Shown here: positions 1 through 64,000 of the stretch, piece after piece | How the letters are laid out: the number at the start of each line of letters is the position of its first letter | How positions within the stretch are numbered: position 1 is the stretch's first letter | Assembly: GCA_013288205.1 (NCBI GenBank) | Contig: JABDCH010000001.1 | Location: 3,480-67,479 of the forward strand | Source of the DNA: Bacteroidota bacterium | GTDB taxonomy: Bacteria > Bacteroidota > Bacteroidia > JABEUT01 | Length of the DNA stretch: 64,000 nt | Direction of reading: 5' to 3' | Notes under the pieces: generated by a model | The model's input: the letters and a program-made list of their open reading frames with translations, nothing else | Database searches by the model: none | Told to the model about the DNA's origin: nothing | Position numbers and translations under genes: made by a program

Positions 1-3000
1 TCGGTTACGGTAACCGTATATGTTGCCACAACCAAGTGTGTTACAGTAGCCTCAGTTTGCCCGCTGGGGCTCCATAAATAGGTATATGGAGGCAGCCCTC
101 CCGATGCTGTCGCCCTAAGGCTATCATTGCCATTGGGAAAGCAATTTATATTGGTGACTCCTTTAATAGTAGCCGATACAGCGCTGGGTTGGGTTATAGT
201 TACCGATACGCTTGTAGAGCAATCATGATTATCTGTTACAACAATACTATAGGTTCCTACCGCAAGATCGGTAGCATTTGCTCCAACTGCTGCGGAAGGG
301 GTCCAGGCGTATGTATATGCCGGTGTTCCTCCGTTGGCTATAACCGAAGCAGTTCCGGTAGGCATATTACAAAAGGCGCGGGTAGAAGTAACCGTAGCTG
401 AAAGCACTACAGGCTGCGTGATGGTTACACTGCTTGTAGCCGTACATCCATGCAGGTCGGCCACACCTACGGAATAGGTTCCTACGCTTAGGTTCGATAC
501 CTTTTGGGTTGTTGCTCCGCCCGGTGCCCATACATAGGTGTATGGACTTGTTCCACCTACAGCACTATCTATTACAATGGCATTCTTGCCTCCGTTGCAC
601 GATACATTCATTAACGCATAAGCAGGTACATTCAACACCATTGGCTGTGTTACAGTAACCGCTGCCGATACAGATGCTCCGCAGTTATCAGTTAAGGTAA
701 TTGTATAAATTCCCGCTGTTAACCCGGTGGCTGCATTTGTACTGCCACCAATCGGGCTCCACAGGTAAGTATATGGGCCCGTTCCCGAACTGGCTACTGC
801 ACTGGTTGCTCCGCCATTGCCTCCATTACATGCTACATTCTTTGTTACGCTTGGCGTTACGGCTAACGCTACAGGTTGCGTTACTGTAACGGCTGCCGAG
901 GCCGTACAACCCTGGTAATCTGTTACCGTTATAGTATATGTACCGGCTGTTAATCCTGTGGCAGTTGAATTGGTTCCACCCGATGGCATCCATGAATACG
1001 TGTATGGGCTGGTACCTCCGCCTGGCGTTGAGGAAGTAGCGCCAGTATTGCCTCCGTGGCATATTAAATTGCTTGTTACACTTGCAGCTACGGTCAGCGT
1101 TGTTGGTTGGGTAACTAATGTGCTCGCTGAAGCACTGCAACCATGTTGGTCGATAATAGTCAGCGTATAAGTTCCTGCGGTAAGTCCTGTGGCAGTATCC
1201 ATAGTGCCGGCTGCCGGTGTCCATGTATAGTTATACGGACCTGTTCCACCTGTGGTTGTTTGTCCGGCGCTTCCGTTGCTCTGTCCGTTGCACAGTACGT
1301 TCGCCGTGGTAAACGGATTTACTGTTAATACATTCGGTTGCGTAATCACCGCTGATGCTGTAGCAGAACATCCGTGTGCATCTTGCACGCTTACGGTATA
1401 GGAACCTACCGAAAGTCCTGTTCCGGTGGCGCTTGTTCCACCCGATGGAGCCCATGAGTATCCATACGGACCTACTCCGCCGCCGGCTGTAACGGTAGAG
1501 CTACCTACTCCGCCATTGCATAATATATTGTTTGTTGCACTAATGGTAGCTGTTAATAAAGTCGGCTGAGTGATAAGCGCACTAGCTGTCGCAGTACATC
1601 CATTGGTATCGGATACCGTTACCGTGTAGCTTCCAGCCGTTAAACCGGATGCCGAAACCAAGGTTCCGCCTGATGGGGCCCATGAATAGGTATATGGAGA
1701 AGCTCCCCCGCCGGGGGTAACTTTAGCTGCACCGTTATTGCCTCCAAAACAGTTGACAGGCGTAATAGCCCCCATAGTAGCAGTTACCACCGGGGGCTGG
1801 GTTATCTTTACTGAAGAGGTGACTGTGCAATGGTTTTGATCGGTTACGGTTACCGTATATGTACCCACACTCAAACCCGTAGCTTTTACAGTAGTTTCAG
1901 CCGAAGGTGTCCAGGCATAAGCATATTGAGTTACCCCTCCGGTTGCTGAAACAGTTGCTGTTCCGCTATTATTTCCGCACGTAGCCGGATAATCGCTGAT
2001 GGTAGCAGCTAACTTGTTAGGTTGGGTTATTACAACTGTTGCCGTAACGCTACACGCATTGGTATCGGACACGGTTACCGTATATGTCCCTGCTGAAAGC
2101 CCCGTTGCAGTTGCGCCCTTTCCACCGGTAGGTGTCCACGCATAGGTATAAGCGCCCCATCCATTTGCAGGCCTGGTTATAGCTGAACCCACACCTCCAT
2201 AACATGCAATATTTGAAACAATGGAGGCCGTAGTACTAATCGTATCCCTATTTTTAACTATATACGTAAGTGTATCTTTACACAAGGAGCCTGTTACTGG
2301 GGTAATAATTAGTTTATATGTTCCAAAACTATCTACACTCACATTCTGCAAGGTATCGTTTCCTACAATGCCCCCTTTGGGACCCGACCAGGCATAGGCT
2401 TTTTCGCCTGCAGGCCCGTATAGTGAAATAACCCCATTTTTGCCACATATAACCCCGTCGGGCGAATTGGCCGAAATGGCAAATTCAGAGCAGGATGCAT
2501 CTACATAAGCATATCCGAAGTGTCCGCCAAGTTCGCAATCGGAAACCTCAAACTGGATGGTTACACATTGCCCCACATAAGAAGTAAGAGGCACGTTAAC
2601 CTGGGTCCAGTTTCTCCAATATATGGTATCTTTATTGGCCTTATCATAAAAACCCTTAAATCCTGATAATCCCGGTCCGGAATAAACAGAATATTGACCG
2701 CAGTTTTTAATTGTATCCCCGTTTTGGTCGAATACAGTTACACTGAAAAAAGGTTGCTGGTAATAGGAATGGGTAGGGTTTTCAAGCAAAACAGAATAAG
2801 CGTATGTAATACTGTTGGTAGTGGGGGTAACCATGAATTCCTGGGCCAGTATAGCCACCTGCCCTTGATAGGGAGTACTGACTTTTGTACTATCTCCAAT
2901 CATCACCGAATTTCCTGTTCCCCAGGGTGATCCTTGCGACATAGTAGTTTTAAAAGTATTATAAAGGAGCCAGTCATTATTGGCTTTTGAAGTAAGTTTA

Positions 3001-3587
3001 ATCTGGTATGTTTTAGTATTTGCATCATTCGCCCCTTTTGTTACAGCACCTATGTAGCCTCCGTTAACACCGGTAATTCTATAAGCGGTCGTACTGGCAT
3101 TATTGGTTGCATAATAACCATACCAGTCACTAAGGTCGCCATTAGAAAAATCCATATTACTGCATGCCGGATTACAACTTGGAGGAGTATACGAAGGGGT
3201 TAGCTTAGGAGTTTGATACTTATTTTTTACTTTGATAAAATTATTGTATAGGGCCAGCAGCTTTTGCTTTTGGCTATTCATATACGCACCTGTGCCGGAA
3301 AGATTAGCCGTTCCGGCTTGTGTTTTGTTATACAATGCTAAACGGGCAGAATCAATAACAGGCTGGTAAAAATTAAGAAACGCCGCGAATTCTTTATCGT
3401 TTGCCTTTACCTGTTGTTGCAGCTCATCTAAAGTTGCATTCCACTGAATAGATAATTTTTCACTGCCATCGGTATCAGCTAAGGCCGAATACTGTGACCC
3501 ATGGGTATATACAGGAAAGTGAGTTTGCGCACTAAGGCCTAATGAAAAGAAGAATATTAAAACTATAACAGGTAATTTCCTTTGCAT
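1..3587 (-). CDS. SprB-repeat/PKD cell-surface adhesin paralog, N-terminal ~1195 aa only (3' end runs off the window edge)
   Basis: Open minus-strand frame from the ATG at 3585-3587 to position 1. The N-terminus MQRKLPVIVLIFFFSLGLSAQTHFPVYTHGSQYSALADTDGSEKLSIQWNATLDELQQQV closely parallels gene 3960-7943. SprB-type repeats (C..G..G....GG..PY.Y.W......T.L..G.Y.V.V.D..GC) are visible throughout. Confidence 0.8.
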   Translation of the reverse strand, partial: MQRKLPVIVLIFFFSLGLSAQTHFPVYTHGSQYSALADTDGSEKLSIQWNATLDELQQQVKANDKEFAAFLNFYQPVIDSARLALYNKTQAGTANLSGTGAYMNSQKQKLLALYNNFIKVKNKYQTPKLTPSYTPPSCNPACSNMDFSNGDLSDWYGYYATNNASTTAYRITGVNGGYIGAVTKGANDANTKTYQIKLTSKANNDWLLYNTFKTTMSQGSPWGTGNSVMIGDSTKVSTPYQGQVAILAQEFMVTPTTNSITYAYSVLLENPTHSYYQQPFFSVTVFDQNGDTIKNCGQYSVYSGPGLSGFKGFYDKANKDTIYWRNWTQVNVPLTSYVGQCVTIQFEVSDCELGGHFGYAYVDASCSEFAISANSPDGVICGKNGVISLYGPAGEKAYAWSGPKGGIVGNDTLQNVSVDSFGTYKLIITPVTGSLCKDTLTYIVKNRDTISTTASIVSNIACYGGVGSAITRPANGWGAYTYAWTPTGGKGATATGLSAGTYTVTVSDTNACSVTATVVITQPNKLAATISDYPATCGNNSGTATVSATGGVTQYAYAWTPSAETTVKATGLSVGTYTVTVTDQNHCTVTSSVKITQPPVVTATMGAITPVNCFGGNNGAAKVTPGGGASPYTYSWAPSGGTLVSASGLTAGSYTVTVSDTNGCTATASALITQPTLLTATISATNNILCNGGVGSSTVTAGGGVGPYGYSWAPSGGTSATGTGLSVGSYTVSVQDAHGCSATASAVITQPNVLTVNPFTTANVLCNGQSNGSAGQTTTGGTGPYNYTWTPAAGTMDTATGLTAGTYTLTIIDQHGCSASASTLVTQPTTLTVAASVTSNLICHGGNTGATSSTPGGGTSPYTYSWMPSGGTNSTATGLTAGTYTITVTDYQGCTASAAVTVTQPVALAVTPSVTKNVACNGGNGGATSAVASSGTGPYTYLWSPIGGSTNAATGLTAGIYTITLTDNCGASVSAAVTVTQPMVLNVPAYALMNVSCNGGKNAIVIDSAVGGTSPYTYVWAPGGATTQKVSNLSVGTYSVGVADLHGCTATSSVTITQPVVLSATVTSTRAFCNMPTGTASVIANGGTPAYTYAWTPSAAVGANATDLAVGTYSIVVTDNHDCSTSVSVTITQPSAVSATIKGVTNINCFPNGNDSLRATASGGLPPYTYLWSPSGQTEATVTHLVVATYTVTVT

Positions 3588-3959
3588 TTTAAAAGATGAG
3601 GTAGGTTACAGGGGCCCATTATTTATTCCAATAAAACAGGAAAGCGCCGCAATATAACAAACTTTATTATACATATACAAGCTTCAGCCTATTTATTTTT
3701 AAACAGTTATAAAGACATCCTCCTATTTTGCAGCTGATATATCAATAATGCTATATTTAAATAACTGATGTTACGTTTCAGTAATTTATTTTCCATCTAT
3801 ATTCATTTATAATTCGGCACTCATTTTTGCAAGCGAAAGCTCCCCTGTAAATGGGGGGTATCAATCTCCAAAAAGCCATAAGAGCAGCGAGGTATTATTT
3901 TAATATAATCGCCAATGAGATATAATAATTAATGAAATGTAAAAGGCTTAAGAATCCTC

Positions 3960-6900
3960 CTATTTCAGAAGATTCACGTTACCAATATAGGTATGGTAAT
4001 TATCGGTCGCATCAGTTACGGTTATCTTATATACATATACATCTTCCTGGCAAATGGCCCCTACTCCATGAACAGCTCCATTCCAGCCATTATCTAAATT
4101 ATTGGTATGATATATTTCCGCACCCCACCTATCGAATATATACATATCAAAATACCTGATATATCTACCTACCGGTTTAAAAGTCTCATTCAAACCATCT
4201 CCATTTGGCGTAAATGCCGAAGGAATATAGAGCGAATAGTCAGGGCCTATAATTACACAATCGGTAGTAGTATCCGTACACCCGGCATTATCCATCACAA
4301 TCAAATTGGCGCAGAAGGTTCCGGTATCATTGTATGTATGCACAGGATTTCGGATGTTACTGGAAGAATCACTATTATCGCCGAAAGTCCACCACCAGTA
4401 AGCTATCCCCTCGTTGTAATCGCGGCTTTCATCCGTAAATTGAAGGGTAGGAGTCAGAATACTGACAGGCTGCGGCGAATAGGTGAAAGCCGCTATGGGC
4501 CTGCTATGCATGGTTATCATATCTACTTTGGTAAGTGAAGCGCTACACCCCGCGCTATCGGATATAGCTGTGAGCGTTACACTATATTTCCCACTCCGGG
4601 GATAACAATAAATAGCTCCAGCCCCTCTTAGTGTATCTCCATTTCCAAACATCCAAATATATTGCTGTATCTTACCCCGCGATATAGTAACATCACTCCA
4701 AAATTGTATACACAACGGAGCACACCCTTGTGAAAGGGAACTGATAAAATTTACCACAGGTGTAGGAGTAGCATAAACGGTTGCAGAAGCAGTGGCCGTT
4801 GCACCGCAGTAATCTTGTACCGACACGGTGTATAAGGTTTTTGATGCCGGAGCTACTTTTATACAACTATTGGTGTTGCTTATGGGACCCCATTCGTAAA
4901 CGTTTCCTCCAGTTCCGCCCGTAGCAACCGCACATAAAGTAGTTGTATCGCCCTGGCATATAGCAGTCAGCCCCTGTATTGCCAATGATAAAGGGGGGCC
5001 ATATTCCAGGGTAATCTGGCCTTTTCCGGTGCAGCCCTTGCTATCGATAACAGATAAGGAGTACGTTCGCGTTGCTATGGGTGTTATAGTTATGGTGCTA
5101 AGAGTAGAACCTGTACTCCAGGAATAGTTGTAAGGTGGGTTTCCGCCTGACACATACCCCAACAAGTTACCTGTGCTGTCCTTACATATAGTTCTTGGTT
5201 CCCCTATCGAAACTTGTACCTCGGGAGGCTGCGGAACAGTAACAGAAATATTAGCAGCACAACCATCGGCATCGGTCATCGTTACCGTATAGGTCAATGC
5301 AAATAAACCCGATACTGAAGAAGTGGTTTGTCCGCCCGGAGTCCATAAATATGTATAAGGAGGCAAGCCATTGACGGCTGTTACTGAAGCAGCGCCATCA
5401 CTCCCGTCAAAACAGGTTACGTTTTTATTTATGGTAGCGTTTCCAGTAATGTGTATAGGTTGTGTTATACTTACCGAAGCACTCGCGGTACAATGGTTAT
5501 TATCGGTTACGTTTACGAAATAAGTTCCAACAGCAAGGCCGGTGGCGGTTACATTCTTCTGATTCGAAGCGCTCCAAACATAGGCATACGGGCTTGTACC
5601 CCCGCTTACTGAAGCTGTAGCTGTTCCTGTAGGAAGGTTACAGTAAGCATGTGTGAAACTGGTGGTTGCTGTTAATAGTGCAGGTTGGGTGATGTTCACG
5701 CCGGCTGTTGCCGCACAGCCCTTGTTATCAATAACACCTATAGTATAAGAGCCCGCTGAAAGCCCTGTTCCGGTAGCACCTTTTCCGCCGACAGGAGTCC
5801 ACAGGTATGTATAAGGACTTGTTCCTCCCGTAATCGTTGCAGTGGCGTTACTCACTCCGCCATAACATGGTACGTTGTTGATTGTATTAATGGTGGCTGT
5901 TAAAAGAGAAGATTGACTAACCACGGCTTTAGCGGTTGAAGCGCATCCGTTGTTGTCGGTTACAGTTACAGTATAATTTCCGGCGGTCAATCCGGTGGCG
6001 GTATTACCCGTACCTCCATTTGGAGCCCATGAATAAACATATGGAGAAGGCCCCCCGGTTGCTGAAGCCGATGCGGCTCCGTCGTTCCTGCCAAAGCACG
6101 ATACAGGCGTTATGGAGGTAATACTAGCTACTACAAAAGGAGGCTGAGTAATGGTAACGGATGAAGTTACGGTGCAATTATTTTTGTCGGTTACGGTTAC
6201 CGTGTACGCTCCGGCAAGTAAACCGGTAGCCAAAGCAGTGGTTTCGTTGGAGGGTTTCCAGGAATAAGTATAAGCAGGAACCCCTCCGCCTACTATAACA
6301 GTGGCCGTTCCATTATTATACCCACAGGAAGCGCCTGTAAAATTGCCGGAAGCTGTAAGCGTGGCAGGTTGAGTGAGTACAACCACTGCGCTCACAGGGC
6401 AGGCATTGGCATCCGTTATTGTCACAGTATACGTTCCTGCTGAAAGTCCGGTAGCTAAAGAAGTTTTTTCACCGGAAGGGGTCCAGGCGTAGGTGTATGT
6501 CGGGGTCCCATTTACAACGCCGGCCAATACAGATCCGGTTTGACCGTTACAGGCAATATTTGAAACCACAGCAGGAGTATTCATCTTGATGCTGTCTCTA
6601 CTCTTTACCGTATAAAAAAGCGTATCCTTACATAAAGATCCCGTAACAGGTGTAATTACCAATTTATATTTACCCAGGCTGTCTACATTCACAGTTTGCA
6701 GCGTGTCATTCCCGATAATGCCTCCCTTAGGTCCTGACCATAGATAAGCTTTTTCACCCACAGGCCCGGTAAGTGTCAGGTAGCCATTTTTGCCACAAAT
6801 AACACCGGGGGTATTAGCCGTAATAGCAAATTCCGAACAAGAAGCATCTACATAAGCATACCCGAAGTGGCCGCCCGGCTCGCAATCGGAAACTTCAAAC

Positions 6901-7943
6901 TGAATAGTTACACATTGTCCTACATAAGAAGTAAGAGGCACATTAACCTGTGTCCAGTTTCTCCAATAAACGGTATCGGGTCCATCTATTCCTGCCGGAT
7001 TCAAATACCCGGTAAATCCGGGTAGCCCCGGCCCGGAATAAACAGAATATTCACCACAGTTTTTAATGGTATCTCCATTTTGATCGAATACTGTAACGCT
7101 GAAAAAAGGTTGCTGATAATACGGATGTCCTGGATTTTCCAGCAAAACAGAATAGGCATACGTTATACTGTTGGTGGTTGGTGTAACCTGGAACTCCTGG
7201 CTAAGTATAGCTACTTGCCCATCACTTGGGTAACTGTAGTTTACACTGTCTCCAATCATGGCCGAATACCCGTTCCCCCAGGGCGATGCCTGCGACATTT
7301 GAATACCGTAATAATTCAAAAGAAACCAGTCGTAGTTAGCCTTTGAGGTAAGATGAACCTGGTAAGTCCCCACATTCGGATCGTACGCTCCCTGCACTAC
7401 AGCCCCGAGTGGTCCCCCATTTACATTAATAATACTATATGTCCTGGTACTTGCATTATTGGTTGCATAGTAACCATACCAATAATCCAGGTTTCCGCTT
7501 GAAAAATCCATATTACTGCATGACGGATTACACGATGGAGGTATATATGAAGGAGCAAGCGCGGGAGCCTGGTAATTATTTTTTAGTTGGGTAAAATTAT
7601 TGTATAATATTAACAATTTTTGCTTTTGGCTGTTTATATAGTTAGCCAGGATAGATTGATTTGCTCTTCCTTTATGCGTTTCCACGTATAAATCTAAAAA
7701 AGCTGAATCAATAGAGAGTTTATAAAAGCTAAGAAAGATGGCAAAATCTTTATCACCAGCATTTACTTGCTGTTTCAGCTCATCTAAAGTCTTATACCAT
7801 TGAGATTTTAGCTTTTCGCTGCTACTGGTATCAGCTAAAGCCGAATATTGAGCGGCAGGATTGTATACGGGAAAATGACTTTGTGCAGCGAGTCCTAATG
7901 AACCAAATGTTACCAAGACTACGACAGCTAATTTCCTGCGCAT
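3960..7943 (-). CDS. Giant cell-surface adhesin (1327 aa): signal peptide, unknown Cys-bracketed N-terminal domain, ~8 SprB repeats, PKD domain, gliding-motility-associated (T9SS type B) C-terminal domain
   Basis: Full 1327-aa ORF. Signal peptide MRRKLAVVVLVTFGSLGLAAQS. Repeated CxGxxDGxAxx...GGxxPYxYxWxP...TGLxAGxYTVTVTDxNGC units. C-terminal motifs WTFGDNSDSS (PKD-like) and YIPSAFTPNGDGLNETFKPVG...FDRWGAEIYHT (TIGR04131-like type-B domain). Confidence 0.9.
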   Translation of the reverse strand: MRRKLAVVVLVTFGSLGLAAQSHFPVYNPAAQYSALADTSSSEKLKSQWYKTLDELKQQVNAGDKDFAIFLSFYKLSIDSAFLDLYVETHKGRANQSILANYINSQKQKLLILYNNFTQLKNNYQAPALAPSYIPPSCNPSCSNMDFSSGNLDYWYGYYATNNASTRTYSIINVNGGPLGAVVQGAYDPNVGTYQVHLTSKANYDWFLLNYYGIQMSQASPWGNGYSAMIGDSVNYSYPSDGQVAILSQEFQVTPTTNSITYAYSVLLENPGHPYYQQPFFSVTVFDQNGDTIKNCGEYSVYSGPGLPGFTGYLNPAGIDGPDTVYWRNWTQVNVPLTSYVGQCVTIQFEVSDCEPGGHFGYAYVDASCSEFAITANTPGVICGKNGYLTLTGPVGEKAYLWSGPKGGIIGNDTLQTVNVDSLGKYKLVITPVTGSLCKDTLFYTVKSRDSIKMNTPAVVSNIACNGQTGSVLAGVVNGTPTYTYAWTPSGEKTSLATGLSAGTYTVTITDANACPVSAVVVLTQPATLTASGNFTGASCGYNNGTATVIVGGGVPAYTYSWKPSNETTALATGLLAGAYTVTVTDKNNCTVTSSVTITQPPFVVASITSITPVSCFGRNDGAASASATGGPSPYVYSWAPNGGTGNTATGLTAGNYTVTVTDNNGCASTAKAVVSQSSLLTATINTINNVPCYGGVSNATATITGGTSPYTYLWTPVGGKGATGTGLSAGSYTIGVIDNKGCAATAGVNITQPALLTATTSFTHAYCNLPTGTATASVSGGTSPYAYVWSASNQKNVTATGLAVGTYFVNVTDNNHCTASASVSITQPIHITGNATINKNVTCFDGSDGAASVTAVNGLPPYTYLWTPGGQTTSSVSGLFALTYTVTMTDADGCAANISVTVPQPPEVQVSIGEPRTICKDSTGNLLGYVSGGNPPYNYSWSTGSTLSTITITPIATRTYSLSVIDSKGCTGKGQITLEYGPPLSLAIQGLTAICQGDTTTLCAVATGGTGGNVYEWGPISNTNSCIKVAPASKTLYTVSVQDYCGATATASATVYATPTPVVNFISSLSQGCAPLCIQFWSDVTISRGKIQQYIWMFGNGDTLRGAGAIYCYPRSGKYSVTLTAISDSAGCSASLTKVDMITMHSRPIAAFTYSPQPVSILTPTLQFTDESRDYNEGIAYWWWTFGDNSDSSSNIRNPVHTYNDTGTFCANLIVMDNAGCTDTTTDCVIIGPDYSLYIPSAFTPNGDGLNETFKPVGRYIRYFDMYIFDRWGAEIYHTNNLDNGWNGAVHGVGAICQEDVYVYKITVTDATDNYHTYIGNVNLLK

Positions 7944-8359
7944 TTTAATAGGTTTGGTAAGTTACATATGCCCATTATTCTTTTCTATTAAAACAGGAAA
8001 ACGTTGCAATGTACTAAATTTTATTTATTATACATAAGATTTATCCCATTTATTCAATCACTCGCTGTAAATATTTAATCACCCGAAATGAATATTCTTT
8101 TACGCAGTGTTGAACTGGATCACAGTCAATTACATGTTGCGATCAACGCCACAAAATAACAACTCTTAACCAGATAGTTATGCGATAAAAAAATATTTGC
8201 ATCGTGCAAATTTATAGCAGAAACTAAAGTATAATACGTAAAAAATGGTGATTTCGTTGGGTGATTACTAAATTTCTGCCGATATTTGTTCGGGGCTGTA
8301 AGTAAAAAACTTTTGCCCGAATTGAGGCTTGTTGTAATTTCCGTATTTGATCATACCAG

Positions 8360-10804
8360 ATGAAAGGCATGTTATTCTTCAGTTGGTTAAAAAACATTTC
8401 GCTTACTAAAAAGCTCTATTTCGTGCTTAGCATTATGGCGTTGCTAATCGCTGTGGAATTGTTCACCCTTTCCTTCATGGTACATACCTTATCATCTACC
8501 CGGGCGCTGGTAGGTGCTGAAGGCTCGTGGTCGAAAGCTGAAAAAGATGCGGTGTACAGCTTAACTAAGTATGGGTACACGCACAATGAAAAAGATTTTC
8601 AACGCTATCTTAAGGCACTGGAAGTTCCGCTGGGCGACCGTAAAGCGCGGCTTCAACTGCTGAAACCTAATCCGGATATTGACTCAGTTTGGGCAGGGTT
8701 TATGCAAGGGAAACTTGACCCGGACGATATTGAAGGTACCATACGCCTCTTAACCCGTTTCCATAATGTTTCCTATATACACAGGGCCATTACTATTTGG
8801 ACACAAGGCGATTATTATATAGATATGTTGCTATACCTGGGCGATCGCCTGCATACACAGGTAACAAACGGAAAATCATCTGAAGCGGAAATCAGTCAAA
8901 CCCAGGATCAGATTTACGAGTTAGATGAGATGATTTCTATCCTCGAAAATAACTTCTCATCTACCCTGGGCCAAGGTTCGCGTTGGATTGAACACCTGGT
9001 TATAAAAATACTTTTTTCCATTGCAATTACCGTAGAGTTTACCGGCCTGTTTCTTACCATATCCGTAACCCGTACAATATCGCGCGGTATCAGGGACATT
9101 GTAAGGGTAGCCCGAACCGTTGCCAAAGCCAATTTTACAAGACGCGCCAGGATATATTCAAACGACGAAATCGGACAACTGGCGGGTTCTTTCAACCAAA
9201 TGATTGATGACCTGCAGCAAAAAATTGCGGAAGAAGCAAAAGCGGAGGATGCCTTGCTGAACCAGAAAAACCTTTATGAAACGCTGCTTACAACGGAAAG
9301 CGAAATGGGCGAAGGCGTATCAATTACAGAAGGCGAAAAAATTGTGTATGTAAACGATGCCGTATGCAACATATATGGATATAGCCGGGAAGAAATACTC
9401 GCACTCCCATCATTTTTAAATATTGTGCACGAGGATGAAAAGCCCTTGCTGATTGAAAAATTACAGCGGCGGGTAGATGGAACAACTGTACAAAGTTCGG
9501 GTGAAACAAGGATTATACGGAAAGACAAAAGAGTGGTTAACCTGGAATACACTGTCCGCAACATACAGATTGATGGGCATCTGAGGATGTTGTCGCTGAT
9601 ACGCGACGTTACAGAAGAAAAACAAAAGGAAAAGATGTTTCGCCAGGAAAGAGATCGTGCCGAAAGCGCTGAAATTGCGCGGAAGGTGAGTGAACAATTC
9701 CTGGCTAACATGAGCCATGAAATACGCACACCAATGAATGCTGTACTTGGGTTTACTGACCTGATGATGAAAACCCCGCTCACTGGTGAACAGTACCGCT
9801 ACCTGGAAGCCATTAAAACGTCGGGCGATAATTTATTGGTCATCATCAATGATATCCTTGACTTTTCGCGCATGCGTTCGGGTAAAATACCCATTGTCAA
9901 TACCGGGTTCAAGCTATCGCGGATCGTTTCGATGGTCATAGATTTAATGCAGCCGAGGGCATTGAAAAAAGAAATTACCTTATCGGCCCATATCGACTTC
10001 AATGTACCCAACAGGTTAATCGGCGATGCAACCCGATTAAACCAGGTACTGCTCAATCTTACAGCCAATGCAGTTAAATTCACATCGAAAGGAGGCGTAA
10101 CCATTAACGTAAAACTATTATCGGAATACGATGAGGAAGCAGAACTCGAATTTATAGTGGAAGATACTGGTATCGGCATTCCTAAAAATAAACTCGATAC
10201 CATATTTGAAGCTTTTACACAAGCTGAGAATAATACATCCAGAAGATATGGAGGAACCGGCCTGGGTCTTTCTATTGTAAAAGAACTGGCCGGCCTGCAG
10301 GACGGAAGCGTTTGGGTGGATAGCGAAGAAGGCAAAGGATCGCGCTTCCATTTCCGGATTAAATATAAGAAGGATACTTCACTTGCTTCTTACAAAGAAG
10401 ATAAGGCGGTTATTCCTAAAAAAAGCACTGTAAAACATAGTGTTCTATTGGTAGAAGACAACGACATGAACCAGTTGCTGGCGCACAAAGTACTGAGCGA
10501 TTGGGGCTGGGATATTGATATTGCTGAAAATGGCATAGAAGCGCTTAGGAAACTAAAAGAGAAAGATTTTGATATTATCCTGATGGATATTCAAATGCCG
10601 GAGATGGATGGGTATGAAGCCACGCGCCAGATACGCCACCACCTGCCTCCACCTAAAAGCAACACCCCCATTATGGCCATGACGGCCCACGTACTGCCCA
10701 GCGAAGAAGAAAAATGTAACGAGGCCGGAATGAACGGATATATCGCCAAGCCTTTCAACCCGGATGTTTTATATGCTAAAATTGCCGCTATTTTAGATAA
10801 GTAG
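8360..10804 (+). CDS. Hybrid sensor histidine kinase/response regulator (2 TM periplasmic sensor, HAMP, PAS, HisKA, HATPase, C-terminal receiver)
   Basis: H-box MSHEIRTPMNAVLGFTDLM. ATPase G-boxes EDTGIGIP and GGTGLGLSIV. Receiver motif VLLVEDNDMNQLL...ILMDIQMPEMDGYEA. N-terminal hydrophobic segments flank a ~170-aa loop. Confidence 0.9.
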   Translation: MKGMLFFSWLKNISLTKKLYFVLSIMALLIAVELFTLSFMVHTLSSTRALVGAEGSWSKAEKDAVYSLTKYGYTHNEKDFQRYLKALEVPLGDRKARLQLLKPNPDIDSVWAGFMQGKLDPDDIEGTIRLLTRFHNVSYIHRAITIWTQGDYYIDMLLYLGDRLHTQVTNGKSSEAEISQTQDQIYELDEMISILENNFSSTLGQGSRWIEHLVIKILFSIAITVEFTGLFLTISVTRTISRGIRDIVRVARTVAKANFTRRARIYSNDEIGQLAGSFNQMIDDLQQKIAEEAKAEDALLNQKNLYETLLTTESEMGEGVSITEGEKIVYVNDAVCNIYGYSREEILALPSFLNIVHEDEKPLLIEKLQRRVDGTTVQSSGETRIIRKDKRVVNLEYTVRNIQIDGHLRMLSLIRDVTEEKQKEKMFRQERDRAESAEIARKVSEQFLANMSHEIRTPMNAVLGFTDLMMKTPLTGEQYRYLEAIKTSGDNLLVIINDILDFSRMRSGKIPIVNTGFKLSRIVSMVIDLMQPRALKKEITLSAHIDFNVPNRLIGDATRLNQVLLNLTANAVKFTSKGGVTINVKLLSEYDEEAELEFIVEDTGIGIPKNKLDTIFEAFTQAENNTSRRYGGTGLGLSIVKELAGLQDGSVWVDSEEGKGSRFHFRIKYKKDTSLASYKEDKAVIPKKSTVKHSVLLVEDNDMNQLLAHKVLSDWGWDIDIAENGIEALRKLKEKDFDIILMDIQMPEMDGYEATRQIRHHLPPPKSNTPIMAMTAHVLPSEEEKCNEAGMNGYIAKPFNPDVLYAKIAAILDK

Positions 10805-11022
10805 GTTGGCTATAGCTGAGCCCAACATATTTTACCCTTTCATTTAGCCGGTTCATCGAAAAAGATGAGCAAAGCTTTTTACTGAACCTATTTTTGTAAT
10901 GAAACCTTAATAGAGAAAATAAAACAAAGGGATGCGTAAAACTTACAATATTCTTATATCAAAGTGTAATTTCCGGATACGTAGTTATATCGATTTTTGT
11001 TTAAACTGATTTATAAAATATT

Positions 11023-11346
11023 ATGGATACCCGAAAAACTGTCTTACTGGCCTTAACAATCACCCTTACTTTAAAAGTATTTGGTCAATCACAGCAGCCG
11101 AATCCCAATACGCTTCTCACACCCAATTACACTAAGCCTGTCCCAACCCAGACTAGCACTGCTACGCCTATCACTCCTTACACGAATCATACTCCCGGTT
11201 CATCGGCACCTTATACGTACCCGCCACTACCCCAACAAACATCACCACCGCCTCCGGCAAATCCACCCCCGCTTACTCCTCCTAACCCTATGGTAGCACC
11301 TACTATAACTGAACCTACTCAGCCACCTATACCACCGCCTAAATGA
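11023..11346 (+). CDS. Small Pro/Thr-rich secreted protein (hypothetical)
   Basis: Signal peptide MDTRKTVLLALTITLTLKVFGQ followed by a low-complexity P/T-rich tail. No recognisable domain. Confidence 0.35.
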   Translation: MDTRKTVLLALTITLTLKVFGQSQQPNPNTLLTPNYTKPVPTQTSTATPITPYTNHTPGSSAPYTYPPLPQQTSPPPPANPPPLTPPNPMVAPTITEPTQPPIPPPK

Positions 11347-11446
11347 TTGTAGAATCAACTTTATTAGTTGGTCGGTATATATTTTATACTCCTCTTTTAA
11401 TCTTTTTTTACTCTCCTTTTTGATGGTACAGTTATGTACATTACAG

Positions 11447-11894
11447 CTATACTAAATACTTCTCTTCAAATTGAATGTCGTGCTCTCTAAGTATTCGTTT
11501 ATACTCCTCCAAGAATGATTCCTTTTTGTGATGTTCTTTTTGATTTTTCACATAATTTATTATAATATCACGATCTTCTTCGGAATAAGTAAACGCGCCA
11601 TATTCTTCTTGCCAACCTTTGAAAGACGGAAATTTTTTGCTTTCTTTTATCCAAATACTACTTGTTACCTTAATATCTTTCACATAATCAGCCAAGGAAA
11701 CCGATGGATGTAAATCTGAAACAATGTGAAGATGGTCTTCTATCCCATTTATGCGATACAAATGGCATCCATGCCCTTTAATTATTCCCCAGATATATTT
11801 CATACAGTTCATCACAATGCACTTCAGTAATAGTACGCTCTCGATTTTTAGTGCCGAAAATTATTTGATAGGTTATTTGATGGAAACTGCCCAT
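11447..11894 (-). pseudogene. REP-associated tyrosine transposase (RAYT, IS200/IS605 Y1 family), disrupted by a 1-nt frameshift near position 11800
   Basis: The upstream frame encodes MGSFHQITYQIIFGTKNRERTITEVHCDELYEIYLGNN*. The downstream frame (listed ORF 11447-11815) continues ...KYIWGIIKGHGCHLYRINGIEDHLHIVSDL...SSIWIKE...YGAFTYSEEDRDIIINYVKNQKEHH. The HuH motif HLHIV and the catalytic-Tyr region are both present. The two frames join by a single extra base in gaaAtatatc. Confidence 0.75.
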
Positions 11895-11959
11895 TCTCAG
11901 ATATTTTAGAAGTCAAATATAAAGATGAATAAGATTCAATTACATTAAAGTTTGATAGC

Positions 11960-12210
11960 AGACATATAGAACCCTTCGGGTTCTATATTAGTAGCCACCG
12001 ATGTAATCGGTGGCAGATATAAACAGCACATATTACAACCCTGAAAGGGTTGAATATTAAATCATACAAATACCAACCTTTTATTCAACCCCATCGGGGT
12101 TGGGATAATATTCATTTGGTATTTCCACCGATGTAATCGGTGGCTACTCACATTAAAGCCCTCCGGGCTTATTTATTCTTCATTCTTAGTCCTGATAGCT
12201 ATCAGGATTG
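11960..12210. repeat. Array of ~7 REP-like palindromic hairpins (BIME-like cluster) adjacent to the RAYT gene
   Basis: Hairpins seen directly: atatagaaccc-ttcg-gggttctatat (11964-11989); gccaccgat-gta-atcggtggc (11994-12014); caaccc-tgaaa-gggttg (12036-12052); caacccc-atc-ggggttg (12086-12102); ccaccgat-gta-atcggtgg (12125-12143); agccc-tcc-gggct (12157-12169); perfect 16-bp palindrome cctgatagctatcagg (12191-12206). Confidence 0.8.
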
Positions 12211-12221
12211 CTCCTTCATTT

Positions 12222-13865
<1,644 letters not shown>

Positions 13866-14023
13866 TTAAAAGAGGTGCAAAGATAGGTTTTTGTAGGGAG
13901 ATTGAAGATAGCTATTGATAACAAAAATCAACTCCGCACCTGCGCATCATCATTTCTTAGCTTTGATATTTGTTTAGATTTGTATAATCACTTATATTTG
14001 AAATATATTAAATCTACCAAAAA

Positions 14024-14224
14024 ATGAATTTCTTTAAAATCAAAACAACCTGGACAAATGCAGAATTAATAGTATTAAAACTCTGCATAGCAACAGCCTA
14101 TATTTTAGTCGGAGGGTATTTCCATACCTTTTTTGGCCACTATCGTACTGCGGTTGTGGCAATATTTGGCATTACCGTGATCTGGTCGGTTTACCTCTGG
14201 GCTACTAAAATGAAAAAGGGTTAA
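14024..14224 (+). CDS. Small hypothetical membrane protein
   Basis: 66-aa ORF with two hydrophobic segments. No other support. Confidence 0.3.
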   Translation: MNFFKIKTTWTNAELIVLKLCIATAYILVGGYFHTFFGHYRTAVVAIFGITVIWSVYLWATKMKKG

Positions 14225-14293
14225 ACAGGGCTATGTATTCTTTGCCTATTTAGCAATGCATTGATACCTTCTTTAAAAAGTATAGCACAAAAA

Positions 14294-14500
14294 CTACCTC
14301 ATTTTTGACTTCTTACTCGGGCGTGCCGGTTTTCCTCTCTTGATGCGCTTCTCCTGTATGGCTTCAGCACTCTTGAGATATTCGGCCCTGTAAGGGTTTC
14401 CAAAAAGAGGGGCACTAACCTTGGTGGGCTGTACCTGCGGAACAGATGGTCTGTTCTTTTCTGCTCTTTCTGCGTCTAGTTGTTCTTTAAGTGTGCTCAT
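14294..14500 (-). CDS. Small basic hypothetical protein
   Basis: 68-aa ORF with a Lys/Arg-rich C-terminus (KRGKPARPSKKSKMR). Context only. Confidence 0.35.
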   Translation of the reverse strand: MSTLKEQLDAERAEKNRPSVPQVQPTKVSAPLFGNPYRAEYLKSAEAIQEKRIKRGKPARPSKKSKMR

Positions 14501-15163
14501 TTATTCTTTCTTATTTAATGCAAAGATAGTAAACGTAATCAAGGAATCCTCCATTTATGTTAATCTAATTTGTTTTTCTTGCTTTTTTGGGTTTACAAAT
14601 ACCAATCGAAAAAATTAAATACAAGTAGACACACACACAATTAATGGGATCTGAATTGCCCCTGCATTATAGCTACAGACAGGCTTTAACAAGTACTTTT
14701 GGGAAAAGTGGAAATAGGTTTTCAAGAAGGATAAATGGACAGAAATAATGCTGATTGGGACAAAAGCACCATCTATATTAACTTTTAAGTTACCTTTGCA
14801 AAAAATCGGGGAGGTTTTAATCCATATTAAGATATGTACCTGTTAAATATCTTAATTAAACTTTAACCCATGTTTTCAATCGATATCGTTAGTGCAGATA
14901 GTAAAGTGCAGATTTAAAATTCTGCCAATTACTTCATGATACTCTATATAACTGTATTGAATTGCTAAGGTATATAAAACGCCTGCAAGTTGAGAACAAC
15001 CTGATTACTAAAATATGAAACTGTTGTTTATACATATTAGCTCATTACCCAACGTTTTAAAACCGAGATTCGTTTTTATTCGTAGATACGTATATAAATT
15101 TTCATATTCGGTATATAAATCAAGATTTAACCTTCCCTTAAAGATAGAGAAAGACAGCAAACC

Positions 15164-15171
15164 TACCTTTG
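15164..15171 (+). promoter_or_regulatory. Bacteroidota -7 element (TAnnTTTG) upstream of 15179; the same tacctttgca motif recurs at 14791
   Basis: tacctttgca immediately precedes the ATG. An identical decamer occurs at 14791-14800 inside the 680-bp non-coding region. Confidence 0.3.
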
Positions 15172-15178
15172 CATCGTC

Positions 15179-15415
15179 ATGAAAAACGTAACGCCTAATT
15201 TTAAGACCATGCGCCAACTATTGTTAAATATTTTCCTTTTTTTAGCATCCATAACATTGTTTTGTTTTGCTGCGCCCCAAATACCTGCTACCGATGAGCA
15301 TCACTCAACCGAACCGGTAAAGATGGCTCCGAAAGACAGCACATCCGTGTTATGGGGAAAAGACAGCAACTTACAAGCACGTACTGCACTGTTGCTAAAA
15401 AAACGAGCAGATTAA
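15179..15415 (+). CDS. Small secreted hypothetical protein (the true start may be the internal Met at 15209)
   Basis: Signal-peptide-like MRQLLLNIFLFLASITLFCFAAPQ. A TAnnTTTG -7 promoter motif lies 8 nt upstream of the first ATG. Confidence 0.4.
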   Translation: MKNVTPNFKTMRQLLLNIFLFLASITLFCFAAPQIPATDEHHSTEPVKMAPKDSTSVLWGKDSNLQARTALLLKKRAD

Positions 15416-15499
15416 GCTTATAGCCTAAATACCCGTCGTTCTGCTTCCATGGTGGTTTTAAATTGCTTAATATTGCAATACCATCTAAATTATTACACC

Positions 15500-15847
15500 A
15501 TGAAAAAATTATTGACAGGCATTGCCTTATTAACCATTTCGCTCGGGACGGCATTTGCACAACAATCCAATTCAGTGAGCCGTCACACCTGGATTTTGGA
15601 CATCACACCAAAAACCCATAAAGCATATCTGGATAGTGTTTCTGCTGCCTGGAAAGCTCATGGGATCATGCTGACCTTCTCTACTTTGGAATACAATAAC
15701 CAAGGGCAACTGGTGAACGTAAAGGGCTCGGTGAGTGAACAAGTTTCGGGGAGAAGCAATGTGAACGGAACCTTCAGTTCTGATAAACAGAAAACTATCG
15801 AAATAAAAGTAACCGATAGCCCCAGTGTAGATATCCGGACCAAATAG
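15500..15847 (+). CDS. Small secreted protein of an uncharacterised family (paralog of 16856-17194)
   Basis: Signal peptide MKKLLTGIALLTISLGTAFAQQ. The mature part (HTWILDITPKTHKAYLDSVSAAWKAHGI...NVKGSVS...IEIKVTDSPSVDI) aligns with 16856-17194 (HSWTLTITSTTKRAYVDSIANLWKRDSI...KIKGTVS...CKIKVDNSPHIAI). Confidence 0.6.
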   Translation: MKKLLTGIALLTISLGTAFAQQSNSVSRHTWILDITPKTHKAYLDSVSAAWKAHGIMLTFSTLEYNNQGQLVNVKGSVSEQVSGRSNVNGTFSSDKQKTIEIKVTDSPSVDIRTK

Positions 15848-15878
15848 AAAGCGGTAAAAGCACTTACAAGTAAGGTAT

Positions 15879-16718
15879 ATGAATACGCCTTTTGAAAAGA
15901 CCTTCTCGATAGGAGGAGATTTGACCATTAACCGCATGGGGTTTGGAGCCATGCGCATAACCGGCAAAGGAATATGGGGACCACCAGAGAACAAAGGCGA
16001 AGCATTGCGTGTGCTAAAACGCACCCTTGAACTGGGGGTGAATTTTATTGATACTGCCGATTCTTACGGCCCATATGTTTCGGAAGAGTTGATTGCCGAA
16101 GCGCTACACCCCTACCCTAAAGGATTAGTAATTGCCACTAAAGGTGGTTTAGTACGCGGAGGCCCTAATCAATGGTCGCCCGACGGAAGCACCGCTCATT
16201 TGCAGGAAGCGCTGGACGGCAGCCTGAAGAGATTAAAGCTTGATTGCATTGATTTATACCAGTTGCACCGCATTGACCCCAAAGTTCCGGCTGAAAAAAC
16301 ATTTACTTTTTTACAAAAAGCACAACAGGAAGGAAAAATCAAACATATTGGTTTATCAGAGGTAAGTGTAACTGATATTGAACATGCGCAGAAATACTTC
16401 AAGGTAGTTTCAGTACAAAACATGTACAGCGCCGATAACCGGAAATGGGAAGCAGTATTACAATATTGCAATACTCACCACATAGCTTTTATACCCTGGT
16501 ATCCGATGGGAGGCGGCAATGCACAAAAGCTGGAAATACTTAATAATATAGCGGCCCGTCATCATGCTACACTTCACCAGGTGGCATTAAGCTGGTTGCT
16601 GCATCACTCTAACAATATTTTGCTGATACCCGGCACATCAAGTATAGAACACCTGCAAGAGAATATCCAATCAGCTTCCATAGCGCTTACGGAAAACGAT
16701 ATGAAGGAAGTAGGGTAA
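15879..16718 (+). CDS. Aldo/keto reductase family oxidoreductase
   Basis: Characteristic aldo/keto reductase N-terminus MGFGAMRITGKGIWGPPENKGEALRVLKRTLELGVNFIDTADSYGP, plus IGLSEV and a conserved C-terminal region. Confidence 0.9.
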   Translation: MNTPFEKTFSIGGDLTINRMGFGAMRITGKGIWGPPENKGEALRVLKRTLELGVNFIDTADSYGPYVSEELIAEALHPYPKGLVIATKGGLVRGGPNQWSPDGSTAHLQEALDGSLKRLKLDCIDLYQLHRIDPKVPAEKTFTFLQKAQQEGKIKHIGLSEVSVTDIEHAQKYFKVVSVQNMYSADNRKWEAVLQYCNTHHIAFIPWYPMGGGNAQKLEILNNIAARHHATLHQVALSWLLHHSNNILLIPGTSSIEHLQENIQSASIALTENDMKEVG

Positions 16719-16855
16719 TAAAACCATTATCCCTTTATACACCCTGTTCACCTGCCGAATTATCCGGTTTAACGAAATTCCTTGAGGATAGCTTACCACG
16801 TAATTACTTTTGTAGGAGTTAATTAGTTAGTAGGTAACCTATAAAATTCGAAGCC

Positions 16856-17194
16856 ATGAAAAAATTAATCGCAGGTATTATACTCTTTGCAGTATCAGCC
16901 GCATTTATGGCCATGCATCCTGTTAAAGCATACCATAGCTGGACACTTACCATTACTTCGACAACAAAGCGGGCATATGTAGACAGCATAGCCAATCTAT
17001 GGAAAAGAGACAGTATTGATTTAAATGTCTCTAAAATGGAAACAGGCTCTGGTGGGATATTGTCAAAAATAAAAGGCACGGTATCTATCACTTCTATGGG
17101 CAATAAGGCCAACGAGAAGTTTGACTATACAGACGTAAAGTATTGCAAAATTAAGGTAGATAATAGTCCGCATATTGCTATACAAGCCAAGTAG
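16856..17194 (+). CDS. Small secreted protein, paralog of 15500-15847
   Basis: Signal peptide MKKLIAGIILFAVSAAFMA. Sequence similarity to the 15500-15847 product along its length. Confidence 0.6.
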   Translation: MKKLIAGIILFAVSAAFMAMHPVKAYHSWTLTITSTTKRAYVDSIANLWKRDSIDLNVSKMETGSGGILSKIKGTVSITSMGNKANEKFDYTDVKYCKIKVDNSPHIAIQAK

Positions 17195-17326
17195 AATAAA
17201 GCCTACTCCCCTATTATATTTTTCGGGTCTTTAATCATACTCCTTTTCATTAAAAGGCTGAAAGTGATAAACTATACGCACCATTGATAATATAAGAATC
17301 CTGCTTTTCGGCAATCTTAGCATACC

Positions 17327-17854
17327 TTATTTGAGGCGGGATCTCAACTGTTCAAGAAGATCCTCTTCGCCCCAGGGGCCATTATATTTAAGTCCATTAA
17401 TAAATAAACCCGGTGTTCCGTTAACACCACTCCTCACTCCGCTTTCAAAGTCGCTTTCTACTCTTTCAGAAAGGGATTCTTTTTGAATATCTTCACTAAA
17501 ACGATCCAACTCTAAGCCAATCTTTTTGGCGTATGCAAATAATGCTTCGGGAGTTAACCTGCTCTGGTGTTCATAAATAACATCATGCATTTCCCAGAAT
17601 TTGCCTTGCAATGCAGCCGCTTCGGCCGCCACAGCCGCATTAAAAGCATAGGGGTGTACTTCCGATAAAGGAAAGTTGCGGAAAACAAATCTCAACCCAG
17701 CTTTCAATTTTTTTTGAACGGCCTTTATAATTGGGTATGCTTGCCCGCAATAGGGGCATTGGTAATCGCCATATTCTAACAATTCTACTGCTGCTTTGTG
17801 ATCGCCCATAATGTGATCATTGCTGTTTACAGCAGGTATCAAATGAGAACTCAT
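17327..17854 (-). CDS. DsbA-family thiol:disulfide oxidoreductase (thioredoxin fold, CPYC active site)
   Basis: Motif YGDYQCPYCGQAYPI. 175 aa. Confidence 0.8.
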   Translation of the reverse strand: MSSHLIPAVNSNDHIMGDHKAAVELLEYGDYQCPYCGQAYPIIKAVQKKLKAGLRFVFRNFPLSEVHPYAFNAAVAAEAAALQGKFWEMHDVIYEHQSRLTPEALFAYAKKIGLELDRFSEDIQKESLSERVESDFESGVRSGVNGTPGLFINGLKYNGPWGEEDLLEQLRSRLK

Positions 17855-17864
17855 TGTATTTAAT

Positions 17865-18326
17865 TTATTGGTGGTTTAATTTTTCCAAGGCATCAAGTAT
17901 CCCATCGGCTCCGGGGTTTATGCCTACAGGAGATAAATAATTCCAACGAATGACTCCTTTATCATCCAGCACATATAATGCCCTCATGGATTCACCCTCC
18001 ACTTCATCATACACATTGTACAATTTTGCAACCTTCCCCTTAGGTTCAAAGTCTGCAAGCAAAGGGAAATGTAATTTACGGCTTTGATTAAAAGCCAGGT
18101 GGCTCCATTTGCTGTCTACCGAGATTCCTATTAGCTGTGCGTTGTGTTTGGTAAACAATTTCAACATTTCATTATACAGGGCCATTTGGTCGCTGCAAAC
18201 GGGACTCCAATCGGCAGGATAAAATGCCATGATTACATTTTTGCCAAGCAATTCGCTTAATTTAAGTTTCTGGTCGGGAGTTGAATTCAATTCAAATTCC
18301 GGGGCCTTTGTTCCTATTGATAACAT
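17865..18326 (-). CDS. Peroxiredoxin (AhpC/TSA-Bcp-like redoxin)
   Basis: MLSIGTKAPEFELNS...VIMAFYPADWSPVCSDQMALYNE places the peroxidatic Cys in the typical PxDWSPVC context. Confidence 0.85.
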   Translation of the reverse strand: MLSIGTKAPEFELNSTPDQKLKLSELLGKNVIMAFYPADWSPVCSDQMALYNEMLKLFTKHNAQLIGISVDSKWSHLAFNQSRKLHFPLLADFEPKGKVAKLYNVYDEVEGESMRALYVLDDKGVIRWNYLSPVGINPGADGILDALEKLNHQ

Positions 18327-18338
18327 ATTGATTGTATT

Positions 18339-18572
18339 TTATTGTTCGAAATTCTCAACTATTCCGGGGGGACGCAAATTCGCCTTATCCGGGTTTTTTC
18401 CTGCTTCCCTAAGGGCCCTCCGTTGATTTAGATAATCCCAACACTGGTCTAACTCTACCTTTATTTTCTGCAAGGACTGAATATCCTGCGCAGACAAATC
18501 TTCTTTCGCATACAAACGTTCTTCTTCATTCGTAAGCTTCATGATCTCTGATAACATTTGTTTATCTTCCAT
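18339..18572 (-). CDS. Small hypothetical protein co-transcribed with the redoxin genes
   Basis: 77-aa charged helical ORF, 12 bp upstream of the peroxiredoxin stop-side neighbour. Operon context only. Confidence 0.45.
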   Translation of the reverse strand: MEDKQMLSEIMKLTNEEERLYAKEDLSAQDIQSLQKIKVELDQCWDYLNQRRALREAGKNPDKANLRPPGIVENFEQ

Positions 18573-18725
18573 CTTGTTTTAATTTAAGTTTAGACAATGT
18601 ACAATAATAATGTACAATAATATTATCAAAGATAATTCATTTCAATAAAATCGTATGGGAAGATGAGCAAGGGCAAAGAAAAATCAGAGCCATATTGTTC
18701 GCGACAATCTTAATGCTCTGATTGT

Positions 18726-18809
18726 GTACCCGGAGTCGGAATCGAACCGACATTCTCGTGAAAGAACTGGTTTTTGAGACCAGCGCGTCTACCTATTCCG
18801 CCATCCGGG
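18726..18809 (-). tRNA. tRNA-Leu(CAA): tRNA-Leu (anticodon CAA), long variable arm
   Basis: The reverse complement reads GCCCGGATGGCGGAATAGGTAGACGCGCTGGTCTCAAAAACCAGTTCTTTCACGAGAATGTCGGTTCGATTCCGACTCCGGGTA. It has a 7-bp acceptor stem, an anticodon stem CTGGT/ACCAG with loop CTCAAAA, a T-arm GTCGG-TTCGATT-CCGAC, and a 16-nt variable arm. Confidence 0.85.
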
Positions 18810-18879
18810 CATGAAAAGGGGTTGCGAAATTAGAAATTTTTTTAACATACACGGATACAAGTTATGGAGTCTTTCACTT

Positions 18880-19203
18880 TCACTTATTGTCCCTGTCATC
18901 TGCCAATAAGTTATATTTATCAATTAGTTTTTGAGAGATTTCAGGATATCTTCTCAGGTTTTTTATATACATTCTGCTCTTCATTCTTTTTAGATGGCTT
19001 TCTATTTTCCTGGCCACACCAATTTCAAGATTATCTATTTGGAAAAATAATTCCCAATCAGCATACCTTGTAGTAAAACTTCCGGGAAAGCTCTTATTTT
19101 TATGATATTCAATTCTGGAGGATAGTTTTTTTGTCGAACCGATATAAAATTTATCTGCCACTGGAGAATAAAGAATGTAAACTGCTCCCATTAAATTATT
19201 CAT
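18880..19203 (-). CDS. GIY-YIG nuclease-family small protein
   Basis: N-terminal VYILYSPVADKFYIGSTKKLSSRIEYH matches the GIY-x10-YIG...R...H core. 107 aa. Confidence 0.8.
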   Translation of the reverse strand: MNNLMGAVYILYSPVADKFYIGSTKKLSSRIEYHKNKSFPGSFTTRYADWELFFQIDNLEIGVARKIESHLKRMKSRMYIKNLRRYPEISQKLIDKYNLLADDRDNK

Positions 19204-19207
19204 TTAT

Positions 19208-19330
19208 TTATCAACCAGTCATTTGAACTGGTTTTGATCCTAATGGTTATCGGGACAGCGCGCCTACCTTCCCGATAGCTATCGGGACCGCCATCCGGGC
19301 ATGAAAAGGGGTTGCGAAATTAGAAATTAT
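19208..19330 (-). repeat. Disrupted partial duplicate of tRNA-Leu (anticodon arm through 5' end plus ~30 bp of upstream flank), carrying an inserted REP-like palindrome
   Basis: tttgaactggttttgatcc...cagcgcgcctacct...cgccatccgggcatgaaaaggggttgcgaaattagaaat parallels 18761-18838 (gaactggtttttgagaccagcgcgtctacctattccgccatccgggcatgaaaaggggttgcgaaattagaaat). Extra segments interrupt it, including the palindrome cccgatagctatcggg (19271-19286). Confidence 0.7.
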
Positions 19331-19425
19331 TTTAGAACAAGCACCTACATTATGTTCCGGACAGGTTTTTCTAATTTTTTTAAAGCATACATACTAAACC
19401 CGAAGCTGCTCCGTTAACCACTTAT

Positions 19426-19803
19426 ATGAACCTCAACCCTCATAGTATGATAAATCGTTACTTAGTTGCATGCAGTGGCCTTTTAATAGCTCTGAACCAG
19501 TTATATATTCTGGGTTCCAATCATTTTATCATTTTCAATAATTCGTGGGTGATATTTGATGCTTTCCTGGCAAGCATATTATTCTTGACCGGCATATTCA
19601 ACAATAAATATTTCTACATCACCACCTTTGTAATATGCTGCCTCTTTTTATTGCTTAGCCTGCTGCGTTTTTATCATGTGCATATTTCACTTGCCAACCC
19701 ATTGAATGCCATATCATTTACACGGATATTTTTCCTTGCAATGGCTTTGTATGGTTGCATGAAGGGCTTTAAAGCCGGCGATTCGCACACAGTTATCTCA
19801 TAA
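19426..19803 (+). CDS. Hypothetical integral membrane protein (4 predicted TM helices)
   Basis: 125 aa, strongly hydrophobic throughout. No motif recognised. Confidence 0.4.
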   Translation: MNLNPHSMINRYLVACSGLLIALNQLYILGSNHFIIFNNSWVIFDAFLASILFLTGIFNNKYFYITTFVICCLFLLLSLLRFYHVHISLANPLNAISFTRIFFLAMALYGCMKGFKAGDSHTVIS

Positions 19804-20364
19804 CTGCTTTTTCAGCACGGGATATATCTCTTCCAAAAAGATAAAGCGCCATATACTCGCACTATCGGTATACCCGCCCGGGTGCACATATATAACATGG
19901 CTATTTCTATCAACTATTATGCTTGTCGGGTATCCCATACCTCTGTTCAATTGGTAACAGCCATCCTCATCTAAATGGGACACATTATACCCGATGTGAT
20001 ACTTTGTCTTGATTTGCTTTATGGTTGCATTATCGCCTGATGTGAGAGAAATAAATTGAAAATCGGGGTTGTCCTTTAGCGTGTCATATAACTTATTCAG
20101 CGCACGCATTTCAGCCATGCAGGGCGCGCAGGCAGCCTCCCACATATTGATGTACGTTACTTTACCTTTTAAACTCGCATTATCTACCACCCCATCGGCT
20201 CCTGCAGCCAAAAATGCAGGTAGGGGCTTATTAAGTACTTGTTGCTTCCATGAATTAAGAAGTGAATCTTCCTGGTGTTTATTTACGTCAACAGAGGATT
20301 GACCAAAACCAAATGAAGAACTGAGAAGAAATAGTATAATGATGTTATAAAACTTATAACTCAT
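19798..20364 (-). CDS. TlpA/ResA-like periplasmic thiol-disulfide oxidoreductase (thioredoxin fold, CAPC motif)
   Basis: Signal peptide MSYKFYNIIILFLLSSSFGFGQ. The motif YINMWEAACAPCMAEMRALNKLY has the WxxxCxxC layout typical of TlpA-like redoxins. Confidence 0.75.
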   Translation of the reverse strand: MSYKFYNIIILFLLSSSFGFGQSSVDVNKHQEDSLLNSWKQQVLNKPLPAFLAAGADGVVDNASLKGKVTYINMWEAACAPCMAEMRALNKLYDTLKDNPDFQFISLTSGDNATIKQIKTKYHIGYNVSHLDEDGCYQLNRGMGYPTSIIVDRNSHVIYVHPGGYTDSASIWRFIFLEEIYPVLKKQL

Positions 20365-20375
20365 AATTATAGCTC

Positions 20376-22223
20376 TTACACAAAGCTTTGTAAGTCGTAA
20401 AGCTTTTTATACACACCGTTCTGAGAAAGTAAAGCAGCGTGGGTACCGCGTTCAACAATATGCCCACTTTGCATTACAATTATTTCGTCGGCGTTTTTAA
20501 TGGTAGAAAGCCGGTGGGCTATTACAATAGATGTGCGGTTGGTCATCAGTTGAGTAAGGGCATCTTGTACCAGTCGTTCCGATTCCGTATCGAGCGCCGA
20601 GGTAGCTTCGTCCAAAATAAGTATAGGTGGATTCTTCAATATGGCACGGGCAAGGCTCATGCGTTGGCGTTCACCGCCCGACATCTTGCCTCCCCTATCC
20701 CCTATATTGGTTTCATAACCATTTTCCATACGGCTGATAAACTCATGTGCATGGGCTACTTTGGCAGCTTGTATAACCTGCTCGTCGGTTACATTTTTCA
20801 TGCCGAAAGCGATATTGTTTTTAACCGTATCGTTAAACAATACAGTATCCTGCGTAACAATCCCCATCAGGTTGCGGAGTTGTGAAATACTCAATTCATT
20901 CAGGGGGATTCCATCAATGGTTATAGAGCCACCCGTAGGGTCGTAAAAGCGAGGCAACATATCGGCCAATGTACTTTTACCAGAACCCGATTGCCCGACA
21001 ATAGCAATGGTTTTACCCTTCGGAATTTTTAAATTAATATCCTGCAAGGCATAGCCTGCATCGCCGCGCTGGTAGGCAAACGATACATTCTTAAATTCAA
21101 TTTCTTTCTCAAAAGCATTTATTGGGTGCGGATTTGCAATTTCGGTTACCGTTATTTCAGCATGTAATATTTTATTTATTCTTTCCAGGGAAGCTAGTCC
21201 TTTTTCTACATTAAAATAGGCAGTAGAAAAGGCCTTTGCAGGAGGAACTAATTGTGAAAATAAAGCTACATATGCAATAAATACAGGGGCATCAAGAATA
21301 TGCTTAGGGCTCCAAACAAGGTTTCCGCCTACATATAAAAGTATTGCTAATACAATCGAAACAAGCACCTCAGTAAGCGGGGAAGCGAGGTCAGTTTTGC
21401 GATACACACGGTTCATAATAGCAGTATATCGGTCATTCTCCTCTCGGAATTTGGTATGTACAATTTTCTCTGCGGTAAATGCCCGGATAATACGAATTCC
21501 ACCAATAGTTTCTTCAATCATAGAAAAAAGCGTACCCATCATGCCTTTTGCTTTCGAAGAACTTTTGCGTAAGGTACCTCCCACTTTAGCAATGAGAAAG
21601 GCAGTAACAGGCAATAAAATAATAGCCAGAACCGTTAAATGCGGACTGAGAAAAACAAGAGTTATAATAATTAAAAGGATATTGAGAGGATTAACCGTTA
21701 TCATTTCCAAGGATTGCATAACCGACCACTCTATTTCTGTAAGGTCATTGGTCATGCGTGCCATAATGTCGCCTTTTCTTTCAGCAGAATAATAGGAAAG
21801 CGGCAACACCAATATCTTATCATATATTTCATTTCTTAAATCTTTGATAACCCCATTACGAATAGGTGCCATATTATATGCAGCCAAATAACGGAATCCA
21901 TTTTTGAGAAGAAAAATCACAATCAAAAAAATACACAGGAAAATCAGTACAAACTGAACACCATATTCATTAGTGAGGAGTTGCATGTAATATTTGGATA
22001 TATCAGATACCCAAGCTCCACTGAAATGAAATTCAGGCCTTGAAGTAAACATAACCTGTTTATCTTGGGCATTTTGGGAGAGGATAAGTACATTTAAAAA
22101 TGGAATTATACCTACAATAGAGAACACCCCGAACAATATAGAAAATGTATTTGCAATTACGTTAATAATTGCATATTTCTTATAGTTTCTAAGATAACGG
22201 AGTATTTTGCCTAAGCCTTTCAA
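20376..22223 (-). CDS. ABC transporter, fused permease/ATPase (MsbA-like exporter family)
   Basis: Six N-terminal TM segments. Walker A GQSGSGKST, ABC signature LSGGERQRMSLARA, Walker B ILILDEATSALD. Confidence 0.9.
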   Translation of the reverse strand: MKGLGKILRYLRNYKKYAIINVIANTFSILFGVFSIVGIIPFLNVLILSQNAQDKQVMFTSRPEFHFSGAWVSDISKYYMQLLTNEYGVQFVLIFLCIFLIVIFLLKNGFRYLAAYNMAPIRNGVIKDLRNEIYDKILVLPLSYYSAERKGDIMARMTNDLTEIEWSVMQSLEMITVNPLNILLIIITLVFLSPHLTVLAIILLPVTAFLIAKVGGTLRKSSSKAKGMMGTLFSMIEETIGGIRIIRAFTAEKIVHTKFREENDRYTAIMNRVYRKTDLASPLTEVLVSIVLAILLYVGGNLVWSPKHILDAPVFIAYVALFSQLVPPAKAFSTAYFNVEKGLASLERINKILHAEITVTEIANPHPINAFEKEIEFKNVSFAYQRGDAGYALQDINLKIPKGKTIAIVGQSGSGKSTLADMLPRFYDPTGGSITIDGIPLNELSISQLRNLMGIVTQDTVLFNDTVKNNIAFGMKNVTDEQVIQAAKVAHAHEFISRMENGYETNIGDRGGKMSGGERQRMSLARAILKNPPILILDEATSALDTESERLVQDALTQLMTNRTSIVIAHRLSTIKNADEIIVMQSGHIVERGTHAALLSQNGVYKKLYDLQSFV

Positions 22224-22384
22224 TGATAAGTGAAAGTGAGAGTTAAAAATTGATAATTGGTGCGCTAAATTACCAAATTAAAGACGCATAGCTACGATAA
22301 TGTTTTAAAATGAGATTGAAAATCATAATATAGGCTGAACGCTACCGTTTAGAATTTATACAGAACATCATTTAAACTATCCGA

Positions 22385-22392
22385 TAACTTTG
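22385..22392 (+). promoter_or_regulatory. Bacteroidota -7 element (TAnnTTTG) upstream of the TPR gene
   Basis: taactttg lies 31 nt before the ATG at 22423. Confidence 0.3.
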
Positions 22393-22422
22393 TAGTCTTT
22401 CCCCCTTTATCTTTATACCCTC

Positions 22423-24363
22423 ATGATCTCATCTAAAATCCGATATACCGTTATATTTTTCCTTATTTATTCATTGCCTGCCTTTTCGCAGCTTAACCTG
22501 CGTGCATATATGGATGAAGCCCGGAAGGACATGAATGAGAGAAATTATTTCGACGCCATACAAAAATTAGATGTATGCATTGAAATAAATCCGAACGAAT
22601 ACGTGGCCTATTTTTACCGGGGGGTTTGCAAATATTCCTTGAAAGATAATTTGGGTGCAGAGCTGGACCTGAACAGCTCCATGTCGGCTTATAATCCTTT
22701 ACTCTATGATGCCTACCATTACCGCAGCCTGGTAAAATATCGCCTGGGCGATTATGAGGGAGCGGTAAAAGACATAAACCATGTGATTGAAGGAACAGCC
22801 AATAATCTCGACCCGGAATTATATGTTGAAAGAGCATTTTTCAAACTTTCCGACCAGGATTTTAAAGGTGCATTGGGCGATTGCAATACGGCACTTGCTA
22901 ATCATTACGCAGGCGAAAATGTTTACCTCTGCAGAGGAATGGCTGAGAATGCACTTACCCATTACGATAGCGCTTTAATAAACTACGCTATTGCCATCAA
23001 ATTGAATCCAAAGGATATTGATGTGTACCTGAGAACAGGCATGACCGATTATACGCTGGAAAAATATACCGATGCCATTATACAATACAACAAGGCATTA
23101 AAAATAGATTCAGCCTCCACATTTGCTTATTTTAATCGCTCGGAAGCCTACATAAAATTAGATAGTACCAAACAGGCGCTTACTGACTTGAATACCGTAA
23201 TTACGTTTGACCCGATGAATGCTGTCGCTTATTTCAACCGGGCTGTTTTGGAAGCAGGTAAAAATCATTATACCGATGCGATTACTGATTTCGATAAGGT
23301 GCTGACCATAAATCCTAAAAATATACAGGCGCTATTTAACCGGGCCAACATAAAATCGCAAATAAAGGATTACCACGGCGCATTAGCCGATTATAATTCG
23401 GCCATTGATTTGTTTCCCTACTATGTAGAAGCCTACTATGAACGGGGCAAAATAAAAGAAGCGCTGAAAGACTATAACGGGGCAAAATCGGATTATAGAA
23501 TGGGTAAAATAGCCGCCCAGATAACGCATTTGGGAGATACCTTGCAAAAAGCCCACGACTCGGCAGCGTTGGTAAGGTTGATGGCATTAAACTCCAACTT
23601 TTCGAGTGAAACCCAAAAACTGTCCGACACTACCCACATTGATTTATTACCGCTTTACCGGATGACGGTGAAAACCGCTAACCGCGAAAATGCAAACTGC
23701 ATACCTGTATTGCTGAAAAAAATCCATAAGGAATATATCCACTTTTGCCTCACCAACAAAGAAGCTTCCATTGCGGATACATCGAAAGAAAACGCTTCTG
23801 TAATGAGGAATGAAAATGAGCAATCGGGCGATGCATTGCTGGAAAAAGCCGTATCGGAAACCAACATGCAGCTATTCAGCGCAGCCTCTGCCGATTATAC
23901 CAAGCTGATTACCGAAGATACCGCTTCTGCCATAAATTACTTTGCACGCGGAGTTAATATGTGCCGGAAAACAGAAATACTAGGGCAACTGAATAACGAC
24001 CAGCAATATTCTTACGTAAATAAAACATACAAGGTTGCCAATAATCCGTCGGTTGAGGGATATGAAAAAGCTATTGCCGACTTTAACAAAGTGATACAAT
24101 TAGAACCCGACTTTGTATATGCCTACTACGACCGGGCTTATGCAAAATATAAGCTTCAGGACTTAGAGGGTGCCATACAAGATTATAACCAAGCCTTGCA
24201 AATTGATCATGATTTTACCGATGCGTATTATAACCGGGGGTTATTGCTATTCTTACGAAGCGATAAAATAGATGCCTGCGAAGATTTCAGCAAGGCGGGA
24301 GAATTAGGCTTAACGCAAGCCTATCTCATCATTAAAACATATTGTACAGAAGTTACGAAATAG
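22423..24363 (+). CDS. Tetratricopeptide (TPR) repeat protein with signal peptide
   Basis: Many 34-residue repeats with the AYxxRG/AYFNRA pattern (AYFYRGVC, AYHYRSLV, AYFNRSEAY, AYFNRAVLE, ALFNRANIK, AYYERGKIK, AYYDRAYAK, AYYNRGLLL). N-terminal signal peptide. Confidence 0.85.
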   Translation: MISSKIRYTVIFFLIYSLPAFSQLNLRAYMDEARKDMNERNYFDAIQKLDVCIEINPNEYVAYFYRGVCKYSLKDNLGAELDLNSSMSAYNPLLYDAYHYRSLVKYRLGDYEGAVKDINHVIEGTANNLDPELYVERAFFKLSDQDFKGALGDCNTALANHYAGENVYLCRGMAENALTHYDSALINYAIAIKLNPKDIDVYLRTGMTDYTLEKYTDAIIQYNKALKIDSASTFAYFNRSEAYIKLDSTKQALTDLNTVITFDPMNAVAYFNRAVLEAGKNHYTDAITDFDKVLTINPKNIQALFNRANIKSQIKDYHGALADYNSAIDLFPYYVEAYYERGKIKEALKDYNGAKSDYRMGKIAAQITHLGDTLQKAHDSAALVRLMALNSNFSSETQKLSDTTHIDLLPLYRMTVKTANRENANCIPVLLKKIHKEYIHFCLTNKEASIADTSKENASVMRNENEQSGDALLEKAVSETNMQLFSAASADYTKLITEDTASAINYFARGVNMCRKTEILGQLNNDQQYSYVNKTYKVANNPSVEGYEKAIADFNKVIQLEPDFVYAYYDRAYAKYKLQDLEGAIQDYNQALQIDHDFTDAYYNRGLLLFLRSDKIDACEDFSKAGELGLTQAYLIIKTYCTEVTK

Positions 24364-24570
24364 GTCTATGCTTCATAGGTGTAAATACCATACAATAAAT
24401 CAAAACTACCATTCAACTGATAAAACGCCCCTCATAATAATTAGGGCTTGACAACTGTTATAGTATTTATAGTTTTGTACGTAAAGATACCCAACGCTTT
24501 ATGTATTTGTTTCGTTTTGACAGTAAACGCTCTTTTCAGCCGATAACAGCACATTAAGAATACAATCCAT

Positions 24571-25617
24571 ATGAAATCACCTCTACGGTTCCTTTTTATA
24601 CTGCTTCTTTTAAGCCCCACATTGTTATATGCGCAACAAGCGCCTAAAGCAAATTTTTATACCACATTTCCGTCTGTTTGCGATACTCCACATTCAGTAT
24701 TTTTTTTAAATCAATCAAATGGACCTCCCACCAGTTGTATGTGGTATTTTCCCGGGGCGATACCTGATACATCTACCGCTTATAATCCAACGGTTACTTA
24801 CACACAGTTAGGTTACCACTCCGTCAAATTAGTGGTAAGGAACAATTACGGCTCCGACAGCCTTACCCAAAACAATTACATTTTTGTAGATAGTTTACCG
24901 CATATAAAATTTATTGGTTCAGATACTATATGCTTCGGAAGCAAAGCTACCCTTGAGGTGATTGGCAGCAAGGGATACCACTGGAGCACGGGAGCAACTA
25001 CCTCTGCCATACAAATAACAGGCTTTTTCAGTTTTACTTATACCCTACAGGTAAGCAATGGCGTATGTTATAAGGATACAGGCATTAGCCTTTATGTAGA
25101 TTCGTTGATGCAAATAACTTTTAAAGGCGACACCACCCTTTGCTTGGGCGACAGCACTATTATTTATGCCACCCCGAAATCATCTTCCTATCACTATTTA
25201 TGGAGCACCGGTTCCACCTCCGACAATATAAAGGTATCCGGCAAAAAAACCGGTTCCTATACTTACTATCTGTCAGTTAAACACGATAGTTGTTCGGAAG
25301 ATTCTTTACCTGTAACTATCAATGTATACAATTGCACGGGCATAGAGAACTACCATAACGTTTCGGGTTCAATAGTTGTTTATCCTAACCCAAGCAACGG
25401 TTTATTTAATCTTGAAATTAGGAATGAGGAATTAGGAGTTAATAATACAGTGGAGGTTTACAATATGCTTGGAGAAAAAGTGTATTCACGATTCTCCGCT
25501 TTCAACTCTCCATTTTCAATTAATTTAAGTGGCGAGCCCAACGGTATTTACCTGTACAGGGTAATTAATGAAATGGGAGATTTAATTGGTACAGGAAAGC
25601 TATCTATCCAAAAATAA
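24571..25617 (+). CDS. Secreted Ig/PKD-like repeat protein with T9SS type-A C-terminal sorting domain
   Basis: Signal peptide MKSPLRFLFILLLLSPTLLYAQQ. Repeated ..GYHWSTGATTSAIQI.. and ..YHYLWSTGSTSDNIKV.. units. C-terminal VYPNPSNGLFNLEIRNEE...VEVYNMLGEKVYS...GIYLYRV...GKLSIQK. Confidence 0.8.
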   Translation: MKSPLRFLFILLLLSPTLLYAQQAPKANFYTTFPSVCDTPHSVFFLNQSNGPPTSCMWYFPGAIPDTSTAYNPTVTYTQLGYHSVKLVVRNNYGSDSLTQNNYIFVDSLPHIKFIGSDTICFGSKATLEVIGSKGYHWSTGATTSAIQITGFFSFTYTLQVSNGVCYKDTGISLYVDSLMQITFKGDTTLCLGDSTIIYATPKSSSYHYLWSTGSTSDNIKVSGKKTGSYTYYLSVKHDSCSEDSLPVTINVYNCTGIENYHNVSGSIVVYPNPSNGLFNLEIRNEELGVNNTVEVYNMLGEKVYSRFSAFNSPFSINLSGEPNGIYLYRVINEMGDLIGTGKLSIQK

Positions 25618-25647
25618 ACTATATATTTATAACTAACCACCTCTACT

Positions 25648-27402
25648 ATGAAAGCAAAGAATTTACTAAAATCATTTATTTGTTTCATTTTATTATGTAG
25701 TTCTTCACTTGCTTTTGCCCAGTCGTGGAATTGGGGAAGAGCAGGATACGGTGCAGGTTTAAAACCTCAATGCTATTGCACATCTGTAGCTTCAGATATG
25801 TCGGGGAATGCATACATCACAGGTTACTATTCTAGTCAAGTATCATTTGGCTCCGATACTTTATCTAACAATGGTACTAATAGTGCTTTTCTTGCCAAAT
25901 ATGCTCCGAACGGAAACTTGATTTGGGCCACTCAAGCCCTTAGTGATAGTGTATATTCAACTGGTTATGGATATTCTGTAGCGACAGATGCATCAGGTAA
26001 CAGTATCGTTACTGGGAGTTTTACCGGAATAATTACGTTTGGAAACTACCAGCTATCTTCAGTATATGATTATAATGCTTTCTTTCTAGTTAAATATGAC
26101 CCCAGTGGAAATGTTCTTTGGGCAAAACAATCTGTCACTTCTATTGGGAACTATTACATACAAACATATGGATACTCTGTTACAACTGATAAAAACAACA
26201 ATATATATGTAGCAGGCAGCTTTTCAGATACCATATGGGTAGGAAACTATGAGTTAACTACAGCAGGTCAATCGGCTCCATTCCTTGTTAAATATGATGC
26301 GAATGGAAATGTGCTGTGGGCAAAAACAGCCAATACCCGTTCTGCCAAATCATCTTCATCTGCCATTTCTGTTACTGCTGATAGCAAAGGAAACGCTTAC
26401 CTTACAGGTAGTTTTACGGGCGATTTTTTATTTAACTCCCACAGCCTGGTGAGTCTCAATGTCCCTTCTGCCTTTTTAGTTAAGTATTCGGGCAGTGGCA
26501 ACGTAGTGTGGGCTAAACAGAGTGACAATATAACTCTTGTTACTAGTGAGGCATCCGCAACTTCGGTTATTACGGATATTGTAAACAATGTGTATATCAC
26601 CGGCAGCTTTTATGATAGTGTGAAATTTGGTTCTCAAATCCTTTATTCTCCCAATTATTATTATAATTCTTATGGCTCTGCCTTTTTAACAAAGTACGAT
26701 ACCAATGGAAATGTTATCTGGGCTAAGCAATCATCCTTGGGAATGAGTGGCAACTCATTAACCGCAGACCCGTCAAGTTATGCTATATACCTTGGTACAA
26801 CTAATAACTTAGTTGACACTACATTCTCTTTTAGCAAGTTTTCACTCCATATTGCTCCCTGGGCCGACAACAGTAGTTTTTTATGGAAGTTCGATACCGC
26901 CGGCATTGCCATTTGCGGCTCTGCATTAGAAAATGCCGGTTATAATAATACGACAAGTATATGCTGTACCTCTGCAAGTGGATTGGTCTATCTTTACATG
27001 GCAGGGAACTTTATTAATACCGACTCAGTTACCTGTGGACCTGATATTCTGTTCTCGTACAATGGTGGGTATTCAAACATATTCGTTGCCCGCTGGAACA
27101 ACTGCGCTGCCGATGCAGGAATAAATGATGTGAAAGGTGAAAGTGAACAGGTTAAAGTGTATCCTAACCCAAGCAACGGAGAATTCACCATAGTTGAAAG
27201 TGGAAAGTTGAATATGGAAAATGAAAAAAGTAATATAGAAGTTTACAATATGCTAGGGGAAAAAGTGTATTCACAATTCTCCACTCTCAACTCTCCATTT
27301 TCAATTAATTTAAGTGATGAGCCCAACGGAGTTTATCTGTACAGGGTAATCAATGAATCAGGAAGTTTAATTGGAAATGGGAAATTAGTGATTGAGAAAT
27401 AG
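25648..27402 (+). CDS. SBBP-type beta-propeller repeat protein with T9SS type-A C-terminal sorting domain
   Basis: Signal peptide. About 9 repeats of the ...D.SGN.Y.TG.F.......G........AFL.KY...GN.LWAK pattern. C-terminal VYPNPSNGEFTIVESGKLNMENEKSNIEVYNMLGEKVYSQFSTLNSPFSINLSDEPNGVYLYRV. Confidence 0.85.
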   Translation: MKAKNLLKSFICFILLCSSSLAFAQSWNWGRAGYGAGLKPQCYCTSVASDMSGNAYITGYYSSQVSFGSDTLSNNGTNSAFLAKYAPNGNLIWATQALSDSVYSTGYGYSVATDASGNSIVTGSFTGIITFGNYQLSSVYDYNAFFLVKYDPSGNVLWAKQSVTSIGNYYIQTYGYSVTTDKNNNIYVAGSFSDTIWVGNYELTTAGQSAPFLVKYDANGNVLWAKTANTRSAKSSSSAISVTADSKGNAYLTGSFTGDFLFNSHSLVSLNVPSAFLVKYSGSGNVVWAKQSDNITLVTSEASATSVITDIVNNVYITGSFYDSVKFGSQILYSPNYYYNSYGSAFLTKYDTNGNVIWAKQSSLGMSGNSLTADPSSYAIYLGTTNNLVDTTFSFSKFSLHIAPWADNSSFLWKFDTAGIAICGSALENAGYNNTTSICCTSASGLVYLYMAGNFINTDSVTCGPDILFSYNGGYSNIFVARWNNCAADAGINDVKGESEQVKVYPNPSNGEFTIVESGKLNMENEKSNIEVYNMLGEKVYSQFSTLNSPFSINLSDEPNGVYLYRVINESGSLIGNGKLVIEK

Positions 27403-27747
27403 ACCTTTTTAGGGAACCCTCCTAATTCACGTTTTGAACTGGTTATTCTAATTTGTTTATAAAAAAACGGGCTTTCACCCAACGTTTAAAAAACGACATC
27501 CGTTTACCCTTAAAATGAGATGTGGATAGAAAAGTATTTTATCAATAAATCGGAAGTTATTTGTATTGATATTCTGACATTTGTAAAATTATCTTTAATC
27601 CCCGAAAACAAGCTTTAAACAAAGAATAACGTAATTTTAACGATAACACAAGGTCTGTACTGAATTTTTTATTAAATTGGCCCCGTCTATTGTATCCCTC
27701 AATATATAACCTAACATACCGACGTTGCTACTAAACAACTTCTAGAA

Positions 27748-30700
27748 ATGAAACAAAAATTACTGATATTATTATTGCCCGCGTTTCTTTATATTACAGG
27801 GATCAATGCTCAAAATGTTCGATTCCCGCTCTATAACCCTAATGGCAACAATACAGGGGTAAAAGATCAAAACACTACTGAAAGCTTAGTTTATTCATGG
27901 GATTCTACCTTAGGCTCTGTTCAAAAACAAGTAAATGCAAGCAATCAAAATTTTAATGCATTCATTCAGAACTACCAAACCTATCTCGATTCGGAACGTT
28001 CAGCCATCTACCCACAAGTAAAGAAAGGCAAATTAAATACTTCCAATTTTCAGCCTTACATTAATAATAAAAAACTAGCGCTGGTTGAGCTCTACAATAA
28101 TTTTTCCAATAATAAAAATAACCTGAAAACACCTAAGAGGTTATTTCCTACGTATAATGCCCCCACCTGCGATTCTGCCTGCACCAATATGAATTTTATA
28201 ACCGGAGATTTTACCGGGTGGTATGGGTATTACGAGGTTAATAGCTCAGGGGTTAATAACTTCAATTTTACCGGTATAACCGGGGGGTATTTAGGCGCCG
28301 TTAATAAAGCCTGTTTCGACCCCAATACCAGCAGCTATCAAATGCATATTACTACAGGCGGCAATGACTATCTGCTACAAACTTATGCCAGAATTAGCAT
28401 GTCGCAGGTATCGCCCTGGGGGTTTGGTAATTCGGTGATGTTGGGAGATAGCACCATTCCTAACTCGGGTATGGCTATATTAAGTCAAAAATTCCAGGTT
28501 ACCGCCGTTACCAATAGCATAACGTATGCCTATGCCATCCTTATAGAAAACCCTTCAAGTCATAGCTATCATGAGCAGCCATTTTTTAGTGTAACCCTGT
28601 TCGATTCCAGTGGTGATACGATATCAAACTGCGGGAAATATTTCGTTTCCGCCGGTCCCGGACTGCCTGGCTTTAAAGGAATATGGTATTCTCCGGAAGG
28701 AGATACTGTGTATTGGAGAAATTGGACACAAGTTAACGTTCCGCTCGATAAATATGTAGGCCAATGCGTAACTATCCAATTTATGGTTGGTGACTGTTCA
28801 TTGGGCGGGCACTTTGGATATGCCTATGTGGATGCATCGTGCGAACAGTTTTCCATTAAAGCGTCTTCCCCCACAGGTATTATATGCGGCCGGCACGGAA
28901 CGGTCACACTCAGTGGTCCTTTTGGTGCATCGGCCTATCAATGGTCAGGCCCCAAAGGTGGTATACTTAGTAGCGACACCATTGAAAATATAACTGTGGA
29001 CAGTGCAGGCCAATATACCCTGATACTAACCCCTGTTACGGGCGATTTGTGCCAGGATACGCTTCATTATACTGTAAAAGGACTCGATTCTCTGGTTGCA
29101 ACTGCTGCCGTTAACAGCCATATAGCTTGTTTCGGGGGAACCGGAACCGGAATAGCAAAGGCCATTAACGGATATAGCCCCTACGGATATCAATGGACGG
29201 CCCCAGGCGGAACAAATGCCATAGGTACAGGTCTTGTTGCAGGTAACTATACTGTAACCATAACAGACTCTAACGCTTGCTCGGCTACAGCTACTTTAGT
29301 AATGACCCAACCCACCCAATTAACTGCCACCACAAAAATTACACCTGCCACTTGCGGCAACAGTAATGGAACAGCTACTGCCAATCCGAACGGAGGCGTG
29401 GGACCATACGTTTATGCATGGGCGCCGGGTGGCCAAACCAACAAAACAGCCACCAATCTTTCATCTAAAACTTACACATTAACAGTTACCGATAAAAACG
29501 GTTGTACTACTACTGCAACGGCCGTTATACCTCCTTCTGTTGTTACAGCCGCCGTAAACGCAACCACATCGGTAAGTTGTTTCGGAGGTAGTGATGGAAC
29601 AGCCACTGTTACACCCAATGGAGGTATATCGCCTTATGCTTATTCCTGGTCACCTAAGGGAGGCACCGGTGTTACGGCCACCGGGTTGAGTGTCGGAAGT
29701 TATACTGTAACCGTAACCGACAGCAGCGGATGTACAACCACCGCGGTGGGTACTGTTGCTCAGCCTGCAGTATTGGTGGCAAATATAAGCGGAATTAATA
29801 AAATATTATGTAACGGAGGCGTAGGAACCGCCACCGCCGCAGGAAGCGGGGGAACAGCACCCTACAACTACGCCTGGTCACCTATCGGCGGAACCGCTGC
29901 TATCGGAACAGGATTATCGGTGGGAACTTATACGGTAAACGTAACTGACAAAAATGGATGTACAGCCTCTACCAAGGTAGTTATGACGCAGCCTGCAGCA
30001 ATCAGCTACGTTGTAAGTTTCACCAAAGCTACATGCGACCAGGCCAACGGAACCGCCAGCATTGCAGTGGCCGGAGGAGCAACCCCTTATACGTATGCAT
30101 GGAATCCTTCCGGCGAAACCACGGCAACCGCCACAGGACTGAAAGCAGGAACCTATAATGTTTCCGTTAACGACAATAATAATTGCACAGCCAGTGCAAC
30201 GGTAACAGTTACACAACCTACCCTGGTTACAGCCAGTGTTACTATCAACAGCCAGGTAAGCTGCAATAATGGTGCCGATGGATCGGGCTCTATTACGGCC
30301 TCCGGCGGAACAACTCCTTATGTCTATAACTGGAATCCGGGTGGAAATACCAATGCCAACGCGACCGGCCTGTTCGCTTTAAGTTATACGATAACGGTAA
30401 CCGATGCTAACGGATGTACCGCTACCGCTGATGCATCGCTCACGGAACCTACTGCCATACTGGTTAACATTACGGAACCCAGACTCATTTGTAAAGACAG
30501 TACAGGGGATTTATTTGCCAATGCATCCGGCGGAGCCCCCCCTTTTAAATATGCATGGAGCGCAGGATGTTTAGCCACCACCAGTACAGCCCAGATAACT
30601 CCGATTACAACCATCAACTATTCGGTAGTTGTAACCGATGCTCATGGATGTACGGCAAGCGCGCAAATTATCCTTCAATTCGGACCATCGTTTGCTTCCG

Positions 30701-31722
30701 AAATAACCGGTAAGAAATCAGTCTGCATTGGCGATTCTACATTCCTGTGCGCCAAAGCACTGGGCGGAGTGGGTTTAGATACTTATATATGGGAACCCTC
30801 CGGCAACACTAACTCGTGTGTATATATTGCTCCGGGCAATGTCTCGTCTGTCGATTATACTGTTGCAGTTGTAGATGGCTGCGGTGCTACTTCTACGGTA
30901 AGCACCACCATTACTACCGACCCCTACCCTTCCGTTAACATGTATGCCAATTTTTATGATGGTTGCGCCCCTTTCTGTATGCAATTTCATAACGCATCCA
31001 CTATACCGCTTGGAAAACTGGTACAATACAATTGGATACTTGGAAACGGGGATACCCTGAGCTCAGAGAACCCGCTCTATTGTTATAAATCAAGCGGTCA
31101 ATTTGATGTAACTCTTGCTGTAACATCAGACAGTGGCTGCAGCGCAAGCCTGACTAAGAAAGGCATGATTACGGTATACAGCGCTCCGCAGGCTGCCTTT
31201 ACCTATTCACCTCAGCCGGTAACCATCCTTACTCCTACTGTCCAGTTTACCGATGAAAGCCGCGACAAATATGGTATCGCTTATCACTGGTGGACTTTTG
31301 GCGATGGCACTGATTCAATCAGTAACACAACAAATCCTACCCACACTTACCAGGACACAGGCACCTACTGTGCAAATCTGATTGTAATGAATGCCCGTGG
31401 CTGTTCAGATACTATAACCAATTGCCTGATTATAGGCCCTGCCTTTACACTATATATTCCTTCCGCCTTTACGCCCAATGGTAACGGACTGAATGATGTG
31501 TTTAAACCGGTAGGCGAATACATCAAAAATTTTGATATGTATATTTTCGATAGGTGGGGTATGGAAATATACCATACTTCCGATATGAATACGGGCTGGA
31601 ACGGCGCTGTACACGGAGTTGGCGCAATATGCCAGGAAGATACCTATATCTATAAAATAACCGTAACCGACTCGCAGGGCACCCTGCATTCCTATGTGGG
31701 TAATGTGAGCCTGCTGAAATAA
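27748..31722 (+). CDS. Giant cell-surface adhesin (1324 aa), paralog of 3960-7943: SprB repeats, PKD domain, gliding-motility type-B C-terminal domain
   Basis: Signal peptide MKQKLLILLLPAFLYITGINAQ. The same Cys-bracketed N-terminal domain (CDSACTNMNFITGDFTGWYGYY...VDASCEQFSI). SprB repeats. C-terminal YIPSAFTPNGNGLNDVFKPVG...FDRWGMEIYHT...GNVSLLK. Confidence 0.9.
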   Translation: MKQKLLILLLPAFLYITGINAQNVRFPLYNPNGNNTGVKDQNTTESLVYSWDSTLGSVQKQVNASNQNFNAFIQNYQTYLDSERSAIYPQVKKGKLNTSNFQPYINNKKLALVELYNNFSNNKNNLKTPKRLFPTYNAPTCDSACTNMNFITGDFTGWYGYYEVNSSGVNNFNFTGITGGYLGAVNKACFDPNTSSYQMHITTGGNDYLLQTYARISMSQVSPWGFGNSVMLGDSTIPNSGMAILSQKFQVTAVTNSITYAYAILIENPSSHSYHEQPFFSVTLFDSSGDTISNCGKYFVSAGPGLPGFKGIWYSPEGDTVYWRNWTQVNVPLDKYVGQCVTIQFMVGDCSLGGHFGYAYVDASCEQFSIKASSPTGIICGRHGTVTLSGPFGASAYQWSGPKGGILSSDTIENITVDSAGQYTLILTPVTGDLCQDTLHYTVKGLDSLVATAAVNSHIACFGGTGTGIAKAINGYSPYGYQWTAPGGTNAIGTGLVAGNYTVTITDSNACSATATLVMTQPTQLTATTKITPATCGNSNGTATANPNGGVGPYVYAWAPGGQTNKTATNLSSKTYTLTVTDKNGCTTTATAVIPPSVVTAAVNATTSVSCFGGSDGTATVTPNGGISPYAYSWSPKGGTGVTATGLSVGSYTVTVTDSSGCTTTAVGTVAQPAVLVANISGINKILCNGGVGTATAAGSGGTAPYNYAWSPIGGTAAIGTGLSVGTYTVNVTDKNGCTASTKVVMTQPAAISYVVSFTKATCDQANGTASIAVAGGATPYTYAWNPSGETTATATGLKAGTYNVSVNDNNNCTASATVTVTQPTLVTASVTINSQVSCNNGADGSGSITASGGTTPYVYNWNPGGNTNANATGLFALSYTITVTDANGCTATADASLTEPTAILVNITEPRLICKDSTGDLFANASGGAPPFKYAWSAGCLATTSTAQITPITTINYSVVVTDAHGCTASAQIILQFGPSFASEITGKKSVCIGDSTFLCAKALGGVGLDTYIWEPSGNTNSCVYIAPGNVSSVDYTVAVVDGCGATSTVSTTITTDPYPSVNMYANFYDGCAPFCMQFHNASTIPLGKLVQYNWILGNGDTLSSENPLYCYKSSGQFDVTLAVTSDSGCSASLTKKGMITVYSAPQAAFTYSPQPVTILTPTVQFTDESRDKYGIAYHWWTFGDGTDSISNTTNPTHTYQDTGTYCANLIVMNARGCSDTITNCLIIGPAFTLYIPSAFTPNGNGLNDVFKPVGEYIKNFDMYIFDRWGMEIYHTSDMNTGWNGAVHGVGAICQEDTYIYKITVTDSQGTLHSYVGNVSLLK

Positions 31723-31754
31723 AGAAAAACCTATTTTATTTGTTCTACTACAAA

Positions 31755-31790
31755 AGAACCCATCCATAAAAACGGTGGGTTTCTTTTATT
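31755..31790. terminator. Candidate bidirectional intrinsic terminator between convergent genes
   Basis: Hairpin gaaccca-tccataaaaacgg-tgggtttc followed by ttttattt. It sits between the stop of 27748-31722 (+) and the stop of 31809-32192 (-). Confidence 0.45.
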
Positions 31791-31808
31791 TAACAGATGC
31801 CGGAGGAA

Positions 31809-32192
31809 TCAGGCGCTTTTCTTAATACCTAAAATGCCGATGATAATAAGGGCATAGAAAAAGAAATCTGTAATATTGAAAGAAGAGGTCTTGAATACAA
31901 AAACATCCATCAGTTTTAACCCTACAATAGAAATAGCTACCCAAACGGCAAATGCAACAGCAACAGGTATTTCTTTCATAGCCAATGAAAAGAAAAATAT
32001 GTTTGTAAGCCCGAATAAAACATATCCCAAAGGTGGTAGCAGAATTTTTGCATTAACAGGCTCGGCGAAGTAAAGTTTTACCGGTGTATCTATTATTTTT
32101 TTCATGTCAACATATTTCAGCGAATAAGTCCACCATATTTCTGAAAAAGCGGCAATGAAAAGATATACCCACCGGATAAGCGGCACAGTCAT
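31809..32192 (-). CDS. Small 4-TM membrane protein, SMR/DMT-like (putative small multidrug-resistance-type transporter)
   Basis: 127 aa. N-terminal helix YLFIAAFSEIWWTYSLKY resembles the EmrE/QacE TM1 glutamate helix. An atypical insertion follows TM1. Confidence 0.45.
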   Translation of the reverse strand: MTVPLIRWVYLFIAAFSEIWWTYSLKYVDMKKIIDTPVKLYFAEPVNAKILLPPLGYVLFGLTNIFFFSLAMKEIPVAVAFAVWVAISIVGLKLMDVFVFKTSSFNITDFFFYALIIIGILGIKKSA

Positions 32193-32194
32193 AA

Positions 32195-33115
32195 CTAATA
32201 GTATTTGTCGGTTAGATAAACTAAAATCTGGGCCTTGTATTTTTTGTATTTACGCTTAAATGCGGAATTTTTTTTTACCCATTTCATTAAATCTTGCCTC
32301 CAGTAAAAATACCAATGCCATTTTATATTACCACGCAATTTATTTTCATCCATCCGCTTCACCGAATAAACATGCTGTAGGAAATAATCATTCGGATATT
32401 CATAATACAATCCGAATTTCTCGGGCTTGAAGTCCGGAAGGTATGCAGTACCGAAAAGCCAATCCCACAAAGAAAATTTAGTGGAGAAGTTGGCAAAGAA
32501 AACCTGGTTGTAATCGGCATGGTGCCATTGGTGCATTTCGGGGCCGTTGATTACCTTTTTGAATTTACCCAGGCTCACATTAATGTTAGAATGGATAAAC
32601 ATTCCCCACATGGCATCTATCAATGCTTTTATGGGAACAATAATAGGATTTGCTCCCAGTAAAATAATAGGCGCAAACTCAATGGTTTGGTTAATGATAA
32701 TTTCAGCTATATGCGAACGTGAACCGGACAGCCAATCCACTTCTTTATTGGAATGGTGTGCCTCATGCGTGCGCCATAAAAGCTTTGAGTTGTGCTGCCA
32801 GCGGTGAAACCAGTAGATGTAAAAATCGTGGGTGATGAGAAAAAATAACACTTGCGCCGCAATGGGCCAGTTGGTTACAATATGCAACGAGGAGAGATGG
32901 TAGTGCTGGTCTATCGGATAAATAATATAACTGAAGATAAGTATCTTCAAAAAGAAACTTTGAATTAATGTGTACCAGACAAAGTCTACAAAAAAGCCCT
33001 CCCTGAAAATAGGGAGGCCTTTTCGGTAAGGAAATATCCGCTCCAGCAAAATAATCACAAGCGCGGTTGTTATAAGCAGCGCGGTTGTGACTATTTCAAC
33101 TGAAGCTAAAGACAT
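32195..33115 (-). CDS. Fatty-acid hydroxylase / sterol desaturase superfamily membrane enzyme (di-iron His-box)
   Basis: Histidine boxes HDFYIYWFHRWQH, HEAHHS and HQWHH. N-terminal TM helices. Confidence 0.8.
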   Translation of the reverse strand: MSLASVEIVTTALLITTALVIILLERIFPYRKGLPIFREGFFVDFVWYTLIQSFFLKILIFSYIIYPIDQHYHLSSLHIVTNWPIAAQVLFFLITHDFYIYWFHRWQHNSKLLWRTHEAHHSNKEVDWLSGSRSHIAEIIINQTIEFAPIILLGANPIIVPIKALIDAMWGMFIHSNINVSLGKFKKVINGPEMHQWHHADYNQVFFANFSTKFSLWDWLFGTAYLPDFKPEKFGLYYEYPNDYFLQHVYSVKRMDENKLRGNIKWHWYFYWRQDLMKWVKKNSAFKRKYKKYKAQILVYLTDKYY

Positions 33116-33118
33116 AAA

Positions 33119-34018
33119 TTATTTGGTTTCCTGTAAGGTTTCAGAGTTTTGTCTTCTTAATCTTTTGCGGGCGCCCAATTCGCTTTCGTATACTTTCTTA
33201 ACTCCGTCGCCAATGGCAATTTCAAAATCCCTAATATCCCTTACCATACGTTGCATACCTTGTGGTTCAACCGATGCAGCGTGGTCAGAACCCCACATAG
33301 CGCGGTCGAGCGTAAAATGCCTTTCAACAAAGGTAGCGCCTAATGCTACGGCACAAACGGTAGGCGACAAGCCTGTTTCGTGGCCTGAATATCCAATCGG
33401 AGTTTCAGGGTACATTTCCTCAAGCGTGTTTATCATCTTTAAATTTAATTCCTTCGGAGGACATGGATAAGCTGAGGTGGAATGTGCAATAAGTACATTA
33501 TCCAGGCCGAATTTATTGGTAGCGGCAGTTATTTCATCCATGGTTGACATTCCGGTGGAAAGAATATAAGGCTTGCCGGTAGATTTCACTTTTGAAATCA
33601 ACGAAAAATCGGTGAGCGAAGCAGATGCCATTTTATATACCGGTGTATCGAATTGTTCCATAAAATCAACGGCTTCTTCATCCCAGCAGGAAGCAAACCA
33701 ATCAATGCCGCGCAATTTACAATGAAAATCAATCTCATCATATTCGGCTTTGCCAAATTCTATTTTATGCCTGTAATCAATGTAGGTCATTCTGCCCCAA
33801 GGGGTATCTCTCTCCATATACCATTGGTCTTTGGGAACACACAGTTCAGGAGTGCGTTTTTGAAACTTCACCGCATCGCATCCGGCAGCAGCAGCTTCGC
33901 TGATTAATTTTTTGGCTATTTCTACCGAACCATTGTGGTTAATACCCACTTCAGCAATAATGTATACCGGCTCTCCGTAGCCTATACTCCTTTTATCCCT
34001 GATTTTGATTGTTTTCAT
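33119..34018 (-). CDS. NeuB-family synthase (N-acetylneuraminate / pseudaminate / SpsE-like PEP-condensing enzyme), TIM-barrel part only
   Basis: N-terminus IKIRDKRSIGYGEPVYIIAEVGINHNGSVEIAKKLISEAAAAGCDAVKFQK is typical of NeuB/SpsE. At 299 aa it lacks a C-terminal SAF domain. Confidence 0.8.
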   Translation of the reverse strand: MKTIKIRDKRSIGYGEPVYIIAEVGINHNGSVEIAKKLISEAAAAGCDAVKFQKRTPELCVPKDQWYMERDTPWGRMTYIDYRHKIEFGKAEYDEIDFHCKLRGIDWFASCWDEEAVDFMEQFDTPVYKMASASLTDFSLISKVKSTGKPYILSTGMSTMDEITAATNKFGLDNVLIAHSTSAYPCPPKELNLKMINTLEEMYPETPIGYSGHETGLSPTVCAVALGATFVERHFTLDRAMWGSDHAASVEPQGMQRMVRDIRDFEIAIGDGVKKVYESELGARKRLRRQNSETLQETK

Positions 34019-34110
34019 AGTGTTGATTTTTATAAAGGTTTAATTACTGTTTTCTATTTTAATTTGCTTTGTGATTGAACATTCATCACTCATCATTTAT
34101 AATTCATCAT

Positions 34111-34914
34111 TTAAATGGCCGTCCATCCCCCGTCTACCACCAGGTTAGCGCCTGTCATATACGAAGAAGCGTCGCTGGCAAGGAACACAATGGCTCCCTG
34201 ATAGTCGGTAGGCGCAGCCATTCTTTTTAATAAGGTGCGCTTGCTGTAATTCTTTACAAAATAGCTGTCCTGGTTATTTTCCACTCCACCCGGTGAAAGG
34301 GTATTTACCCGCACATTTTTATCGCCCCAGTACGATGCCAAAAATTTAGTAAAACTAATTACGGCCCCTTTGGTTACCGGGTACGAAACCGATTTGAAGA
34401 AACGTTGGTGGCCGGCTTCATTTTTATAAATGCTTTGGTCGGGGGCCACCATCCCATAAGTAGATGCAATATTGATGATACTGCCTTTTTTCTTTTCGGC
34501 CATTACAGTACCCAGTACTTGCGAGCACAGAAACACACCCGTAATATTTACCTGGATCGATTTATCCCAAAGTTCGATCGGGTAGTTTTCAAACTTGCTT
34601 TGCTCGGCTGCTGCAGCAGGGTTTTCAAACATATCGTTAACGGCGGCATTGTTTACCAAAATATCGATGGTTCCATATTTCTGTAAAATCTTTTCTTTGG
34701 CTGCACGAAGGGAGTGTACGTTGGTTACATTCACGCCCAGCCCCATGTGCTGGCTACCCATTTGCATGGCAAATGTTTTGCATTTAGCATCGTCCATATC
34801 GGCCACCACTACGCTGGCACCCGCTTCGGCCAAGGCTTTGCAATGCTCCTTACCCAATAGGCCGCATCCGCCCGTAACAACCGCTATTTTATTTTCCAGT
34901 GAAAACATCTTCAT
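34111..34914 (-). CDS. Short-chain dehydrogenase/reductase (classical SDR)
   Basis: Cofactor motif VTGGCGLLG. The NNAA motif and the YxxxK region (SYPVTKGA) are present. Confidence 0.85.
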   Translation of the reverse strand: MKMFSLENKIAVVTGGCGLLGKEHCKALAEAGASVVVADMDDAKCKTFAMQMGSQHMGLGVNVTNVHSLRAAKEKILQKYGTIDILVNNAAVNDMFENPAAAAEQSKFENYPIELWDKSIQVNITGVFLCSQVLGTVMAEKKKGSIINIASTYGMVAPDQSIYKNEAGHQRFFKSVSYPVTKGAVISFTKFLASYWGDKNVRVNTLSPGGVENNQDSYFVKNYSKRTLLKRMAAPTDYQGAIVFLASDASSYMTGANLVVDGGWTAI

Positions 34915-34915
34915 A

Positions 34916-36265
34916 TTAGTTCGTGGCTACGGTTGGTTTGGGTTTCATATTAAAGTTGCTCACCTTGCGGAACACAGCTTCCACCGGTTGGCCCTTCAGT
35001 AATTCTTTTACGTTATTATTTTCTACTGCTTTCTTCAAAAGAGGCAATACATCAGCATAGGCCTTTAATGTGTATTCCACATCGGCATCGCTATGGCTGA
35101 AGCACATATTGTGGAAACCGCCCCAAAGAATTCCGCGCTTGATCATTTCCTGTTGCACGAATGATTTAAGCACAAGTGGATCCCCTGCGCTCGCATCAAA
35201 CGTCATAATGGTACGGCAATCGAAGCCAGAGCATTTGGTATAGTTAGCAATACCTAAATCAAAAGCTATTTTATTGTAGCCATCTTTCAGTTTACGGCCT
35301 TGTTTAGCAAGTTGTGCTTGCACATTCTTTTCTTTCATTTCGTTGATGGTAGCCATAGCTGCAGCAATCGAAAGTGCTTCGCCGCCAAACGTGGTAAAGA
35401 AGAAAACCTGTTCATTAAAGAGTTCCATTACATCTTTTCTTCCGGTAAGGAGAGAGATAGGCATGCCATTGGCAAATGCTTTGGAATAAACTGCCAAATC
35501 TGGTTTTACATCAAAATATTCTTGCGCACCACCCAATGCGACGCGGAAACCTGTCCACATTTCATCAAAGATGAGAAGTGTACCGTTAGCACGGCAAACC
35601 TTTTGCAATTCATACAGGAAATTGTTTTTAGGTTCTTCAAATACGAAAGGTTCTAATATCACGCAAGCAACATCCTCATCCAGCGCTTCTTTTATTGAAT
35701 CAATATCGTTGTAATTGAATGTATAGCTAAGGTTGGATGTTTCTTCAGGGATACCCTTGTTACGGCTGGTTACACCAATGTACCAATCGTGCCAGCCATG
35801 ATAACCGCAGCACAATACTTTCTTTCTTCCTGTGAATGCTCTTGCTACACGCACGGCAGCGCTACACACATCGGCGCCGGTTTTGCTTATGCGAACTGCT
35901 TCAGCATTCGGAATTATATCGTGAATCATTTCAGCCAACTCAACTTCCGATTTATGCATCAGCGAAAAAGTGATACCATCCTTTAATTGTTCTATGATGG
36001 CGTTATCCACCCTGTCGTAGCAATAGCCCAATGAAACGGGACCAATGGCCATATTGTAATCGATATATTCGTTTCCGTCAACATCCCATACATGCGAGCC
36101 TTTGCCTTTGGCAAGATATTTTGGAGCAACGCCTTTTACATATTGTCCGGGGCCCTTAGCGAGGGTTTGGGTAACGGGTGTCATAATCTTCAAAGCTCTT
36201 TCATAAAGCCTGTCCGAATTAGTAATGTCGGGATAGTTTTCGTTAAACTTGATGGTGTTTGTCAT
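34916..36265 (-). CDS. Class-III (GSA-aminomutase-like) PLP-dependent aminotransferase
   Basis: GSHVWDVDGNEYIDY, CCGYHGWHD, and a pyridoxal-Lys region (VYSKAFANG) typical of class-III transaminases / HemL-like enzymes. Confidence 0.8.
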   Translation of the reverse strand: MTNTIKFNENYPDITNSDRLYERALKIMTPVTQTLAKGPGQYVKGVAPKYLAKGKGSHVWDVDGNEYIDYNMAIGPVSLGYCYDRVDNAIIEQLKDGITFSLMHKSEVELAEMIHDIIPNAEAVRISKTGADVCSAAVRVARAFTGRKKVLCCGYHGWHDWYIGVTSRNKGIPEETSNLSYTFNYNDIDSIKEALDEDVACVILEPFVFEEPKNNFLYELQKVCRANGTLLIFDEMWTGFRVALGGAQEYFDVKPDLAVYSKAFANGMPISLLTGRKDVMELFNEQVFFFTTFGGEALSIAAAMATINEMKEKNVQAQLAKQGRKLKDGYNKIAFDLGIANYTKCSGFDCRTIMTFDASAGDPLVLKSFVQQEMIKRGILWGGFHNMCFSHSDADVEYTLKAYADVLPLLKKAVENNNVKELLKGQPVEAVFRKVSNFNMKPKPTVATN

Positions 36266-36273
36266 AATATATT

Positions 36274-37191
36274 TTATTTTAAGGATACAAGTACATTTTC
36301 TAACTCACGAACGGTGTGTTCGGCAATTTTTTCAGGAGTAAACTCTTCAAATTCAAACACACTGTTCAGCAGGGCAGGTTTGAACCACCTATTACGCAGC
36401 GCCATCGGGAAAACAGGGCACGTGATAGTATTCTTTAAGAATATTTCTGCCAGGATACTGAATAATCCTCCCGTCAAAAAGTGGTCTTCCACCGTTACAA
36501 TTAGTGAGGTATTTCCGGCAATGTTCAGGATGAGTTCTTCATCCATCGGTTTCAGGCTGCGCAGGTTTACCATCCCTACAGAATATCCCTTTTCTTCCAG
36601 CATCGCTTTTGCCCGGAATGTATTTTCAAACAATAATCCGTACGTAAGCAGGGTAATATCATTTCCTTCGGAAATCACTTCTGCTTTACCGGGAACATAA
36701 TCACTATGCTGGTAACTCATCTTCTTATTATTGATGCGGATGTATGCAGCATTGGGAGAATTAATCATATCAGGCAGCATAGCAACCAAATCATTCTCAT
36801 CGGCGGGAGCATATACTTCCATGCCCGGTATGCCGCGAAGGATAGATACATCTTCAATAGCCTGGTGCGTGGGACCATTGGCATCAGATAAAAAGCCCGG
36901 AATGTAACCACACAATTTTACCGGGAGATGGGCTATGCCCACATCGGTGCGGATAAATTCAAATGCCCGCATGGTTAAAAATGAGGCGAGTGCATGCACC
37001 ACAGGTATGCGTCCGCGGAGAGCTAACCCGGCGGCAGCGCCAATCATGGTTTGTTCGGTAATTCCGGTATCAATAAACCGATCTCCAAGCAGGGCAGGCA
37101 TGTTACGGATAAGGGCTCGGTTTTCGGCCGTCATCACTACAATGCGTTCATCTTTCTTTGCAAGCCCGGCAAGGGTTTCTTCGTAATTCAT
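36274..37191 (-). CDS. Transketolase C-terminal subunit (pyrimidine-binding + C-terminal domains) of a split transketolase
   Basis: 305 aa with ...GITEQTMIGAAAGLALRG... Immediately downstream of, and co-directional with, the N-terminal subunit gene. Confidence 0.85.
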   Translation of the reverse strand: MNYEETLAGLAKKDERIVVMTAENRALIRNMPALLGDRFIDTGITEQTMIGAAAGLALRGRIPVVHALASFLTMRAFEFIRTDVGIAHLPVKLCGYIPGFLSDANGPTHQAIEDVSILRGIPGMEVYAPADENDLVAMLPDMINSPNAAYIRINNKKMSYQHSDYVPGKAEVISEGNDITLLTYGLLFENTFRAKAMLEEKGYSVGMVNLRSLKPMDEELILNIAGNTSLIVTVEDHFLTGGLFSILAEIFLKNTITCPVFPMALRNRWFKPALLNSVFEFEEFTPEKIAEHTVRELENVLVSLK

Positions 37192-37192
37192 A

Positions 37193-38050
37193 TTATCGTA
37201 CTATAAGTGTTTCTGATTCTAATTTTGCTTTTGCTTCTCCGTGTAATTCCCGCACTAATGCGCCTGTTTCTTCGCGGGTGAAGTTACAGAACCAGCGGTC
37301 GGCACGGGCCTCAATGCTGGGTAGTCCTTTGCCGCGAACGGTGTCGGCTACTATTACATTTACTTTGCCTCCGGTGGTGTTGATTCCCTTAAAGGCTGCA
37401 TTTATTTCTTCAAAATCGTGGCCGTTGATGCGGTTCACGCTACAATTGAACGCCTCAAATTTCTTTTCCAGTGATTCGAGCGGTATCAAATCTTCGGTGC
37501 GGATGTTAGCCTGGAAGTGGTTCCTGTCAACAAGGAAGATGAGGTTATCAAGCTTATAGGCATTGGCCACAAGCAAAGCTTCCCAAAAAGTGCCTTCATT
37601 CATTTCGCCGTCACCTGTTATTACTACAATGCGGTTGGTTTGTTTCTTCATTTTGCAATCGAGCGCTACGCCAATAGCTACCGATGGAAGATGTCCCAGC
37701 GAACCGGAATGAAATTCTATCCCCGGAATGGCCCTGTTAGGGTGCCAGTAAATGCTGTCGTTGGTAGAAAGGTGGTTTAGCAGGCGTTCCTTTTTAATGA
37801 ATCCTAATTCGGCTAAGGTACCATATAAAGCGGGCACATCATGTCCTTTGGAAAGGAATAAATAATCACGTTCGGGGTCAGTTAGGTTTTCAGGAGTAAC
37901 ATTTAAAAATTCGCTGTAAAGGTACACAATCAAATCGGCGCAAGAGAGCGATGCCCCGATAAAGCAACCTCCTTCGGCTGACATGTTAATGATGTGTTCC
38001 CTCACGTTAAGCGAGCGGATTTCCAGGTTTTCTATTTCGGCTTTATTCAT
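37193..38050 (-). CDS. Transketolase N-terminal subunit (thiamine-diphosphate-binding)
   Basis: SLSCADLIVYLY, GHDVPALY and GSLGHLPSVAIGVAL (TPP-binding GDG-like region ITGDGEMNEG). Confidence 0.85.
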   Translation of the reverse strand: MNKAEIENLEIRSLNVREHIINMSAEGGCFIGASLSCADLIVYLYSEFLNVTPENLTDPERDYLFLSKGHDVPALYGTLAELGFIKKERLLNHLSTNDSIYWHPNRAIPGIEFHSGSLGHLPSVAIGVALDCKMKKQTNRIVVITGDGEMNEGTFWEALLVANAYKLDNLIFLVDRNHFQANIRTEDLIPLESLEKKFEAFNCSVNRINGHDFEEINAAFKGINTTGGKVNVIVADTVRGKGLPSIEARADRWFCNFTREETGALVRELHGEAKAKLESETLIVR

Positions 38051-38052
38051 AA

Positions 38053-38865
38053 TTATATTGTCGTCCGTGTTTGTTCAGGTTTTATAGTTTTCAATTCATC
38101 CAAATGATTCCTGTACCAGTTTACCCCGGCGAGGTGACCATTTATTTTCATCAGTTCGGGTTTCCTGTGTAATAAATCCAAAATGTCGTTCATGCTGAAT
38201 ACCGGATTTACAGGGTACAGCGCATCATATACGCTTTTTATAAATTCATAATCTTCGGGGTAATCAATAGTCCAGCGGTGCGACATAGAATAGTCGGTAT
38301 CCGGCAGGGCTACATTACCAATATTGAATTTATCGGGGTTTTCCCAGATATAAGGTGTTGTATGTTCGCGTTCCAGCTCACGATCCGCATTCTTCCATGC
38401 ATCCGACAAGGCATCCATAGTCATCACCTCCACATCGTTCCCGTCGGGATAGGAAGCGGGATGCAGGTTGCTTACATACTGATATATATTACGATGTTCA
38501 AGGAAATAGCCAATTACGTTATCAATAATGGCAGGGTCAATAAGTGGACAGTCAGAAGGAATTTTTACTACCACATCGGCATTAAAAAGTTTGGCCGTTT
38601 GGAAATGCCTGTCGAGTAAATCGGCGGAGCTTCCGCGATAACAGTAAATACCTTCTTTGATGCAAATTTGCTCAATCTCGTCATCTTCTTTATACACCGT
38701 TGTAGAAACTACCACCGTGCCTTTTAGTTTAGATGCCACGATACGTTCCAACTGGCGCAAAAAGAGAGCCCTTCCCGCAAGGGGAAGAAGCACTTTATTT
38801 GGCAGCCGTGTTGAGCTGCAGCGAACCTGCATAACGGTAACGATATTCGGGTTCGCAGAGGTCAT
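38053..38865 (-). CDS. Acylneuraminate / SpsF-type cytidylyltransferase (CTP_transf_3 family)
   Basis: N-terminus IVTVMQVRCSSTRLPNKVLLPLAGRALFLRQLERI matches the SpsF/NeuA-like P-loop (ARxxSxRLPxK). The start overlaps the upstream gene stop by 4 bp. Confidence 0.8.
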   Translation of the reverse strand: MTSANPNIVTVMQVRCSSTRLPNKVLLPLAGRALFLRQLERIVASKLKGTVVVSTTVYKEDDEIEQICIKEGIYCYRGSSADLLDRHFQTAKLFNADVVVKIPSDCPLIDPAIIDNVIGYFLEHRNIYQYVSNLHPASYPDGNDVEVMTMDALSDAWKNADRELEREHTTPYIWENPDKFNIGNVALPDTDYSMSHRWTIDYPEDYEFIKSVYDALYPVNPVFSMNDILDLLHRKPELMKINGHLAGVNWYRNHLDELKTIKPEQTRTTI

Positions 38866-39923
38866 GCAGCAATGGTTGATTTTTTAGCAGCCGATTTATT
38901 AACCGCCGGTTGATAGGTTGCCAGTTGTTGCCAGAACTCTTGTTTGGTACCGCTGAATTCAATATATTTTGTACAGATCTCGGCAATATTTTTAGCAGAG
39001 GTGCCACTGTTTTGAACGGGTAAAAGTTTTTTTAATTGCCCCAAGTCAAAATACGAATGTACTTCTTTGCCCAATGCCATGCCCAGGTATACTACCGATG
39101 AAAATTGGGTAATGAGTATGCTGCAATTAGCAATCATGGCATTCAGGTTACCATTGGTGTGCACCAGCGAACCGGCAGGGGCATGTTTCTTTATTTCGCG
39201 GGTGGCCCTTGCGTGGTTTTCGTTTGGATGTAATTTGAATATCAATCTTCTTCCTCTAGCAATTTGAGCGCAGCGTTTTATAAATTTTTTGCGGTTATCA
39301 ACGCCATAGCATTCGCGTATGTCGGTAGTGGCAACCAACACATGTCCCTTTTCTTTAAAATCATTATGGAGGAACGATTCCGCATTATCAAAATTAGGGA
39401 TGCCGGTAACTACCATCTTTTGGCGCCAGGTTCCTCCTTCCGAAAATTTATCTTTATATCCTTCCGAAGCCACGCAATATACATCGCAGCGATTGAGGGA
39501 ACCATTCAATGAAGTGCTGGCAAGATAAGCTGGCAGGTCGAATTGCTTCACAATCCGGCTCCACAATGAAAGCGGGTCGGTCATGCCTTCCTGAACAAAA
39601 ATAGTTTTGGTGTGTTTAAAACGGTAAGGAACAATTAGCTCGGTGCATATCACAACCAACTCATAGTTGTTTCCATACACTTCAGCACGATAATCGTTAG
39701 GTAGGTTATGTTCTTTTAAATATTGTTCAGATTGTTGTTTGAATACTCCTCCAAGAATGGAGTTCTCCGTTAGCCCGGCTTTAACTGCCACTTTTAGAAT
39801 AGGATTATCGGCGAAGAGTTGGCTGAAATAGCAATCGTAACCTTTCAGATACGATGCTATTTGGTGCATCTGTGTAGTTTGATTGAGAGACCCTGTTATA
39901 AATAGTATCTTCTTCCTTTGCAT
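38862..39923 (-). CDS. GT-B-fold transferase-like protein (PseG / TagF / KpsS-like), paralog 1; start assigned to the internal Met matching paralog 2
   Basis: N-terminal Rossmann-like KILFITGSLNQTTQMHQIASYL. C-terminal KLHPNE...NCSILITQFSSVVYLGMALGKEVH. About 45% identical to the 40275-41327 product. The ORF track extends it to 39989. Confidence 0.6.
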   Translation of the reverse strand: MQRKKILFITGSLNQTTQMHQIASYLKGYDCYFSQLFADNPILKVAVKAGLTENSILGGVFKQQSEQYLKEHNLPNDYRAEVYGNNYELVVICTELIVPYRFKHTKTIFVQEGMTDPLSLWSRIVKQFDLPAYLASTSLNGSLNRCDVYCVASEGYKDKFSEGGTWRQKMVVTGIPNFDNAESFLHNDFKEKGHVLVATTDIRECYGVDNRKKFIKRCAQIARGRRLIFKLHPNENHARATREIKKHAPAGSLVHTNGNLNAMIANCSILITQFSSVVYLGMALGKEVHSYFDLGQLKKLLPVQNSGTSAKNIAEICTKYIEFSGTKQEFWQQLATYQPAVNKSAAKKSTIAA

Positions 39924-40274
39924 ACACGAATTTTTATCTGCACCACTCTCTGAATTACCCGCAAAATATATGATTGAACGATTCTGCATTCGAATTACTT
40001 TAAAAGGGGGTTGCGAGGGATGAATCTGTACATACTATTGTTTTGATATAAAAACATGGTAATGAATGCACAATCAATTAATTGACAATGCAATTTAAGA
40101 AAATTCCGGTTTTCTCTACCGTTAAAGAGTCCTTTTTAAGATAGACCAGTCCAATTTTATTATATTGAACTGACAGTGAATTATTTATGCCGTAGTGGAA
40201 GAAAAATTTACGGGGGAGACGACTTGAGCTGCAATTACATTGCATTATGTTACTGATACACACATTATTTTCGG

Positions 40275-41327
40275 TTAACTGGCCCAAGCTATATCTACAT
40301 GATTATACAATTCCTGGTATTTGTTTGTTAATGCAACCCGTTGTTCCCTTTCGTGCTGCAAATAAGCCCTGCAAATAGTTGCAATTTTAAGCGATGAGGT
40401 TCCGCCGTTTTGAAGGGGTGCCAGGCTCTTCAGCTCATCAATATCAAAATACGAGTGCACTTCTTTGCCCAGTTCAAGCCCAACATAAGCCAGGGTAGAG
40501 TATTGCGTAATCAATACATCGCTATTAGCTACCATGTGGTTAGGATTGCCGTTTGAATAGGTGAGAGTACCTCTGGGAGCCCATTTTTTCACCTCGTTGA
40601 TTGCCCTTTCCTGCAACTCATTGGGGTGGAATTTAAAAATCAATTGGCGGCCATCAGCAATATTAGCGCAATTCTTTATGAACTTTTTCCGGTTTTCAAA
40701 CCCATATAATTCCCTTATATCTGATGTAGCGGCAAGTACATAATTTTTGTGCGGAAAATCGTTGGTGAAATAGGCTTGCATGTCGTCGAAGTTGGGCATA
40801 CCCGTAACAATAATCTTCGACTCATCGGTACCTGCTGTTGCAAACTTGTCTTTATAGCCCTGCGAGGCAACACAATATATATCACATTGGTCAGATGCCC
40901 CGTTGAGCGCAGTGCTCATGGCATAGTATCCCGGCAATCCCATGGAAAGCACTATTTTGCTCCATATCGTCATGGGGTCGGTCATGCCTTCTTGTATGAA
41001 AATCGTTTTTGTATTCCTGAACTTTTTCGGGAAAACCATATCGCTGCACATCACCACCAATTCGTAGGTATTACCCAACGCTTCGCCGCGATAATCACTT
41101 TTAAGTCCGTGCTGATTATAATAGTTTTCTGCTTTCTCCCTGTATGTGTCCGAAATTATCACACTCTCCACCAAACCCGTTTTCATTAACAGATTGATGG
41201 CCATCCCGTCGTCGAACAATTGAGAAAAGTAACAATCGTAGTCGGGGGTGAGGTGCGATGCAATTTTATGCATCTGTATGGTTTGATTGAGGGAGCCTGT
41301 CAGGAAAAGGATTTTCTTTTTAGGCAT
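40275..41327 (-). CDS. GT-B-fold transferase-like protein (PseG / TagF / KpsS-like), paralog 2
   Basis: KILFLTGSLNQTIQMHKIASHL...KFHPNE...NSDVLITQYSTLAYVGLELGKEVH. Collinear with 38862-39923. Confidence 0.6.
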   Translation of the reverse strand: MPKKKILFLTGSLNQTIQMHKIASHLTPDYDCYFSQLFDDGMAINLLMKTGLVESVIISDTYREKAENYYNQHGLKSDYRGEALGNTYELVVMCSDMVFPKKFRNTKTIFIQEGMTDPMTIWSKIVLSMGLPGYYAMSTALNGASDQCDIYCVASQGYKDKFATAGTDESKIIVTGMPNFDDMQAYFTNDFPHKNYVLAATSDIRELYGFENRKKFIKNCANIADGRQLIFKFHPNELQERAINEVKKWAPRGTLTYSNGNPNHMVANSDVLITQYSTLAYVGLELGKEVHSYFDIDELKSLAPLQNGGTSSLKIATICRAYLQHEREQRVALTNKYQELYNHVDIAWAS

Positions 41328-41485
41328 ATAATAAACGTATGTTGAGATTCATTTCCAATGCTTACAATGCAAAGAAATAAAACACCGTTTACGAAAAGGT
41401 TACTGAAACTTTAAGTTAAGTATAACAAAAAGTTACCTCAATATGACGGAATCTTATCCTCGTCTTAACAAACAGGATACATTAC

Positions 41486-42403
41486 TCAGGAGAACTGGAA
41501 CACTCCTGCAATAGCAAAGTGGTCGGACAAGTCGTGGAACTTTTCGTGCCACTGTTTGCGAAACACGTTAATGAACATCCGGGTATCAAATTTATGATGC
41601 TCGTTTTTATGATAGTCGTTACAAGTGTACAATATGTAGTCTATCAGTTGGGGTTTTTCTTTTTCCCCTTTGATGAGATCATTTACGGTATGGTCGTACG
41701 AAAAGGTATGTTCTCCATGCAGCGGAAATTGCCTTGCACGAAGAATATTTAATATCTGCTCATACTTTTCCGACTCGTGGTGCATGGTATTGAAATCGCC
41801 TGCCAGCAATTGCGGAACGCCGCTTTCGGCATAAGGCTCCAATAATTCCCTGCGAATTTGTTCGCATTGCAACGCTCTTATTTTTTGCGATGGCTTCCCG
41901 CCAAATTCCGATTGCAGGTGCGTACCCACTAACTGGAATGCAAACCCATTTTTTTCCGATTGAATAAGCATGGCGCCTTTGCAGGCAAACCAGTCGGGAC
42001 CGCGACCGTTTACGAAATACATATTCTTCACTACCATAAACGGAATCTTGCTGATGATCCAGATGCCGGAATTGGTCTTCCACATTACATTCTTTGGCGG
42101 ATCGCCCGACTCATAAGGGAAATAAGAAGCGAGCCCCTTGCGTATGATTTCGCGCGCTGTGCTGTCGAATGCTTCCTGGAACACGATCATATCAGCATCT
42201 TCATCTTTCAGCACATTCACAATTTCGCATGCTCTTTTCGACTGGCCCGTACGCATTATAAAGCGCGGAAGCATAAAGATGTTCCAGGAAATTATTTTGA
42301 GGCTATTGCCGTTTTCAGTTAGTATCGAAGTTTGGGGAGACGGAGTATCTATCGTGTTATTTTGGTTATCGTACGAGCTTTGAGGAGCCACCTTTTTTTG
42401 CAT
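41486..42403 (-). CDS. Endonuclease/exonuclease/phosphatase (EEP) family phosphoesterase, neutral-sphingomyelinase-like
   Basis: IISWNIFMLP, MIVFQEAFD, and terminal SDHFAIAGVF are EEP catalytic motifs. Confidence 0.75.
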   Translation of the reverse strand: MQKKVAPQSSYDNQNNTIDTPSPQTSILTENGNSLKIISWNIFMLPRFIMRTGQSKRACEIVNVLKDEDADMIVFQEAFDSTAREIIRKGLASYFPYESGDPPKNVMWKTNSGIWIISKIPFMVVKNMYFVNGRGPDWFACKGAMLIQSEKNGFAFQLVGTHLQSEFGGKPSQKIRALQCEQIRRELLEPYAESGVPQLLAGDFNTMHHESEKYEQILNILRARQFPLHGEHTFSYDHTVNDLIKGEKEKPQLIDYILYTCNDYHKNEHHKFDTRMFINVFRKQWHEKFHDLSDHFAIAGVFQFS

Positions 42404-42513
42404 TCCGTCTGTGTTTTTAGACGGTGCAAAGTTCCGCCAAGCATCTTAAGCCAATATTACATGAGCTTTATCAAATTATCAATTCACCGCTTTTAAAAGA
42501 CACTTAGAAAACC

Positions 42514-42521
42514 TATCTTTG
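42514..42521 (+). promoter_or_regulatory. Bacteroidota sigma-A -7 element (TAnnTTTG) upstream of 42542
   Basis: tatctttg lies 21 nt before the ATG. Confidence 0.35.
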
Positions 42522-42541
42522 CTTGAATAAACGCCTAAATC

Positions 42542-44533
42542 ATGAAAAATAATTTTGTTTCCGCATGCACTTTTTTCACTTCAGCAATGATATGCTTTTC
42601 TTTGCAGGCACAGCAAAACCTGCAAGGTTTGTACAATCAGCTAAGGCCGGTTGCGCAATCATCTGTTAACTCAGAATCAGCTACCGGCAAGGGATACACG
42701 CCTCACCTTACTCCGCTATTTGCATTACAAGAAAAAACAAAATCATTTCATCCCAACGTATATTCTACTCATTCGCATACCCGGGTGGGTTCATATCCTG
42801 ATACGCTGATTGTGGGTGTTAAGCCTTATGATACACTTATCATCACAGGCACACTTACCCACAACGGCCCCATATTTGTAGCATTGAACGGGGTGTTGAT
42901 CATTAAAAAAGCGACACTCACCAATTTGGGCGATATAGATGTTTTCAATCATGGAAAAGTGATTATTGATTCTTCCACTTTATCTTTTCCGCAGAGTTAC
43001 TTTTACCAACGTTCACTCGTGCTGATTAATAAAGCGACAGTAACTATAAGCAATACCACACTGGCCTATGGCGGGCTATCGCACAATTGCGAGGTGGCAG
43101 ATACGGCGGTGCTTACGCTGAATAATGTTACGCAACCCGACTGGATGACAACCGGCATCAACAACAGCGGTACCATTTCCATAAACGGAACAAACCAGGC
43201 AGGTGAATTTATTTTACAAGATTATTGTACGCTGAATATTAAGCATGCTACCAATGCTTTGCTGTGGCACCAATTCTCTGATACATCGGTTATCAATTGG
43301 TCGTTTGGAATGCACGATACTACTTACGGTTACCAGTTTAATAACACCAAGCCGGGAGTTCGCGGAATTGAATATCATGTGAATGCTGATTCGGTTTATG
43401 ATATCATGTGGGGCATGATGCCTTCTGCACGTTCTACTGTAAACATTACCAATTCTAAGATCCGTTCCATAGGGTTGTGGTTTGACCGCCCGGCCGATTC
43501 AACACAAGTTTCCGGAATGACCGATAATGCCACCTACTCCAACTTCACCACTCCCCTATCCGACCGCACTCTTACGTTCAGTAATTGCACAGTAGAAACC
43601 TGGAGCTTTTATGTTTTCCATAAATCCATTATCAATGTAACGGGATGCATTGCCGGAGAAATAGGAACAGAAAATGCTTCGAAAATGTATGGTACCGATT
43701 ACGTGGTTGATGGCTCGGGTGGCTATCATTGGTCAGCCGATACATCACTGATATTTGCCGATGGAGCTACCGTATATACCTATGTACGCAGCGAAGGGAA
43801 CAGCCTCTTCATTTTTGCCTATGGCTCTGTAGGCGGCTCGGGCGCTGAGGAAGCCATTGATAAATCTTTGCTGATCATGGTACAGAGTTCTCTGCCTGCT
43901 GACCCAACAGCCGTTAACGGAGGCGCTGCAGAGCTGGACAACATCAATTCGCCGGGCAACTTATTCGCCGATTCCATCGCACCTGTTTATGGCTCTGCAT
44001 GGATTCACCGGGGACCCACCAGCGCATGGATGTATTTTAAAAATTGGCAACTATTTTACCATGCGGTTGACAGCAGCAAATGGATTCCTATAACAGGCCT
44101 TGACACCAACCCTGCAAGCAATAGCTTACTTGCCAACTGGAACACACATTCACTTGCCAGCGGAACTTATTTACTCGAATTGCAAGTTACCGACACATGG
44201 GGAAACAAGGTAGATGCCGTGAGAGAAGTTACGTTGTTACCATTGATTTTAGGTATTGATAATCTATCAGCATCCTCCGGTATGAATGTTTACCCTAACC
44301 CGAATAATGGAGAATTCACCATAGTTGAAAGTGGAAAGTTGAAAATGGAAAATGGAAAGAATAACATAGAAATATATAATATGCTTGGGGAAAAAGTGTA
44401 TTCGCAATTCTCCACTCTCAACTCTCCATTTTCAATTAATTTAAGTGAAGAGCCTAACGGCATTTATCTTTATCGGGTTACAGCAGAAGATGGCAGCCTG
44501 ATTGGTGAAGGTAAATTGATGATACAGAAATGA
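42542..44533 (+). CDS. Secreted protein, predicted right-handed beta-helix, with T9SS type-A C-terminal sorting domain
   Basis: Signal peptide. Repetitive T/N-rich beta-helix-like rungs (VTISNTTLAYGG, LTLNNVTQ, GTISINGTNQ). C-terminal VYPNPNNGEFTIVESGKLKMENGKNNIEIYNMLGEKVYSQFSTLNSPFSINLSEEPNGIYLYRV. Confidence 0.75.
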   Translation: MKNNFVSACTFFTSAMICFSLQAQQNLQGLYNQLRPVAQSSVNSESATGKGYTPHLTPLFALQEKTKSFHPNVYSTHSHTRVGSYPDTLIVGVKPYDTLIITGTLTHNGPIFVALNGVLIIKKATLTNLGDIDVFNHGKVIIDSSTLSFPQSYFYQRSLVLINKATVTISNTTLAYGGLSHNCEVADTAVLTLNNVTQPDWMTTGINNSGTISINGTNQAGEFILQDYCTLNIKHATNALLWHQFSDTSVINWSFGMHDTTYGYQFNNTKPGVRGIEYHVNADSVYDIMWGMMPSARSTVNITNSKIRSIGLWFDRPADSTQVSGMTDNATYSNFTTPLSDRTLTFSNCTVETWSFYVFHKSIINVTGCIAGEIGTENASKMYGTDYVVDGSGGYHWSADTSLIFADGATVYTYVRSEGNSLFIFAYGSVGGSGAEEAIDKSLLIMVQSSLPADPTAVNGGAAELDNINSPGNLFADSIAPVYGSAWIHRGPTSAWMYFKNWQLFYHAVDSSKWIPITGLDTNPASNSLLANWNTHSLASGTYLLELQVTDTWGNKVDAVREVTLLPLILGIDNLSASSGMNVYPNPNNGEFTIVESGKLKMENGKNNIEIYNMLGEKVYSQFSTLNSPFSINLSEEPNGIYLYRVTAEDGSLIGEGKLMIQK

Positions 44534-44573
44534 TATTATCGTAATGGAGGCTTCCGATGTGTGCAATAAACTG

Positions 44574-45896
44574 CTATTCCACCGAAAGCATCTTTATCCT
44601 TTTGGCATAAGGCCCGGCCAGCATAGAGCAGATGAATGAAAAGGTGCGGTTTTGTGGTACAATAAACTCTACCCGGTAAGTGCCCGGCACTTTGGTTCCG
44701 TTCACGAGTGTTTTAATTTTCCTTCCTGCATCATCAAATACTTCTATTTGCACGTGCTGCGTAACAGGTATGGAATACGTTATAGTAGTTGTTCCCCGGA
44801 ATGGATTGGGTACATTTTGCAATAGGGAATATCCGGCCAAATCTTTTACTGTTTCTGTTGCCAGTGTAGAAGATTTAGAGTATTTATATACCCGCTGCCC
44901 CACTGCATAGCCCAAGGTATCGCTTAAAAAGCGCATGCGGTTCAGATTAACCAACAAATTAGAAGGCTTAACCGTATCCCAGGTTTTGCCGCCATTGCTT
45001 GTGTGCAATGCATACGTATTGCCTCCTACCCATCCGTCCGTATCATTTGCAAATCCAATACCCTGGCTCCATCCATAAGGCACTTTGGTAAGTATTTCTT
45101 CCGTCCAGGTTTTGCCCCTGTCGATTGATTTGAAAAACCGAAGCGTATTATTGCTATACAATTCTTCCACTGATACATAGAATACATTGGCAGAAGGATG
45201 GTTGAATTTCCAGCAATGGTTGCCTTGCATACTACCTGTAATTTTCTTTGTCCAGGTTTTACCGCCATCTGCTGTAAAAAGAATAACAGAATAGGATGCG
45301 CCCTCGCTGGAGCTATTACCGCCCACCACAAAGCCTGAATCGGGAGTCATAAAATAGGTATCTATTAACATACCTGCCGAATCCATTTTTTGAGAGTAAA
45401 AGGTTTTTCCCTTGTCGGTGCTTTTCATAAAATAAGCAGGCCCGTCAAACCTTCCTGTTGCCATTACAGTAGTATCATTCACTACTGACATACCGCAAAT
45501 ACCAATGGGCTTCGAACCAATGATGACAGGCAATTGAAGTGTTTTACCACCGTCGGATGTTATATACATAGGGTTGGTATCATTGGTGGGAGCCCAGTTG
45601 CCGGGACCCAAATTACCTACGCAACCGTGGAGTGAATCAAAAAAACCTACACAGCGAAACGACGAGGGTTGATTGATTAATTGCGCCCATGTATTGCCGC
45701 CGTCTTTTGTATTCCATACCTGTCCGCTTACATTTACTACCCAGCCTACTGTGGGATTGATAAACCATACATCATCGTGGCGGAATGTTTGAGCAGGAGA
45801 GTTGGGCAGAAGCTGCCATGACTGAGCAATAGAAAATGAATAGTGAAGAATAAAAAGTACAGAATAAAAAAGTAATTTCAGTTTTTCCATGCGCAA
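44574..45896 (-). CDS. BNR/Asp-box repeat (Ycf48/sortilin-like beta-propeller) protein with T9SS type-A C-terminal sorting domain
   Basis: Asp-boxes TKDGGNTW, TSDGGKTL, STDKGKTF, TADGGKTW, SIDRGKTW, TSNGGKTW. C-terminal LLQNVPNPFRGTTTITYSIP...QIEVFDDAGRKIKTLV...GTYRVEF. Signal peptide. Confidence 0.8.
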   Translation of the reverse strand: MRMEKLKLLFYSVLFILHYSFSIAQSWQLLPNSPAQTFRHDDVWFINPTVGWVVNVSGQVWNTKDGGNTWAQLINQPSSFRCVGFFDSLHGCVGNLGPGNWAPTNDTNPMYITSDGGKTLQLPVIIGSKPIGICGMSVVNDTTVMATGRFDGPAYFMKSTDKGKTFYSQKMDSAGMLIDTYFMTPDSGFVVGGNSSSEGASYSVILFTADGGKTWTKKITGSMQGNHCWKFNHPSANVFYVSVEELYSNNTLRFFKSIDRGKTWTEEILTKVPYGWSQGIGFANDTDGWVGGNTYALHTSNGGKTWDTVKPSNLLVNLNRMRFLSDTLGYAVGQRVYKYSKSSTLATETVKDLAGYSLLQNVPNPFRGTTTITYSIPVTQHVQIEVFDDAGRKIKTLVNGTKVPGTYRVEFIVPQNRTFSFICSMLAGPYAKRIKMLSVE

Positions 45897-45970
45897 TTTA
45901 GGCCTTTATCAACTAATACGTGCTTAATCTTCAAATCGTTAGGTAAATATAAAAATAATACACTTTATAC

Positions 45971-46318
45971 TCAAATCAGTTCGTGCTTTATCTTTTTCGG
46001 GAGGCTTTCAAACACCAATTCGTAGGAGTGGTCTATTATTTCAAGCAGCAGTGCTCGAGGCAAGCCCCCATCCATATATACGGAGTTCCAGTGCTTTTTA
46101 TTCATGTGGTAGCCGGGTATAATTTCACTATATCTTTCCCTTAATTCTACGGCACGTTCAGGGTCGCATTTAGCATTGAAACGATTACCTTCATCAACAC
46201 TCGCTATAAGGAATATTTTTCCACCTACTTTATAAACCAGGGTAAGCTCCCCAAACGGGAAGGTTTCCTCCACGCCTTTTTTCTGAAGACAATAATCGCG
46301 CAATTCTTCTATATTCAT
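45971..46318 (-). CDS. MmcQ/YjbR-family protein
   Basis: MNIEELRDYCLQKKGVEETFPFGELTLVYKVGGKIFLIA...HMNKKHWNSVYMDGGLPRALLLEIIDHSYELV matches the YjbR fold signature. The start is placed at the internal Met; the ORF track extends to 46390. Confidence 0.75.
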   Translation of the reverse strand: MNIEELRDYCLQKKGVEETFPFGELTLVYKVGGKIFLIASVDEGNRFNAKCDPERAVELRERYSEIIPGYHMNKKHWNSVYMDGGLPRALLLEIIDHSYELVFESLPKKIKHELI

Positions 46319-46469
46319 CTTCTTACAGATTGAGGTATAAAGATACTTATTAATTAATTGAAAACAGTATTGGTGTCTGTCATACGTCATAACGCGATAT
46401 ATATCTTAAAAAGAATAACTAATATTACATCGCCTTTCGGCAGTAATTACATCACAACACCGAGCAAAT

Positions 46470-46895
46470 ATGAAAATAATAGCGTTAAAAGGACCGGCCA
46501 ATAGCGGTAAAACATACACCCTTAATACAGCTTATACTTTATTGCTAAATGCAGGATATGTACAGGTTAGGGGCTATTTTACCCAAGCCGTTGTATATAA
46601 CTTTTTAGGGGAGAAAGTGTATGGAAGCCTTGATTTTACTGACATTTTAATGCATGGTGAGAAGAAGACAGGCATAACCACGGGAACCAAAAATGAGCTT
46701 GCTGCCACGCTTGAGTTATTTCAAAAAGCAGGATGCGATACGGTAATCTGCGCCTGCCATGATTCGGATGAAGATATAAACACTATTGAATCGTATGGGG
46801 TTCCTGTTTTTATTGAAAAAACTCCGCAGGATACCGTCTCCCTAAAGAGAATCAATGATTTTACCTTTGCCAAAAAGCTGGTAGAACTGGTGTAA
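46470..46895 (+). CDS. Hypothetical protein with a Walker-A-like GPANSGKT and an embedded CTD-like fragment
   Basis: 141 aa. KGPANSGKTYTL. Residues VVYNFLGEKVYGSLDF mirror the T9SS tail motif EVYNMLGEKVYSQFST. May be a chimeric or degenerate ORF. Confidence 0.35.
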   Translation: MKIIALKGPANSGKTYTLNTAYTLLLNAGYVQVRGYFTQAVVYNFLGEKVYGSLDFTDILMHGEKKTGITTGTKNELAATLELFQKAGCDTVICACHDSDEDINTIESYGVPVFIEKTPQDTVSLKRINDFTFAKKLVELV

Positions 46896-46959
46896 GGGAG
46901 CTAAGAACAAGAGTATATAGGGCATCCCCTTTTTCCTCTTAGTTCTTAGCTCTTAACTT

Positions 46960-48639
46960 TTACTTCTGTATTACCAATTTCCCGTCTCCAATTAAGTTGC
47001 CTGTCTCGTCTATAACATGGTATAGATAAATACCATTGGGCTCACCACTTAAATTAATTGAAAATGGAGAGTGGAGAGTGGAGAATTGCGAATACACTTT
47101 TTCCCCAAGCATATTGTAAACTTCTATATTGCTTTTTTCATTTTCCATTTTCAACTTTCCACTTTCAACCATGGTGAATTCTCCATTGCTTGGGTTGGGA
47201 TATACAAGCACGCTGGCATTTTGTGATGAGATAGAAGCTACGCCGTTAGTTAAAGTACAGCTTCGCCATCTGACCACAAAAGTACTATATCCGGCTCCAG
47301 TCCCTAATACAGTATCACCGCTATAAAAGAGGGTATCTCCAAATATACTCGATAAATAAATATACTTACCCAAAGGGTCGGAAGCTACACCATTAGTGGC
47401 TTCTGAGCTACGATTGTCAAGCAGGGAACCGCAAAGAGGGGATCCCGCTGTGTCAAATTCCATTATAAAAGATGAAGTTTCAATTAAAGGATTAGCTAGG
47501 GTGTAACTACCAAAGCTTACTTGTTTAATGTACTTAGCTTCGTAACTGGTTCCTGTCAGATAAATATGATTATATGCATCTGCAGCTAATCCATCGCCTA
47601 TCCATTCCTCAGATGATTTTTCGGCCCAAATAGCATTGCCATTTACATCATATTTAGTTAAAAATATGCTGTATTGTCCGGGTGAAGACAAGGTATGGGA
47701 GCCAAACTGTACATTATTTTCAAAACTCCCCGTGATATAAGGATTTATACCGTCCGTTATTACTGAACTGCCCATACATAAGCCCCCTGCGTTTTGCTCT
47801 GCCCATAATACACTACCCGCTGCCGAGTACTTTACTAAAAAGGCTCCTCCCCCAACCAGTGAATATGAACCAAAAGAAAGAGTATCTGAAAAATATCCGG
47901 TTATAAATGAATTTCCCAATTTATCAGTTGCAACAGAATAAGAACTTCCCCCATAATCAGCCGCTGAAGAAGTTTTAGATTGCTCCGCCCATAACGCATT
48001 TCCATTAGAATCATATTTCACTATAAATACAGCTCGGTCATTTCCCTGGCTCGTATTGAACATGTTCAAGGTATAACTTCCAAAAGATACCGTGTCTTCA
48101 AAATCTCCGGTTGCAAACACATTGTTGAACATATCGGTAGCGATAAAACCCGTACCTGCCAAACTAGTTTTTGTAGGCGCTTGAGATTGTTTTGCCCAAA
48201 GCGGATTCCCATTCGAATCAAATTTTGCCAGGAAAACATCATTACCCAAAGGACTTATTAATGTAGATGCACCTATTTTAATAGTATCACCGAAACTGCC
48301 TGCTATATATACATTTCCCGATTTATCTGTCGTAATACAATCACTGGTATTACTTCCGCTGATCTGCCTTACCCAAACAACGGCTCCTGCCGGGTTATAC
48401 TTAGCCAAATAGGTAACGCTATATTTCCCCATTAACTTGGTATTACCAATATATAAAGTATCCGTTTGGGTAGTCCCGGTAACATAAGCGTTACCACTTC
48501 TATCAGTAGCAACAGGGCATTGCGGGTCAGCAGGAGTTTTTGTAAATGCATTGGCGGTCCATAACCAGCTTTGCCCATGGGAGAATGAAAAATGAAGAAC
48601 TAAGAATGAAAAGCTGAGTAGTAATTTTATGTTTTTCAT
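46960..48639 (-). CDS. SBBP-type beta-propeller repeat protein with T9SS type-A C-terminal sorting domain
   Basis: Signal peptide MKNIKLLLSFSFLVLHFSFSHGQ. Repeats ..DKSGNVYIAGSF...NPLWAKQ. C-terminal VYPNPSNGEFTMVESGKLKMENEKSNIEVYNMLGEKVYSQFSTLHSPFSINLSGEPNGIYLYHV. Confidence 0.85.
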   Translation of the reverse strand: MKNIKLLLSFSFLVLHFSFSHGQSWLWTANAFTKTPADPQCPVATDRSGNAYVTGTTQTDTLYIGNTKLMGKYSVTYLAKYNPAGAVVWVRQISGSNTSDCITTDKSGNVYIAGSFGDTIKIGASTLISPLGNDVFLAKFDSNGNPLWAKQSQAPTKTSLAGTGFIATDMFNNVFATGDFEDTVSFGSYTLNMFNTSQGNDRAVFIVKYDSNGNALWAEQSKTSSAADYGGSSYSVATDKLGNSFITGYFSDTLSFGSYSLVGGGAFLVKYSAAGSVLWAEQNAGGLCMGSSVITDGINPYITGSFENNVQFGSHTLSSPGQYSIFLTKYDVNGNAIWAEKSSEEWIGDGLAADAYNHIYLTGTSYEAKYIKQVSFGSYTLANPLIETSSFIMEFDTAGSPLCGSLLDNRSSEATNGVASDPLGKYIYLSSIFGDTLFYSGDTVLGTGAGYSTFVVRWRSCTLTNGVASISSQNASVLVYPNPSNGEFTMVESGKLKMENEKSNIEVYNMLGEKVYSQFSTLHSPFSINLSGEPNGIYLYHVIDETGNLIGDGKLVIQK

Positions 48640-48731
48640 AATACTTAATTTTCATTACAAAATTAAAAAAAATATGACCTAACATGCTATTATTAACCCC
48701 AAATAAAGTCCCTCGGCCAAGTGGCTTGCAC

Positions 48732-50210
48732 TTACTTATTAAAATCCTTCATCAAATCATTATAGGTATTGCTGAATCCTATTCCGTCATCTACTAATAT
48801 GCGGCTTAATTTTTTATTCTCAGCAAGTCCCCATAGCACAATCTCTTTTAAAAAATAGCGGTCGGTAGCATCTGTATCAGATTGGTATTTATTTATCAAA
48901 TCATCCAGAGGGCCAACTCGGTCAAGTTCTTTGCGGTACTCTTCATCAGTCATGTTATCTACCAGTTCAAAATCTTCCGAAAGATCATTGAACCATGATA
49001 TAACGTCGTAATAAGGACCTTTTACACCCTGCTTTTCCAGTTTCTGTATTTTCGGGAATAAAGCTTCAAACAAGCTCTTCACGGCCATTTGTATCAGGTG
49101 TTCGGCTACGTAGCGGGCTCCTTCTTGTTCGCCTTCATAGGCTATTTCCATCTTGCCGGTAAGCGCCGGAATAATGCCCATAAAATCACCCAGGCGGATG
49201 GTGGTACTCTTAGTATTCTGCTTCAGTAACCGTAGTTCGGCAGCACTAACTAAGTTCTCGTATGCCGATATGCTCATGCGTGCGCTGATGCCGCTCTTGG
49301 GGTCTATAAATTCGCTCTTACGGGCTTCAAAGCCTATCTGTTCAATCAGGTCTTTCGCCAGCGAAGGGACTTTTATTTGCTTATCGCGTGTTTCGTTGCT
49401 CTTTACTTCCTGGGCCGTTATTCGTCTGGCTATTTCTATCGTTTCAGGATAGTGGGTTAATATCTGCGAACCGATGCGGTCTTTCAGGGGAGTTACAATG
49501 CTGCCACGGTTGGTATAATCTTCCGGGTTGGCGGTGAATACAAACTGCACATCGAGCGGGAAACGCAGTTTAAATCCGCGTATTTGCAAATCGCCTTCCT
49601 GCAAAATATTGAAAAGTCCTACTTGTATGCGGGCCTGCAAATCGGGTAATTCATTAATTACAAATATGCTGCGGTTAGCACGGGGTATAAGCCCGAAGTG
49701 AATCACCCGCTCATCGGCATACGATAACTTGAGGTTAGCGGCTTTTATAGGATCCACGTCGCCAATCAAATCGGCAATGGTAACATCGGGTGTAGCCAGC
49801 TTTTCTGCAAAGCGTTCATCACGATGCACCCAATCTATAGGAGTTTGGTCCCCTTGTTTTTCCACCAATTCTTTCGCATGAAACGACAAAGGAGCAAACG
49901 GGTCATCGTTAATTTCTGAATCGGCCACAATGGGCATCCATTCGTCGAGCAGTTGTACCATCAGGCGGGCAAGGCGGGTTTTAGCCTGTCCGCGCAACCC
50001 CAGTAGATTGATGTTGTGCATCGATAAAATGGCTCTTTGCAATTCCGGTATTACGGTAGTTTCGTAACCATAAATACCCTCGAATATTTCTTCCTCGTCT
50101 TTTAATTTGCTGATAAGATTATCGCGAAGCTCCTGCTTAATGTTCCTCGGTTTATATCCTGATTTCTTTAATTCTCCTAAGGTCTTTATCTTCGGTTTGC
50201 CTGTTTCCAT
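48732..50210 (-). CDS. ChlI/BchI-like AAA+ ATPase (Mg-chelatase-type fold), partner of the downstream-encoded vWA protein
   Basis: Degenerate Walker A LLGLRGQAKTRLAR. The Walker B/sensor region IFVINELPDLQARIQVGLFNILQEGDLQIRGFKLRFPLDVQFVFTANPEDYTNRGSIVTPLKDRIG parallels the BchI DE.N.L.D..LL....EG...VER.G...P..F.LV.T.NPEEG.L...LLDRFG layout. Confidence 0.65.
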   Translation of the reverse strand: METGKPKIKTLGELKKSGYKPRNIKQELRDNLISKLKDEEEIFEGIYGYETTVIPELQRAILSMHNINLLGLRGQAKTRLARLMVQLLDEWMPIVADSEINDDPFAPLSFHAKELVEKQGDQTPIDWVHRDERFAEKLATPDVTIADLIGDVDPIKAANLKLSYADERVIHFGLIPRANRSIFVINELPDLQARIQVGLFNILQEGDLQIRGFKLRFPLDVQFVFTANPEDYTNRGSIVTPLKDRIGSQILTHYPETIEIARRITAQEVKSNETRDKQIKVPSLAKDLIEQIGFEARKSEFIDPKSGISARMSISAYENLVSAAELRLLKQNTKSTTIRLGDFMGIIPALTGKMEIAYEGEQEGARYVAEHLIQMAVKSLFEALFPKIQKLEKQGVKGPYYDVISWFNDLSEDFELVDNMTDEEYRKELDRVGPLDDLINKYQSDTDATDRYFLKEIVLWGLAENKKLSRILVDDGIGFSNTYNDLMKDFNK

Positions 50211-50226
50211 AAAAGTTTTATCTGGT

Positions 50227-51342
50227 TTAGAATTTTATATTTTTTCTTCGGTTATGTTGGTAATCTTCAAAAATCATTTGTCCCAATCCTTTCAATCCGG
50301 TGTAAAAAGCCTTGCCCTGGTTGGCTGCCGTAAACTCCTGCACAAAGCGTTGCAGATTAGGGTCACGGGCAATCATAAATGTAGTAATGGGGATGTGCAA
50401 TTTGCGAGCCTGTTGCGCAGCCAAATAGCATTGGTCTACTATACGCTGGTCAAGCCCTACGGAATTATAATAATAGGTTCCATCAGCGTTACGCAGGCAG
50501 CTTGGCTTGCCATCGGTTATCATAAATATCTGCTTGTTGGTGTTGCGCTTGCGCCGCAATATATCCATAGCCAGTTGCAAGCCTGCAACGGTGTTGGTAT
50601 GATAGGGGCCTACCTGCAAATAAGGTAAATCTTTCACCTCAATGGGCCAGGCATCGTCACCAAAAGCTATAATGTCGAGTGTATCTTTCGGGTAGCGGGT
50701 TTTGATGAGTTCGGCCATAGCCATAGCTACCTTCTTAGCAGGCGTTATACGGTCTTCACCATATAATATCATGCTGTGGCTTACATCGATCATTAGCACG
50801 GTGCTCATCTGCGAATTGTGGTAATTGTCTTCCACCACCACATCTTTCTCAAACAGTTGAAAGGAATCTATACCATTTGCAACCTGCGCATTCTTCAGGC
50901 TTTCGGTCATAGCTATTTGTTCCAGCCCGTCGCCAAACCTGAATTCACGCAACTCACCCGTGTGTTCATCGCCTTGCCCGGTATAATTGGTACGGTGATT
51001 ACCTGCACCCGACCTTTTCAGGCTACCGAAAATTTGTTCCAAAGCAGCCTGACGTATGGCACGTTCCATTTTCTCAGTGAGCCCCATGCCGCCCTTTCCA
51101 TCGGGTTTAATCTCTTCCCGCAGGTAGCCTTTCTTTTTTAAGTCTTCAATAAAATCTTCAATGGTATATTCGGGTGTGGTGAGCTCATACTCCTTATCGA
51201 GTTCGCGCAGCCAGTTGATGGCTTCATCAAAATCGCCGGAGGTGTGGACAATCAGCTCCTTGAAAACAGCAAACAGCTTTTCAAAAGGTGACTCATCCTC
51301 GGCTTTATATTGTTTAAACTGAAATCCTTTACGCAACATCAT
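50227..51342 (-). CDS. von Willebrand factor A (vWA) domain protein
   Basis: MIDAS motif VLMIDVSHSM (DxSxS). Downstream ..ITDG.. and a conserved Thr/Asp. 16 bp upstream of the AAA+ gene on the same strand. Confidence 0.75.
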   Translation of the reverse strand: MMLRKGFQFKQYKAEDESPFEKLFAVFKELIVHTSGDFDEAINWLRELDKEYELTTPEYTIEDFIEDLKKKGYLREEIKPDGKGGMGLTEKMERAIRQAALEQIFGSLKRSGAGNHRTNYTGQGDEHTGELREFRFGDGLEQIAMTESLKNAQVANGIDSFQLFEKDVVVEDNYHNSQMSTVLMIDVSHSMILYGEDRITPAKKVAMAMAELIKTRYPKDTLDIIAFGDDAWPIEVKDLPYLQVGPYHTNTVAGLQLAMDILRRKRNTNKQIFMITDGKPSCLRNADGTYYYNSVGLDQRIVDQCYLAAQQARKLHIPITTFMIARDPNLQRFVQEFTAANQGKAFYTGLKGLGQMIFEDYQHNRRKNIKF

Positions 51343-51482
51343 AGGCTATTGTATTACCTTTCAAATATAGTAAATAGAATTAGGAACTTATTCGCGGAGT
51401 AACCGTGACAATTTACAGACGTTCGTATGAACAGATTATTTTGGGAGTGTTTTTGCTAATGTGCCGAAAAAAACGGGTATTC

Positions 51483-53225
51483 CTAGTGCTGTACTATCAT
51501 TTTCCCTTGTCCTATTAAATTACCTGTTGGAGTAATAACCCTATATAGATAGATTCCGTTTGGTTGATTGGAAAGATTAATGATATTGTCACCCTGAACT
51601 TGTTTCAGGGTCGCACCATACACTATTTCTCCCAACATATTGTAAACTTCTATATTACTTTTTTCATTTTCCATATTCAACTTTCCACTTTCAACTATGG
51701 TGAATTCTCCATTGCTTGGGTTGGGATATAAAAGAACACTGGGCTTTTGTAAGGTGGAAATGGAAGGTACTCCATCCTGTTCCCCACAGTTTTGCCAACG
51801 GGCAACATAGGGTACTTCACCTGGTGGAGTCAAGGTATCAGCAGCGCAAAATATGGTATCAGACACGATAGTGCTTGCGGGATAAACATATACACCACTT
51901 TTATCTGTAGCAATTGAAACATAAGCTTTGGCACCATTAAAAAGTAGTGAACCACATATCGCATTACCACCAGTATCAAATTTTATTACAAATGAATTTC
52001 CTTCAGAGTTTTGGGGAGAATTTAAAGTGAATTTTCCAAAAGTAATGCTATCTCTTCCTCCTCCGCCTGCTAAATATATATGGTTGTATTCGTCAGAAGA
52101 AAGCGAATATCCGGTATAATAAGCGGCTGAATTGGGGGGATAGGGGGCGCCTGCACTCTTTGCCCATATTACATTTCCGTTTGCACTGTATTTCACAAAA
52201 AATAATCCGCCACCCACCAATGTATGATTTCCAAAAGAAACAGTATCAGTGAATGCCCCGGTAAGATATACATTTCCGGCATTATCGGTAGTTACGCCAT
52301 ACCCGATAGCACTGTTTCCTGCAGAGGGGATATTAGACTGTCGTGCCCAAAGTACATTTCCACTAGGGTCGTATTTTACGAGAAAAACTTGCCCCATCCA
52401 ATAATTATACAGAATTGGAGAAGTTAACGTATACTTGCCAAAAGTTATCGAATCGTTATAAGAACCTGCAATAAATGAATTTCCATTTAAATCCGTTGCT
52501 ACAGAATAACTTTTATTGGTGAGGCCTCCGGTATGAGTTATACAGGTACCTTGCTTTGCCCATAAAACATTACCATTACTATCATATTTAGCCGTGAAAA
52601 TATTGTAGTTTGTATTATTGGAATTCAACAAAGTAGTTGCGCCAAATTTAAGCGTGTCGAGAAAGTAGCCGGAAATAAAAACATTTTTTGACCTGTCTGT
52701 AGCTAATGCAGTTGAAGTTGTAGAAGCGTAAAAAACAGAATTAGTATTTTCACCAACACCTACTGTTGTCCATAATATATTCCCATTATTGTCGCATTTT
52801 GCCAAAAAGAAATCGCCACCATATGTTGAATAATTATAAGACCCCATTTTAATATTAAAATCAAACCCGCCCGCAACTATTAAATTATTTGAAGCATCTG
52901 TAACAACCGATGAAGCGAAACACCCATTCCCGGGAGAAAAAAATTGTTTTACCCATTGTACATTTCCCGCAGAATTATATTTCATATAATATGCTCCATC
53001 TGATTCAGCATACATGGAGTCTTGCACGGTATCTTTACCAAATGAAACTTCCCAATGAAAAGGTCCTGCTAAAAAAGCATTCCCATTAGCATCTGTTGCG
53101 ACAGAAATTGTTGATATTAGCTTCAAATCTTTCATGTGCGCCTGGCCGCCCCACAGCCAGTTTTGCCCAAAGGAAAATGAAGCACTAAAAATGAAGAACA
53201 GGAGTAATAATTTTACTTTTTTCAT
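51483..53225 (-). CDS. SBBP-type beta-propeller repeat protein with T9SS type-A C-terminal sorting domain
   Basis: Signal peptide MKKVKLLLLFFIFSASFSFGQ (internal Met; the ORF track extends to 53264). Repeats ..DANGNAFLAGPF....GNVQWVKQ. C-terminal LLYPNPSNGEFTIVESGKLNMENEKSNIEVYNMLGEIVYG...GIYLYRV. Confidence 0.85.
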   Translation of the reverse strand: MKKVKLLLLFFIFSASFSFGQNWLWGGQAHMKDLKLISTISVATDANGNAFLAGPFHWEVSFGKDTVQDSMYAESDGAYYMKYNSAGNVQWVKQFFSPGNGCFASSVVTDASNNLIVAGGFDFNIKMGSYNYSTYGGDFFLAKCDNNGNILWTTVGVGENTNSVFYASTTSTALATDRSKNVFISGYFLDTLKFGATTLLNSNNTNYNIFTAKYDSNGNVLWAKQGTCITHTGGLTNKSYSVATDLNGNSFIAGSYNDSITFGKYTLTSPILYNYWMGQVFLVKYDPSGNVLWARQSNIPSAGNSAIGYGVTTDNAGNVYLTGAFTDTVSFGNHTLVGGGLFFVKYSANGNVIWAKSAGAPYPPNSAAYYTGYSLSSDEYNHIYLAGGGGRDSITFGKFTLNSPQNSEGNSFVIKFDTGGNAICGSLLFNGAKAYVSIATDKSGVYVYPASTIVSDTIFCAADTLTPPGEVPYVARWQNCGEQDGVPSISTLQKPSVLLYPNPSNGEFTIVESGKLNMENEKSNIEVYNMLGEIVYGATLKQVQGDNIINLSNQPNGIYLYRVITPTGNLIGQGKMIVQH

Positions 53226-53312
53226 GATCTGTTGATATTCTTTGTACAAATATACAAAAACCACTCACCTACCTCAATCCATCCTTCACTTGTGGTGATT
53301 AACTCAAGCCAA

Positions 53313-54962
53313 CTACCTATTCCCCATTATCAAAAGTTTGCGCACCGATATACCCGCATCGCTTTGTACACGCAATGTATATATCCCCGAAGCTAGGCTT
53401 CCAAGATTTAACTGCTCCGAATGATGCCCGGTGTTTATTCCTTTTTGTTCGGTATAAACTTGCTGCCCGAGTTCGTTTATAATAGTGATACTAACATTAT
53501 CATTTCCGTCAATAATATAATTCAAGGTAAATACGCCGTTACTTGGATTAGGATACACATTCAAATTAGTGATGTTATTGTCCAGTGTAGTAACACCCAA
53601 TAACGTTCCGGTATTAAACCCATTAGAGAACCCGCCTGAAAGCAATGAAATGGAAGCCTTGCCGGGTTTGTGTGTAGTGGGTACGCAAGGTCCATTAGGA
53701 CTGACTGCTTCTACCACATAATAGGAACCCACGGGAGGATTATTATCGGTATAGGTAAGTATATAATTGGCAACCGAATCAATAGCTTTAAGTTTACTCA
53801 GGGAAGGCCCCCGGTAAATCATATACTGGGTAGGGGTAAATCCTACATAAGCAGTCCAATTCAATATATATGAATTATGGCCTGCCGTAGTAGTAAGGTA
53901 AATACTGATGTGCGATTGACTCAATGCTGATTCGCCACAGGAATCAACGGTAGTTATTTCATACGTCACAGGCCCTGCCGAAGGGTTTGAATTGGGGTCG
54001 ATGTATTCACTCAACACATTCAAAGCCTGGCTGTGTACTAAAACCGGCAGATTATTATTCTCCCTGTATATGTTAAAATAGCCATACCCTGCTGCTGGTG
54101 GAGAACTATTTCTTCCCCAGATTATTTCACATTTGTTTGTTGCCGTATCAAGGGTTACGATACAAATGGGTTGATTATATGAATTAAAACAAGAACAATT
54201 AACAGCAACCAGAGCGCCCATGGAATCTCGGCAGCCTGCATTATCCGTAACATTACACGTATAATAAGCAGGACATAAGGCAGATGCACTTGTTGCAGTT
54301 ACGCCATTAGACCAAAGATAGGTATAGGGAAGAACACCTCCGGATACCATTGCTGCTACTGTACCTGTACATGGGGTCAGGCAGGAAGGAGTTGCAAAAA
54401 CTGCAACAAAAGGGGCAGCGGTGCCACCTACGGTTGCTGTGGCAGTTGCACTACAACCCTCCTCATCGGCTACAGAACATGTATAGGTACCGGGAGGTAA
54501 ATTGGAAACACTAGTAGTAACCTGCTGCATGGGAGCCCAGAAGTAAGCATACTGAGGCGTTCCTCCCGAGGCAACAACTGTTGCTGTTCCATTCGGATTC
54601 AGGCAACTGGTATTGTTAGTAGTTGAAATGGTAGCTGTTAAAACACTTGGCTGGGTGATAGTAACCGATGTGCTGGCTGTGTTAGACAATGCGTCAGTAA
54701 CTGTAACGGTGTAGGTTCCTGCAGTAAGGTTTATAACCATATATCCCGATTGCGTAGGAGTAGTTGACCATACATAGTTATATGGCGTTGTGCCCCCGGT
54801 AGCTGTCGCAGTAGCATTACCATTGCTCTGTCCGTTGCACCCTTGTACATTTGTTTGATTTGTTATGGTTACCTTGAGAGGAGTTGCTTTAACCTGATTA
54901 AAGAAGAGGGGAATTATTAATACAAACAAAAAAGCACGTAATACGATAGCAGTATTTTTCAT
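53313..54962 (-). CDS. SprB-repeat cell-surface protein with T9SS type-A C-terminal sorting domain
   Basis: Signal peptide. SprB-type repeats (CNGQSNGNATATATGGTTPYNYVWSTTP...GTYTVTVTDALSN; CLNPNGTATVVASGGTPQYAYFWAP...GTYTCSVADEEGC). C-terminal LNVYPNPSNGVFTLNY...ITIINELGQQVY...GIYTLRVQ. Confidence 0.85.
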   Translation of the reverse strand: MKNTAIVLRAFLFVLIIPLFFNQVKATPLKVTITNQTNVQGCNGQSNGNATATATGGTTPYNYVWSTTPTQSGYMVINLTAGTYTVTVTDALSNTASTSVTITQPSVLTATISTTNNTSCLNPNGTATVVASGGTPQYAYFWAPMQQVTTSVSNLPPGTYTCSVADEEGCSATATATVGGTAAPFVAVFATPSCLTPCTGTVAAMVSGGVLPYTYLWSNGVTATSASALCPAYYTCNVTDNAGCRDSMGALVAVNCSCFNSYNQPICIVTLDTATNKCEIIWGRNSSPPAAGYGYFNIYRENNNLPVLVHSQALNVLSEYIDPNSNPSAGPVTYEITTVDSCGESALSQSHISIYLTTTAGHNSYILNWTAYVGFTPTQYMIYRGPSLSKLKAIDSVANYILTYTDNNPPVGSYYVVEAVSPNGPCVPTTHKPGKASISLLSGGFSNGFNTGTLLGVTTLDNNITNLNVYPNPSNGVFTLNYIIDGNDNVSITIINELGQQVYTEQKGINTGHHSEQLNLGSLASGIYTLRVQSDAGISVRKLLIMGNR

Positions 54963-55373
54963 AATGGAACTGTTAAATAATTATTATTCAGATACAAATA
55001 TATTAATTTATAGGAGAGAAACAAGAAAGCAAACAAAAAACTCATAATAGCCATGCCACTCACCTATTCTAATCCGTCGTTCACCGACGTGGTTCTTTCA
55101 ATTACCTAATTCCGGTAGGAACAGGTGGCATTGCCATATACTTTTGTTACGTAATATTAAATAAGAAGATTAAAAAATTAAAACATATATCATTATGAAC
55201 GCATTAAGCATCAACAGGGGAAACTTCCTCACATACTATTGGGAAGAACTGAAAAGAATGGCCAAAAACTTCGTGAAAATATACGATGAATTTATGAATG
55301 GAGCATTTGCGAATGAACCAACGAAAGAGCCTCTCAACGCAACGGAGGAACCTGAAGAACTCCCGAAATATCT

Positions 55374-55667
55374 TTGGATATGAAACCTGAGAACTGCGAA
55401 GAGCAACCGGGCAGGCTAATGCCGGTGGTCGATTTAAATAAGTGCGAAGCCCAGGGCCCTTGCATTATGGAATGCCCCCATGATGTGTTCGACTTAAAAG
55501 CCATAAGCCGGGAGGAATATGACAAACTAGGGTTTACAGGAAAACTGAAAACTCTTGTCCACGGAAGAGAAAAGGCGCACGTAGTAAAACCCAATCAATG
55601 CCATGCCTGCGGATTGTGCGTGACGGGATGCCCTGAAAAAGCGATTAAACTAACCCGGGTAGCCTAA
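55374..55667 (+). CDS. 4Fe-4S ferredoxin-type protein
   Basis: Cys clusters CIMECPHDVF and CHACGLCVTGCPEKAI. Confidence 0.65.
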   Translation: MDMKPENCEEQPGRLMPVVDLNKCEAQGPCIMECPHDVFDLKAISREEYDKLGFTGKLKTLVHGREKAHVVKPNQCHACGLCVTGCPEKAIKLTRVA

Positions 55668-55728
55668 TATAATTTGGTAATTTGATGATTTGGTAATTTG
55701 ATGATTAGAATATACTTTTCACCGAATA

Positions 55729-56295
55729 TCAGCTCTTGCGTACCAAAGGTATTTGCAAATTAGTAGGGCGATTTTCTTCCTTATCGAAACCACGACCATC
55801 TACATTGCGTGCTCCCCAAAACATCATGTTATTGAAAAGATATATCAAATCGTATTCGGCAAACAGTTGCCCTTCTGCCAGTCCAAAAGGTAGAAAAGCT
55901 TTTTTAAATATGCTTTGCTCTTTCCCAACTTCCCAGGTATCATAGCCTTTGGTAAACTGGTTCATGGCATCGGCAAAAGCTGGCAATAACGGGGTTAGTA
56001 CGTATTGTTCATCGGCTTTAAAATCTACTTTATAAGCTCCTTCCGCTATGGGATGAGGACCTTTCCATTCCATGTGGCCACGAATAAACATCTTGGCAAG
56101 AGGAACCTTACCGTATGCGTCGGCATTGGTGGTTACAGTCAGTTCAAATATATCGCCGGGCATGTATTTAAATTGCCTCGTAAGGTAAAAGGGCTTCAAG
56201 CTTCCGTCGGCATTTTTGGTACTGCTGGGGCGTATTTCAGGAGCTATACTTACCCAATCTCCTACTATTAATTCTTTAATTTCTTCCGGTGTCAT
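55729..56295 (-). CDS. Hypothetical protein
   Basis: 188-aa ORF with good coding appearance. No motif recognised. Confidence 0.4.
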   Translation of the reverse strand: MTPEEIKELIVGDWVSIAPEIRPSSTKNADGSLKPFYLTRQFKYMPGDIFELTVTTNADAYGKVPLAKMFIRGHMEWKGPHPIAEGAYKVDFKADEQYVLTPLLPAFADAMNQFTKGYDTWEVGKEQSIFKKAFLPFGLAEGQLFAEYDLIYLFNNMMFWGARNVDGRGFDKEENRPTNLQIPLVRKS

Positions 56296-56352
56296 GATGA
56301 AACAGTTTAGAAAACAAAACTACAAGAAAAAGATAGAAACAAGTAGAAACAA

Positions 56353-56820
56353 TTACGAATGCATGCACAGGTTGCTCACAGCAAAAACAAACACCCAGGC
56401 TATAAAGAGTATCTGCAAAGGAATGCGAAACCATAAATAGCCCATTCCTTTTCCTTCGTAGGTTGCCTTTTCATAATCGATATGCTTCTTAGCAGCATTT
56501 ATATTCGCCGGAAGCATCAGCACAAAAATGACGATCAATAGTATTCCGCTTGTGAAACGCAATGAAGGAAACAACAGTCCTATTCCCAATATAATTTCCA
56601 ATATGCCGGTAAAATAGACCATTAACTTTTTCATGGGAATAAACGACGGCATCATCATAGCCATACCGTTGGTGAACATAAAGTGCCCTAGTGATGTAAA
56701 ACACAACATAACAGCCATTGCCAAGTTACCGCTGAAAACAAAGTTCGAGCCGCCCATTGCTAGTTTTGAAACAGCAACAGCCAGCACAAATGTTACCAGT
56801 AATATCACTAAGGGTTTCAT
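56353..56820 (-). CDS. DoxX-like integral membrane protein
   Basis: 155 aa, four hydrophobic helices, and a small size typical of the DoxX/YphA family. Confidence 0.5.
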   Translation of the reverse strand: MKPLVILLVTFVLAVAVSKLAMGGSNFVFSGNLAMAVMLCFTSLGHFMFTNGMAMMMPSFIPMKKLMVYFTGILEIILGIGLLFPSLRFTSGILLIVIFVLMLPANINAAKKHIDYEKATYEGKGMGYLWFRIPLQILFIAWVFVFAVSNLCMHS

Positions 56821-56843
56821 AAATCAAATATAGTATAAAATAC

Positions 56844-57221
56844 TTATTTCCCCACCTTATCAATAGGCCGGAACCGAAGTGCGCTCCAGGTGTCGTCGAT
56901 AGATATGGCTGTTACCGTAGTTATGCCATATTCTTCGCCCGTCACGCGAACAATGTCGCGGTTGATATCGGTTACTTTCTTGGAACTGCCTTTAGGGTAA
57001 GCAAACCACAGCACACTATCGTGCTCCACATTTTTAAGAAAGGATTTTAAGAAATCGGTAAATTGTTTTTTATCGTTGATGAAGACAAGGGTGTTGGTGC
57101 TTTTGGTTTTATCGAACGCAGATTTAAAACCGAGCTTTACAAACTCTCTCTCTATTTCGGAAGGAGCATTGATTATAACACCTTTATCTTTGAATTTAAG
57201 TTTGGCTATTACTTCTTTCAT
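56844..57221 (-). CDS. Hypothetical protein
   Basis: 125-aa ORF, 23 bp from the upstream-encoded membrane gene. No motif recognised. Confidence 0.4.
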   Translation of the reverse strand: MKEVIAKLKFKDKGVIINAPSEIEREFVKLGFKSAFDKTKSTNTLVFINDKKQFTDFLKSFLKNVEHDSVLWFAYPKGSSKKVTDINRDIVRVTGEEYGITTVTAISIDDTWSALRFRPIDKVGK

Positions 57222-57287
57222 GCTAATTATTTATAGTAATTCAAAGATACAGGATAATTTATAATTTTGCTTAGCTAAAGCAGACCT

Positions 57288-57665
57288 GTGCATTTTATAT
57301 TACATTTTATAAAAAAGATACTATCTTATTTTGTTTTACTCTGGTTTGCCACATGCCAGTTTGACCCTTATGCCGATAAACTTTGTGTTATTCAACCTAG
57401 TATCCACGATATCGTAGGCAAGTATCGTTTTCAATTTCAAACAGTGGACGCCGATGCAAAAGATTCCACCTTTTTTAATGCCACCATCGTTCTGGATGAC
57501 TCGCTGAACTACACTGCAACAAATATTCCTGATTTCATACAGGATCAATACAGCGGCAGGATAAATAAAAAAGGACATTGGAGAATGGCAACAGTGGGCG
57601 GTACTACTGGCCCCAACGGCAAAGACGAAAATGTTTTTGGAATAATATTAGATTCAATGCCTTAG
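57288..57665 (+). CDS. Hypothetical protein (the start may be further downstream)
   Basis: 125-aa ORF. Weak support only. Confidence 0.3.
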   Translation: MHFILHFIKKILSYFVLLWFATCQFDPYADKLCVIQPSIHDIVGKYRFQFQTVDADAKDSTFFNATIVLDDSLNYTATNIPDFIQDQYSGRINKKGHWRMATVGGTTGPNGKDENVFGIILDSMP

Positions 57666-57817
57666 GAGCTTGAAACAATCAGTTTGATGAACAATTCTTC
57701 ACCTCGCCAATTACTAATTAGTTTTGGGGACCCGGATGGAGGCAAGGTGATTGTATTAAAGAAAGAAATACCTGATAAACCCATATAATAATCTAATTAA
57801 GACCAAGCATAGCCAAT

Positions 57818-58816
57818 TTACACCGCATCAACCGCTTCCTTATTGTACTTATTTCTATATTCTAAAGGCGACATACCCGTAATTTTCCTAAACACTTCGC
57901 GGAACGCTTTCATATCCGAATAGCCTACTTCGTACATTACTTCATGGATATTTTTCCGGGTAGATTCGAAGGCCCGTTTAGCTGATTCCATTTTTACCCG
58001 CTGCGAATATTCCAATGGCGTGTTGCCGGTTGCCTTAATAAATCTCCGGTCGAAATTACGCCTGCCTACCGCAAAGTGCGACGATAATTCTTCCACCGAT
58101 ATTTTTCCCTCCAGTTTATTTTCGATATAGTGTTGGGCCCTTTTCACCATTTCATCTTCATGCCGCTTTTGCCCGGTAAATATGGCAAATACCGACTGGC
58201 TATTTCTATCCATTTCAACCTGGAATTCTTTGGCGCAAACAATCGCCGTTTCCCTGTCATAATATTTCTCTACCAGGTATATCAACAGGTTCAGAAAAGA
58301 ATATGCTCCCCCGTTGGTGTAAATACCATTTTCATCCGTAATCAATTTATCCGCTTGTAAATTTACATGGGGAAACAAACTTCTGAACGCATCGGCAAAA
58401 GCCCAATGCGTGGAGCATGTTTTTCCATCCAGTATACCTGTAGATGCCAGCATAAAGGCACCACTGCACATACTGGCCACTTCAGCTCCACCTCTATATT
58501 GTTTTGCAATCCAATCAATCATTATTCTATTCCCTTCCGTCGCTTTTTCATAACTACGAAAAGAGGTAGAAGGAATAATGATAAGATTAGTTTTGGTTAT
58601 ATCTGAAATGCGAGCCTGTGGCTTCATGGTAAACAGGCCCTCATAAAATTCTGCTTTTTTTGAAACACCTGCCGTTTCTATGGTGAATAATTCTTTTTTC
58701 CCTGCGCTCTTCCAGTGTGCATTGGCTATTTCGAACATATCATAAGTTCCTGTTATGCACGAAATGGTACTAAGGTTGGTTTGCCCGTCCGGAACTAAAA
58801 TAGTGAGGTGTTTCAT
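57818..58816 (-). CDS. GlxA-type AraC-family transcriptional regulator (DJ-1/PfpI-like N-domain + AraC HTH)
   Basis: N-terminal class-I glutamine amidotransferase-like region with nucleophile-elbow Cys (VASMCSGAFMLA). C-terminal HTH ...ISVEELSSHFAVGRRNFDRRFIKATGNTPLEY...KITGMSPLEYRNKY. Confidence 0.85.
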   Translation of the reverse strand: MKHLTILVPDGQTNLSTISCITGTYDMFEIANAHWKSAGKKELFTIETAGVSKKAEFYEGLFTMKPQARISDITKTNLIIIPSTSFRSYEKATEGNRIMIDWIAKQYRGGAEVASMCSGAFMLASTGILDGKTCSTHWAFADAFRSLFPHVNLQADKLITDENGIYTNGGAYSFLNLLIYLVEKYYDRETAIVCAKEFQVEMDRNSQSVFAIFTGQKRHEDEMVKRAQHYIENKLEGKISVEELSSHFAVGRRNFDRRFIKATGNTPLEYSQRVKMESAKRAFESTRKNIHEVMYEVGYSDMKAFREVFRKITGMSPLEYRNKYNKEAVDAV

Positions 58817-59016
58817 AACAAATAATTTCTACAAAGATAGGAATTTATATTGTCCAAATCAACCCCTTAAGGTGTCTATTTCACACCCTGCACCGGTCAT
58901 AACTAAACAAGGCTTTTATTCCACCAGTTTCTAAATTCATAAAATGAATACCCCCGTTGTCCAATTTCTTATATTTCGATCCTCGTTAGGGGATAAACAA
59001 TTAATAAACCTAAAAA

Positions 59017-59358
59017 ATGGAAGAATTCGCATTAGTTTTCAGGCAACCTTCGGGTAGTGGACTACCTACACCGGAACAAAATAAAGAAATGAGGTCTAAA
59101 TGGGACAATTGGATTGGCGACATTGCCGCACAAGGTAAATACATTGGCGCCAAACGGCTGGCATACACCGGAAAAGTATTAAAGGCAAGTGGAGTTATTA
59201 CCGATGGCCCATTTGTTGAGATAAAGGAACAATTGGGTGGCTTTATCAGCGTAAGGGCTGAAAACATTGACGAGGCAACCACATTGGCCCACGGCTGCCC
59301 CATATTTCTGTTAGGAGGCAATGTTGAAATCAGACAGGAGATTCCTAGTAACAGCTAA
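59017..59358 (+). CDS. YciI-like (YCII-related) small alpha/beta protein
   Basis: 113 aa. MEEFALVFRQ...GKYIGAKRL...GGFISVRAENIDEATTLAHGCP matches the YCII domain pattern. Confidence 0.7.
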   Translation: MEEFALVFRQPSGSGLPTPEQNKEMRSKWDNWIGDIAAQGKYIGAKRLAYTGKVLKASGVITDGPFVEIKEQLGGFISVRAENIDEATTLAHGCPIFLLGGNVEIRQEIPSNS

Positions 59359-59396
59359 AACACAAATTTAGTCTTTCAAACCCACGGTGTGATGCT

Positions 59397-60647
59397 GTGG
59401 GTTTATACTTTGATATGAAGACCGAAAAAGAAATCATAGCACAATTATTCAGAAATGAATTTTCAAAAATGGTTGCCTTAATGAGCAAACTATTTGGTTT
59501 GCAGTATATCGAAGTAGCCGAAGATATAGTGAGCCAAACCTTTTTAATAGCTGCCGAAACATGGGATAAAAAAGGTATTCCTGAAAATCCCACCGGATGG
59601 CTTTATACAGTTGCTAAACACGAAGCCCACCACTATTTTAAAAGAAACAAAATTTTAAAAGAAAAAATAGTGCCTGAACTGAAAAATACCCAATTCGAAA
59701 AATTCGAAATGCTGGATTTAAATTTTTCAAACGAGAACATTAAAGACAGCCAGCTTCAAATGATGTTTGCTATTTGTAATCCTGCAACAGCACATGAAGC
59801 GCAAATTGGCTTAGCATTAAGAATCCTTTGTGGCTTTAGTATTGATGAAATCGCGGAGGCATTTTTCACAAATAAAGAAACCATCAATAAAAGATTATTC
59901 CGGGCAAAAGAAAAATTAAGGAGCGAAAAAATAAAGTTGGAAATTCCTCACGACAATGAAATCAAAGACCGGCTTGATAATGTTTTGCATATCATATATC
60001 TTCTTTTTAACGAGGGATATTACTCCATTACACAAAACCAGGTATTAAGAAAAGAATTATGCCTTGAGGCTTTGCGTTTGGGAATTATGCTAACTGAATA
60101 CGATAAAACAAATTTGCCTAAAACAAACGCGTTAATCGCTCTGATGTGTTTTCATTCATCCCGGTTTGCTGCCAGGCAAGGGCCAGACAATTCCCAGGTT
60201 TTATATGAGCAGCAGGATAAAGAATTATGGGACAAGAATCTGATAAATCAAGGAGTTTATTTTTTACATAATTCCGCCCGCGGAGAAGAAGTATCTTCTT
60301 ACCACCTGGAGGCGCGAATAGCGGATATGCATTGCCTTCAAGATAACGAAATTGAAAAATGGGAGAAAATATTGCAATTATACAATCAGCTTTTGCAAAT
60401 TAACTATTCGCCCAGCGTTGCGCTTAACAGGACCTATGCCCTATATAAAGTAAAAGGCGCGGAAACAGCTTTGGTTGAAGCGGAGAAATTGAAGTTGGAA
60501 AACAATCACTTCTATTTTACCTTGCTTGGCGAACTTTATAAAAATACTGATTCAGAAAAAGCAAAGATTAATTTTCTGAAAGCCCATGCTTTAGCCAAAT
60601 CTCAAAGCGATAAAGAAACTCTTCTGAGAAAAATTAGTTCGCTTTAA
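59397..60647 (+). CDS. ECF-type RNA polymerase sigma factor with long C-terminal extension (SigJ/ECF56-like architecture)
   Basis: Region-2-like FRNEFSKMVALMSKLFGLQYIEVAEDIVSQTFLIAAETW. Region-4-like ILCGFSIDEIAEAFFTNKETINKRLFRAKEKLR. A ~220-aa C-terminal extension. Flanked by YciI-like genes. Confidence 0.8.
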   Translation: MGLYFDMKTEKEIIAQLFRNEFSKMVALMSKLFGLQYIEVAEDIVSQTFLIAAETWDKKGIPENPTGWLYTVAKHEAHHYFKRNKILKEKIVPELKNTQFEKFEMLDLNFSNENIKDSQLQMMFAICNPATAHEAQIGLALRILCGFSIDEIAEAFFTNKETINKRLFRAKEKLRSEKIKLEIPHDNEIKDRLDNVLHIIYLLFNEGYYSITQNQVLRKELCLEALRLGIMLTEYDKTNLPKTNALIALMCFHSSRFAARQGPDNSQVLYEQQDKELWDKNLINQGVYFLHNSARGEEVSSYHLEARIADMHCLQDNEIEKWEKILQLYNQLLQINYSPSVALNRTYALYKVKGAETALVEAEKLKLENNHFYFTLLGELYKNTDSEKAKINFLKAHALAKSQSDKETLLRKISSL

Positions 60648-60737
60648 AAAAAGTTTCTCCTTCTTGTCCTATTTAGCATTTCGCAATCCTTATTGGGGAG
60701 TAAATCAATCAATAATCCATTAAAACAAAAAAACATC

Positions 60738-61085
60738 ATGGAAAAATTCATGCTCTTATTCAGAGGTAGCGAAGCTTATCAACCGGGCCATTCTCCTGAA
60801 TCTTTACAAACTCTTAAGGAAAAGATGATAGGTTGGGTAATTGAGCTTTCTAAAAAAGGAATTCACGTAGCCAGTGAACCATTGCAACCAACAGGCAAAC
60901 AGGTTAGCGGCACAAAAAAAACAGTAACTGATAGCCCTTTTGGGGGAACGAAAGAAGTTATCGGTGGTTGCACCATTGTGCAGGCAAAGGACATTAATGA
61001 GGCTATCGAAATTGCCAAAGGATGCCCTATCTTAGAATCGAATGCCAACATTGAGGTGCGCCCTCTCCAAAACGTAACAATGTAA
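60738..61085 (+). CDS. YciI-like (YCII-related) protein
   Basis: MEKFMLLFRGSEAYQ...GGCTIVQAKDINEAIEIAKGCPI parallels 59017-59358. Start placed at the internal Met. Confidence 0.7.
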   Translation: MEKFMLLFRGSEAYQPGHSPESLQTLKEKMIGWVIELSKKGIHVASEPLQPTGKQVSGTKKTVTDSPFGGTKEVIGGCTIVQAKDINEAIEIAKGCPILESNANIEVRPLQNVTM

Positions 61086-61185
61086 ATTTTGTTGGTATCA
61101 AACAACAACAATTAAACAAACCGGCTAACCACCTTTTCCGGCACAAGTTGGGAAAGATGGTGGCCGTTTTAACACGGGTTTTTGG
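61068..61185 (+). other. Conserved ~120-nt structured element, copy 1 (candidate cis-regulatory RNA or promoter/terminator module)
   Basis: aatgtaaattttgttggtatcaaacaac...aaaccggctaaccacc-ttttccggcacaagttgggaaag-atggtggccgttttaacac. It is duplicated at 61808-61940 with compensatory changes in the stem. Confidence 0.4.
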
Positions 61186-61220
61186 CTTTATAAATAAAAA
61201 AATATTAAAAATAGAAAAAC

Positions 61221-61781
61221 ATGGGAAAAGTAATCAGTTTAATCAACACCACACCAGACGGCTTTGCAGACGCTCAATTTGTAATTGTCGATGCGGAATT
61301 TTATGAATTTTCACACGGTATATTATCAGACACCGACACAGTTGCCTTTGGCCGTAACACTTTCGAACAGTTCCAGAACCGCTGGCCTGCTATCCTGGAA
61401 AAGAAAGACTCGCCGGAATGGCAAGTGAAAATGGCGAGGGCGCTGCACGACAAATATAAGATAGCCTATTCAACAACGTTGAAAACAACTACATGGAACA
61501 ACTCTACTATTGTACAAAAAATAGATGCAGAACAGATTGACTCTTATAAAATGAAGGGCAAAGGAGGATTACTTACGCTTGGCAGTTTGAATTTGGTTGC
61601 GTCATTAACAGAAATGAACCTAATAGATGACTATTATTTCTGCATGCAGCCAGTCCTCGCTGGTAATGGTGGCGTACGTCTTTTCGACAAAGTGAAACTA
61701 AATACGCCTCGTTCATTAAAATATGTAGATAGTACACAATTAAAATCTGGTGTGCATATTATCCATTATAAGAGCGTATAA
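61221..61781 (+). CDS. Dihydrofolate-reductase-like (RibD C-terminal domain) family protein
   Basis: MGKVISLINTTPDGFAD...VAFGRNTFEQF...LLTLGSLNLVASL matches the bacterial RibD_C/DHFR-like fold. Confidence 0.7.
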   Translation: MGKVISLINTTPDGFADAQFVIVDAEFYEFSHGILSDTDTVAFGRNTFEQFQNRWPAILEKKDSPEWQVKMARALHDKYKIAYSTTLKTTTWNNSTIVQKIDAEQIDSYKMKGKGGLLTLGSLNLVASLTEMNLIDDYYFCMQPVLAGNGGVRLFDKVKLNTPRSLKYVDSTQLKSGVHIIHYKSV

Positions 61782-61807
61782 TAACTTCAGGTATCAGCCA
61801 CAACAGT

Positions 61808-61940
61808 ATCCAAAAAGTGGAAATGTAAACCTTGTTGGAATCAACCAACGAAAGAGTAAGCAAACCGGCTGACCATCTTTTTCGACAGTGCTCGGGCAAG
61901 ATGGCAGCCATTTTAACACACTTTTTGGGGTTTCAACAAT
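61808..61940 (+). other. Conserved ~120-nt structured element, copy 2
   Basis: aatgtaaaccttgttggaatcaaccaac...aaaccggctgaccatc-tttttcgacagtgctcgggcaag-gatggcagccattttaacac. Confidence 0.4.
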
Positions 61941-62010
61941 AGATAGGCAGTTCTCTATTGCAAATTTATAGCACCCTTAATTTTTGCAAAATATATTAAT
62001 ACTATTTATT

Positions 62011-62490
62011 ATGAAAAAGATATTTTTTATTGCAACAGCTCAAATTATCCTGATGTTGTTTTTGGGTTTCAATTGCCAGGCGCAGCAAACTACTAACGCC
62101 AACTTAGAGGAAGCAAAAAAGGCTATAGAGGCAAGTAACGAGATTTATTACCAAGCCTTCGCCAAAGGAGACTCATCCATATTTACCGACCTTTATACAA
62201 AGGATTGCTGGATCATGCCGCCCAATGCCCCAACACTTTGCGGTATAGACGCGCCGCTTGATTTTTTTAAAACGGAATATAATAAGGTAGGTGTTAGAAA
62301 TGGCAGATTTATTACCATTGATGTATTTGGGGATGGAGTGGAATTTGTTACGGAAGAAGGGTTCTGGGAATCATTTGATGCTAACAATAAGTTGTTTGAT
62401 AACGGTAAGTTCCTTGTGCTATGGAAGAAGACCCCGGACGGGTGGAAAATGTTCAGGGATTCATTTAGTAGCGACAGGGACCATAGATAG
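62011..62490 (+). CDS. Secreted SnoaL/NTF2-like (DUF4440-type) protein
   Basis: Signal peptide MKKIFFIATAQIILMLFLGFNCQAQ. The ~130-aa mature domain has the cone-shaped NTF2-like pattern (YYQAFAKGD...WKMFRD). Confidence 0.55.
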   Translation: MKKIFFIATAQIILMLFLGFNCQAQQTTNANLEEAKKAIEASNEIYYQAFAKGDSSIFTDLYTKDCWIMPPNAPTLCGIDAPLDFFKTEYNKVGVRNGRFITIDVFGDGVEFVTEEGFWESFDANNKLFDNGKFLVLWKKTPDGWKMFRDSFSSDRDHR

Positions 62491-62647
62491 AATTCCACCT
62501 TTTGAAACAGCAAATAGATATTTACCTTGTCCAAATCAACCCCTTAAGATGTCTATTTCACACCTCGCTCGGGATGTAAATAAACAAGACCTTTGTATCG
62601 CCAATCTGAAATCAATAATTCATCATAAATAAAATACAAAAAATCAA

Positions 62648-62962
62648 ATGGCAAAAATGACAGTGATTTACAAAACACCAAAGGATATAGAATCTTTTGA
62701 ACGGCATTATTTTGAAGTGCATATACCATTAGCAAAACAATTGCCCGGACTGATAAGGTATGAAATAAATGAGGGTGCAATTGTATCGACAACAGGACAT
62801 ACCGAAACACATCGCATAGCCAACTTATATTTCGACTCGATGGAAGCAATCAAGACTGCTTTTAGTTCGGAAATAGGAAAAAAATGTGCTGCCGACAGAA
62901 AAATTTTAGCGCCCAACAATGAAGACGTTCAGATTTATTTATACGACACAAAAAATACCTAA
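62648..62962 (+). CDS. EthD-family (stress-responsive alpha+beta barrel) protein
   Basis: MAKMTVIYKTPKDIESFERHYFEVHIPLAKQLPGL matches the EthD signature (YxxP.D...F..HY...H.PL). Confidence 0.7.
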   Translation: MAKMTVIYKTPKDIESFERHYFEVHIPLAKQLPGLIRYEINEGAIVSTTGHTETHRIANLYFDSMEAIKTAFSSEIGKKCAADRKILAPNNEDVQIYLYDTKNT

Positions 62963-62980
62963 TATAAAACTATAAACAAA

Positions 62981-63424
62981 ATGACAACAACAGATTTTAC
63001 TACCAGCATCCTGGTAGACAAAAGCCCTAAACAAGTATTCGATGCCATTAACAATGTAGACCAATGGTGGCCCGGAAAAGTAACAGGCAACTCACACAAA
63101 GTGAATGATGAGTTTGAGTATCGCTACGAAGACATCCACTACAGCAAACATAAAGTAACAGAAATGGAACCCGGAAAAAAAGTAGTGTGGCTGGTAACGG
63201 ATAGCAAACTAAATTTTGTACAAGACAAAACCGAATGGACCGGCACCAAGAACATTTTCGATATTTCGGAGAAAGACGGGAAAACATTGTTACGCTTCAC
63301 CCATGCAGGCTTGGTTCCGAAATTTGAATGTTACAAAGACTGCTCCAACGCCTGGACATCCATTATACAAGATAGCCTGTATAGCCTTATCACAACAGGT
63401 AAAGGCAAAATGGATTTGTTTTAG
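62981..63424 (+). CDS. SRPBCC-superfamily (AHSA1/activator-of-Hsp90-ATPase-like) protein, tandem copy 1
   Basis: ILVDKSPKQVFDAINNVDQWWPGKV...KVVWLVTDS... 147 aa. Confidence 0.8.
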   Translation: MTTTDFTTSILVDKSPKQVFDAINNVDQWWPGKVTGNSHKVNDEFEYRYEDIHYSKHKVTEMEPGKKVVWLVTDSKLNFVQDKTEWTGTKNIFDISEKDGKTLLRFTHAGLVPKFECYKDCSNAWTSIIQDSLYSLITTGKGKMDLF

Positions 63425-63456
63425 TACACCATAAAAACCTTTATTATATATAACCC

Positions 63457-63900
63457 ATGAGCAAAGATTTCACTACTACCATTGTGGTAGACCAAAACCC
63501 AAAACAAGTATTTAACGCAATTACTAATCCTCAGGCCTGGTGGACGGGTGAAATCAAGGGCAGTACAACCAAACTCAACGATGAGTTCACTTACCGTTAT
63601 AAAGAACTTCATATGTCAAAGCAAAGAATAGTTGAAATGATCCCTGATCGAAAAGTAGTATGGCTTGTTACTGAAAGTCAAATTAATTATGCCCAAGACA
63701 AAAGGGAATGGACCGGCACAAAAATGAGTTTTGAAATATCTGAACTGGAGAACAAAACTCAGCTCCATTTTACTCACCTGGGATTAAATCCCGAAATTGA
63801 GTGTTTCGACAGTTGTTCAAATTCATGGAGCCAACTTATCCGGCAGGGTTTATTTAGTTTAATCACCACAGGAAAAGGCAAGGAGATCCTTTTAGGGTGA
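63457..63900 (+). CDS. SRPBCC-superfamily (AHSA1-like) protein, tandem copy 2
   Basis: About 65% identical to 62981-63424 (IVVDQNPKQVFNAITNPQAWWTGEI...KVVWLVTES...). Confidence 0.8.
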   Translation: MSKDFTTTIVVDQNPKQVFNAITNPQAWWTGEIKGSTTKLNDEFTYRYKELHMSKQRIVEMIPDRKVVWLVTESQINYAQDKREWTGTKMSFEISELENKTQLHFTHLGLNPEIECFDSCSNSWSQLIRQGLFSLITTGKGKEILLG

Positions 63901-64000
63901 AATTTAAGGCATAGGACTACTTCGTAGCCTTTGCCTATTCCATAATACAAGTCTAAAATTAGCAGTATAATTAAAATATTGAATTATGAATATAGGAATT

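Follow-up and report, generated by a model that had tools for sequence, protein, structure and literature searches.

The classic example of a transposase domesticated together with non-autonomous repeats of its own is provided by REP sequences and their associated transposases (RAYTs), and nearly all work on these has concerned class 2 enzymes and Proteobacteria. A short extragenic stem-loop that has the tetranucleotide GT[AG]G at its 5' foot marks REPs of the GTAG super-family. Di Nocera et al. 2013 reported such repeats from Proteobacteria, Cyanobacteria, Chloroflexi and the PVC group, and only CGTC repeats from Bacteroidetes (PMC3733652). In the insertion sequences IS608 and ISDra2, the cleavage site is chosen by four guide nucleotides located 5' of a subterminal hairpin (PMC8266576). 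Quentin et al. 2018 described TnpA-Y1 subclass 1.2, proteins of ~148 aa with the motifs DH[IV]H, WQ and Y---Q--HH (YIKNQKEHH), as not sharing IS properties, and their table enters the subclass as 'REP: no' (PMC6006769). The 'IS200 Group 3' of Bertels et al. 2017 is RAYT-like in their description, without duplicates or plasmid copies and with unusually abundant flanking 16-mers (PMC5581495), and we infer that subclass 1.2 is probably this same group. In the literature searched, the subclass 1.2 family seems not to have been linked to REPs before, beyond a hint at most, and a search for work after 2018 on REPINs or RAYTs in Bacteroidota found nothing relevant.

The locus analyzed here lies in a 64-kb stretch of DNA (the window). 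We consider it likely to be a REPtron, composed of a low-copy, vertically inherited gene for a Y1 (HUH) single-stranded DNA transposase and a cognate two-module REPIN, in a copy that has now decayed. A sequence-only reading had already called a REP/RAYT-type locus at this place, and this holds in outline, since a frameshifted Y1 (PF01797) gene does lie beside cognate GTAG-tagged palindromic repeats.

The transposase gene

The gene and its associated features are as follows.

11447..11894, minus strand: Y1/HUH transposase gene, predicted TnpA-Y1 subclass 1.2 type (PF01797, NCBIfam IS200 and motifs)
11801, minus strand: single extra base, G on the gene strand and C on the plus strand (nucleotide alignment)
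11914..11921, minus strand: putative Bacteroidota-type -7 box TAtaTTTG, ~20 nt upstream of the ATG (by inspection)

Two overlapping minus-strand ORFs cover the gene, 11778..11894 (38 aa, MGSFHQ...LGNN*) and 11447..11815 (122 aa). The sequence-only reading had the coding sequence split by one extra base at about 11800, and alignment with the intact homologues L002, L135 and L007 places the insertion precisely, at 11801: the inserted G is gene position 94 and accounts for the one gap column, with no other indel or stop. The frame is thereby lost after codon 31 and a premature stop follows at 11778-11780, so that the reading frame is not intact. Removal of the extra base yields a 148-aa protein in which the HUH (DHLH), WQ and Tyr (YVKNQKEHH) motifs are all encoded. 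The repaired protein matches the Y1 transposase profile PF01797 over positions 2-121 of 121 (E=3.9e-22, 79.1 bits, cut-off 23); the unrepaired ORF fragments score 13.7 and 59.5 bits.

The -7 consensus of Bacteroidota promoters is TAnnTTTG. At the putative -7 box, L002, the orthologous locus, has an identical copy of the stretch TATATTTGACTTCTAA. A sigma-70 promoter scan gave nothing above chance, the sigma-70 consensus being different from that of Bacteroidota.

Classification of the protein

Homologues of the repaired protein number 2,067 and are mostly 147-148 aa long; the intact ones, free of the frameshift, reach 87% identity. The earlier description of the gene as IS200-like is borne out by a match to NCBIfam IS200 just over the cut-off (57.5 bits vs. 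55), by the best PDB matches, which are the TnpAs of ISDra2 and IS608 (E=2.5e-6 to 1e-3), and by the alignment of DHLH and YVKNQ with the HUH and Y motifs of ISDra2 TnpA. The accompanying term RAYT has to be qualified, as the protein is not a class 2 RAYT: its Tyr motif is Y---Q--HH and not the Y---NP of that class. The E. coli TnpA-REP was not matched in the PDB search at E<=1. Judged by motif comparison only, the protein is a predicted member of TnpA-Y1 subclass 1.2, its DHLH having L in the place of I/V.

Architecture of the hairpin cluster

The interval 11964-12207, between the start of the Y1 gene and the stop codon of an ABC-F gene, contains seven perfect GC-rich palindromes. A palindrome scan of the 64 kb gave 24 loci, 29% of which fall within the 0.4% of the sequence taken up by this cluster. 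The sequence-only reading counted seven REP hairpins; there are indeed seven perfect palindromes, but six of them make up a single mirror-symmetric unit, a REPIN with two GTAG-tagged REPs, and the seventh is unrelated. Comparison with relatives resolves the six into two inverted modules of ~90 nt. The features of the region are given below, with scores from the covariance model R1.

11965..12054, plus strand: REP module B (R1 72.8 bits, E=1.4e-13), with perfect stems
11964-11988, plus strand: hairpin X of module B (GAACCC/GGGTTC core)
11991-11994, plus strand: GTAG of module B
11995-12013, plus strand: hairpin Y of module B
12036-12052, plus strand: hairpin Z of module B
12084..12173, minus strand: REP module A, inverted relative to B (R1 84.9 bits, E=4.1e-16), with inverted arms I1 and I2
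12156-12170, minus strand: hairpin X of module A (AAGCCC/GGGCTT)
12144-12147, minus strand: GTAG of module A
12125-12143, minus strand: hairpin Y of module A
12086-12102, minus strand: hairpin Z of module A
12190..12207, no strand: perfect palindrome of 18 nt without a loop, TCCTGATAGCTATCAGGA; the ABC-F stop codon is 15 nt upstream of it
12222..13853, minus strand: upstream neighbour, ABC-F type ATPase of 543 aa (Pfam ABC_tran twice and ABC_tran_Xtn)

Each module reads X (RARCCC, loop, GGGYTY), a linker of 5-8 nt, GTAG, Y, an AT-rich spacer of ~25 nt and Z. The Y hairpin of the window is CCACCGAT, a 3-nt loop and ATCGGTGG, with a stem of 8 bp, and Z is CAACCC(C), loop, (G)GGGTTG. The core that two hairpins had been said to share is confirmed as the 19-mer CCACCGATGTAATCGGTGG, which occurs exactly twice, at 11995 and 12125, with 0 occurrences expected from shuffles. 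Both modules are intergenic and have GTAG directly before the 8-bp Y stem, as GTAG REPs do. Because only Y has the GTAG tag that defines a REP, Y is regarded as the REP proper and X and Z as accessory hairpins. The modules are 29 nt apart and inverted, which is the arrangement of a REPIN or BIME, and the single-stranded DNA fold of 11960-12178 (-53.8 kcal/mol, z=-10.8) contains long-range pairing that joins the two. The cluster is thus one REPIN of ~200 nt, consisting of two inverted three-hairpin modules.

Model R1, built from 50 modules (alignment A1) and run over the 64 kb with filters off, gave exactly two significant matches, modules A and B; the next match, at E=0.7, is unrelated. A loose scan of the window for GTAG- or RTAR-tagged hairpins returned 45, vs. 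~32 in shuffles, and among these only the two known copies are convincing, with no solitary REPs. In the whole window, Rfam at its gathering threshold recognizes tRNA-Leu only, and the hairpins match no known RNA family. With no further copy in the 64 kb, the REP family in this genome may be very small or extinct.

The seventh palindrome

The 16-mer CCTGATAGCTATCAGG (12191-12206) and its variant CCCGATAGCTATCGGG (19271-19286), both pointed out in the sequence-only reading, are present, and each extends to a perfect 18-mer. The second copy is located within a duplication of the 5' half of tRNA-Leu(CAA). Relatives of the palindrome at 12190-12207 are found at 19270-19287 and 19238-19255, and also in L131 and L141. 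The palindrome was considered as a REP of the REPIN family and rejected: it has no loop and no GTAG, is absent at L002 and lies outside both R1 matches. It belongs to a separate palindrome family, not to the REPIN. The earlier suggestion that a REP copy had dispersed into the tRNA duplicate, as a sign of an active family, is therefore withdrawn; the copy in the pseudo-tRNA is not a dispersed REP of this system and is uninformative about RAYT activity.

Stem covariation and loop asymmetry

Pairing was evaluated in two alignments, A1, made with MAFFT and pre-filtered for the Y hairpin, and A2, model-based and containing 98 distinct modules. MAFFT shifts the X and Z stems of A1 by one column in some rows, and A2 was therefore used for those helices. 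The pre-filtering of A1 and the fitting of A2 to the model inflate the paired percentages; with this inflation, 92% of cells pair in A2, and 19 of 21 pairs have changed on both sides, neither value being reached by any shuffle. Slid controls are 30-50% paired, and no shuffled or slid control comes up to any of the three helices. Pairing in the Y helix is 97%, a percentage subject to the same inflation; 7 of its 8 pairs have changed on both sides, and most positions show four or five kinds of pair. These comparisons indicate that the hairpin structure is under selection.

The tag among the 98 distinct modules is GTAG in 65 and ATAG in 20. The loops differ between the strands, independently of pairing: those of the form G-N-A prevail on the GTAG strand (X 70, Y 74 and Z 56 of the 98), and the complementary T-N-C loops are rare (0, 6 and 3, respectively). 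DNA mini-hairpins are very stable when a C:G pair closes a G-N-A triloop. This loop bias fits a single-stranded, strand-specific substrate of the kind that HUH enzymes use.

Association of the module with the gene

Seven intact homologues were picked by protein alone (L002, L005, L007, L008, L147, L148 and L150). They are situated in seven different neighbourhoods, next to ABC-F, UvrB, transketolase, Mrr, DoxX-family, asparaginase and sigma factor genes, and R1 modules were found within ~100 nt of the gene in all seven. The usual layout is a module on the plus strand, the gene and a module on the minus strand, so that the gene occupies the place of the REPIN spacer; six of the seven contexts have modules on both sides, and in L148 all modules are 3' of the gene. 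The repeat tracks the gene rather than the chromosomal site. In the window, the R1 search shows one REPIN 5' of the Y1 gene and no module 3' of it. The Y---Q--HH motif also occurs in module-associated genes of a Verrucomicrobia MAG (L044) and a Planctomycetota MAG (L075).

Modules are also found apart from the gene. R1 identified 107 of them in 53 loci, mostly from Bacteroidota and metagenomes, and 41 of these loci have no Y1 gene in the DNA taken. A scan of a genome collection with the X-plus-tag pattern GGCTACTN{5,8}RARCCCN{3,4}GGGYTY gave at least 119 matches; those listed come from Bacteroidota, Verrucomicrobiota, Planctomycetota, Myxococcota and other groups, and most of those listed have no Y1 gene in the 8-kb chunk. 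The exact GTAG-Y sequence of the window, GTAGCCACCGATNNNATCGGTGG, was found in 19 metagenome stretches, of which 18 have the full X-Y-Z / Z'-Y'-X' architecture and only 3 a Y1 gene nearby. Repeated occurrence within one genome or contig is seen in Chryseobacterium zhengzhouense (L027, with the gene, and L090, ~200 kb apart on the same contig), in a Bacteroidota MAG (L071, with the gene, and L085) and in Huijunlia (L051 and L078, both without it). At L124, a full REPIN whose Y sequence is identical to that of the window stands with no Y1 gene nearby.

Inheritance and state of this copy

The closest comparison is with L002, where the gene order is the same (ABC-F, REPINs, Y1 gene, Pro-rich protein), with two REPINs 5' of the Y1 gene and an inverted pair 3' of it. 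The ABC-F orthologue is 92.8% identical and the Y1 protein 87% identical. The Y1 gene shows a dN/dS of 0.053 and a dS of 1.33 against L002, and the adjacent ABC-F gene 0.040 and 1.11. As these values are similar, the Y1 gene has co-diverged with ABC-F under strong constraint, in the manner of a host-maintained gene and unlike a selfish IS, and its inheritance looks vertical. The strong purifying selection and synteny seen against L002 show that it was a maintained host gene until very recently.

The window copy itself looks inactive, given its +1 frameshift and the absence of the usual 3' modules. Since no trace of relaxed selection is seen, the frameshift must be either very recent or an artefact. 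One possible explanation is that it arose in sequencing or assembly, or is bypassed, and that the gene is intact and active; the ORF is otherwise perfect, and the contigs that share the extra base, of differing lengths and from JGI, Logan and NCBI sources, may all stem from one read set. Nevertheless, the base recurs in all of these, among them a JGI metagenome contig 100% identical over 11,632 bases, and the homopolymer error that the sequence-only reading had allowed for does not apply, the context being TTT-C-ATA on the plus strand (TAT-G-AAA on the gene strand), outside any homopolymer. Programmed +1 frameshifting was rejected, as there is no recognizable shift site or slippery/stop-codon context and none of the homologues aligned has the frameshift. 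The missing 3' modules fit, and favour, real decay, and an artefact or bypass is rather unlikely.

It is less likely still that the locus is an ordinary autonomous IS200-type IS, in which the modules would be the left and right ends and would move with the gene as a unit. The protein is class 1 and IS200-like by sequence, and most relatives have one module on each side of the gene in differing neighbourhoods, as such an element would. The ends of IS200/IS605 elements share one orientation on one strand. The flanking modules here are inverted, and the gene keeps its synteny with host genes in different species and diverges in step with them, at a dN/dS of 0.05. Two copies apparently from the genome of one relative are only 82% identical. 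In the 41 loci noted above, modules and full REPINs are present in the absence of the gene, and the published description of the subclass as lacking IS properties (PMC6006769) points the same way.

That the hairpins are terminators or mRNA stabilizers of the ABC-F gene, unconnected to the transposase, is very improbable: the cluster does lie directly 3' of ABC-F, one hairpin is terminator-like (but on the plus strand, opposite to both genes) and REPs elsewhere affect mRNA 3' ends according to part of the literature, but the same module accompanies the Y1 gene beside UvrB, transketolase, Mrr and sigma factor genes, stands on both sides of the gene in relatives, carries the GTAG tag and, in the more distant relative L122, lies 5' of the ABC-F gene. 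A terminator role could exist as a side effect.

Proposed mechanism and implications

For a REPtron, the following mode of action may be envisaged by analogy with TnpA-REP and IS608. The protein would bind the folded Y hairpin together with its GTAG guide on one strand, and the tetranucleotide would pick a nearby cleavage site. The enzyme would then cut and rejoin single-stranded DNA, probably at replication forks, with the result that REP or REPIN units are spread or removed. X and Z may keep Y correctly aligned, delimit the unit or serve as terminators.

In many genomes the gene is located at the exact centre of the doublet, the arrangement that an origin of REPINs from an IS200-like element by internal deletion would predict. 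A protein that groups by sequence with IS200 transposases here shows the genomic behaviour of a RAYT, namely GTAG-tagged repeats, REPIN doublets, synteny and purifying selection. We tentatively propose, at somewhat less than even chances, that the subclass 1.2 Y1 proteins are a second lineage of REP-associated, host-maintained transposases, equipped with the X-Y-Z module, whose hairpins all have G-N-A triloops on one strand, and that the 2018 survey missed the association. If this is general, these systems would be the missing intermediate between IS200 elements and REPtrons, and GTAG-guided recognition would not be confined to class 2. The compact, well-defined substrate, a 90-nt module with an 8-bp Y stem, would lend itself to biochemistry. 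For the window itself the result is modest, one decayed copy.

As to taxonomic range, the second-lineage reading concerns Bacteroidota and, on fewer examples, Verrucomicrobiota and Planctomycetota.

Comparison with described systems

A close parallel is with the class 2 REPtrons, such as E. coli YafM and the S. maltophilia REPtron Sm. In both cases a Y1 HUH gene, here of probably low copy number, lies amid inverted GTAG palindromes, the repeats occur elsewhere as REPIN/BIME doublets (for the present system, in relatives), and the gene is vertically inherited and evolves like a housekeeping gene. The S. maltophilia REP has a hairpin of the same format as Y, with GTAG, an 8-bp stem and a 3-nt loop (PMC8266576). 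The class 2 systems have a single tagged hairpin, whereas the unit here is a three-hairpin module of ~90 nt; class 2 RAYTs carry Y---NP, whereas this protein carries Y---Q--HH, finds no TnpA-REP match in the PDB and passes NCBIfam IS200.

The TnpAs of IS608 and ISDra2 are the closest solved structures and share the catalytic layout of HUH plus Y---Q. The IS200/IS605 elements are nevertheless multi-copy and mobile and have end hairpins on one strand, in contrast to the synteny, purifying selection and inverted modules of the present family.

The GTAG REPs of Di Nocera et al. resemble the Y hairpin in their GTAG, stems of 6-9 bp and very short loops, and the whole REPIN in their head-to-head dimers with conserved spacers; some of their families lie in larger conserved palindromic tracts. 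An X-Y-Z module was not found in the text of that paper, consensus figures aside (PMC3733652).

With TnpA-Y1 subclass 1.2 the protein shares a length of 148 aa, DHxH, WQ and YxKNQKEHH, and also its occurrence in Bacteroidota. A low copy number, divergence between paralogues and a lack of IS-like behaviour are probable further parallels, given the single Y1 copy in the 64 kb, the 82% identity of two paralogues in a relative, and the synteny and dN/dS of 0.05. The difference lies in the repeats: the table of the 2018 survey gives none for this subclass (PMC6006769), whereas every member examined here is flanked by GTAG- or RTAR-tagged hairpin modules.

Turnover of REP sequences at the orthologous site

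At the orthologous site in a close relative (L002:5511-5948, compared with window 11965-12173), the X hairpin and the linker are near-identical in the two species. The stems of the GTAG-tagged hairpin Y, the REP proper, are wholly unlike, being CCGTCCGCC and CCCCCGAT in L002 and CCACCGAT in the window, and the relative carries two REPINs at this site vs. one in the window. The REP proper undergoes fast turnover at a syntenic locus. The neighbour on the 3' side of the Y1 transposase gene is conserved in L002 at 55% identity; this proline-rich protein has no Pfam match.

Window 11023-11346 (+), proline-rich protein, 107 aa, with a signal-peptide-like N terminus

Despite the inverted arrangement of the window's two modules, their Y hairpins (11995-12013 and 12125-12143) have the same reading on the plus strand, with loop GTA, so that the tag-strand loop of one module is TAC and does not follow the usual G-N-A pattern. 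In the plus-strand module, the X loop (11975-11977) is TTC, flipped likewise. The flipped Y and X loops point to gene conversion between the arms of the REPIN, or else to inversion of the loops.

Arrays in homologous loci

A large REPtron (L135:4410-5931) surrounds a homologue of 78% identity, with one module at the 5' side of the gene and nine at the 3' side (four full REPINs and one extra module). In another locus (L008:3450-4330), the Y1 gene is followed on its 3' side by a tandem array (period ~380 nt) that is interrupted by a 100-N assembly gap; its repeat unit consists of a module plus the final ~13 nt of the Mrr-like gene upstream, in duplicate form.

Loop-less palindromes and the tRNA-Leu(CAA) region

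A family of 18-nt palindromes without a loop, TCCYGATAGCTATCRGGA, also lacks the GTAG tag. The unrelated metagenome loci L131 and L141 contain exact relatives.

Window 12190-12207, family member
Window 19270-19287, family member
Window 19238-19255, family member
L131:1577-1594, family member
L141:214-231, family member

A tRNA-Leu fragment contains two copies, including a degenerate one, as insertions in its D-loop and anticodon-stem regions. The tRNA-Leu(CAA) gene is partly duplicated: its 5' half and ~45 nt of upstream sequence recur at ~19225-19330 (-), and a GIY-YIG ORF sits between the intact gene and this partial duplicate. The whole region (18726-19330) has the appearance of an insertion of a small GIY-YIG element at the tRNA-Leu(CAA) gene.

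Window 18726-18810, intact tRNA-Leu(CAA)
Window 18880..19203 (-), GIY-YIG ORF, 107 aa (Pfam GIY-YIG, E=1.8e-8)

A contig-end repeat in MAG RGIG464

In six loci of MAG RGIG464, which is labelled Proteobacteria (L020, L059, L089, L094, L111 and L121), an identical GGCTACTCGCCCAAAGCCCTACGGGCTT lies 5-13 nt from the locus ends, five of the six being true contig ends. Since high-copy repeats, at which assemblies break, typically lie near contig ends in this way, the RGIG464 genome probably contains a large family.

Follow-up and report, generated by a model that had tools for sequence, protein, structure and literature searches.

How did a gene for a GIY-YIG nuclease come to lie exactly between an intact tRNA-Leu(CAA) gene and a broken copy of that same gene? 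The arrangement occurs in a 64,000-nt stretch of Bacteroidota DNA, hereafter the window, and a first-pass annotation had left two explanations standing: a GIY-YIG-carrying element inserted at or into a tRNA gene with partial duplication of its target, or a tandem tRNA duplication that was invaded later. We lean, by a modest margin, towards assigning the locus to a family of selfish nuclease cassettes, all very small, that live in the loci of structured-RNA genes across Bacteroidota. The mechanism proposed for them rests on analogy with the phage nuclease SegB and is inferred.

Layout and history of the tRNA-Leu locus

ARAGORN makes a single tRNA call in the window, a minus-strand tRNA-Leu(CAA) ending at 18810 (it had been annotated as 18726-18809, with no strand stated). 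Positions 18798-18844 and 19288-19334 form a direct repeat in which 46 of 47 nt are identical; with both copies inside 900 nt, a match of that length at 98% identity is far above chance. Two further pieces continue it in register: 18781-18794 against 19256-19269 (13/14 identical) and 18764-18774 against 19225-19235 (11/11). The first-pass description of a repeat with a GIY-YIG gene between its copies was thus upheld by alignment and Pfam.

The second copy (19225-19334) lies 5' of the GIY-YIG ORF and consists of the tRNA promoter/leader and tRNA positions 1-47, interrupted by two 18-nt palindromes. On the minus strand it reads leader -34 to -1 with tRNA 1-13, then TCCCGATAGCTATCGGGA, tRNA 17-30, a decayed palindrome and tRNA 34-47, and the ORF is placed precisely between this disabled copy and the intact one (Table 1). 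At the site of the decayed unit, L004, L007, L013 and L122 carry an intact palindrome.

Table 1. Features of the tRNA-Leu(CAA) locus, in window coordinates
Feature	Position	Strand	Basis
Intact tRNA-Leu(CAA), functional copy	18726..18810	-	ARAGORN; Rfam tRNA, 58.8 bits; identical to the tRNA of empty-site relative L091
Duplicated promoter/leader (-1..-34) of the intact copy	18811..18844	-	47-nt repeat, 46/47; L091 similarity begins here
3' spacer of inserted segment	18845..18879	-	No counterpart in empty site (alignment)
GIY-YIG nuclease gene	18880..19203	-	Pfam PF01541, E 1.8e-8
5' spacer of inserted segment	19204..19224	-	Sequence; RNA fold
Disabled copy, piece 3: tRNA 34-47 (anticodon loop and 3' strand of anticodon stem), 1-nt deletion	19225..19237	-	Repeat alignment
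Decayed second palindrome TCCCGATAACCATTAGGA, in place of tRNA nt 31-33 (GTC)	19238..19255	-	Repeat alignment
Disabled copy, piece 2: tRNA positions 17-30	19256..19269	-	13/14 identical to intact copy
Perfect 18-nt palindrome TCCCGATAGCTATCGGGA, in place of D-loop nt 14-16 (AAT)	19270..19287	-	Pattern search and mapping
Disabled copy, piece 1: ancestral promoter/leader (-34..-1) and tRNA 1-13	19288..19334	-	Repeat; contiguous with 5' flank orthologous to L091

The duplicated leader of the intact copy carries a conserved box, TAATTTCGCA, which resembles the Bacteroidota -7 element and is also found 5' of tRNA-Leu(CAA) in L002, L003, L004, L091 and L122. The cassette ORF lies on the tRNA strand, between the intact gene and the repeat, and can therefore be transcribed from a tRNA promoter; its transcription is probably now driven by the promoter/leader in piece 1 of the disabled copy, an inference from sequence alone. 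Just 5' of the ORF, the spacer and tRNA positions 40-47 form a hairpin, AACCAGTTCAAATGACTGGTT. The codons for YIGST in the ORF (19134-19145) match the tRNA T-arm (18742-18753) at 11 of 12 positions; we treat this match as chance, because its rough chance probability is ~0.05 and Val-linked relatives lack it. Rfam finds only tRNA at the locus, which excludes a known RNA family. A tRNA group I intron was likewise ruled out: no intron or other family is detected at E <= 1 over 18000-20000, fewer than 60 non-coding nt surround the ORF, and a separate intact tRNA is present.

The genes around the insert encode an ABC transporter, an AhpC-like protein, DUF2630 and DsbA. Orthologous empty loci were identified through the flanking ABC transporter, 64-89% identical to that of the window. 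Among 17 related metagenome loci that keep tRNA-Leu(CAA) beside this transporter, 16 have a single intact tRNA with neither ORF nor palindrome; the window therefore gained the ORF segment and an 81-nt target repeat. With one occupied locus in this set, plus the window and L003, the window cassette shows presence/absence polymorphism at a conserved target gene. The empty site of L091 aligns with the 5' flank of the disrupted copy, and the similarity of the intact copy starts only at -34. On balance we favour a history in which the disabled copy is the ancestral tRNA-Leu(CAA), still next to its native 5' flank, and the present gene is a new copy that has 34 nt of duplicated promoter/leader. The empty relatives and the L091 alignment support the first of the two explanations above. 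Two intact tandem tRNA genes with the GIY-YIG gene universally between them, the observation that the first-pass annotation said would refute insertion, were not seen in relatives, 16 of which have one tRNA and no GIY-YIG gene.

An exact look-up of the DUF2630 neighbour returned only the same species, with contigs broken at the 47-nt repeat (L086, L088), or another context (L084), and so supplied no empty sites. Campbell-type integration of a small circle and target duplication by a long stagger both reproduce the repeats; no circle junction was found.

A family of nuclease genes and its palindrome

The layout is not confined to tRNA-Leu(CAA). In 79 Bacteroidota genome loci a GIY-YIG gene of ~95 aa is flanked, on the same strand, by an intact tRNA or tmRNA gene and by a disabled direct repeat of it, the host RNA genes being tRNA Leu, Val, Asn, Phe, Thr and Met, plus tmRNA. 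A same-strand intact tRNA or tmRNA is found within 500 nt in 68 of the 79, and 8 of the 11 others are truncated by a contig end. The partial copy is always of the neighbouring tRNA species, in many loci together with species-specific flanks, at 95-100% identity. ORF and tRNA are co-oriented in all loci but one, often with a gap of only 14-50 nt. Clusters of proteins with >=55% identity bring together different tRNA species as well as both layouts (5'- and 3'-part duplication), from which we deduce that the cassette has switched host genes, acquiring fragments of the local gene each time. In species-representative genomes the family occupies at least 570 loci, and its proteins form 713 clusters at 50% identity; cultured carriers include Pedobacter helvus P-25, P. 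psychrodurus RP-3-21, P. ginsengiterrae JCM 17338, Aequorivita marina S2608 and Brumimicrobium glaciale IC156. No account of such a system emerged from literature searches on UPF0213/YhbQ, on the palindrome sequence, or on GIY-YIG combined with tRNA and Bacteroidetes.

In an ordinary history, tRNA-Leu would have been duplicated in tandem long ago, one copy would be decaying, and a housekeeping YhbQ-like GIY-YIG gene would happen to lie in between; alternatively, the locus would be the scar of an integrase island. Tandem tRNA genes are common, and the same layout occurs at the same tRNA-Leu locus in L002, L003 and L122. Against this reading stand the 16 close relatives with a single tRNA and no ORF, and the recurrence of the architecture, each time with pieces of the local gene, at tmRNA and at nine further tRNA species. 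In the young example L069, whose 118-nt repeat is 100% identical, the ORF is itself the duplication junction (6 nt, the ORF, then a stop codon abutting tRNA position ~7), which also disfavours the later invasion of a tandem duplication. Moreover, the ABC transporters of L003 and the window are 87% identical, but their GIY-YIG proteins only 63%. The insert is only ~0.4 kb and has no integrase, and the window repeats the 5' part of the tRNA with its promoter, not the 3' end expected of an integrase island. The first-pass remark that a 5'-half duplication is unusual for integrases was correct but moot, there being no integrase; the family itself mostly duplicates the 3' part (58 of 68 loci). Empty sites and the distribution over many tRNAs contradict an ordinary history, which we regard as all but excluded.

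The window ORF encodes 107 aa, or 103 aa from the family-consistent start Met5 (19191); the 103-aa protein has an identical entry, P0001, in public data. It scores 35 bits against PF01541 (curated cutoff 22.6). Across 50 relatives Y5, Y16, G18, H30 and E64 are invariant and R26 nearly so, and Y5, Y16, R26, H30 and E64 align with the GIY-YIG catalytic set. The AlphaFold model (pLDDT 95.8) shows one domain plus two short helices, and its best structural matches in Foldseek are UPF0213, Slx1 and the I-TevI catalytic domain, with the UvrC GIY-YIG domain also matched. Profile searches of the PDB give 1zg2 (E 9e-5), 1ywl (1.2e-3) and Slx1 (4e-3). Fold and catalytic-set residues establish membership of the GIY-YIG superfamily; since likeness to Slx1/UPF0213 is remote (~24% identity), we place the family in a distinct subfamily. 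Its proteins, of 94-107 aa, contain little beyond the catalytic domain, and their current annotation is merely 'GIY-YIG nuclease family protein'. The NCBIfam group I intron endonuclease model covers just the N-terminal 35 residues and, at 27 bits, falls short of its cutoff of 56.

The palindrome, which the first-pass annotation had called REP-like, is real and not incidental: it is a hallmark of the family. Its pattern is expected 0.02 times in the 64-kb window, where one extra, variant copy occurs elsewhere. We counted 157 palindromes in 80 GIY loci versus 2 in ~470 kb of GIY-less Bacteroidota loci; 80 of the 157 are the exact 18-mer, and TCCCGATAGCTATCGGGA lies within 150 nt of the ORF in 71 of 79 loci, on either side of it and at variable distance. 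The 18-nt unit replaces exactly 3 nt in 66 of 73 mapped cases, within a hairpin loop or at its margin (D-loop 14-16, T-loop, anticodon arm). Recurrent sites are 13|17, 30|34, the T-loop ggttcg[ANT]cc and tmRNA; a terminator loop was used once (L064), and comparison of L080 with L054 places a palindrome within an internal hairpin of a functional tmRNA. Its sequence is nearly invariant across orders, with variation at the central 4 nt and in outer-pair changes that keep pairing (among 40 variants, 21 outer pairs are compensated, 8 are G-T and 20 are broken). Occupancy is polymorphic, as the D-loop palindrome of the window is absent from L122, and arrays reach 7 copies (L027). Stems of >=5 bp close the palindrome flanks in 41% of cases versus 21% of control positions.

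Identification of the palindrome as a Bacteroidetes LexA/SOS box was rejected. It is also not a transposon footprint, formed by joining the two 9-bp terminal inverted repeats of an ORF-carrying transposon: no half-palindromes, or solo half-sites, were found flanking the ORFs in related loci.

Possible modes of spread

In the reading we prefer, which is inferred and takes phage SegB as its model, the nuclease would cut tRNA-gene DNA in or beside the D-, anticodon- and T-loops. The break would then be repaired by recombination with an allele that carries the cassette, the homology arms being the intact tRNA copy on one side and the remnant on the other; this would copy the ORF into the cut gene and duplicate the target, so that one working tRNA is retained. 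Replacement of 3 nt by the 18-nt palindrome at the cut sites of the surplus copy would destroy these sites, and would also shorten the repeat homology otherwise able to delete the cassette.

Several objections can be raised. The preferred reading does not settle how the palindrome is inserted, and no cleavage has been demonstrated for any family member, so that this step remains an inference. Characterised homing endonucleases have a DNA-binding domain that the protein lacks, which leaves target finding unexplained. The retained tRNA is identical to the naive target (window versus L091) and is therefore unprotected from the proposed cleavage. The diversity of sites (different tRNAs, a terminator loop, an internal loop of tmRNA) fits structure-directed activity better than a sequence-specific enzyme, and destruction of a cut site needs no 18-mer conserved throughout a phylum. 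Extreme conservation, together with presence in the working tmRNA of L080, suggests that the palindrome is itself a recognised or mobile unit. Finally, the family has no relatives in IMG/VR viral contigs, no tblastn match in 50,697 phage records and no PHROG; a phage origin was rejected on these grounds, and in the absence of a viral or phage homologue no route of horizontal spread is identified.

A bolder reading is a mobile system of a kind not described before: the minimal GIY-YIG nuclease recognises the TCCCGATAGCTATCGGGA hairpin and drives its entry into genes for structured RNAs, where stem meets loop (tRNA D-, anticodon- and T-arms, tmRNA, terminators), replacing exactly 3 nt each time, guided by structure and without transposase or recombinase, while the nuclease gene spreads by duplicating its tRNA target. 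We consider this proposal possible but clearly less likely than not.

A related view, which we hold to be no more than possible, is a two-part system of REP/RAYT type. The palindrome would be a minimal mobile hairpin unit that the GIY-YIG protein, as a nuclease specific for structure and sequence, moves to stem-loop junctions in folded single-stranded DNA close to its own gene; tRNA duplications and ORF placement would be by-products of breaks, through SegB-like segmental amplification, and not of homing. In its favour are the near-invariance of the palindrome across orders with pairing-preserving outer changes, its presence at stem-loop junctions of unrelated sequences (the L064 terminator loop, the L080 tmRNA), its polymorphic occupancy and its arrays, and the enrichment of closing stems at its flanks; furthermore Slx1 and UPF0213, the nearest solved relatives, form the structure-specific branch of the superfamily. 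Against it, palindromes are not dispersed, nearly all lying a few hundred nt from a GIY-YIG gene, and no half-palindromes are seen beside the ORF. DNA is hydrolysed by GIY-YIG enzymes, none of which is known to join it; nor is any transposition chemistry known to replace 3 nt without target duplication.

Function at the RNA level was also considered. Palindrome-bearing tRNA fragments could be transcribed as stable decoy or antitoxin-like RNAs, in the style of type III toxin-antitoxin systems, or as hairpins that stabilise or process the mRNA of the nuclease, within an addiction or defence module. Co-orientation and the short gaps between ORF and tRNA imply co-transcription, the tandem fragment-plus-palindrome arrays of L069, L027 and L024 resemble antitoxin RNA repeats, the window leader folds stably (-35 kcal/mol, z = -2.8), and palindromes take the place of loop nucleotides attacked by tRNA-cleaving enzymes. 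However, GIY-YIG domains are, to our knowledge, DNases. The match in PADLOC is merely marginal (E 0.003), which does not make this a known defence system, and no Rfam family other than tRNA is found at the locus. The palindrome occurs on either side of the ORF at variable distance, a decoy role leaves those in a terminator loop and a working tmRNA unexplained, and empty sites with host-gene switching indicate mobility of DNA. We judge this explanation very unlikely.

If the selfish-cassette reading is true, a very small self-propagating DNA element, with ~0.3 kb of coding sequence and an 18-nt hairpin, is abundant across a major bacterial phylum, and the SegB principle, in which a GIY-YIG enzyme remodels tRNA loci by break-induced duplication, would extend beyond phages to the chromosomes of bacteria. 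The element would account for recurrent tRNA pseudogenes, gene calls over-extended at the N- and C-terminus, assembly breaks at such loci and spurious second tRNA calls (ARAGORN called several palindrome-bearing copies tRNA-Leu). The exchange of 18 nt for 3 nt at hairpin junctions would point to an unknown DNA-insertion chemistry or repair pathway, and a nuclease as compact as ~95 aa, specific for a structure or a sequence and provided with a defined 18-bp site, may have practical interest.

Comparison with known systems

REP/RAYT systems (REPtrons) share with the cassette a short conserved palindrome, its hairpin symmetry kept, around a presumed cognate nuclease gene. A classical system of this kind is excluded: RAYTs are HUH/Y1 enzymes whose REPs are dispersed in tens to hundreds of intergenic copies, whereas the cassette enzyme is GIY-YIG and its palindromes are concentrated beside the gene, inside RNA-gene copies. 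In phage T4, mobA and the 50-nt insert of gene 60 unite a homing endonuclease and a target-disrupting insert in one cassette. As in the Bacteroidota cassettes, a short insertion that breaks up the target accompanies the nuclease gene, but the T4 insert is single and non-palindromic, lies in a protein-coding gene, is bypassed by ribosomes and involves no target duplication.

The best matches in sequence and structure are the Slx1-like/UPF0213 proteins (YhbQ, BH0048, EF2693), which have the same minimal architecture of ~100 aa, although the match is at superfamily level only. A survey of GIY-YIG proteins (Dunin-Horkawicz 2006, PMC1564403) mentions no linkage of stand-alone Slx1-like/UPF0213 proteins to tRNA genes or palindromes; a TrmH fusion hints at an RNA link. 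I-TevI- and Seg-type enzymes join a catalytic to a C-terminal DNA-binding domain in ~200-270 aa, a criterion that the cassette protein does not meet. What the cassette does share with these enzymes is its presence or absence at a conserved target gene, together with a position adjacent to that gene, a tRNA or tmRNA gene.

A mobile GIY-YIG ORF is reported in the mitochondrial atp6 of Allomyces, and free-standing homing endonuclease genes in fungal mitochondria reportedly leave behind parts of the host gene in duplicate, close to double-hairpin elements (Paquin et al. 1994, 2000). As with the cassette, a mobile ORF sits in an essential gene, a replacement part keeps one copy functional, the displaced fragment stays and short mobile hairpins are found nearby; these cases differ in being organellar, in a protein-coding host gene, with larger ORFs and with different hairpins for which no 3-nt loop replacement is reported.

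SegB of phages T4 and T6 is a phage-encoded protein of 221 aa whose C-terminal part binds DNA, whereas the cassette protein is a catalytic domain alone, encoded on Bacteroidota chromosomes. Membership of the SegB family is ruled out, as only the GIY..YIG motif is shared with T4 SegB (14 aligned columns, hhalign E 0.07); SegB loci have neither the conserved palindrome nor the disabled target copies of cassette loci. The likeness lies in the genetic setting: a GIY-YIG gene among tRNA genes, many tRNA isotypes and duplication of tRNA genes. The T6 enzyme is encoded among tRNA genes and cuts within them, and its nuclease activity, with homologous recombination, amplifies segB and a tRNA gene in tandem (Chihara et al. 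2026, PMC13096335). Its preferred motif, RAWTSGAAC, whose complement GTTCSAWTY corresponds to the tRNA T-loop (PMC13096335), encloses the T-loop palindrome site of the Bacteroidota cassettes.

A cassette inserted at a tRNA-Leu gene

The only tRNA gene in the window, a tRNA-Leu(CAA), was located by ARAGORN and scores 58.8 bits with Rfam. The first-pass annotation had proposed this intact gene, a second, partial copy of it and a GIY-YIG ORF lying between the two; all three elements were confirmed with ARAGORN, Pfam and a repeat finder, and the sole omission in its description of the locus was the strand. The ORF matches the Pfam GIY-YIG family (E 1.8e-8), and a protein identical to the one read from its family-consistent start is present in public data (P0001, 103 aa). 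On the coding strand, the locus reads: ancestral 5' flank, leader -34 to -1 with tRNA positions 1-13, the palindrome TCCCGATAGCTATCGGGA, tRNA 17-30, a decayed second palindrome, tRNA 34-47, 21 nt, the GIY-YIG ORF, 35 nt, and finally leader -34 to -1 with the intact tRNA 1-85.

Features of the window discussed in the text
Feature	Position	Strand	Detail
tRNA-Leu(CAA), intact	18726-18810	minus	
GIY-YIG ORF	18880-19203	minus	107 aa
Family-consistent start	19191	minus	Met5
Repeat 1	18798-18844 vs 19288-19334		47 nt, 46 identical
Repeat 2	18781-18794 vs 19256-19269		13/14
Repeat 3	18764-18774 vs 19225-19235		11/11
YIGST-motif codons	19134-19145		ATATCGGTTCGA
tRNA T-arm segment	18742-18753		ATGTCGGTTCGA
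Thiol-redox genes	17327-18572, 19798-20364		DUF2630, AhpC/TSA and DsbA-like on one side; second AhpC-like on the other
Palindrome variant	12190-12207		TCCTGATAGCTATCAGGA
ORF next to the variant	12222-13853	minus	543 aa
Intergenic region	11978-12160		
20-nt hairpin, two exact copies	11995-12014, 12125-12144		CCACCGATGTAATCGGTGGC
Further small palindromes	12031-12107		

The first-pass annotation had also suggested comparing the orthologous tRNA-Leu locus in related genomes. Using the flanking ABC-transporter gene as query, we collected 80 related metagenome loci. In 16 relatives the transporter (64-89% identical) is followed by a single intact tRNA-Leu(CAA), with neither GIY-YIG nor palindrome at that locus; the only occupied relative in this comparison (L122) has the tRNA downstream of the ORF, as in the window. 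One orthologous empty site, L091, also has an AhpC-like gene in common with the window (82% identical). Its 5' flank aligns over more than 100 nt with the flank of the disabled copy; for the intact copy, similarity begins only at -34. Relative to this empty site, the window has gained an ORF segment of ~380 nt, an 81-nt direct repeat (-34 to +47) and two palindromes. The cassette is thus an insertion and not the ancestral arrangement. In another occupied genome, L003, the transporter is 87% identical to that of the window and the GIY-YIG protein only 63%, which suggests independent acquisition or very fast evolution. At the related locus L069, only 6 nt and the ORF separate the repeats, the stop codon lies directly against tRNA position ~7, and the repeats (118 nt) are 100% identical; the target thus appears to have been duplicated in the same event that inserted the ORF.

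A conserved TAATTTCGCA box 5' of the tRNA start, present at empty sites too, is retained in both repeat copies. We infer from sequence alone that the ancestral tRNA promoter now precedes the GIY-YIG gene. The palindrome-bearing tRNA fragment would then form the 5' UTR of that gene, and the working tRNA would be expressed from the duplicated promoter or via read-through. This fragment is predicted to fold stably (-35 kcal/mol, z = -2.8). A role of palindrome-bearing fragments at the RNA level, as decoy or stabiliser, is a minor rival reading.

Several further features of the locus were recorded. The YIGST-motif codons match the tRNA T-arm at 11 of 12 positions, probably by chance, since the match is absent from Val-linked relatives. 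Thiol-redox genes flank the tRNA locus; the DUF2630 cluster adjoins the tRNA in the window's species only, and an identical DUF2630 protein occurs in a different context in L084, indicating a synteny break at the tRNA 3' end. Two short-read contigs of the window's species (L086 and L088, both at 1-20) end exactly within the duplicated 47-nt leader because of that repeat.

A family of cassettes in tRNA and tmRNA genes

An exhaustive, profile-free search for ~95-aa relatives returned 713 cluster representatives at E <= 1e-3, and when one genome per species was scanned with a 50-sequence alignment, at least 570 loci matched. The best 80 of these are overwhelmingly from Bacteroidota (Flavobacteriales, Chitinophagaceae, Sphingobacteriaceae, Cytophagales and some Bacteroidales); two contigs bear other labels, an Alphaproteobacteria MAG (L005) and a Bifidobacterium sp. 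(L043). Of 79 non-redundant loci, 68 carry an intact tRNA or tmRNA gene no more than 500 nt from the ORF and on its strand, upstream of it in 58 (layout A) and downstream, like the window, in 10 (layout B); a contig end truncates 8 of the other 11. The far side of the ORF invariably carries a copy of the same gene, partial or complete, with 95-100% identity. At many loci, species-specific flanks are part of this disabled copy as well. Host genes comprise tRNA-Leu (CAA, TAA, GAG, TAG), Val-GAC, Asn, Phe, Thr, Met and tmRNA. The arrangement in the window is therefore a member of a family and no one-off accident. Many gene calls in this family carry N- or C-terminal extensions that are translated DNA motifs: 'PIAIG' and 'SPDSYRE' are the palindrome in two reading frames, 'AELVDALVS...GSTPA' is tRNA-Leu, and '...GSSR*' is the T-arm continuing into the palindrome's TAG.

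Protein clusters at >=55% identity, taken from a rough UPGMA tree of ~94 residues, contain mixed tRNA species and both layouts, and both layouts are found at the orthologous Val-TAC...Val-GAC locus of Chitinophagaceae. The cassette has thus moved among host genes, flanked each time by pieces of the local gene.

Additional copies are present at some loci. A degraded or partial GIY-YIG lies beside intact ones in L029 (2104-2378), L043 (3051-3272) and L055 (2220-2339), and intact tandem pairs occur in L049, L064, L065, L071 and L080, pointing to local amplification and later decay. ARAGORN calls the palindrome-bearing copy a second tRNA-Leu in L018, L025, L069 and L017. Immediately 5' of its intact tRNA, L069 (2257-2372) has a tandem pair of 57-nt units, each consisting of tRNA-Leu 1-13, palindrome, tRNA 17-25 and leader; comparable fragment arrays exist in L027 (7 palindromes), L024, L073 and L075.

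An 18-nt palindrome that replaces three nucleotides

The palindrome lies within 150 nt of the ORF in 71 of the 79 loci. In layout A most palindromes start 11-20 nt beyond the protein match, and in some lineages the stop codon itself comes from the palindrome; in layout B, 16-72 nt separate its end from the downstream ATG. Palindrome and ORF are tightly coupled. The palindrome resides within the disabled copy of the host gene, and where both flanks could be mapped onto the intact neighbour (73 palindromes), the 18-nt unit replaces exactly 3 nt in 66. Sites recur in unrelated tRNAs. In the D-loop, positions 14-16 are affected (gctc[AGT]tgg and ggcgg[AAT]tgg); other sites fall in the T-loop (ggttcg[ANT]cc) and on the 5' side of the T-arm. 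In the anticodon arm the contexts are gctg[GTC]tcaaa for Leu-CAA and ctc[ATAAT]ctg for Met, and a single case (L064) lies in a terminator hairpin loop. At tmRNA loci, the palindrome takes the place of GTT in a duplicate of the tmRNA 5' end. L080's functional tmRNA has one in an internal hairpin; L054's has none there.

The exact 18-mer accounts for 80 of 157 palindromes. The variants differ mainly in the central 4 nt and by pairing-preserving changes of the outer pairs, a pattern indicating that selection acts on symmetry or hairpin formation and on sequence-specific recognition. A closing stem of at least 5 bp surrounds 41% of palindromes, against 21% of control positions.

Among tmRNA (ssrA) hosts (L080, 2400-3663; L054, 46-704), L080 has two tandem GIY-YIG copies, each following a duplicate of the tmRNA 5' end that a palindrome interrupts. 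Within the window, a variant with two pairing-preserving changes (TCCTGATAGCTATCAGGA) lies far from any GIY-YIG gene, ~15 nt past the stop of a minus-strand ORF, and is possibly a dispersed or terminator-loop copy. The nearby intergenic region contains a different hairpin, CCACCGATGTAATCGGTGGC, whose copies lie within 36-nt inverted arms alongside more small palindromes. This hairpin and the GIY-YIG-linked palindrome have a CCGAT..ATCGG core in common; 0.22 occurrences of that pattern are expected in the window, and 4 were observed.

Putative mechanism and comparison with known nucleases

The AlphaFold model (pLDDT 95.8) predicts one GIY-YIG domain followed by two short helices. Top sequence and structure matches are UPF0213 proteins (1zg2, 1ywl), Slx1, the I-TevI catalytic domain and the UvrC N-terminal domain, and residues aligned with the GIY-YIG catalytic set are conserved. 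Unlike classical homing endonucleases, the protein has no DNA-binding domain, and it falls below the NCBIfam intron-endonuclease cutoff.

Architecture, empty sites, host-gene switching, the 3-nt replacement rule and palindrome-ORF linkage are demonstrated; the mechanism is inferred. In a homing scheme, the nuclease would break tRNA-gene DNA in or beside loops, and recombinational repair would create or copy the order 'intact copy - ORF - disabled copy', with intact copy and remnant as two homology arms. One break in a naive gene would then yield the architecture. The scheme also accounts for the disabling of the remnant: with two intact repeats, recombination between them would tend to delete the ORF. 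This scheme has weak points: the intact tRNA copy remains cleavable; site diversity is too great for a sequence-specific enzyme without a binding domain; and mere site destruction explains neither a phylum-wide conserved 18-mer nor its occurrence in a terminator loop and in a tmRNA that still works. We therefore retain a strong rival of REP/RAYT type, in which the palindrome is a mobile hairpin that a structure-directed nuclease would insert at stem-loop junctions.

For the homing scheme, the closest experimental precedent is SegB of phage T6, a GIY-YIG nuclease encoded among tRNA genes. It cleaves within tRNA genes at a T-loop-like motif, GTTCSAWTY, and together with homologous recombination leads to tandem amplification of segB plus a tRNA gene (PMC13096335). 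The 'AWT' of this motif is exactly what the palindrome replaces at the T-loop site of our family. In protein sequence, the family protein aligns with T4 SegB over the GIY..YIG motif only. In a 2006 survey of the GIY-YIG superfamily, the one indication of a connection to RNA is a TrmH fusion (PMC1564403). We found no description of the GIY-YIG/tRNA/palindrome system, palindrome sequence included, in open-access papers and bioRxiv; as the search was restricted to these, an earlier description elsewhere is not excluded. Free-standing GIY-YIG nuclease genes linked to tRNA genes are of a known kind; what sets the present system apart, and is unexplained, is the 18-nt palindrome and its '18 in, 3 out' rule.

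Follow-up and report, generated by a model that had tools for sequence, protein, structure and literature searches.

Mosaic C-terminal sorting domains with heptanucleotide-repeat modules in five clustered T9SS cargo genes of a Bacteroidota bacterium

Introduction

The closest precedent for the genes described here is provided by the KLIKK proteases of Tannerella forsythia, whose C-terminal domains (CTDs) are virtually identical over 86 amino acids and which have extra shared regions in addition. In a sister species, an orthologue has a CTD of another kind, and the authors left the origin of the identity unexplained (PMC4404884). In Porphyromonas gingivalis, surface proteins of the CTD family undergo domain rearrangement, allelic exchange and gene conversion (PMC5266723). 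The glycine motif of the CTD loop Lb3b4 and the C-terminal motif are known to be important in T9SS recognition (PMC11285876).

The CTDs of T9SS cargo are generally regarded as protein signals that diverge slowly; in the genes described here the CTD appears to evolve as a mosaic of exchangeable sub-domain segments. Nucleotide-level repeats can be translated within proteins, as is the case for the in-frame palindromic elements of Rickettsia (RPE). Heptanucleotide repeats are also known, such as the cyanobacterial STRR and the TAACTGA repeats (PMC4679880), and the published arrays are almost all intergenic. In the literature that we examined, no heptamer arrays were reported inside secretion-signal domains.

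Results

Five cargo genes with type A CTDs

The stretch of 64,000 nt analysed here ("the window"), from an uncultured member of the Bacteroidia, contains five genes that encode a type A CTD at the extreme C-terminus of their products. All five match PF18962 (43.8 to 56.6 bits, Pfam cut-off 27) and TIGR04183 (37 to 51 bits, cut-off 23) above the curated thresholds, in agreement with a preliminary description of five T9SS cargo genes in both orientations. On the forward strand are g1 (24571-25617, 348 aa), g2 (25648-27402, 584 aa) and g3 (42542-44533, 663 aa), and on the reverse strand are g4 (46960-48639, 559 aa) and g5 (51483-53225, 580 aa). The start of g5, previously placed at 53264, was corrected to the ATG at 53225, which gives a protein identical to the database entry P0020; the g2 product is identical to P0034.

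Behind a Sec signal peptide, each cargo protein has a passenger domain and ends in a type A CTD, a seven-strand beta-sandwich. An AlphaFold2 model of the g2 tail is such a sandwich (pLDDT 75.5, pTM 0.65), with the residues NMLGE in the beta3-beta4 loop. The passengers, which had been called unrelated or much diverged, are indeed so: g1 has a PKD/Ig-like passenger (Pfam and NCBIfam matches), that of g3 has no Pfam or PDB sequence match and its "beta-helix" label is putative only, and the SBBP beta-propeller paralogues g2, g4 and g5 are 40 to 44% identical in amino acid sequence. No core genes of the T9SS machinery, such as those for SprA/Sov, PorV, PorU and GldKLMN, were found within the 64,000 nt. 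However, the window holds further cargo genes, whose CTDs are of type A or type B, so the source genome very likely has a T9SS. One of these genes, g6 (53313-54962, reverse strand), encodes a cargo protein with SprB repeats whose type A CTD is divergent; it lies outside the cassette and was used as an internal control.

The tails are mosaics of sub-domain segments

A tail profile searched with nhmmer and hmmsearch returned exactly five copies and no fragments. From the N-terminal side, each tail consists of the motif YPNPSNG, a variable segment S1v (beta2 to beta3), the block EVYNMLGEKVY (beta3, loop Lb3b4 and beta4), a second variable segment S2v (beta4 to beta5), and EPNGIYLYRV with the C-terminal strands (S3). 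The g2 tail (27157-27402) is divided into S1 (27157-27237), the central block (27238-27270), S2 (27271-27318) and S3 (27319-27402), and the g3 tail (44288-44533) into the corresponding segments 44288-44368, 44369-44401, 44402-44449 and 44450-44533. On the reverse strand, the g4 tail (46960-47205) comprises S1 at 47125-47205, the central block at 47092-47124, S2 at 47044-47091 and S3 at 46960-47043. The g5 tail occupies 51483-51731; the ends of these two tails had been given as 47215 and 51740 and are corrected here.

The preliminary description reported 90 to 95% nucleotide identity over about 250 bp in all five genes. This holds for a 159-nt S1+S2 core of g2, g3 and g4, which is 90 to 94% identical among these three genes only (g3 is 90% identical to both g2 and g4), and does not hold for the whole tails. 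Over 81 codons, tail identity was 86% for g2-g4, 83% for g3-g4 and 82% for g2-g3, 68 to 75% for g1 and 66 to 72% for g5 against these three, and 56% for g1-g5. The whole tails were 53 to 86% identical in amino acids across the five genes, and the core was 89 to 94% identical in three genes only. Each of the motifs quoted as representative of the cassette was indeed found four times, where chance would predict 0.

Identity of 90 to 98% is confined to sub-segments of the tail. In 60-nt sliding windows, values of about 50% give way to 95-100% within the core and drop to 52-78% beyond it, and upstream the similarity ends within a few codons of YPNP. The longest exact runs were 75 nt (common to g5 and g2), 34 nt and 27 nt. 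Their significance (p <= 1e-3) was obtained by codon-block permutation of identical runs, which replaced a Sawyer-type polymorphic-site test that, with three sequences, is powerless where all three share the tract.

Two of the genes are chimeras, with both junctions in the EVYNMLGEKVY block. In g5, S1 and part of the central block (51618-51731) are of the g2 type, S1 being 93% identical to those of g2 and g4, while S2 (51567-51617; 29 to 33% identical) is of a different type that encodes "GATLKQVQGDN" and is followed by S3 at 51483-51566. In the g1 tail (25378-25617) the arrangement is the opposite: the central block and S2 (25453-25533) are of the g2 type, S2 being 89 to 93% identical to those of g2-g4, while S1 (25378-25452; 64 to 69% identical) belongs to another type, "LEIRNEELGVNN", made up of (AATTAGG)n repeats; S3 follows at 25534-25617.

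S3, the last 84 nt, is 58 to 73% identical among the genes; its protein sequence is conserved and its synonymous sites are saturated. At conserved residues, identical codons were used at 37/46, 42/48 and 38/45 positions of the core (80 to 88%) but at only 7/20, 9/20 and 10/20 positions (35 to 50%) in the 28 codons of S3 (Fisher p = 5e-4 to 6e-3). The baseline in the paralogous passengers was 42 to 51%.

Related tails in other genomes

We compared g4 with its syntenic orthologues P0013 and P0014. The passengers are 68 to 69% identical, while the tail cores are only 48 to 56% identical; in nucleotides, the core is 61 to 63% and the passenger 74% identical. The g4 core thus resembles those of its neighbors g2 and g3 (90 to 94%) far more than those of its orthologues.

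Similar contrasts were seen in other lineages. In loci L007 and L008 of a sister lineage, the flanks and the tail have 95.5 to 99.5% nucleotide identity while the passengers have about 63% (49% in amino acids), which indicates that the passenger was replaced beside a tail that is 99.5% identical. In locus L209 of another lineage, the tails of two adjacent genes are 95% identical in nucleotides, with 86 of 91 codons identical, and their passengers 39%. Across about 15 MAGs, the S2v types reappear in combination with a wide variety of S1v types. In P0140, from a different species, S2v is nucleotide-identical over 35 nt and its flanks differ at synonymous sites.

The degenerate pattern GGNGARTTYACNATNGTNGARWSNGGNAARYT matched the window and the JGI loci L001-L003 and gave 0 matches in our collections of genome contigs and metagenome contigs, so the source contigs are absent from those collections. 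A word-indexed short-tail search yielded only 16 candidates, among which the proteins of the window itself were lacking, and it is therefore uninformative on absence. P0038, another SBBP protein, carries a g2-type tail when compared as protein.

Probable short-tract gene conversion

The tails show the marks of gene conversion: identity is raised, synonymous sites included, over a tract that lies between diverged flanks, paralogues are more similar than orthologues within it, and different segments support different relationships. This pattern points to gene conversion over short tracts, or to an exchange of modules, with the junctions lying in conserved motif blocks, by which the shared parts of the tails would have been copied between genes. 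We consider it probable that conversion of S1v and S2v alleles among neighboring genes produced the mosaic. One S1v allele, a (GAAAGTG)-type heptamer array, and one S2v allele, a (CTCTCCA)-type array, would have been copied among neighboring, otherwise unrelated genes by non-reciprocal homologous recombination, in tracts of about 60 to 160 nt with both ends in conserved motif-coding blocks. Under this scheme g2, g3 and g4 received both modules, g5 only S1v and g1 only S2v, while S3 would have stayed unconverted and kept its old protein-level conservation. The mosaic, the contrasts in synonymous sites and between paralogues and orthologues, and the heptamers in the modules are observations; from them we infer how the segments recombined and in which direction, and the repeats may have favored the exchange.

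Gene conversion or cassette exchange had been proposed before. The codon contrast, the chimeras and the g4 orthologues speak for exchange, but the unit is a sub-domain module of about 60 to 160 nt and not a 250-bp cassette. Nor does the term "ongoing" fit: the core copies have diverged by 6 to 10%, and the events are therefore not very recent.

A single cognate recognition partner had also been put forward as a cause of the nucleotide identity. The data do not support this, as the Lb3b4 and C-terminal motifs are conserved at the protein level in every tail of the clade while differing at synonymous sites. In addition, the CTD of g6, a gene that adjoins g5, shares only 32 to 39% of its amino acids with the five tails; with such divergent CTDs in the same window, identity of the tails is not required for secretion.

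Possible selection on the nucleotide sequence

It could be argued that the whole tails are old duplicates and that the core has been kept identical by an RNA or DNA function, either as an S1:S2 stem-loop or as a heptamer array bound by a factor. We regard this as unlikely, although several observations are in its favor. A stem of 14+6 bp between S1 and S2 is predicted for the cores of g2, g3 and g4 (MFE z = -3.1, -3.4 and -2.4). Among 87 tails, pairing of S1 with S2 was stronger within the same tail than between different tails (-17.6 vs -15.5 kcal/mol, permutation p < 2e-4), and z < -2 was found in 25% of tail cores compared with 6% of passenger controls. Variable columns were depleted in paired positions (4/80 vs 14/69), a test with a bias, since it used a structure predicted from these very sequences. 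The 35 nt of S2v shared with another species also fit such a constraint.

On the other hand, the orthologues of g4 have completely different cores, so no particular sequence has been maintained in the long term. The stem is broken in the chimeras g1 and g5 (z = -0.9 and -1.9), and P0140 joins the identical S2v to a non-complementary S1v. No compensatory pairs were seen among g2, g3 and g4. A covariation analysis of the S1:S2 stem in 82 tails from outside the window found pairing within tails no better than between tails, with 42.8% of the columns of the g2 structure paired in the same tail and 41.4 +/- 0.8% between different tails. An Rfam search gave no match other than a tRNA. Since S2v is nucleotide-identical in different species, however, gene conversion within one genome is not sufficient by itself; it is joined either by constraint at the nucleotide level or by exchange from one species to another.

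Heptamer arrays and a palindrome in the exchanged segments

The exchanged segments are heptanucleotide arrays, e.g. (GAAAGTG)n facing (CTCTCCA)n, which is a new observation; repeats of 7 bases are unusual within a coding region. In g2, heptamer arrays lie at 27192-27220 and 27278-27297, and the linker at 27130-27157 carries (GTGAAAG)x4. TRF detected period-7 arrays in g1 (25416-25441) and g3 (44323-44359 and 44409-44428), and in g4 (reverse strand) extra arrays in the region encoding the signal peptide (48584-48612) and just past the stop codon (46936-46955). Autocorrelation at lag 7 was 0.44 for S1v and 0.41 for S2v compared with a background of about 0.25. It reached 0.5 in none of 84 passenger controls, and the g6 tail, at 0.22, was at background level. 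Eight of the ten most 7-periodic stretches of the window lie in the five tails, and in 125 CTD tails period-7 arrays were enriched 13-fold (0.71 vs 0.054 per kb).

The S2 segment of g5 contains the palindrome ACCCTGAAACAAGTTCAGGGTGAC at 51588-51611. We counted at least 135 occurrences of it in 120 metagenome contigs, 0 of them in a CTD and 108 of them outside any ORF of at least 150 aa. In related loci, it is always in frame and inside the CTD.

These data raise the rather improbable alternative that the variable segments have their origin in, or still are, repeats of a selfish kind or products of mutation that spread as units within and between genomes. By analogy with the Rickettsia elements, heptamer arrays expanded by slippage, together with REP-like palindromes, would have colonised tolerant strands and loops of the CTD, which we likewise doubt. 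The periodicity of the variable segments and its concentration in CTD tails speak for this account, as does a palindrome that is widespread outside genes and, in related loci, always in frame within the CTD. However, the modules take the place of homologous segments that match them in length to within 1 to 3 codons, and they do not look like clear insertions. Neither a transposase nor a RAYT gene was seen, and the junctions lie in conserved blocks, as ordinary homologous recombination predicts. Spread of repeats complements the gene-conversion explanation rather than excluding it.

It could further be speculated that in this Bacteroidia clade the "address labels" of T9SS cargo, i.e. the signal-peptide region and the two variable CTD segments, carry in-frame heptamer arrays and REP-like palindromes that act as portable modules for recombination and diversification. 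Slippage and template switching might then create new CTD strands, and the repeats might offer homology for swapping tails or passengers between genes and between co-resident species. We put forward both parts of this reading only tentatively. If it is true, the cassette shared by the five genes is one outcome, visible in the window, of a system that works at the nucleotide level and goes beyond ordinary conversion of paralogues. The repeats may be functional, or they may be mutational by-products.

Duplication, inversion and phase variation

JGI contigs L001-L006, from four independent metagenome assemblies, are 99.99 to 100% identical to the window and collinear with it, and a contig from a fifth sample has the same gene order (gene list only, no DNA). 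Although the genes lie in a cluster that includes three paralogues (g2, g4 and g5), a recent duplication of whole genes or tails followed by divergence, or a collapse artefact of assembly, is very improbable: the passengers of g1 and g3 are unrelated, S3 and the paralogous passengers are synonymously saturated while the core is not, and the copies differ from each other and are reproduced exactly by the four assemblies, which excludes the collapse for which a check had been suggested.

The tails had also been proposed as substrates for inversions, which remain theoretical, as the exact runs are 27 to 75 nt long, no inversion was seen in the collinear assemblies or the fifth gene order, and no integrase, invertase or recombinase gene was found among the ORFs scanned. 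An invertible shufflon was rejected on the same grounds. The ORFs scanned also included no reverse-transcriptase gene of the kind expected for a diversity-generating retroelement (DGR). Slipped-strand phase variation was rejected as well, as the arrays are imperfect (72 to 100% matches, 3 to 5 units) and showed no length variation among assemblies.

Discussion

Short-tract gene conversion offers a concrete explanation for CTDs that are "unusually identical", e.g. those of the KLIKK proteases. It also sets the parts of the signal that are constrained as protein (Lb3b4 and the C-terminal strands) apart from those that are freely replaced (beta2-beta3 and beta4-beta5), a distinction that is useful for the design of heterologous secretion tags. 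Should the heptamer and palindrome make-up prove mechanistic, simple-sequence repeats would be linked to diversification of the cargo repertoire in Bacteroidota.

The repeats themselves have partial counterparts. The g5 palindrome might be likened to an RPE: it is abundant outside genes and is in frame here. It does not stand out clearly as an insertion, since S2 of g5 exceeds the g2 type by a single codon. Heptamer repeats of the form (TCAGTnn), which is TAACTGA in reverse (PMC4679880), encode "LSVISYQ"-like peptides, as in the S1v type "QSSVISHQSSV".

As in the KLIKK proteases, the T9SS cargo genes described here are clustered, their passengers belong to unrelated classes and their type A CTDs are unusually similar, though near-identity extends only to the core of three genes (PMC4404884 for the KLIKK genes). 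In contrast to that system, the identity forms a mosaic and covers only parts of the domain, whose C-terminal third has escaped homogenisation. Moreover, no passenger is a protease, and regions A and B, which the KLIKK genes share ahead of the CTD, are lacking. The five tails end in KLVIEK, KLMIQK, KLVIQK, KLSIQK and KMIVQH (GKLxIxK) rather than KLIKK, and the nucleotide-level repeat make-up is described here and not for the KLIKK genes. As in P. gingivalis, T9SS surface proteins would have their modules reshuffled by homologous recombination, both inside a strain and from strain to strain, and the passenger replacement at a fixed locus in L007 and L008 resembles allelic exchange in that species (PMC5266723). 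In P. gingivalis, however, it is the adhesin and catalytic domains that are shuffled while the CTD is simply conserved, whereas here the CTD itself is the mosaic.

Five cargo genes with related sorting-domain tails

ORF listing, repeat finding and alignment bore out the proposal that five genes in the window, two of them on the opposite strand, have related 3' ends: g1 (24571-25617, +), g2 (25648-27402, +), g3 (42542-44533, +), g4 (46960-48639, -) and g5 (51483-53225, -). In all five, this end (the "tail") encodes a type A T9SS sorting domain (CTD) scoring above the curated cut-offs. Upstream, g2, g4 and g5 are SBBP beta-propeller paralogues with passenger domains 40-44% identical, the g1 passenger is PKD/Ig-like, and the g3 passenger matched no family and no solved structure. 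DNA and protein profiles of the tails recovered just these five copies from the window, and not a single fragment. The window also contains a sixth type A cargo gene, g6 (53313-54962, -), together with two SprB-repeat genes of type B (CHU_C); their tails are unrelated to the five.

Several other features of the window were recorded. Large SprB-repeat/PKD cargo genes with type B CTDs lie at 1-7943 and 27748-31722. Two genes of this kind sit in a 4.35-kb tandem duplication whose copies are 71-87% identical. An inverted paralogue shows 71-74% identity over a number of stretches, of which the longest (406 nt) includes the CTD-coding end; no cassette-like jump in identity was seen among these paralogues. 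Between the tail genes, a cluster at 32195-41327 (-) encodes NeuB, an aminotransferase, a split transketolase, a short-chain dehydrogenase, a fatty-acid hydroxylase and glycerophosphotransferase-like proteins. The likely product is a nonulosonic-acid or surface glycan, which could bear on glycosylation of T9SS cargo. A 90-nt direct repeat (79% identical) occupies 58837-58926 and 62514-62603. At 49603-49631, in the AAA_5 (MoxR-like) gene between g4 and g5, one independent assembly (contig L005, 9706-9715) differs by an indel of roughly 19 nt that truncates the gene call.

Nucleotide identity is confined to segments of the tail

The similarity of the tails is real but was mis-measured in the preliminary description: its figure of 90-95% identity for about 250 bp does not hold as stated, and whole tails are 56-86% identical. 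Using a protein-guided codon alignment, we split the 81-codon tails into S1 (VYPNP to KVY), S2 (SQFS to INLS) and S3 (EPNG to the stop codon). Among g2, g3 and g4, the core (S1+S2, 159 nt) is 90-94% identical, with identical codons at 80-88% of conserved residues. For S3 the identity is 67-71% and the share of identical codons only 35-50% (Fisher p = 5e-4 to 6e-3 for the contrast in identical codons). The paralogous passengers, with 42-51% identical codons, are at the S3 level. S3 is therefore old and kept by protein-level selection; homogenisation of the core came much later. Measured in 60-nt windows, identity between the SBBP paralogues climbs from ~50% to 95-100% over the core and drops to 52-78% in the final window, and the longest identical runs are longer than in codon-block permutations (p <= 1e-3).

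The other two tails share only one segment each. The S1 of g5 is 93% identical to those of g2 and g4, including an exact run of 75 nt with g2, and its S2 switches abruptly to unrelated sequence (29-33% identical). In g1 it is S2 that is held in common (89-93%) and S1 that is different (64-69%). Both junctions fall inside the block encoding EVYNMLGEKVY.

When modelled with AlphaFold2 (pLDDT 75.5), the g2 tail forms a seven-strand sandwich, as expected for CTDs. In this model the variable part of S1 (S1v) takes in beta2, a low-confidence loop and the beginning of beta3; the conserved central block corresponds to the last part of beta3, loop Lb3b4 and beta4; the variable part of S2 (S2v) runs from the end of beta4 through beta5; and S3 comprises beta6, beta7 and the C-terminus. 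Experiments in P. gingivalis identified two motifs as important in T9SS recognition, Lb3b4 and the C-terminus (PMC11285876). Both are conserved at the protein level in all related tails retrieved, but the nucleotide-level identity sits in other segments.

Variable segments are built from heptanucleotide arrays

Tandem heptanucleotide arrays make up the variable segments of the five tails: in the window, S1v has the sequence GTT GAAAGTG GAAAGTT GAAAATG GAAAATG and S2v the sequence TTCTCCA CTCTCAA CTCTCCA TTTTCAA. Period-7 arrays lie at 25416-25441 in g1, 27192-27220 and 27278-27297 in g2, 44323-44359 and 44409-44428 in g3, 47065-47084 and 47134-47166 in the g4 tail, and 51676-51696 in g5. Further arrays occupy the signal-peptide coding region of g4 (48584-48612; (TTTCATT)n, encoding FSFSFSH), the DNA just past its stop codon (46936-46955), the g2 linker before YPNP (27130-27157; (GTGAAAG)x4) and an intergenic site (34072-34113). 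TRF placed 9-10 of the 11 period-7 arrays of the window in or beside the five genes. Of the ten 42-nt stretches in the 64 kb with the strongest 7-nt periodicity, eight are in the five tails, and the divergent tail of g6, our internal control, is not 7-periodic. A 7-nt period cannot arise from codon or protein periodicity.

Over 87 tails, lag-7 identity was 0.44 in S1v and 0.41 in S2v against a background of about 0.25. Arrays were present in the variable segments of 44-47% of these tails, and none of the passenger controls had a lag-7 identity as high as 0.5. In related loci, period-7 arrays were 13-fold enriched in 125 CTD tails and also occurred in intergenic DNA and in signal-peptide coding regions, those of cargo genes carrying (TTTTCAC)n. 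The repeat unit differs by tail type, as in (CAGTnGT)n, encoding QSSVVSGQSSV, and (TTAnGAA)n, encoding IKNYELG. In one related locus (L077, match 2257-2484), S2v contains two in-frame stops (TAG TAA) with the frame intact beyond them; the gene may be a pseudogene, or the stops may stem from a sequencing error or a repeat-derived disruption. The S2v array of g2 and g3 recurs as 35 identical nt in the gene for P0140, from a different species, although the conserved blocks flanking it differ at synonymous sites. A tyrosine recombinase gene (Phage_integrase domain; L211, 3351-4250) lies 47 nt downstream of the P0140 stop codon; this may be coincidence.

The S2v of g5 contains a perfect 8-bp hairpin, ACCCTGAAACAAGTTCAGGGTGAC (51588-51611, -), translated in frame as TLKQVQGD. 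In related loci the palindrome is always inside a CTD and always in frame. In metagenomes at large, the same 25-mer has at least 135 copies in 120 contigs, none in a CTD and mostly outside ORFs, often as inverted pairs 25-100 nt apart. This distribution suggests a widespread REP-like element co-opted in frame.

Tails and passengers are conserved differently among relatives

The nearest relatives of g4, P0013 and P0014, are in conserved synteny, with AAA/VWA genes upstream and a 141-aa ORF followed by YjbR downstream. Their passengers are 68-69% identical to that of g4 but their tail cores only 48-56%, being of entirely different sequence types. Between orthologues the core is less similar than the passenger, yet within one genome it is >90% identical between genes that are not orthologous, which is the signature of concerted evolution.

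Two loci of a sister lineage, L007 and L008 (Logan assemblies, different samples), have flanks and tails with 95.5-99.5% nucleotide identity, but signal peptides and passengers with only about 63% (49% at the amino-acid level). This is allelic passenger replacement at a fixed locus with its 3' boundary at the CTD start. L007 also has an extra g5-like SBBP cargo gene (2991-4685) between the YjbR and BNR/Ycf48-like genes, which adjoin directly in the window (45896-45971) and in the related locus L009; cargo genes have thus moved around this locus, or been gained and lost there. In another locus (L209), two adjoining cargo genes have tails 95% identical (86 of 91 codons) and passengers 39% identical, and a third neighbour has a different tail.

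Scanning species-representative genomes turned up 79 related tails, spread over about 15 MAGs of uncultured Bacteroidia; none exceeds 62% amino-acid identity with any tail of the window. When all 3,741 tail pairs are ranked by similarity, g2-g4, g3-g4 and g2-g3 are in the top four; the one other comparable pair (0.82) is between two different species. Among the matches listed from 1.84 billion representative proteins, only two g2-type tails reached at least 70% identity: g2 itself and a fragment, P0038, in which g2-type S1 and S2 sequences follow another SBBP passenger. There were a few further matches at 70-71%, and the two examined (P0135 and P0156) were of other types. S2 types recur across genomes paired with many S1 types; the tail therefore behaves like a collection of modules that can be exchanged.

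Origin of the shared cores

The shared cores are best explained, with fair probability, by gene conversion over short tracts, or exchange of modules, between the CTD-coding tails, the junctions lying in conserved motif blocks. A secondary possibility is a selected RNA or DNA structure, or a function, of the repeats. S1v and S2v of g2, g3 and g4 are roughly complementary, with a predicted stem of 14+6 bp (z = -2.4 to -3.4). S1-S2 pairing over the 87 tails is better within the same tail than between different tails. Low MFE z-scores are also enriched among tail cores, and variable columns avoid paired positions. However, we found no compensatory changes, the complementarity is broken in the g1 and g5 chimeras and in P0140, the g4 orthologues carry different cores, and a position-specific covariation test did no better than the different-tail pairing control.

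Assembly collapse is ruled out, since six JGI contigs from four samples (L001-L006) are 99.99-100% identical to the window in the same gene order, an order also seen in the gene list of a fifth sample. The g2 and g5 products match database proteins P0034 and P0020 exactly, whose contigs come from five JGI metagenome samples and one NCBI MAG record. The inversions of 20-25 kb that had been proposed left no sign in the JGI contigs, all of which have the window's gene order, and no recombinase domain was found among the ORFs scanned.

Comparison with known systems

A phenomenon of this kind is already known from paralogue conversion and from the KLIKK proteases of T. forsythia. The latter are the direct precedent: six clustered cargo proteins of different protease classes carry a "virtually identical" CTD, which the authors termed unusual and whose origin they left unexplained, and a sister-species orthologue has a different CTD (PMC4404884). 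Domain rearrangement among CTD-family proteins of P. gingivalis is driven by recombination (PMC5266723). Full-text searches pairing CTDs with gene conversion or with concerted evolution yielded no paper on mosaicism inside a CTD, and a search on heptanucleotide repeats yielded none that locates such repeats in one. As far as we found, the mosaicism at sub-domain level is new, and so is the heptamer and palindrome composition of the modules exchanged.

Follow-up and report, generated by a model that had tools for sequence, protein, structure and literature searches.

The 11 genes at 31809-42403 of the window, the 64-kb stretch of DNA analysed here, probably form two units: an EEP-fold gene with one GT-B-like gene (paralog A) and, beyond a gap of 351 bp, a block running from a second GT-B-like gene (paralog B) through an SMR-family gene. 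Judged by gene content and order, the second block is the local copy of a syntenic operon of about 10 genes found in Bacteroidota and other FCB-group phyla. As the best explanation of this operon we tentatively favor a lipid head-group pathway, in which a CMP-activated, amino-substituted, sialic/Kdo-like sugar acid would be made and attached to a membrane lipid. Family membership and gene context are the grounds on which the sugar, its acceptor lipid and the physiological role are inferred. The features, in transcription order, are as follows.

41486..42403, minus strand, EEP-fold phosphodiesterase, neutral-sphingomyelinase-like, 305 aa, without signal peptide (PF03372, 45 bits; cutoff 24.5)
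40275..41327, minus strand, GT-B-like paralog A, 350 aa, EEP-linked type
39924..40274, minus strand, intergenic gap of 351 bp between the EEP/paralog A pair and the conserved operon
38862..39923, minus strand, GT-B-like paralog B, 353 aa from Met23, operon-linked type (ORF reaches 39989)
38053..38865, minus strand, cytidylyltransferase of the KdsB/NeuA/SpsF superfamily, 270 aa (PF02348, 87.4 bits; cutoff 22.6)
37193..38050, minus strand, split transketolase, N-terminal ThDP-binding subunit (PF00456, 85.3 bits; top NCBIfam match transketolase PRK05899.2-5)
36274..37191, minus strand, split transketolase, C-terminal subunit with pyrimidine-binding and C domains (PF02779, PF02780)
34916..36265, minus strand, class III (HemL-like) aminotransferase, 449 aa (PF00202, 162.6 bits)
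34111..34914, minus strand, classical SDR oxidoreductase, 267 aa (adh_short_C2, 161 bits)
33119..34018, minus strand, NeuB-family PEP-condensing ulosonate synthase without SAF domain, 299 aa (PF03102, 253.5 bits, whole profile)
32195..33115, minus strand, membrane di-iron His-box hydroxylase of the FA_hydroxylase superfamily, 306 aa (PF04116, 104.6 bits)
31809..32192, minus strand, SMR-family small four-helix membrane transporter, 127 aa (PF00893, 44.9 bits; cutoff 23.7)
31750..31782 (approximate), minus strand, terminator-like hairpin 3' of the SMR gene, AACCCA...TGGGTT then CTTTTGT, from sequence reading

A preliminary description of this DNA had reported 13 co-directional genes. The genes are indeed co-directional, all being long ORFs on the minus strand, but they number 11, as did the items in that description's own list; the remaining ORFs of the region are shadow ORFs nested in or antisense to them. 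Homologues and gene callers place the start of paralog B at Met23 (39923) within an ORF of 38862-39989. The ATGA overlap between its stop and the cytidylyltransferase start (38862-38865) is real, and six further junctions measure 1-8 bp. Three others are loose: 92 bp separate SDR from NeuB, 158 bp separate EEP from paralog A, and 351 bp separate the two paralogs. The earlier claim of one translationally coupled operon is therefore limited to paralog B through SMR, with one 92-bp break. It does not extend to EEP and paralog A, because in the closest relatives (loci L012 and L013) this pair stands without the rest of the operon. The promoter of the conserved operon probably lies in the 351-bp gap, for which an Rfam search returned no match. 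On both sides the flanking genes are on the opposite strand and encode T9SS cargo proteins.

The GT-B-like protein is encoded in at least 580 species genomes. Synteny was surveyed in the best 80 species-level loci, nearly all of them from Bacteroidota, and the order GTB-CT-TKN-TKC-AT-SDR-(HAD)-NeuB-FAH-SMR was found in the great majority. Carriers include Chitinophaga ginsengisoli, Ferruginibacter albus, Mucilaginibacter, Spirosoma and Hymenobacter, and the same order occurs in Ignavibacteriota, KSB1, Chloroherpetonaceae and divergent metagenomic lineages. The cytidylyltransferase gene lies directly 3' of the GT-B-like gene in all complete loci, the hydroxylase gene keeps its place beside NeuB and SMR across nearly all complete loci, KSB1 included, and SMR is the final gene in most loci. 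NeuB and HAD are absent from L043 and L056, and the transketolase and SMR from L091, which counts against the pathway as proposed: not every step is obligatory. Neighborhood comparison revealed no characterized syntenic locus and no characterized operon member, and a literature search found no paper describing the operon, in agreement with the earlier remark that the gene combination was not recognized as a described pathway.

Pfam and NCBIfam profile searches confirmed all of the family assignments made previously. The cytidylyltransferase attains no KdsB, PseF or NeuA equivalog model in NCBIfam, and its nearest solved structure is 6oew, named simply 'Cytidylyltransferase' (E 4e-41). To the best of our knowledge, the characterized PF02348 members all make CMP-ulosonates. 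The NeuB-like synthase lacks a SAF domain, as first described, and misses both the NeuB_NnaB (252 versus 399.65) and PseI (208.7 versus 340.25) equivalog cutoffs; its solved relatives include the 290-aa chain of 6ncs, which is of comparable length. Among solved structures, the transketolase C-terminal subunit best matches the C-terminal chain of a split transketolase from Carboxydothermus (146 bits). The aminotransferase scores below cutoff with PRK06209 (396 versus 486) and with TIGR00713 (hemL; 249 versus 527) and, judged from its sequence, is not a true GSA aminomutase; its solved relatives include GSA aminomutases and the class III sugar C-6' aminotransferases 7lm0 and 7lld. The top NCBIfam matches of the SDR (PRK09186, 187.7) and the SMR protein (SugE, 40.6) fall under their respective cutoffs of 255 and 126, and the sole NCBIfam match of the hydroxylase is to the ornithine-lipid hydroxylase OlsE (98.7 bits; cutoff 475).

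About 48 orthologous operons contain a HAD gene of 165 aa immediately 5' of NeuB, with SDR on its other side. The Chitinophaga ginsengisoli HAD protein exceeds the cutoff of the KdsC-family model TIGR01670 (144.6 versus 106.95) and comes close to, but remains under, that of the KDN-9-phosphate phosphatase equivalog (159.3 versus 180). Taken together, this phosphatase, the PF02348 cytidylyltransferase and the NeuB-family synthase favor synthesis of a CMP-ulosonic acid by way of a sugar phosphate and speak against a CDP-polyol. No homologue of the KdsC-type phosphatase was detected in the whole 64-kb window. This counts against the proposed pathway; if the pathway holds, another phosphatase must act.

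In this pathway the split transketolase would supply an aldose phosphate, which the SAF-less NeuB-like enzyme would join to PEP to give a 3-deoxy-ulosonate phosphate. Phosphate would be removed by the KdsC-type enzyme in most orthologous operons and by some other phosphatase in the window. The SDR would then oxidize a hydroxyl group and the aminotransferase would convert the carbonyl to a free amine, although both steps could equally take place on the sugar phosphate before condensation. The PF02348 enzyme would form the CMP-sugar, and the GT-B-like protein, translationally coupled to it, would put the sugar acid on a membrane lipid at the cytoplasmic face. The His-box hydroxylase would modify the acceptor lipid, and the SMR protein would carry the product across the membrane. 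Counting against this last role, the best matches of the SMR protein are guanidinium/QAC-type exporters, and its NCBIfam matches at E <= 0.01 include no lipid-flippase SMR models such as ArnE/ArnF. In loci from other phyla, read at their 5' ends, an MprF-type flippase domain accompanies the operon, either as a fusion or as a neighbor.

The GT-B-like proteins belong to a narrow, unnamed family with 375 representatives at 50% clustering. Paralogs A and B are 56% identical, and most operon-linked copies elsewhere match paralog B better than paralog A. In fold, NeuC/UDP-GlcNAc 2-epimerases and TagF are equally near. Both paralogs (21.6 and 20.1) are under the gathering score of 22.1 for Pfam Glyphos_transf (TagF), and the label 'TagF-like' thus fails as a statement of family membership. 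The top match in a PDB profile search is the TagF-like polymerase Cps3D, with CDvLITqYSt aligned to CDLLITDYSS. Unlike the TagF/TarL CDP-polyol phosphotransferases and the TagF-like capsule polymerases, the family is partnered with a cytidylyltransferase of CMP-ulosonate type, and no conserved N-domain histidine is evident in its alignment. An NCBIfam search gave no match to the PseG model TIGR03590 at E <= 0.01.

Three of the 375 representatives (P0126, P0129 and P0134) consist of an N-terminal PF03706 (LPG_synthase_TM) domain fused to a C-terminal GT-B-like domain; one such fusion was confirmed as a single ORF, followed by CT and TKN. In L093 and L099 a stand-alone PF03706 gene lies immediately 5' of the GT-B-like gene. 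The fusions share with MprF, the lysyl-phosphatidylglycerol synthase/flippase, an N-terminal flippase-type membrane domain and a C-terminal cytoplasmic catalytic domain, and they fit the head-group-installing role proposed earlier for the GT-B proteins. Nevertheless, the catalytic domain is the GT-B-like protein rather than an aminoacyl-PG synthase, and the Bacteroidota copies, including that of the window, lack PF03706, leaving SMR as the operon's sole membrane-transport candidate. By eye, N-terminal hydrophobic, membrane-anchor-like segments are apparent in some family members. One member, P0127, is fused to a fatty-acid-desaturase-like domain (sub-threshold Pfam match, 27.5 bits; cutoff 29.7).

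Nonulosonic acids usually decorate surface glycans, and sugar-acid clusters for such glycans have NeuB plus a PF02348 cytidylyltransferase as their standard core. Weak similarity also links the two paralogs to the BFO_1060 glycosyltransferase family and to TIGR04396 ('surface carbohydrate biosynthesis protein'), with E values of 1e-5 to 3e-3 and scores far under cutoffs. A CMP amino-ulosonic acid might accordingly be transferred to LPS core, capsule or a protein O-glycan, the hydroxylase and SMR being unrelated passengers. We consider this unlikely: within and beside the operon, the window has no further glycosyltransferase gene and no Wzx/Wzy, ABC exporter or polysaccharide gene, and none recurs there across the 80 loci; the hydroxylase and SMR genes are kept in the operon from Bacteroidota to KSB1; and the GT-B-like domain occurs fused or adjacent to a lipid-flippase-type domain. 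Rather less probable is that the GT-B-like protein is a divergent NDP-sugar hydrolase/2-epimerase of NeuC/PseG type that frees an aldose for the NeuB-like enzyme, so that the operon would make a CMP-sugar only and the transferase would be encoded elsewhere. Against it, Pfam Epimerase_2 matches one paralog only (17.2 bits; cutoff 30.6), the PDB search placed a TagF-like polymerase first, and L/N and Q occupy what we take to be the positions of the two basic residues of the epimerase N-terminal loop. A soluble epimerase is ill-suited to membrane fusions and gives no evident reason for an MprF-type partner, membrane anchors or a gene standing alone beside a phosphodiesterase; moreover, the KdsC-type phosphatase of most operons suggests a sugar-phosphate route, for which an NDP-sugar hydrolase is unneeded. 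The CDP-amino-polyol phosphate proposed in the preliminary description, made by transketolase, aminotransferase, SDR and cytidylyltransferase in turn and installed by TagF-like phosphotransferases, is highly improbable, as the cytidylyltransferase is of PF02348 (KdsB/NeuA) and not TagD or IspD/TarI type, and the NeuB-like synthase (in almost all orthologous operons) and the KdsC-family phosphatase would be left without a role despite being among the operon's most conserved genes.

The proposed lipid head-group pathway has partial counterparts in known systems. The KDN pathway of Bacteroides thetaiotaomicron reportedly comprises KDN-9-phosphate synthase, KDN-9-phosphate phosphatase and CMP-KDN synthetase and, like the operon, groups genes for a sugar-phosphate NeuB-family synthase, a KdsC-family (HAD type C0) phosphatase and a PF02348 cytidylyltransferase. 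The operon differs in its additional split transketolase, SDR and class III aminotransferase, in its dedicated GT-B-like, hydroxylase and SMR genes, in a synthase that lacks SAF and is under every equivalog cutoff and, in the window, in the missing phosphatase gene. Pse/Leg clusters (PseBCHGIF, LegBCHGIF and B. subtilis sps) likewise combine a NeuB-family synthase and an SpsF/PseF-type cytidylyltransferase with a GT-B-fold neighbor. However, the searches bore out that the operon has no 4,6-dehydratase, DegT aminotransferase or N-acetyltransferase, and the PseI, PseF and NeuB_NnaB cutoffs are missed; with these early defining enzymes absent, a class III aminotransferase in place and a split transketolase embedded, the combination is non-canonical, as had been noted. 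In Shewanella Kdo8N synthesis, KdnB is said to oxidize Kdo before KdnA transaminates it. The logic is similar, a hydroxyl of a 3-deoxy-ulosonic acid being oxidized and transaminated to a free amine before CMP activation, but the SDR and class III aminotransferase are unrelated to those enzymes, making this analogy and not homology. The aminoDAHP branch of AHBA/rifamycin synthesis reportedly uses the RifL oxidoreductase, RifK aminotransferase, RifM phosphatase, split transketolase Orf15A/B and PEP-condensing synthase RifH. These roles, with a HAD phosphatase and PEP-aldose condensation to an amino-3-deoxy-ulosonate phosphate, match those in the operon by analogy only: each is filled by another protein family, the operon has no kinase, and its product would be CMP-activated rather than cyclized.

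A precedent for the type of product may be the Chlorobium limicola aminoglycosphingolipid, whose head group is reportedly neuraminic acid, a free-amine nonulosonic acid on ceramide. This is an FCB-group membrane lipid, and the operon has relatives in Chloroherpetonaceae; in contrast, sphingolipid production is not known from many carriers, Hymenobacter and Spirosoma among them. The lipid is attributed to Jensen, Knudsen & Olson 1991, as cited in PMC11762602.

The EEP protein aligns end to end with TIGR03395 (sphingomyelin phosphodiesterase) at 105 bits, under the cutoff of 248, and SMase-type catalytic residues can be recognized by eye (E in VFQEAF, H in GTHLQ, D/N in GDFN and D-H in SDHF). 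In L012, L013 and L014 an orthologue lies immediately 5' of a GT-B-like gene, and in L048 one lies 3' of the operon. We regard EEP and paralog A as a putative accessory pair, in which EEP, as a phospholipase-C/sphingomyelinase-type enzyme, would remove the phospho-head group from a lipid and paralog A, as a second transferase, would re-decorate the lipid that is left. The EEP superfamily includes sugar-type phosphomonoesterases, for example inositol polyphosphate phosphatases, and in the window, as in L014, an EEP gene is present upstream and the HAD gene is absent. It is nevertheless improbable that EEP is a phosphomonoesterase standing in for the KdsC-type enzyme, as L048 carries both genes and L007, L061 and L065 carry neither, EEP is paired with a GT-B-like gene without biosynthetic genes in L012 and L013, and the best specific model is a sphingomyelin phosphodiesterase.

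The lipid phosphodiesterase reading of the pair resembles PlcP-Agt lipid remodeling under phosphate starvation, reportedly described by Sebastian et al. 2016, where a phospholipase-C-type phosphoesterase gene lies beside a lipid glycosyltransferase gene. Comparable pairs are EEP with paralog A (window and L012-L014) and Metallophos with a second GT-B-like paralog (KSB1), although the protein families differ and a CMP-sugar acid would take the place of the UDP-hexose donor. In two independent duplications, in the lineage of the window and in KSB1, a phosphoesterase gene lies immediately 5' of the second GT-B-like paralog. In 36 of 89 loci the operon has an esterase gene within 1.5 kb, and these genes represent four unrelated folds (Metallophos 16, GDSL 13, GDPD_2 6 and EEP 4; Pfam-confirmed), a raw count without a formal null model. 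Among a subset of loci inspected by eye, many of these neighbors appear to have N-terminal signal peptides, a point against the proposed pathway.

Profile searches against Pfam and NCBIfam upheld all of the family assignments made in the preliminary description. The gene count of 13 was too high, and the minus strand of 31809-42403 contains 11 long open reading frames. In transcription order these are as follows.

41486-42403, minus strand: EEP-fold phosphodiesterase (Exo_endo_phos match), first in transcription order
40275-41327, minus strand: GT-B-like paralog A, 56% identical to paralog B
38862-39923, minus strand: GT-B-like paralog B, starting at Met23 as in homologues and in gene-caller predictions
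38053-38865, minus strand: cytidylyltransferase, CTP_transf_3 (PF02348)
37193-38050, minus strand: transketolase N subunit, Transketolase_N (PF00456)
36274-37191, minus strand: transketolase C subunit, Transket_pyr (PF02779) and Transketolase_C (PF02780)
34916-36265, minus strand: class III aminotransferase, Aminotran_3
34111-34914, minus strand: SDR, adh_short_C2
33119-34018, minus strand: NeuB-like synthase (PF03102), lacking the SAF domain
32195-33115, minus strand: FA_hydroxylase-family protein (PF04116)
31809-32192, minus strand: SMR protein, Multi_Drug_Res (PF00893)

The 4-bp ATGA overlap between the paralog B and cytidylyltransferase genes is present as described, and six further junctions in the 11-gene block are tight, with gaps of 2, 1, 8, 1, 3 and 2 bp. 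Wide junctions separate the SDR and NeuB-like genes (92 bp), the EEP and paralog A genes (158 bp), and the two paralogs (351 bp). A hairpin and then a T-run lie 3' of the SMR gene. On both sides the flanking genes are on the opposite strand and encode T9SS-secreted proteins. Genes of this kind are abundant around the operon (22423-31722 and 42542-54962), one of them coding for a 1324-amino acid protein (27748-31722); their markers are Por_Secre_tail or CHU_C C-terminal domains, SprB, and PKD and SBBP repeats. These neighbours confirm that the DNA is of Bacteroidota origin; no functional tie of theirs to the operon was evident. Rfam searches of the region and of the whole window detected neither a riboswitch nor a leader sequence in the operon; the sole match above gathering score in the window was a tRNA gene at 18727-18810 on the minus strand. 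Scanning for sigma-70 promoters and terminators gave counts no higher than in shuffled sequence and is uninformative for Bacteroidota promoters. The window belongs to an uncultured Bacteroidota genome, with identical contigs in several metagenomes from JGI and SRA.

The stretch from paralog B through the SMR gene, hereafter the conserved operon, is old and widespread. When relatives were scanned with one genome per species, at least 580 genomes encoded a GT-B-like relative. The best 80 loci of these carriers are almost all from Bacteroidota (Mucilaginibacter, Puia, Chitinophaga, Flavitalea, Hymenobacter, Spirosoma, Flectobacillus, Arcicella, Aquirufa, Cyclobacteriaceae and Saprospiraceae) and also include Melioribacter. 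Mapping of the 11 window proteins onto these 80 loci revealed the recurrent order GT-B-like gene, cytidylyltransferase, transketolase N, transketolase C, aminotransferase, SDR, a gap, NeuB-like synthase, FA_hydroxylase and SMR, with 55-77% identity between the window proteins and their orthologues. The same order is found in Ferruginibacter albus, Chitinophaga ginsengisoli and a KSB1 genome, and its 5' portion in divergent metagenomic lineages. A second clade of the GT-B-like family comprises proteins from Ignavibacteria, Chloroherpetonaceae, KSB1 and Nitrospirae-labelled metagenome-assembled genomes. Reduced forms also exist: the Melioribacter operon (L091) is without transketolase and SMR genes, the NeuB-like gene and an additional phosphatase gene discussed below are absent from two Mucilaginibacter operons (L043 and L056), and three related operons (L050, L054 and L072) end after transketolase N, with unrelated genes beyond. 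Such variants could serve as natural experiments on dispensable steps. A literature search found no paper on this gene combination. The operon brings together known enzyme superfamilies and an unnamed transferase-like family in a grouping that is widely conserved but undescribed.

From the observed gene content, conservation, fusions and neighbours and from the predicted fold, we infer all the chemical steps of the best-supported pathway, outlined as follows. The transketolase would supply an aldose phosphate, which the NeuB-like enzyme would condense with PEP to a 3-deoxy-ulosonate phosphate, and a phosphatase would then release the free sugar acid. The SDR and class III aminotransferase would add an amine, either before the condensation, as in aminoDAHP synthesis, or after it, as in Kdo8N synthesis. 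The PF02348 enzyme would form the CMP-sugar, and the GT-B-like protein would transfer the sugar to a membrane lipid. The His-box hydroxylase would modify that lipid or make its acceptor hydroxyl, and the product would be translocated by the SMR protein or, in other lineages, by an MprF-type domain. For the EEP/paralog A pair we envisage head-group exchange on an existing phospho- or sphingolipid. We give this eight-step statement, lipid acceptor included, slightly less than an even chance of being correct as a whole. Attachment of the same sugar to a surface glycan instead appears unlikely: no other glycan-assembly genes are present, and the links to the hydroxylase, the SMR protein and the flippase are conserved.

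The proposed transfer step depends on the GT-B-like family, which is narrow (375 representatives after 50% clustering, E ≤ 1e-3). Its members are all named hypothetical protein in the databases, with the exception of one UniRef entry named UDP-N-acetyl glucosamine 2-epimerase. An alignment of 29 diverse members displays the motifs G-S-x-N-Q-T-x-Q-M, V-Q-E-G-M-x-D-P and F-C-V-A-S-E-G-Y, as well as V-T-G-I-P-N-F-D, F-K-L-H-P-N-E, L-I-T-Q-x-S-T and P-x-Q-N-G-G-x-S-A. The preliminary description had taken the two paralogs to be GT-B proteins, possibly TagF-like. An AlphaFold2 model predicts a GT-B fold (pLDDT 86.8, pTM 0.85), in agreement with the first part of that claim, but the paralogs reach no curated family threshold. 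With Glyphos_transf (PF04464, TagF-type) they scored 21.6 and 20.1 bits versus 22.1. Paralog A scored 17.2 versus 30.6 bits with Epimerase_2 (PF02350), which paralog B did not match, and neither paralog matched Capsule_synth (PF05159) or PseG (TIGR03590) at E ≤ 0.01.

Fold comparison of the model gave scores of 13.7 for polysialyltransferase and 12.7 for WaaA, and in Foldseek the model matched epimerases at ∼5e-10 and TagF at ∼5e-9. A single-sequence PDB search with paralog A returned no match even at E 10. The family profile placed the TagF-like polymerase Cps3D first among PDB sequences (E 0.005, via a C-terminal motif), with epimerases and KpsC only at E ≥ 0.19 (KpsC at E 1.3). These results are mixed, so neither sequence nor fold decides between an epimerase or hydrolase and a transferase.

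Gene context discriminates better. The GT-B-like gene is directly upstream of the cytidylyltransferase gene in every complete locus, and translation of the two genes is often coupled. In three representative clusters (P0126, P0129 and P0134) the GT-B-like domain is preceded by an N-terminal LPG_synthase_TM domain (PF03706), and one such fusion was verified as a single open reading frame followed by the cytidylyltransferase and transketolase N genes. In locus L093 and in a Chloroherpetonaceae genome (L099), PF03706 is encoded by a gene of its own, immediately 5' of the GT-B-like gene; Pfam detected no such domain in the window. A PF03706 domain joined to a cytoplasmic catalytic domain is the layout of MprF, which suggests that the substrate is a lipid, altered at the inner face of the membrane before being translocated. 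Some family members have apparent N-terminal hydrophobic segments resembling membrane anchors, as judged by eye, and in one member the fusion partner is an acyl-lipid-desaturase-like domain, for which the Pfam match is sub-threshold (27.5 versus 29.7 bits). Although the fold ranking favors a hydrolase of the NeuC/PseG type, the fusions to membrane domains and the route through a phosphatase count against it, and we regard such an activity as improbable. The PF03706 protein of L093 (3569-4624) best matches the model for HpnL, a membrane protein of hopanoid clusters (95 bits, cutoff 195.65), a possible hint at the lipid class in that lineage.

The remaining enzymes bear on the identity of the sugar. 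The NeuB-like protein matches PF03102 at 253.5 bits (gathering score 22.1) over profile positions 1-241 of 241, but falls below the equivalogs TIGR03569 (NeuB_NnaB; 252.1 versus 399.65) and TIGR03586 (PseI; 208.7 versus 340.25). Pfam finds the NeuB domain alone in its 299 residues, with no C-terminal SAF domain, and a homologue search was saturated by close Bacteroidota orthologues and gave no outgroup information. The cytidylyltransferase passes the CMP-ulosonate synthetase family threshold (PF02348, 87.4 bits versus 22.6) and misses the equivalogs, the best KdsB-type model scoring 49 versus 193 and PseF 17.8 versus 205.7. The N, Pyr and C domains of the split transketolase are spread over two adjacent genes; the C subunit scores nearly equally with DXS (158.6 bits) and transketolase (154.6 bits), and its role is a predicted one. 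The closest solved relative of this subunit is the biochemically characterized split transketolase of Carboxydothermus. The aminotransferase is under the HemL cutoffs (TIGR00713, 249.5 versus 527.3; best model the HemL-like PRK06209, 396 versus 486). Class III enzymes that introduce an amine at C-6' of aminoglycoside sugars are among its structurally solved relatives and set a precedent for conversion of a sugar hydroxyl to a free amine by an SDR/aminotransferase pair.

The gap in the recurrent order is about 500 bp long and in about 48 of the orthologous loci is filled by a gene for a 165-amino acid HAD protein. The Chitinophaga ginsengisoli copy (L008) passes the KdsC-family cutoff (TIGR01670, 144.6 versus 106.95) and is just under the KDN-9-phosphate phosphatase equivalog (159.3 versus 180). 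In KDN and Kdo biosynthesis a KdsC-type phosphatase, a NeuB-family synthase and a PF02348 cytidylyltransferase constitute a sugar-phosphate route to CMP-ulosonic acids. The presence in these operons of a KdsC-type phosphatase gene directly upstream of the NeuB-like gene, together with a PF02348 enzyme, points to such a route, and the pathway probably makes an ulosonic acid rather than a polyol phosphate. No HAD homologue is encoded anywhere in the 64-kb window, where the SDR-NeuB spacing is 92 bp, and the gene is also missing from L007, L014, L061 and L065. The EEP enzyme might stand in for the missing phosphatase, but we consider this unlikely. Its product aligns end to end with the sphingomyelin phosphodiesterase model TIGR03395, yet scores 105.4 versus a cutoff of 248.2. 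The CDP-polyol/TagF scheme offered in the preliminary description is very improbable, because the CMP-ulosonate route gives roles to all of the biosynthetic genes and leaves none for it.

Of the two membrane-associated families at the 3' end, the FA_hydroxylase protein scores above the PF04116 threshold (104.6 bits), its only specific match being to the OlsE equivalog (NF052566), which it misses (98.7 versus 475). The SMR protein passes PF00893 (44.9 versus 23.7) and misses the SugE equivalog (40.6 versus 126). Assignment of the SMR protein as an ArnE/ArnF-like lipid flippase was dropped, as no such specific model was among its matches.

Paralog A groups with the GT-B-like copies of L012 and L013 (76 and 67% identity), which directly follow an EEP orthologue and have nothing else of the operon encoded within 10 kb. 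Paralog B is similar to the operon-linked copies. The single GT-B-like gene of L014, which heads a full operon, has an EEP gene before it. From these arrangements, the window looks like an EEP/GT-B pair set before a conserved operon. KSB1 gained its second GT-B-like paralog independently; this copy is 62% identical to the operon copy and directly follows a Metallophos gene. It lies in a cassette divergent from the operon (L098, 4218-9703, minus strand) that encodes Metallophos, the second paralog, GFO_IDH_MocA, SDR, a second PF02348 protein and PhyH, and that may act as a further, related system for modifying and transferring a sugar.

An esterase gene is located within 1.5 kb of the operon in 36 of 89 loci (a raw count, with family identities confirmed by Pfam). 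Metallophosphoesterases (16), GDSL lipases (13), GDPD_2 phosphodiesterases (6) and EEP proteins (4) are represented, and in 5 of the 16 Metallophos loci the gene is 7-23 bp from the NeuB-like gene, heading a Metallophos-NeuB-FA_hydroxylase-SMR unit. Judged by eye in part of the loci, many of these esterases have apparent N-terminal signal peptides. The occurrence of four unrelated esterase folds at the same position suggests a functional connection with the hydrolysis of esters or phosphodiesters, and the recurrence of phosphoesterase neighbours suggests a tie to phospholipid turnover or phosphorus economy. In the Spirosomataceae-type loci L039, L051, L058 and L076, a 404-amino acid Glyco_trans_1_3/GT28-like glycosyltransferase is encoded ∼1 kb past the Metallophos gene and could be a further lipid glycosyltransferase. 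Solitary GT-B-like genes have other neighbours. That of L087 is convergent with a gene for a 461-amino acid, apparently secreted metallophosphoesterase (11068-12453) whose N-terminal motif SDIHLNPYFD resembles acid-sphingomyelinase-like phosphodiesterases, as read from the sequence. Those of L082 and L084 (Mucilaginibacter) are downstream of a conserved, putative ECF-sigma/small membrane protein/Hsp20-like trio and adjoin putative BlaR1-like sensor genes, as read from translations, which hints at envelope-stress control of the solitary copy.

The locus resembles KDN/Kdo-type CMP-ulosonate pathways with an extra amination step but belongs to none of them. Its proteins miss the NeuB, PseI, KdsB, PseF, HemL, SMase and OlsE equivalog cutoffs, and the paralogs fall short of the TagF and Epimerase_2 family cutoffs. 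A likeness to pseudaminic and legionaminic acid clusters had been noted with the reservation that their defining early enzymes were absent. That absence was borne out: none of the 11 proteins matches a 4,6-dehydratase, a DegT-type aminotransferase or an N-acetyltransferase. With Kdo8N and aminoDAHP the locus shares amination logic but not membership. Its relatives share the delivery logic of MprF, of which the locus is not a member, and the logic of the EEP/paralog A pair resembles that of PlcP-Agt remodelling.

It is possible, though rather doubtful, that the operon represents a pathway for an unrecognized class of membrane glycolipid, widespread in the FCB group and made via a new CMP-sugar:lipid transferase family. 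A free-amine 3-deoxy-ulosonic (sialic- or Kdo-like) acid would be carried directly on diacylglycerol or ceramide, giving a zwitterionic, phosphorus-free, ganglioside-like lipid that may act with the phosphoesterases to replace phospholipids and could underlie an aminoglycosphingolipid of Chlorobium limicola. This aminoglycosphingolipid was described in a 1991 report, its head group reportedly being neuraminic acid, and is an attractive lead for the operon product. No Spt-like sphingolipid genes were found in the remainder of the window. If the eight-step outline is correct, Bacteroidota of soil and fresh water, together with their relatives, have a pathway dedicated to linking a sialic- or Kdo-like amino sugar acid to a membrane lipid, and the 1991 lipid becomes genetically testable. 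A GT-B family now annotated as hypothetical in thousands of database entries would gain a name, and the co-recurring SAF-less NeuB, HemL-like aminotransferase and split transketolase a function. Polar-lipid descriptions of these genera routinely list "unidentified aminolipids/aminoglycolipids", for which the products would also be candidates.

Upstream of the GT-B-like gene, k-mer analysis found TGTAACT to be enriched 23-fold over the locus background. In the Chitinophagaceae loci L044, L062, L063 and L088, a direct repeat of approximately TAACTTATTGTRA, with copies ∼22 bp apart, is present about 60-110 bp 5' of the GT-B-like start; the upstream regions in the window did not show it. The repeat is limited to this lineage, was not assignable as a Pho box and was set aside as evidence. 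The repeat may be a response-regulator site.
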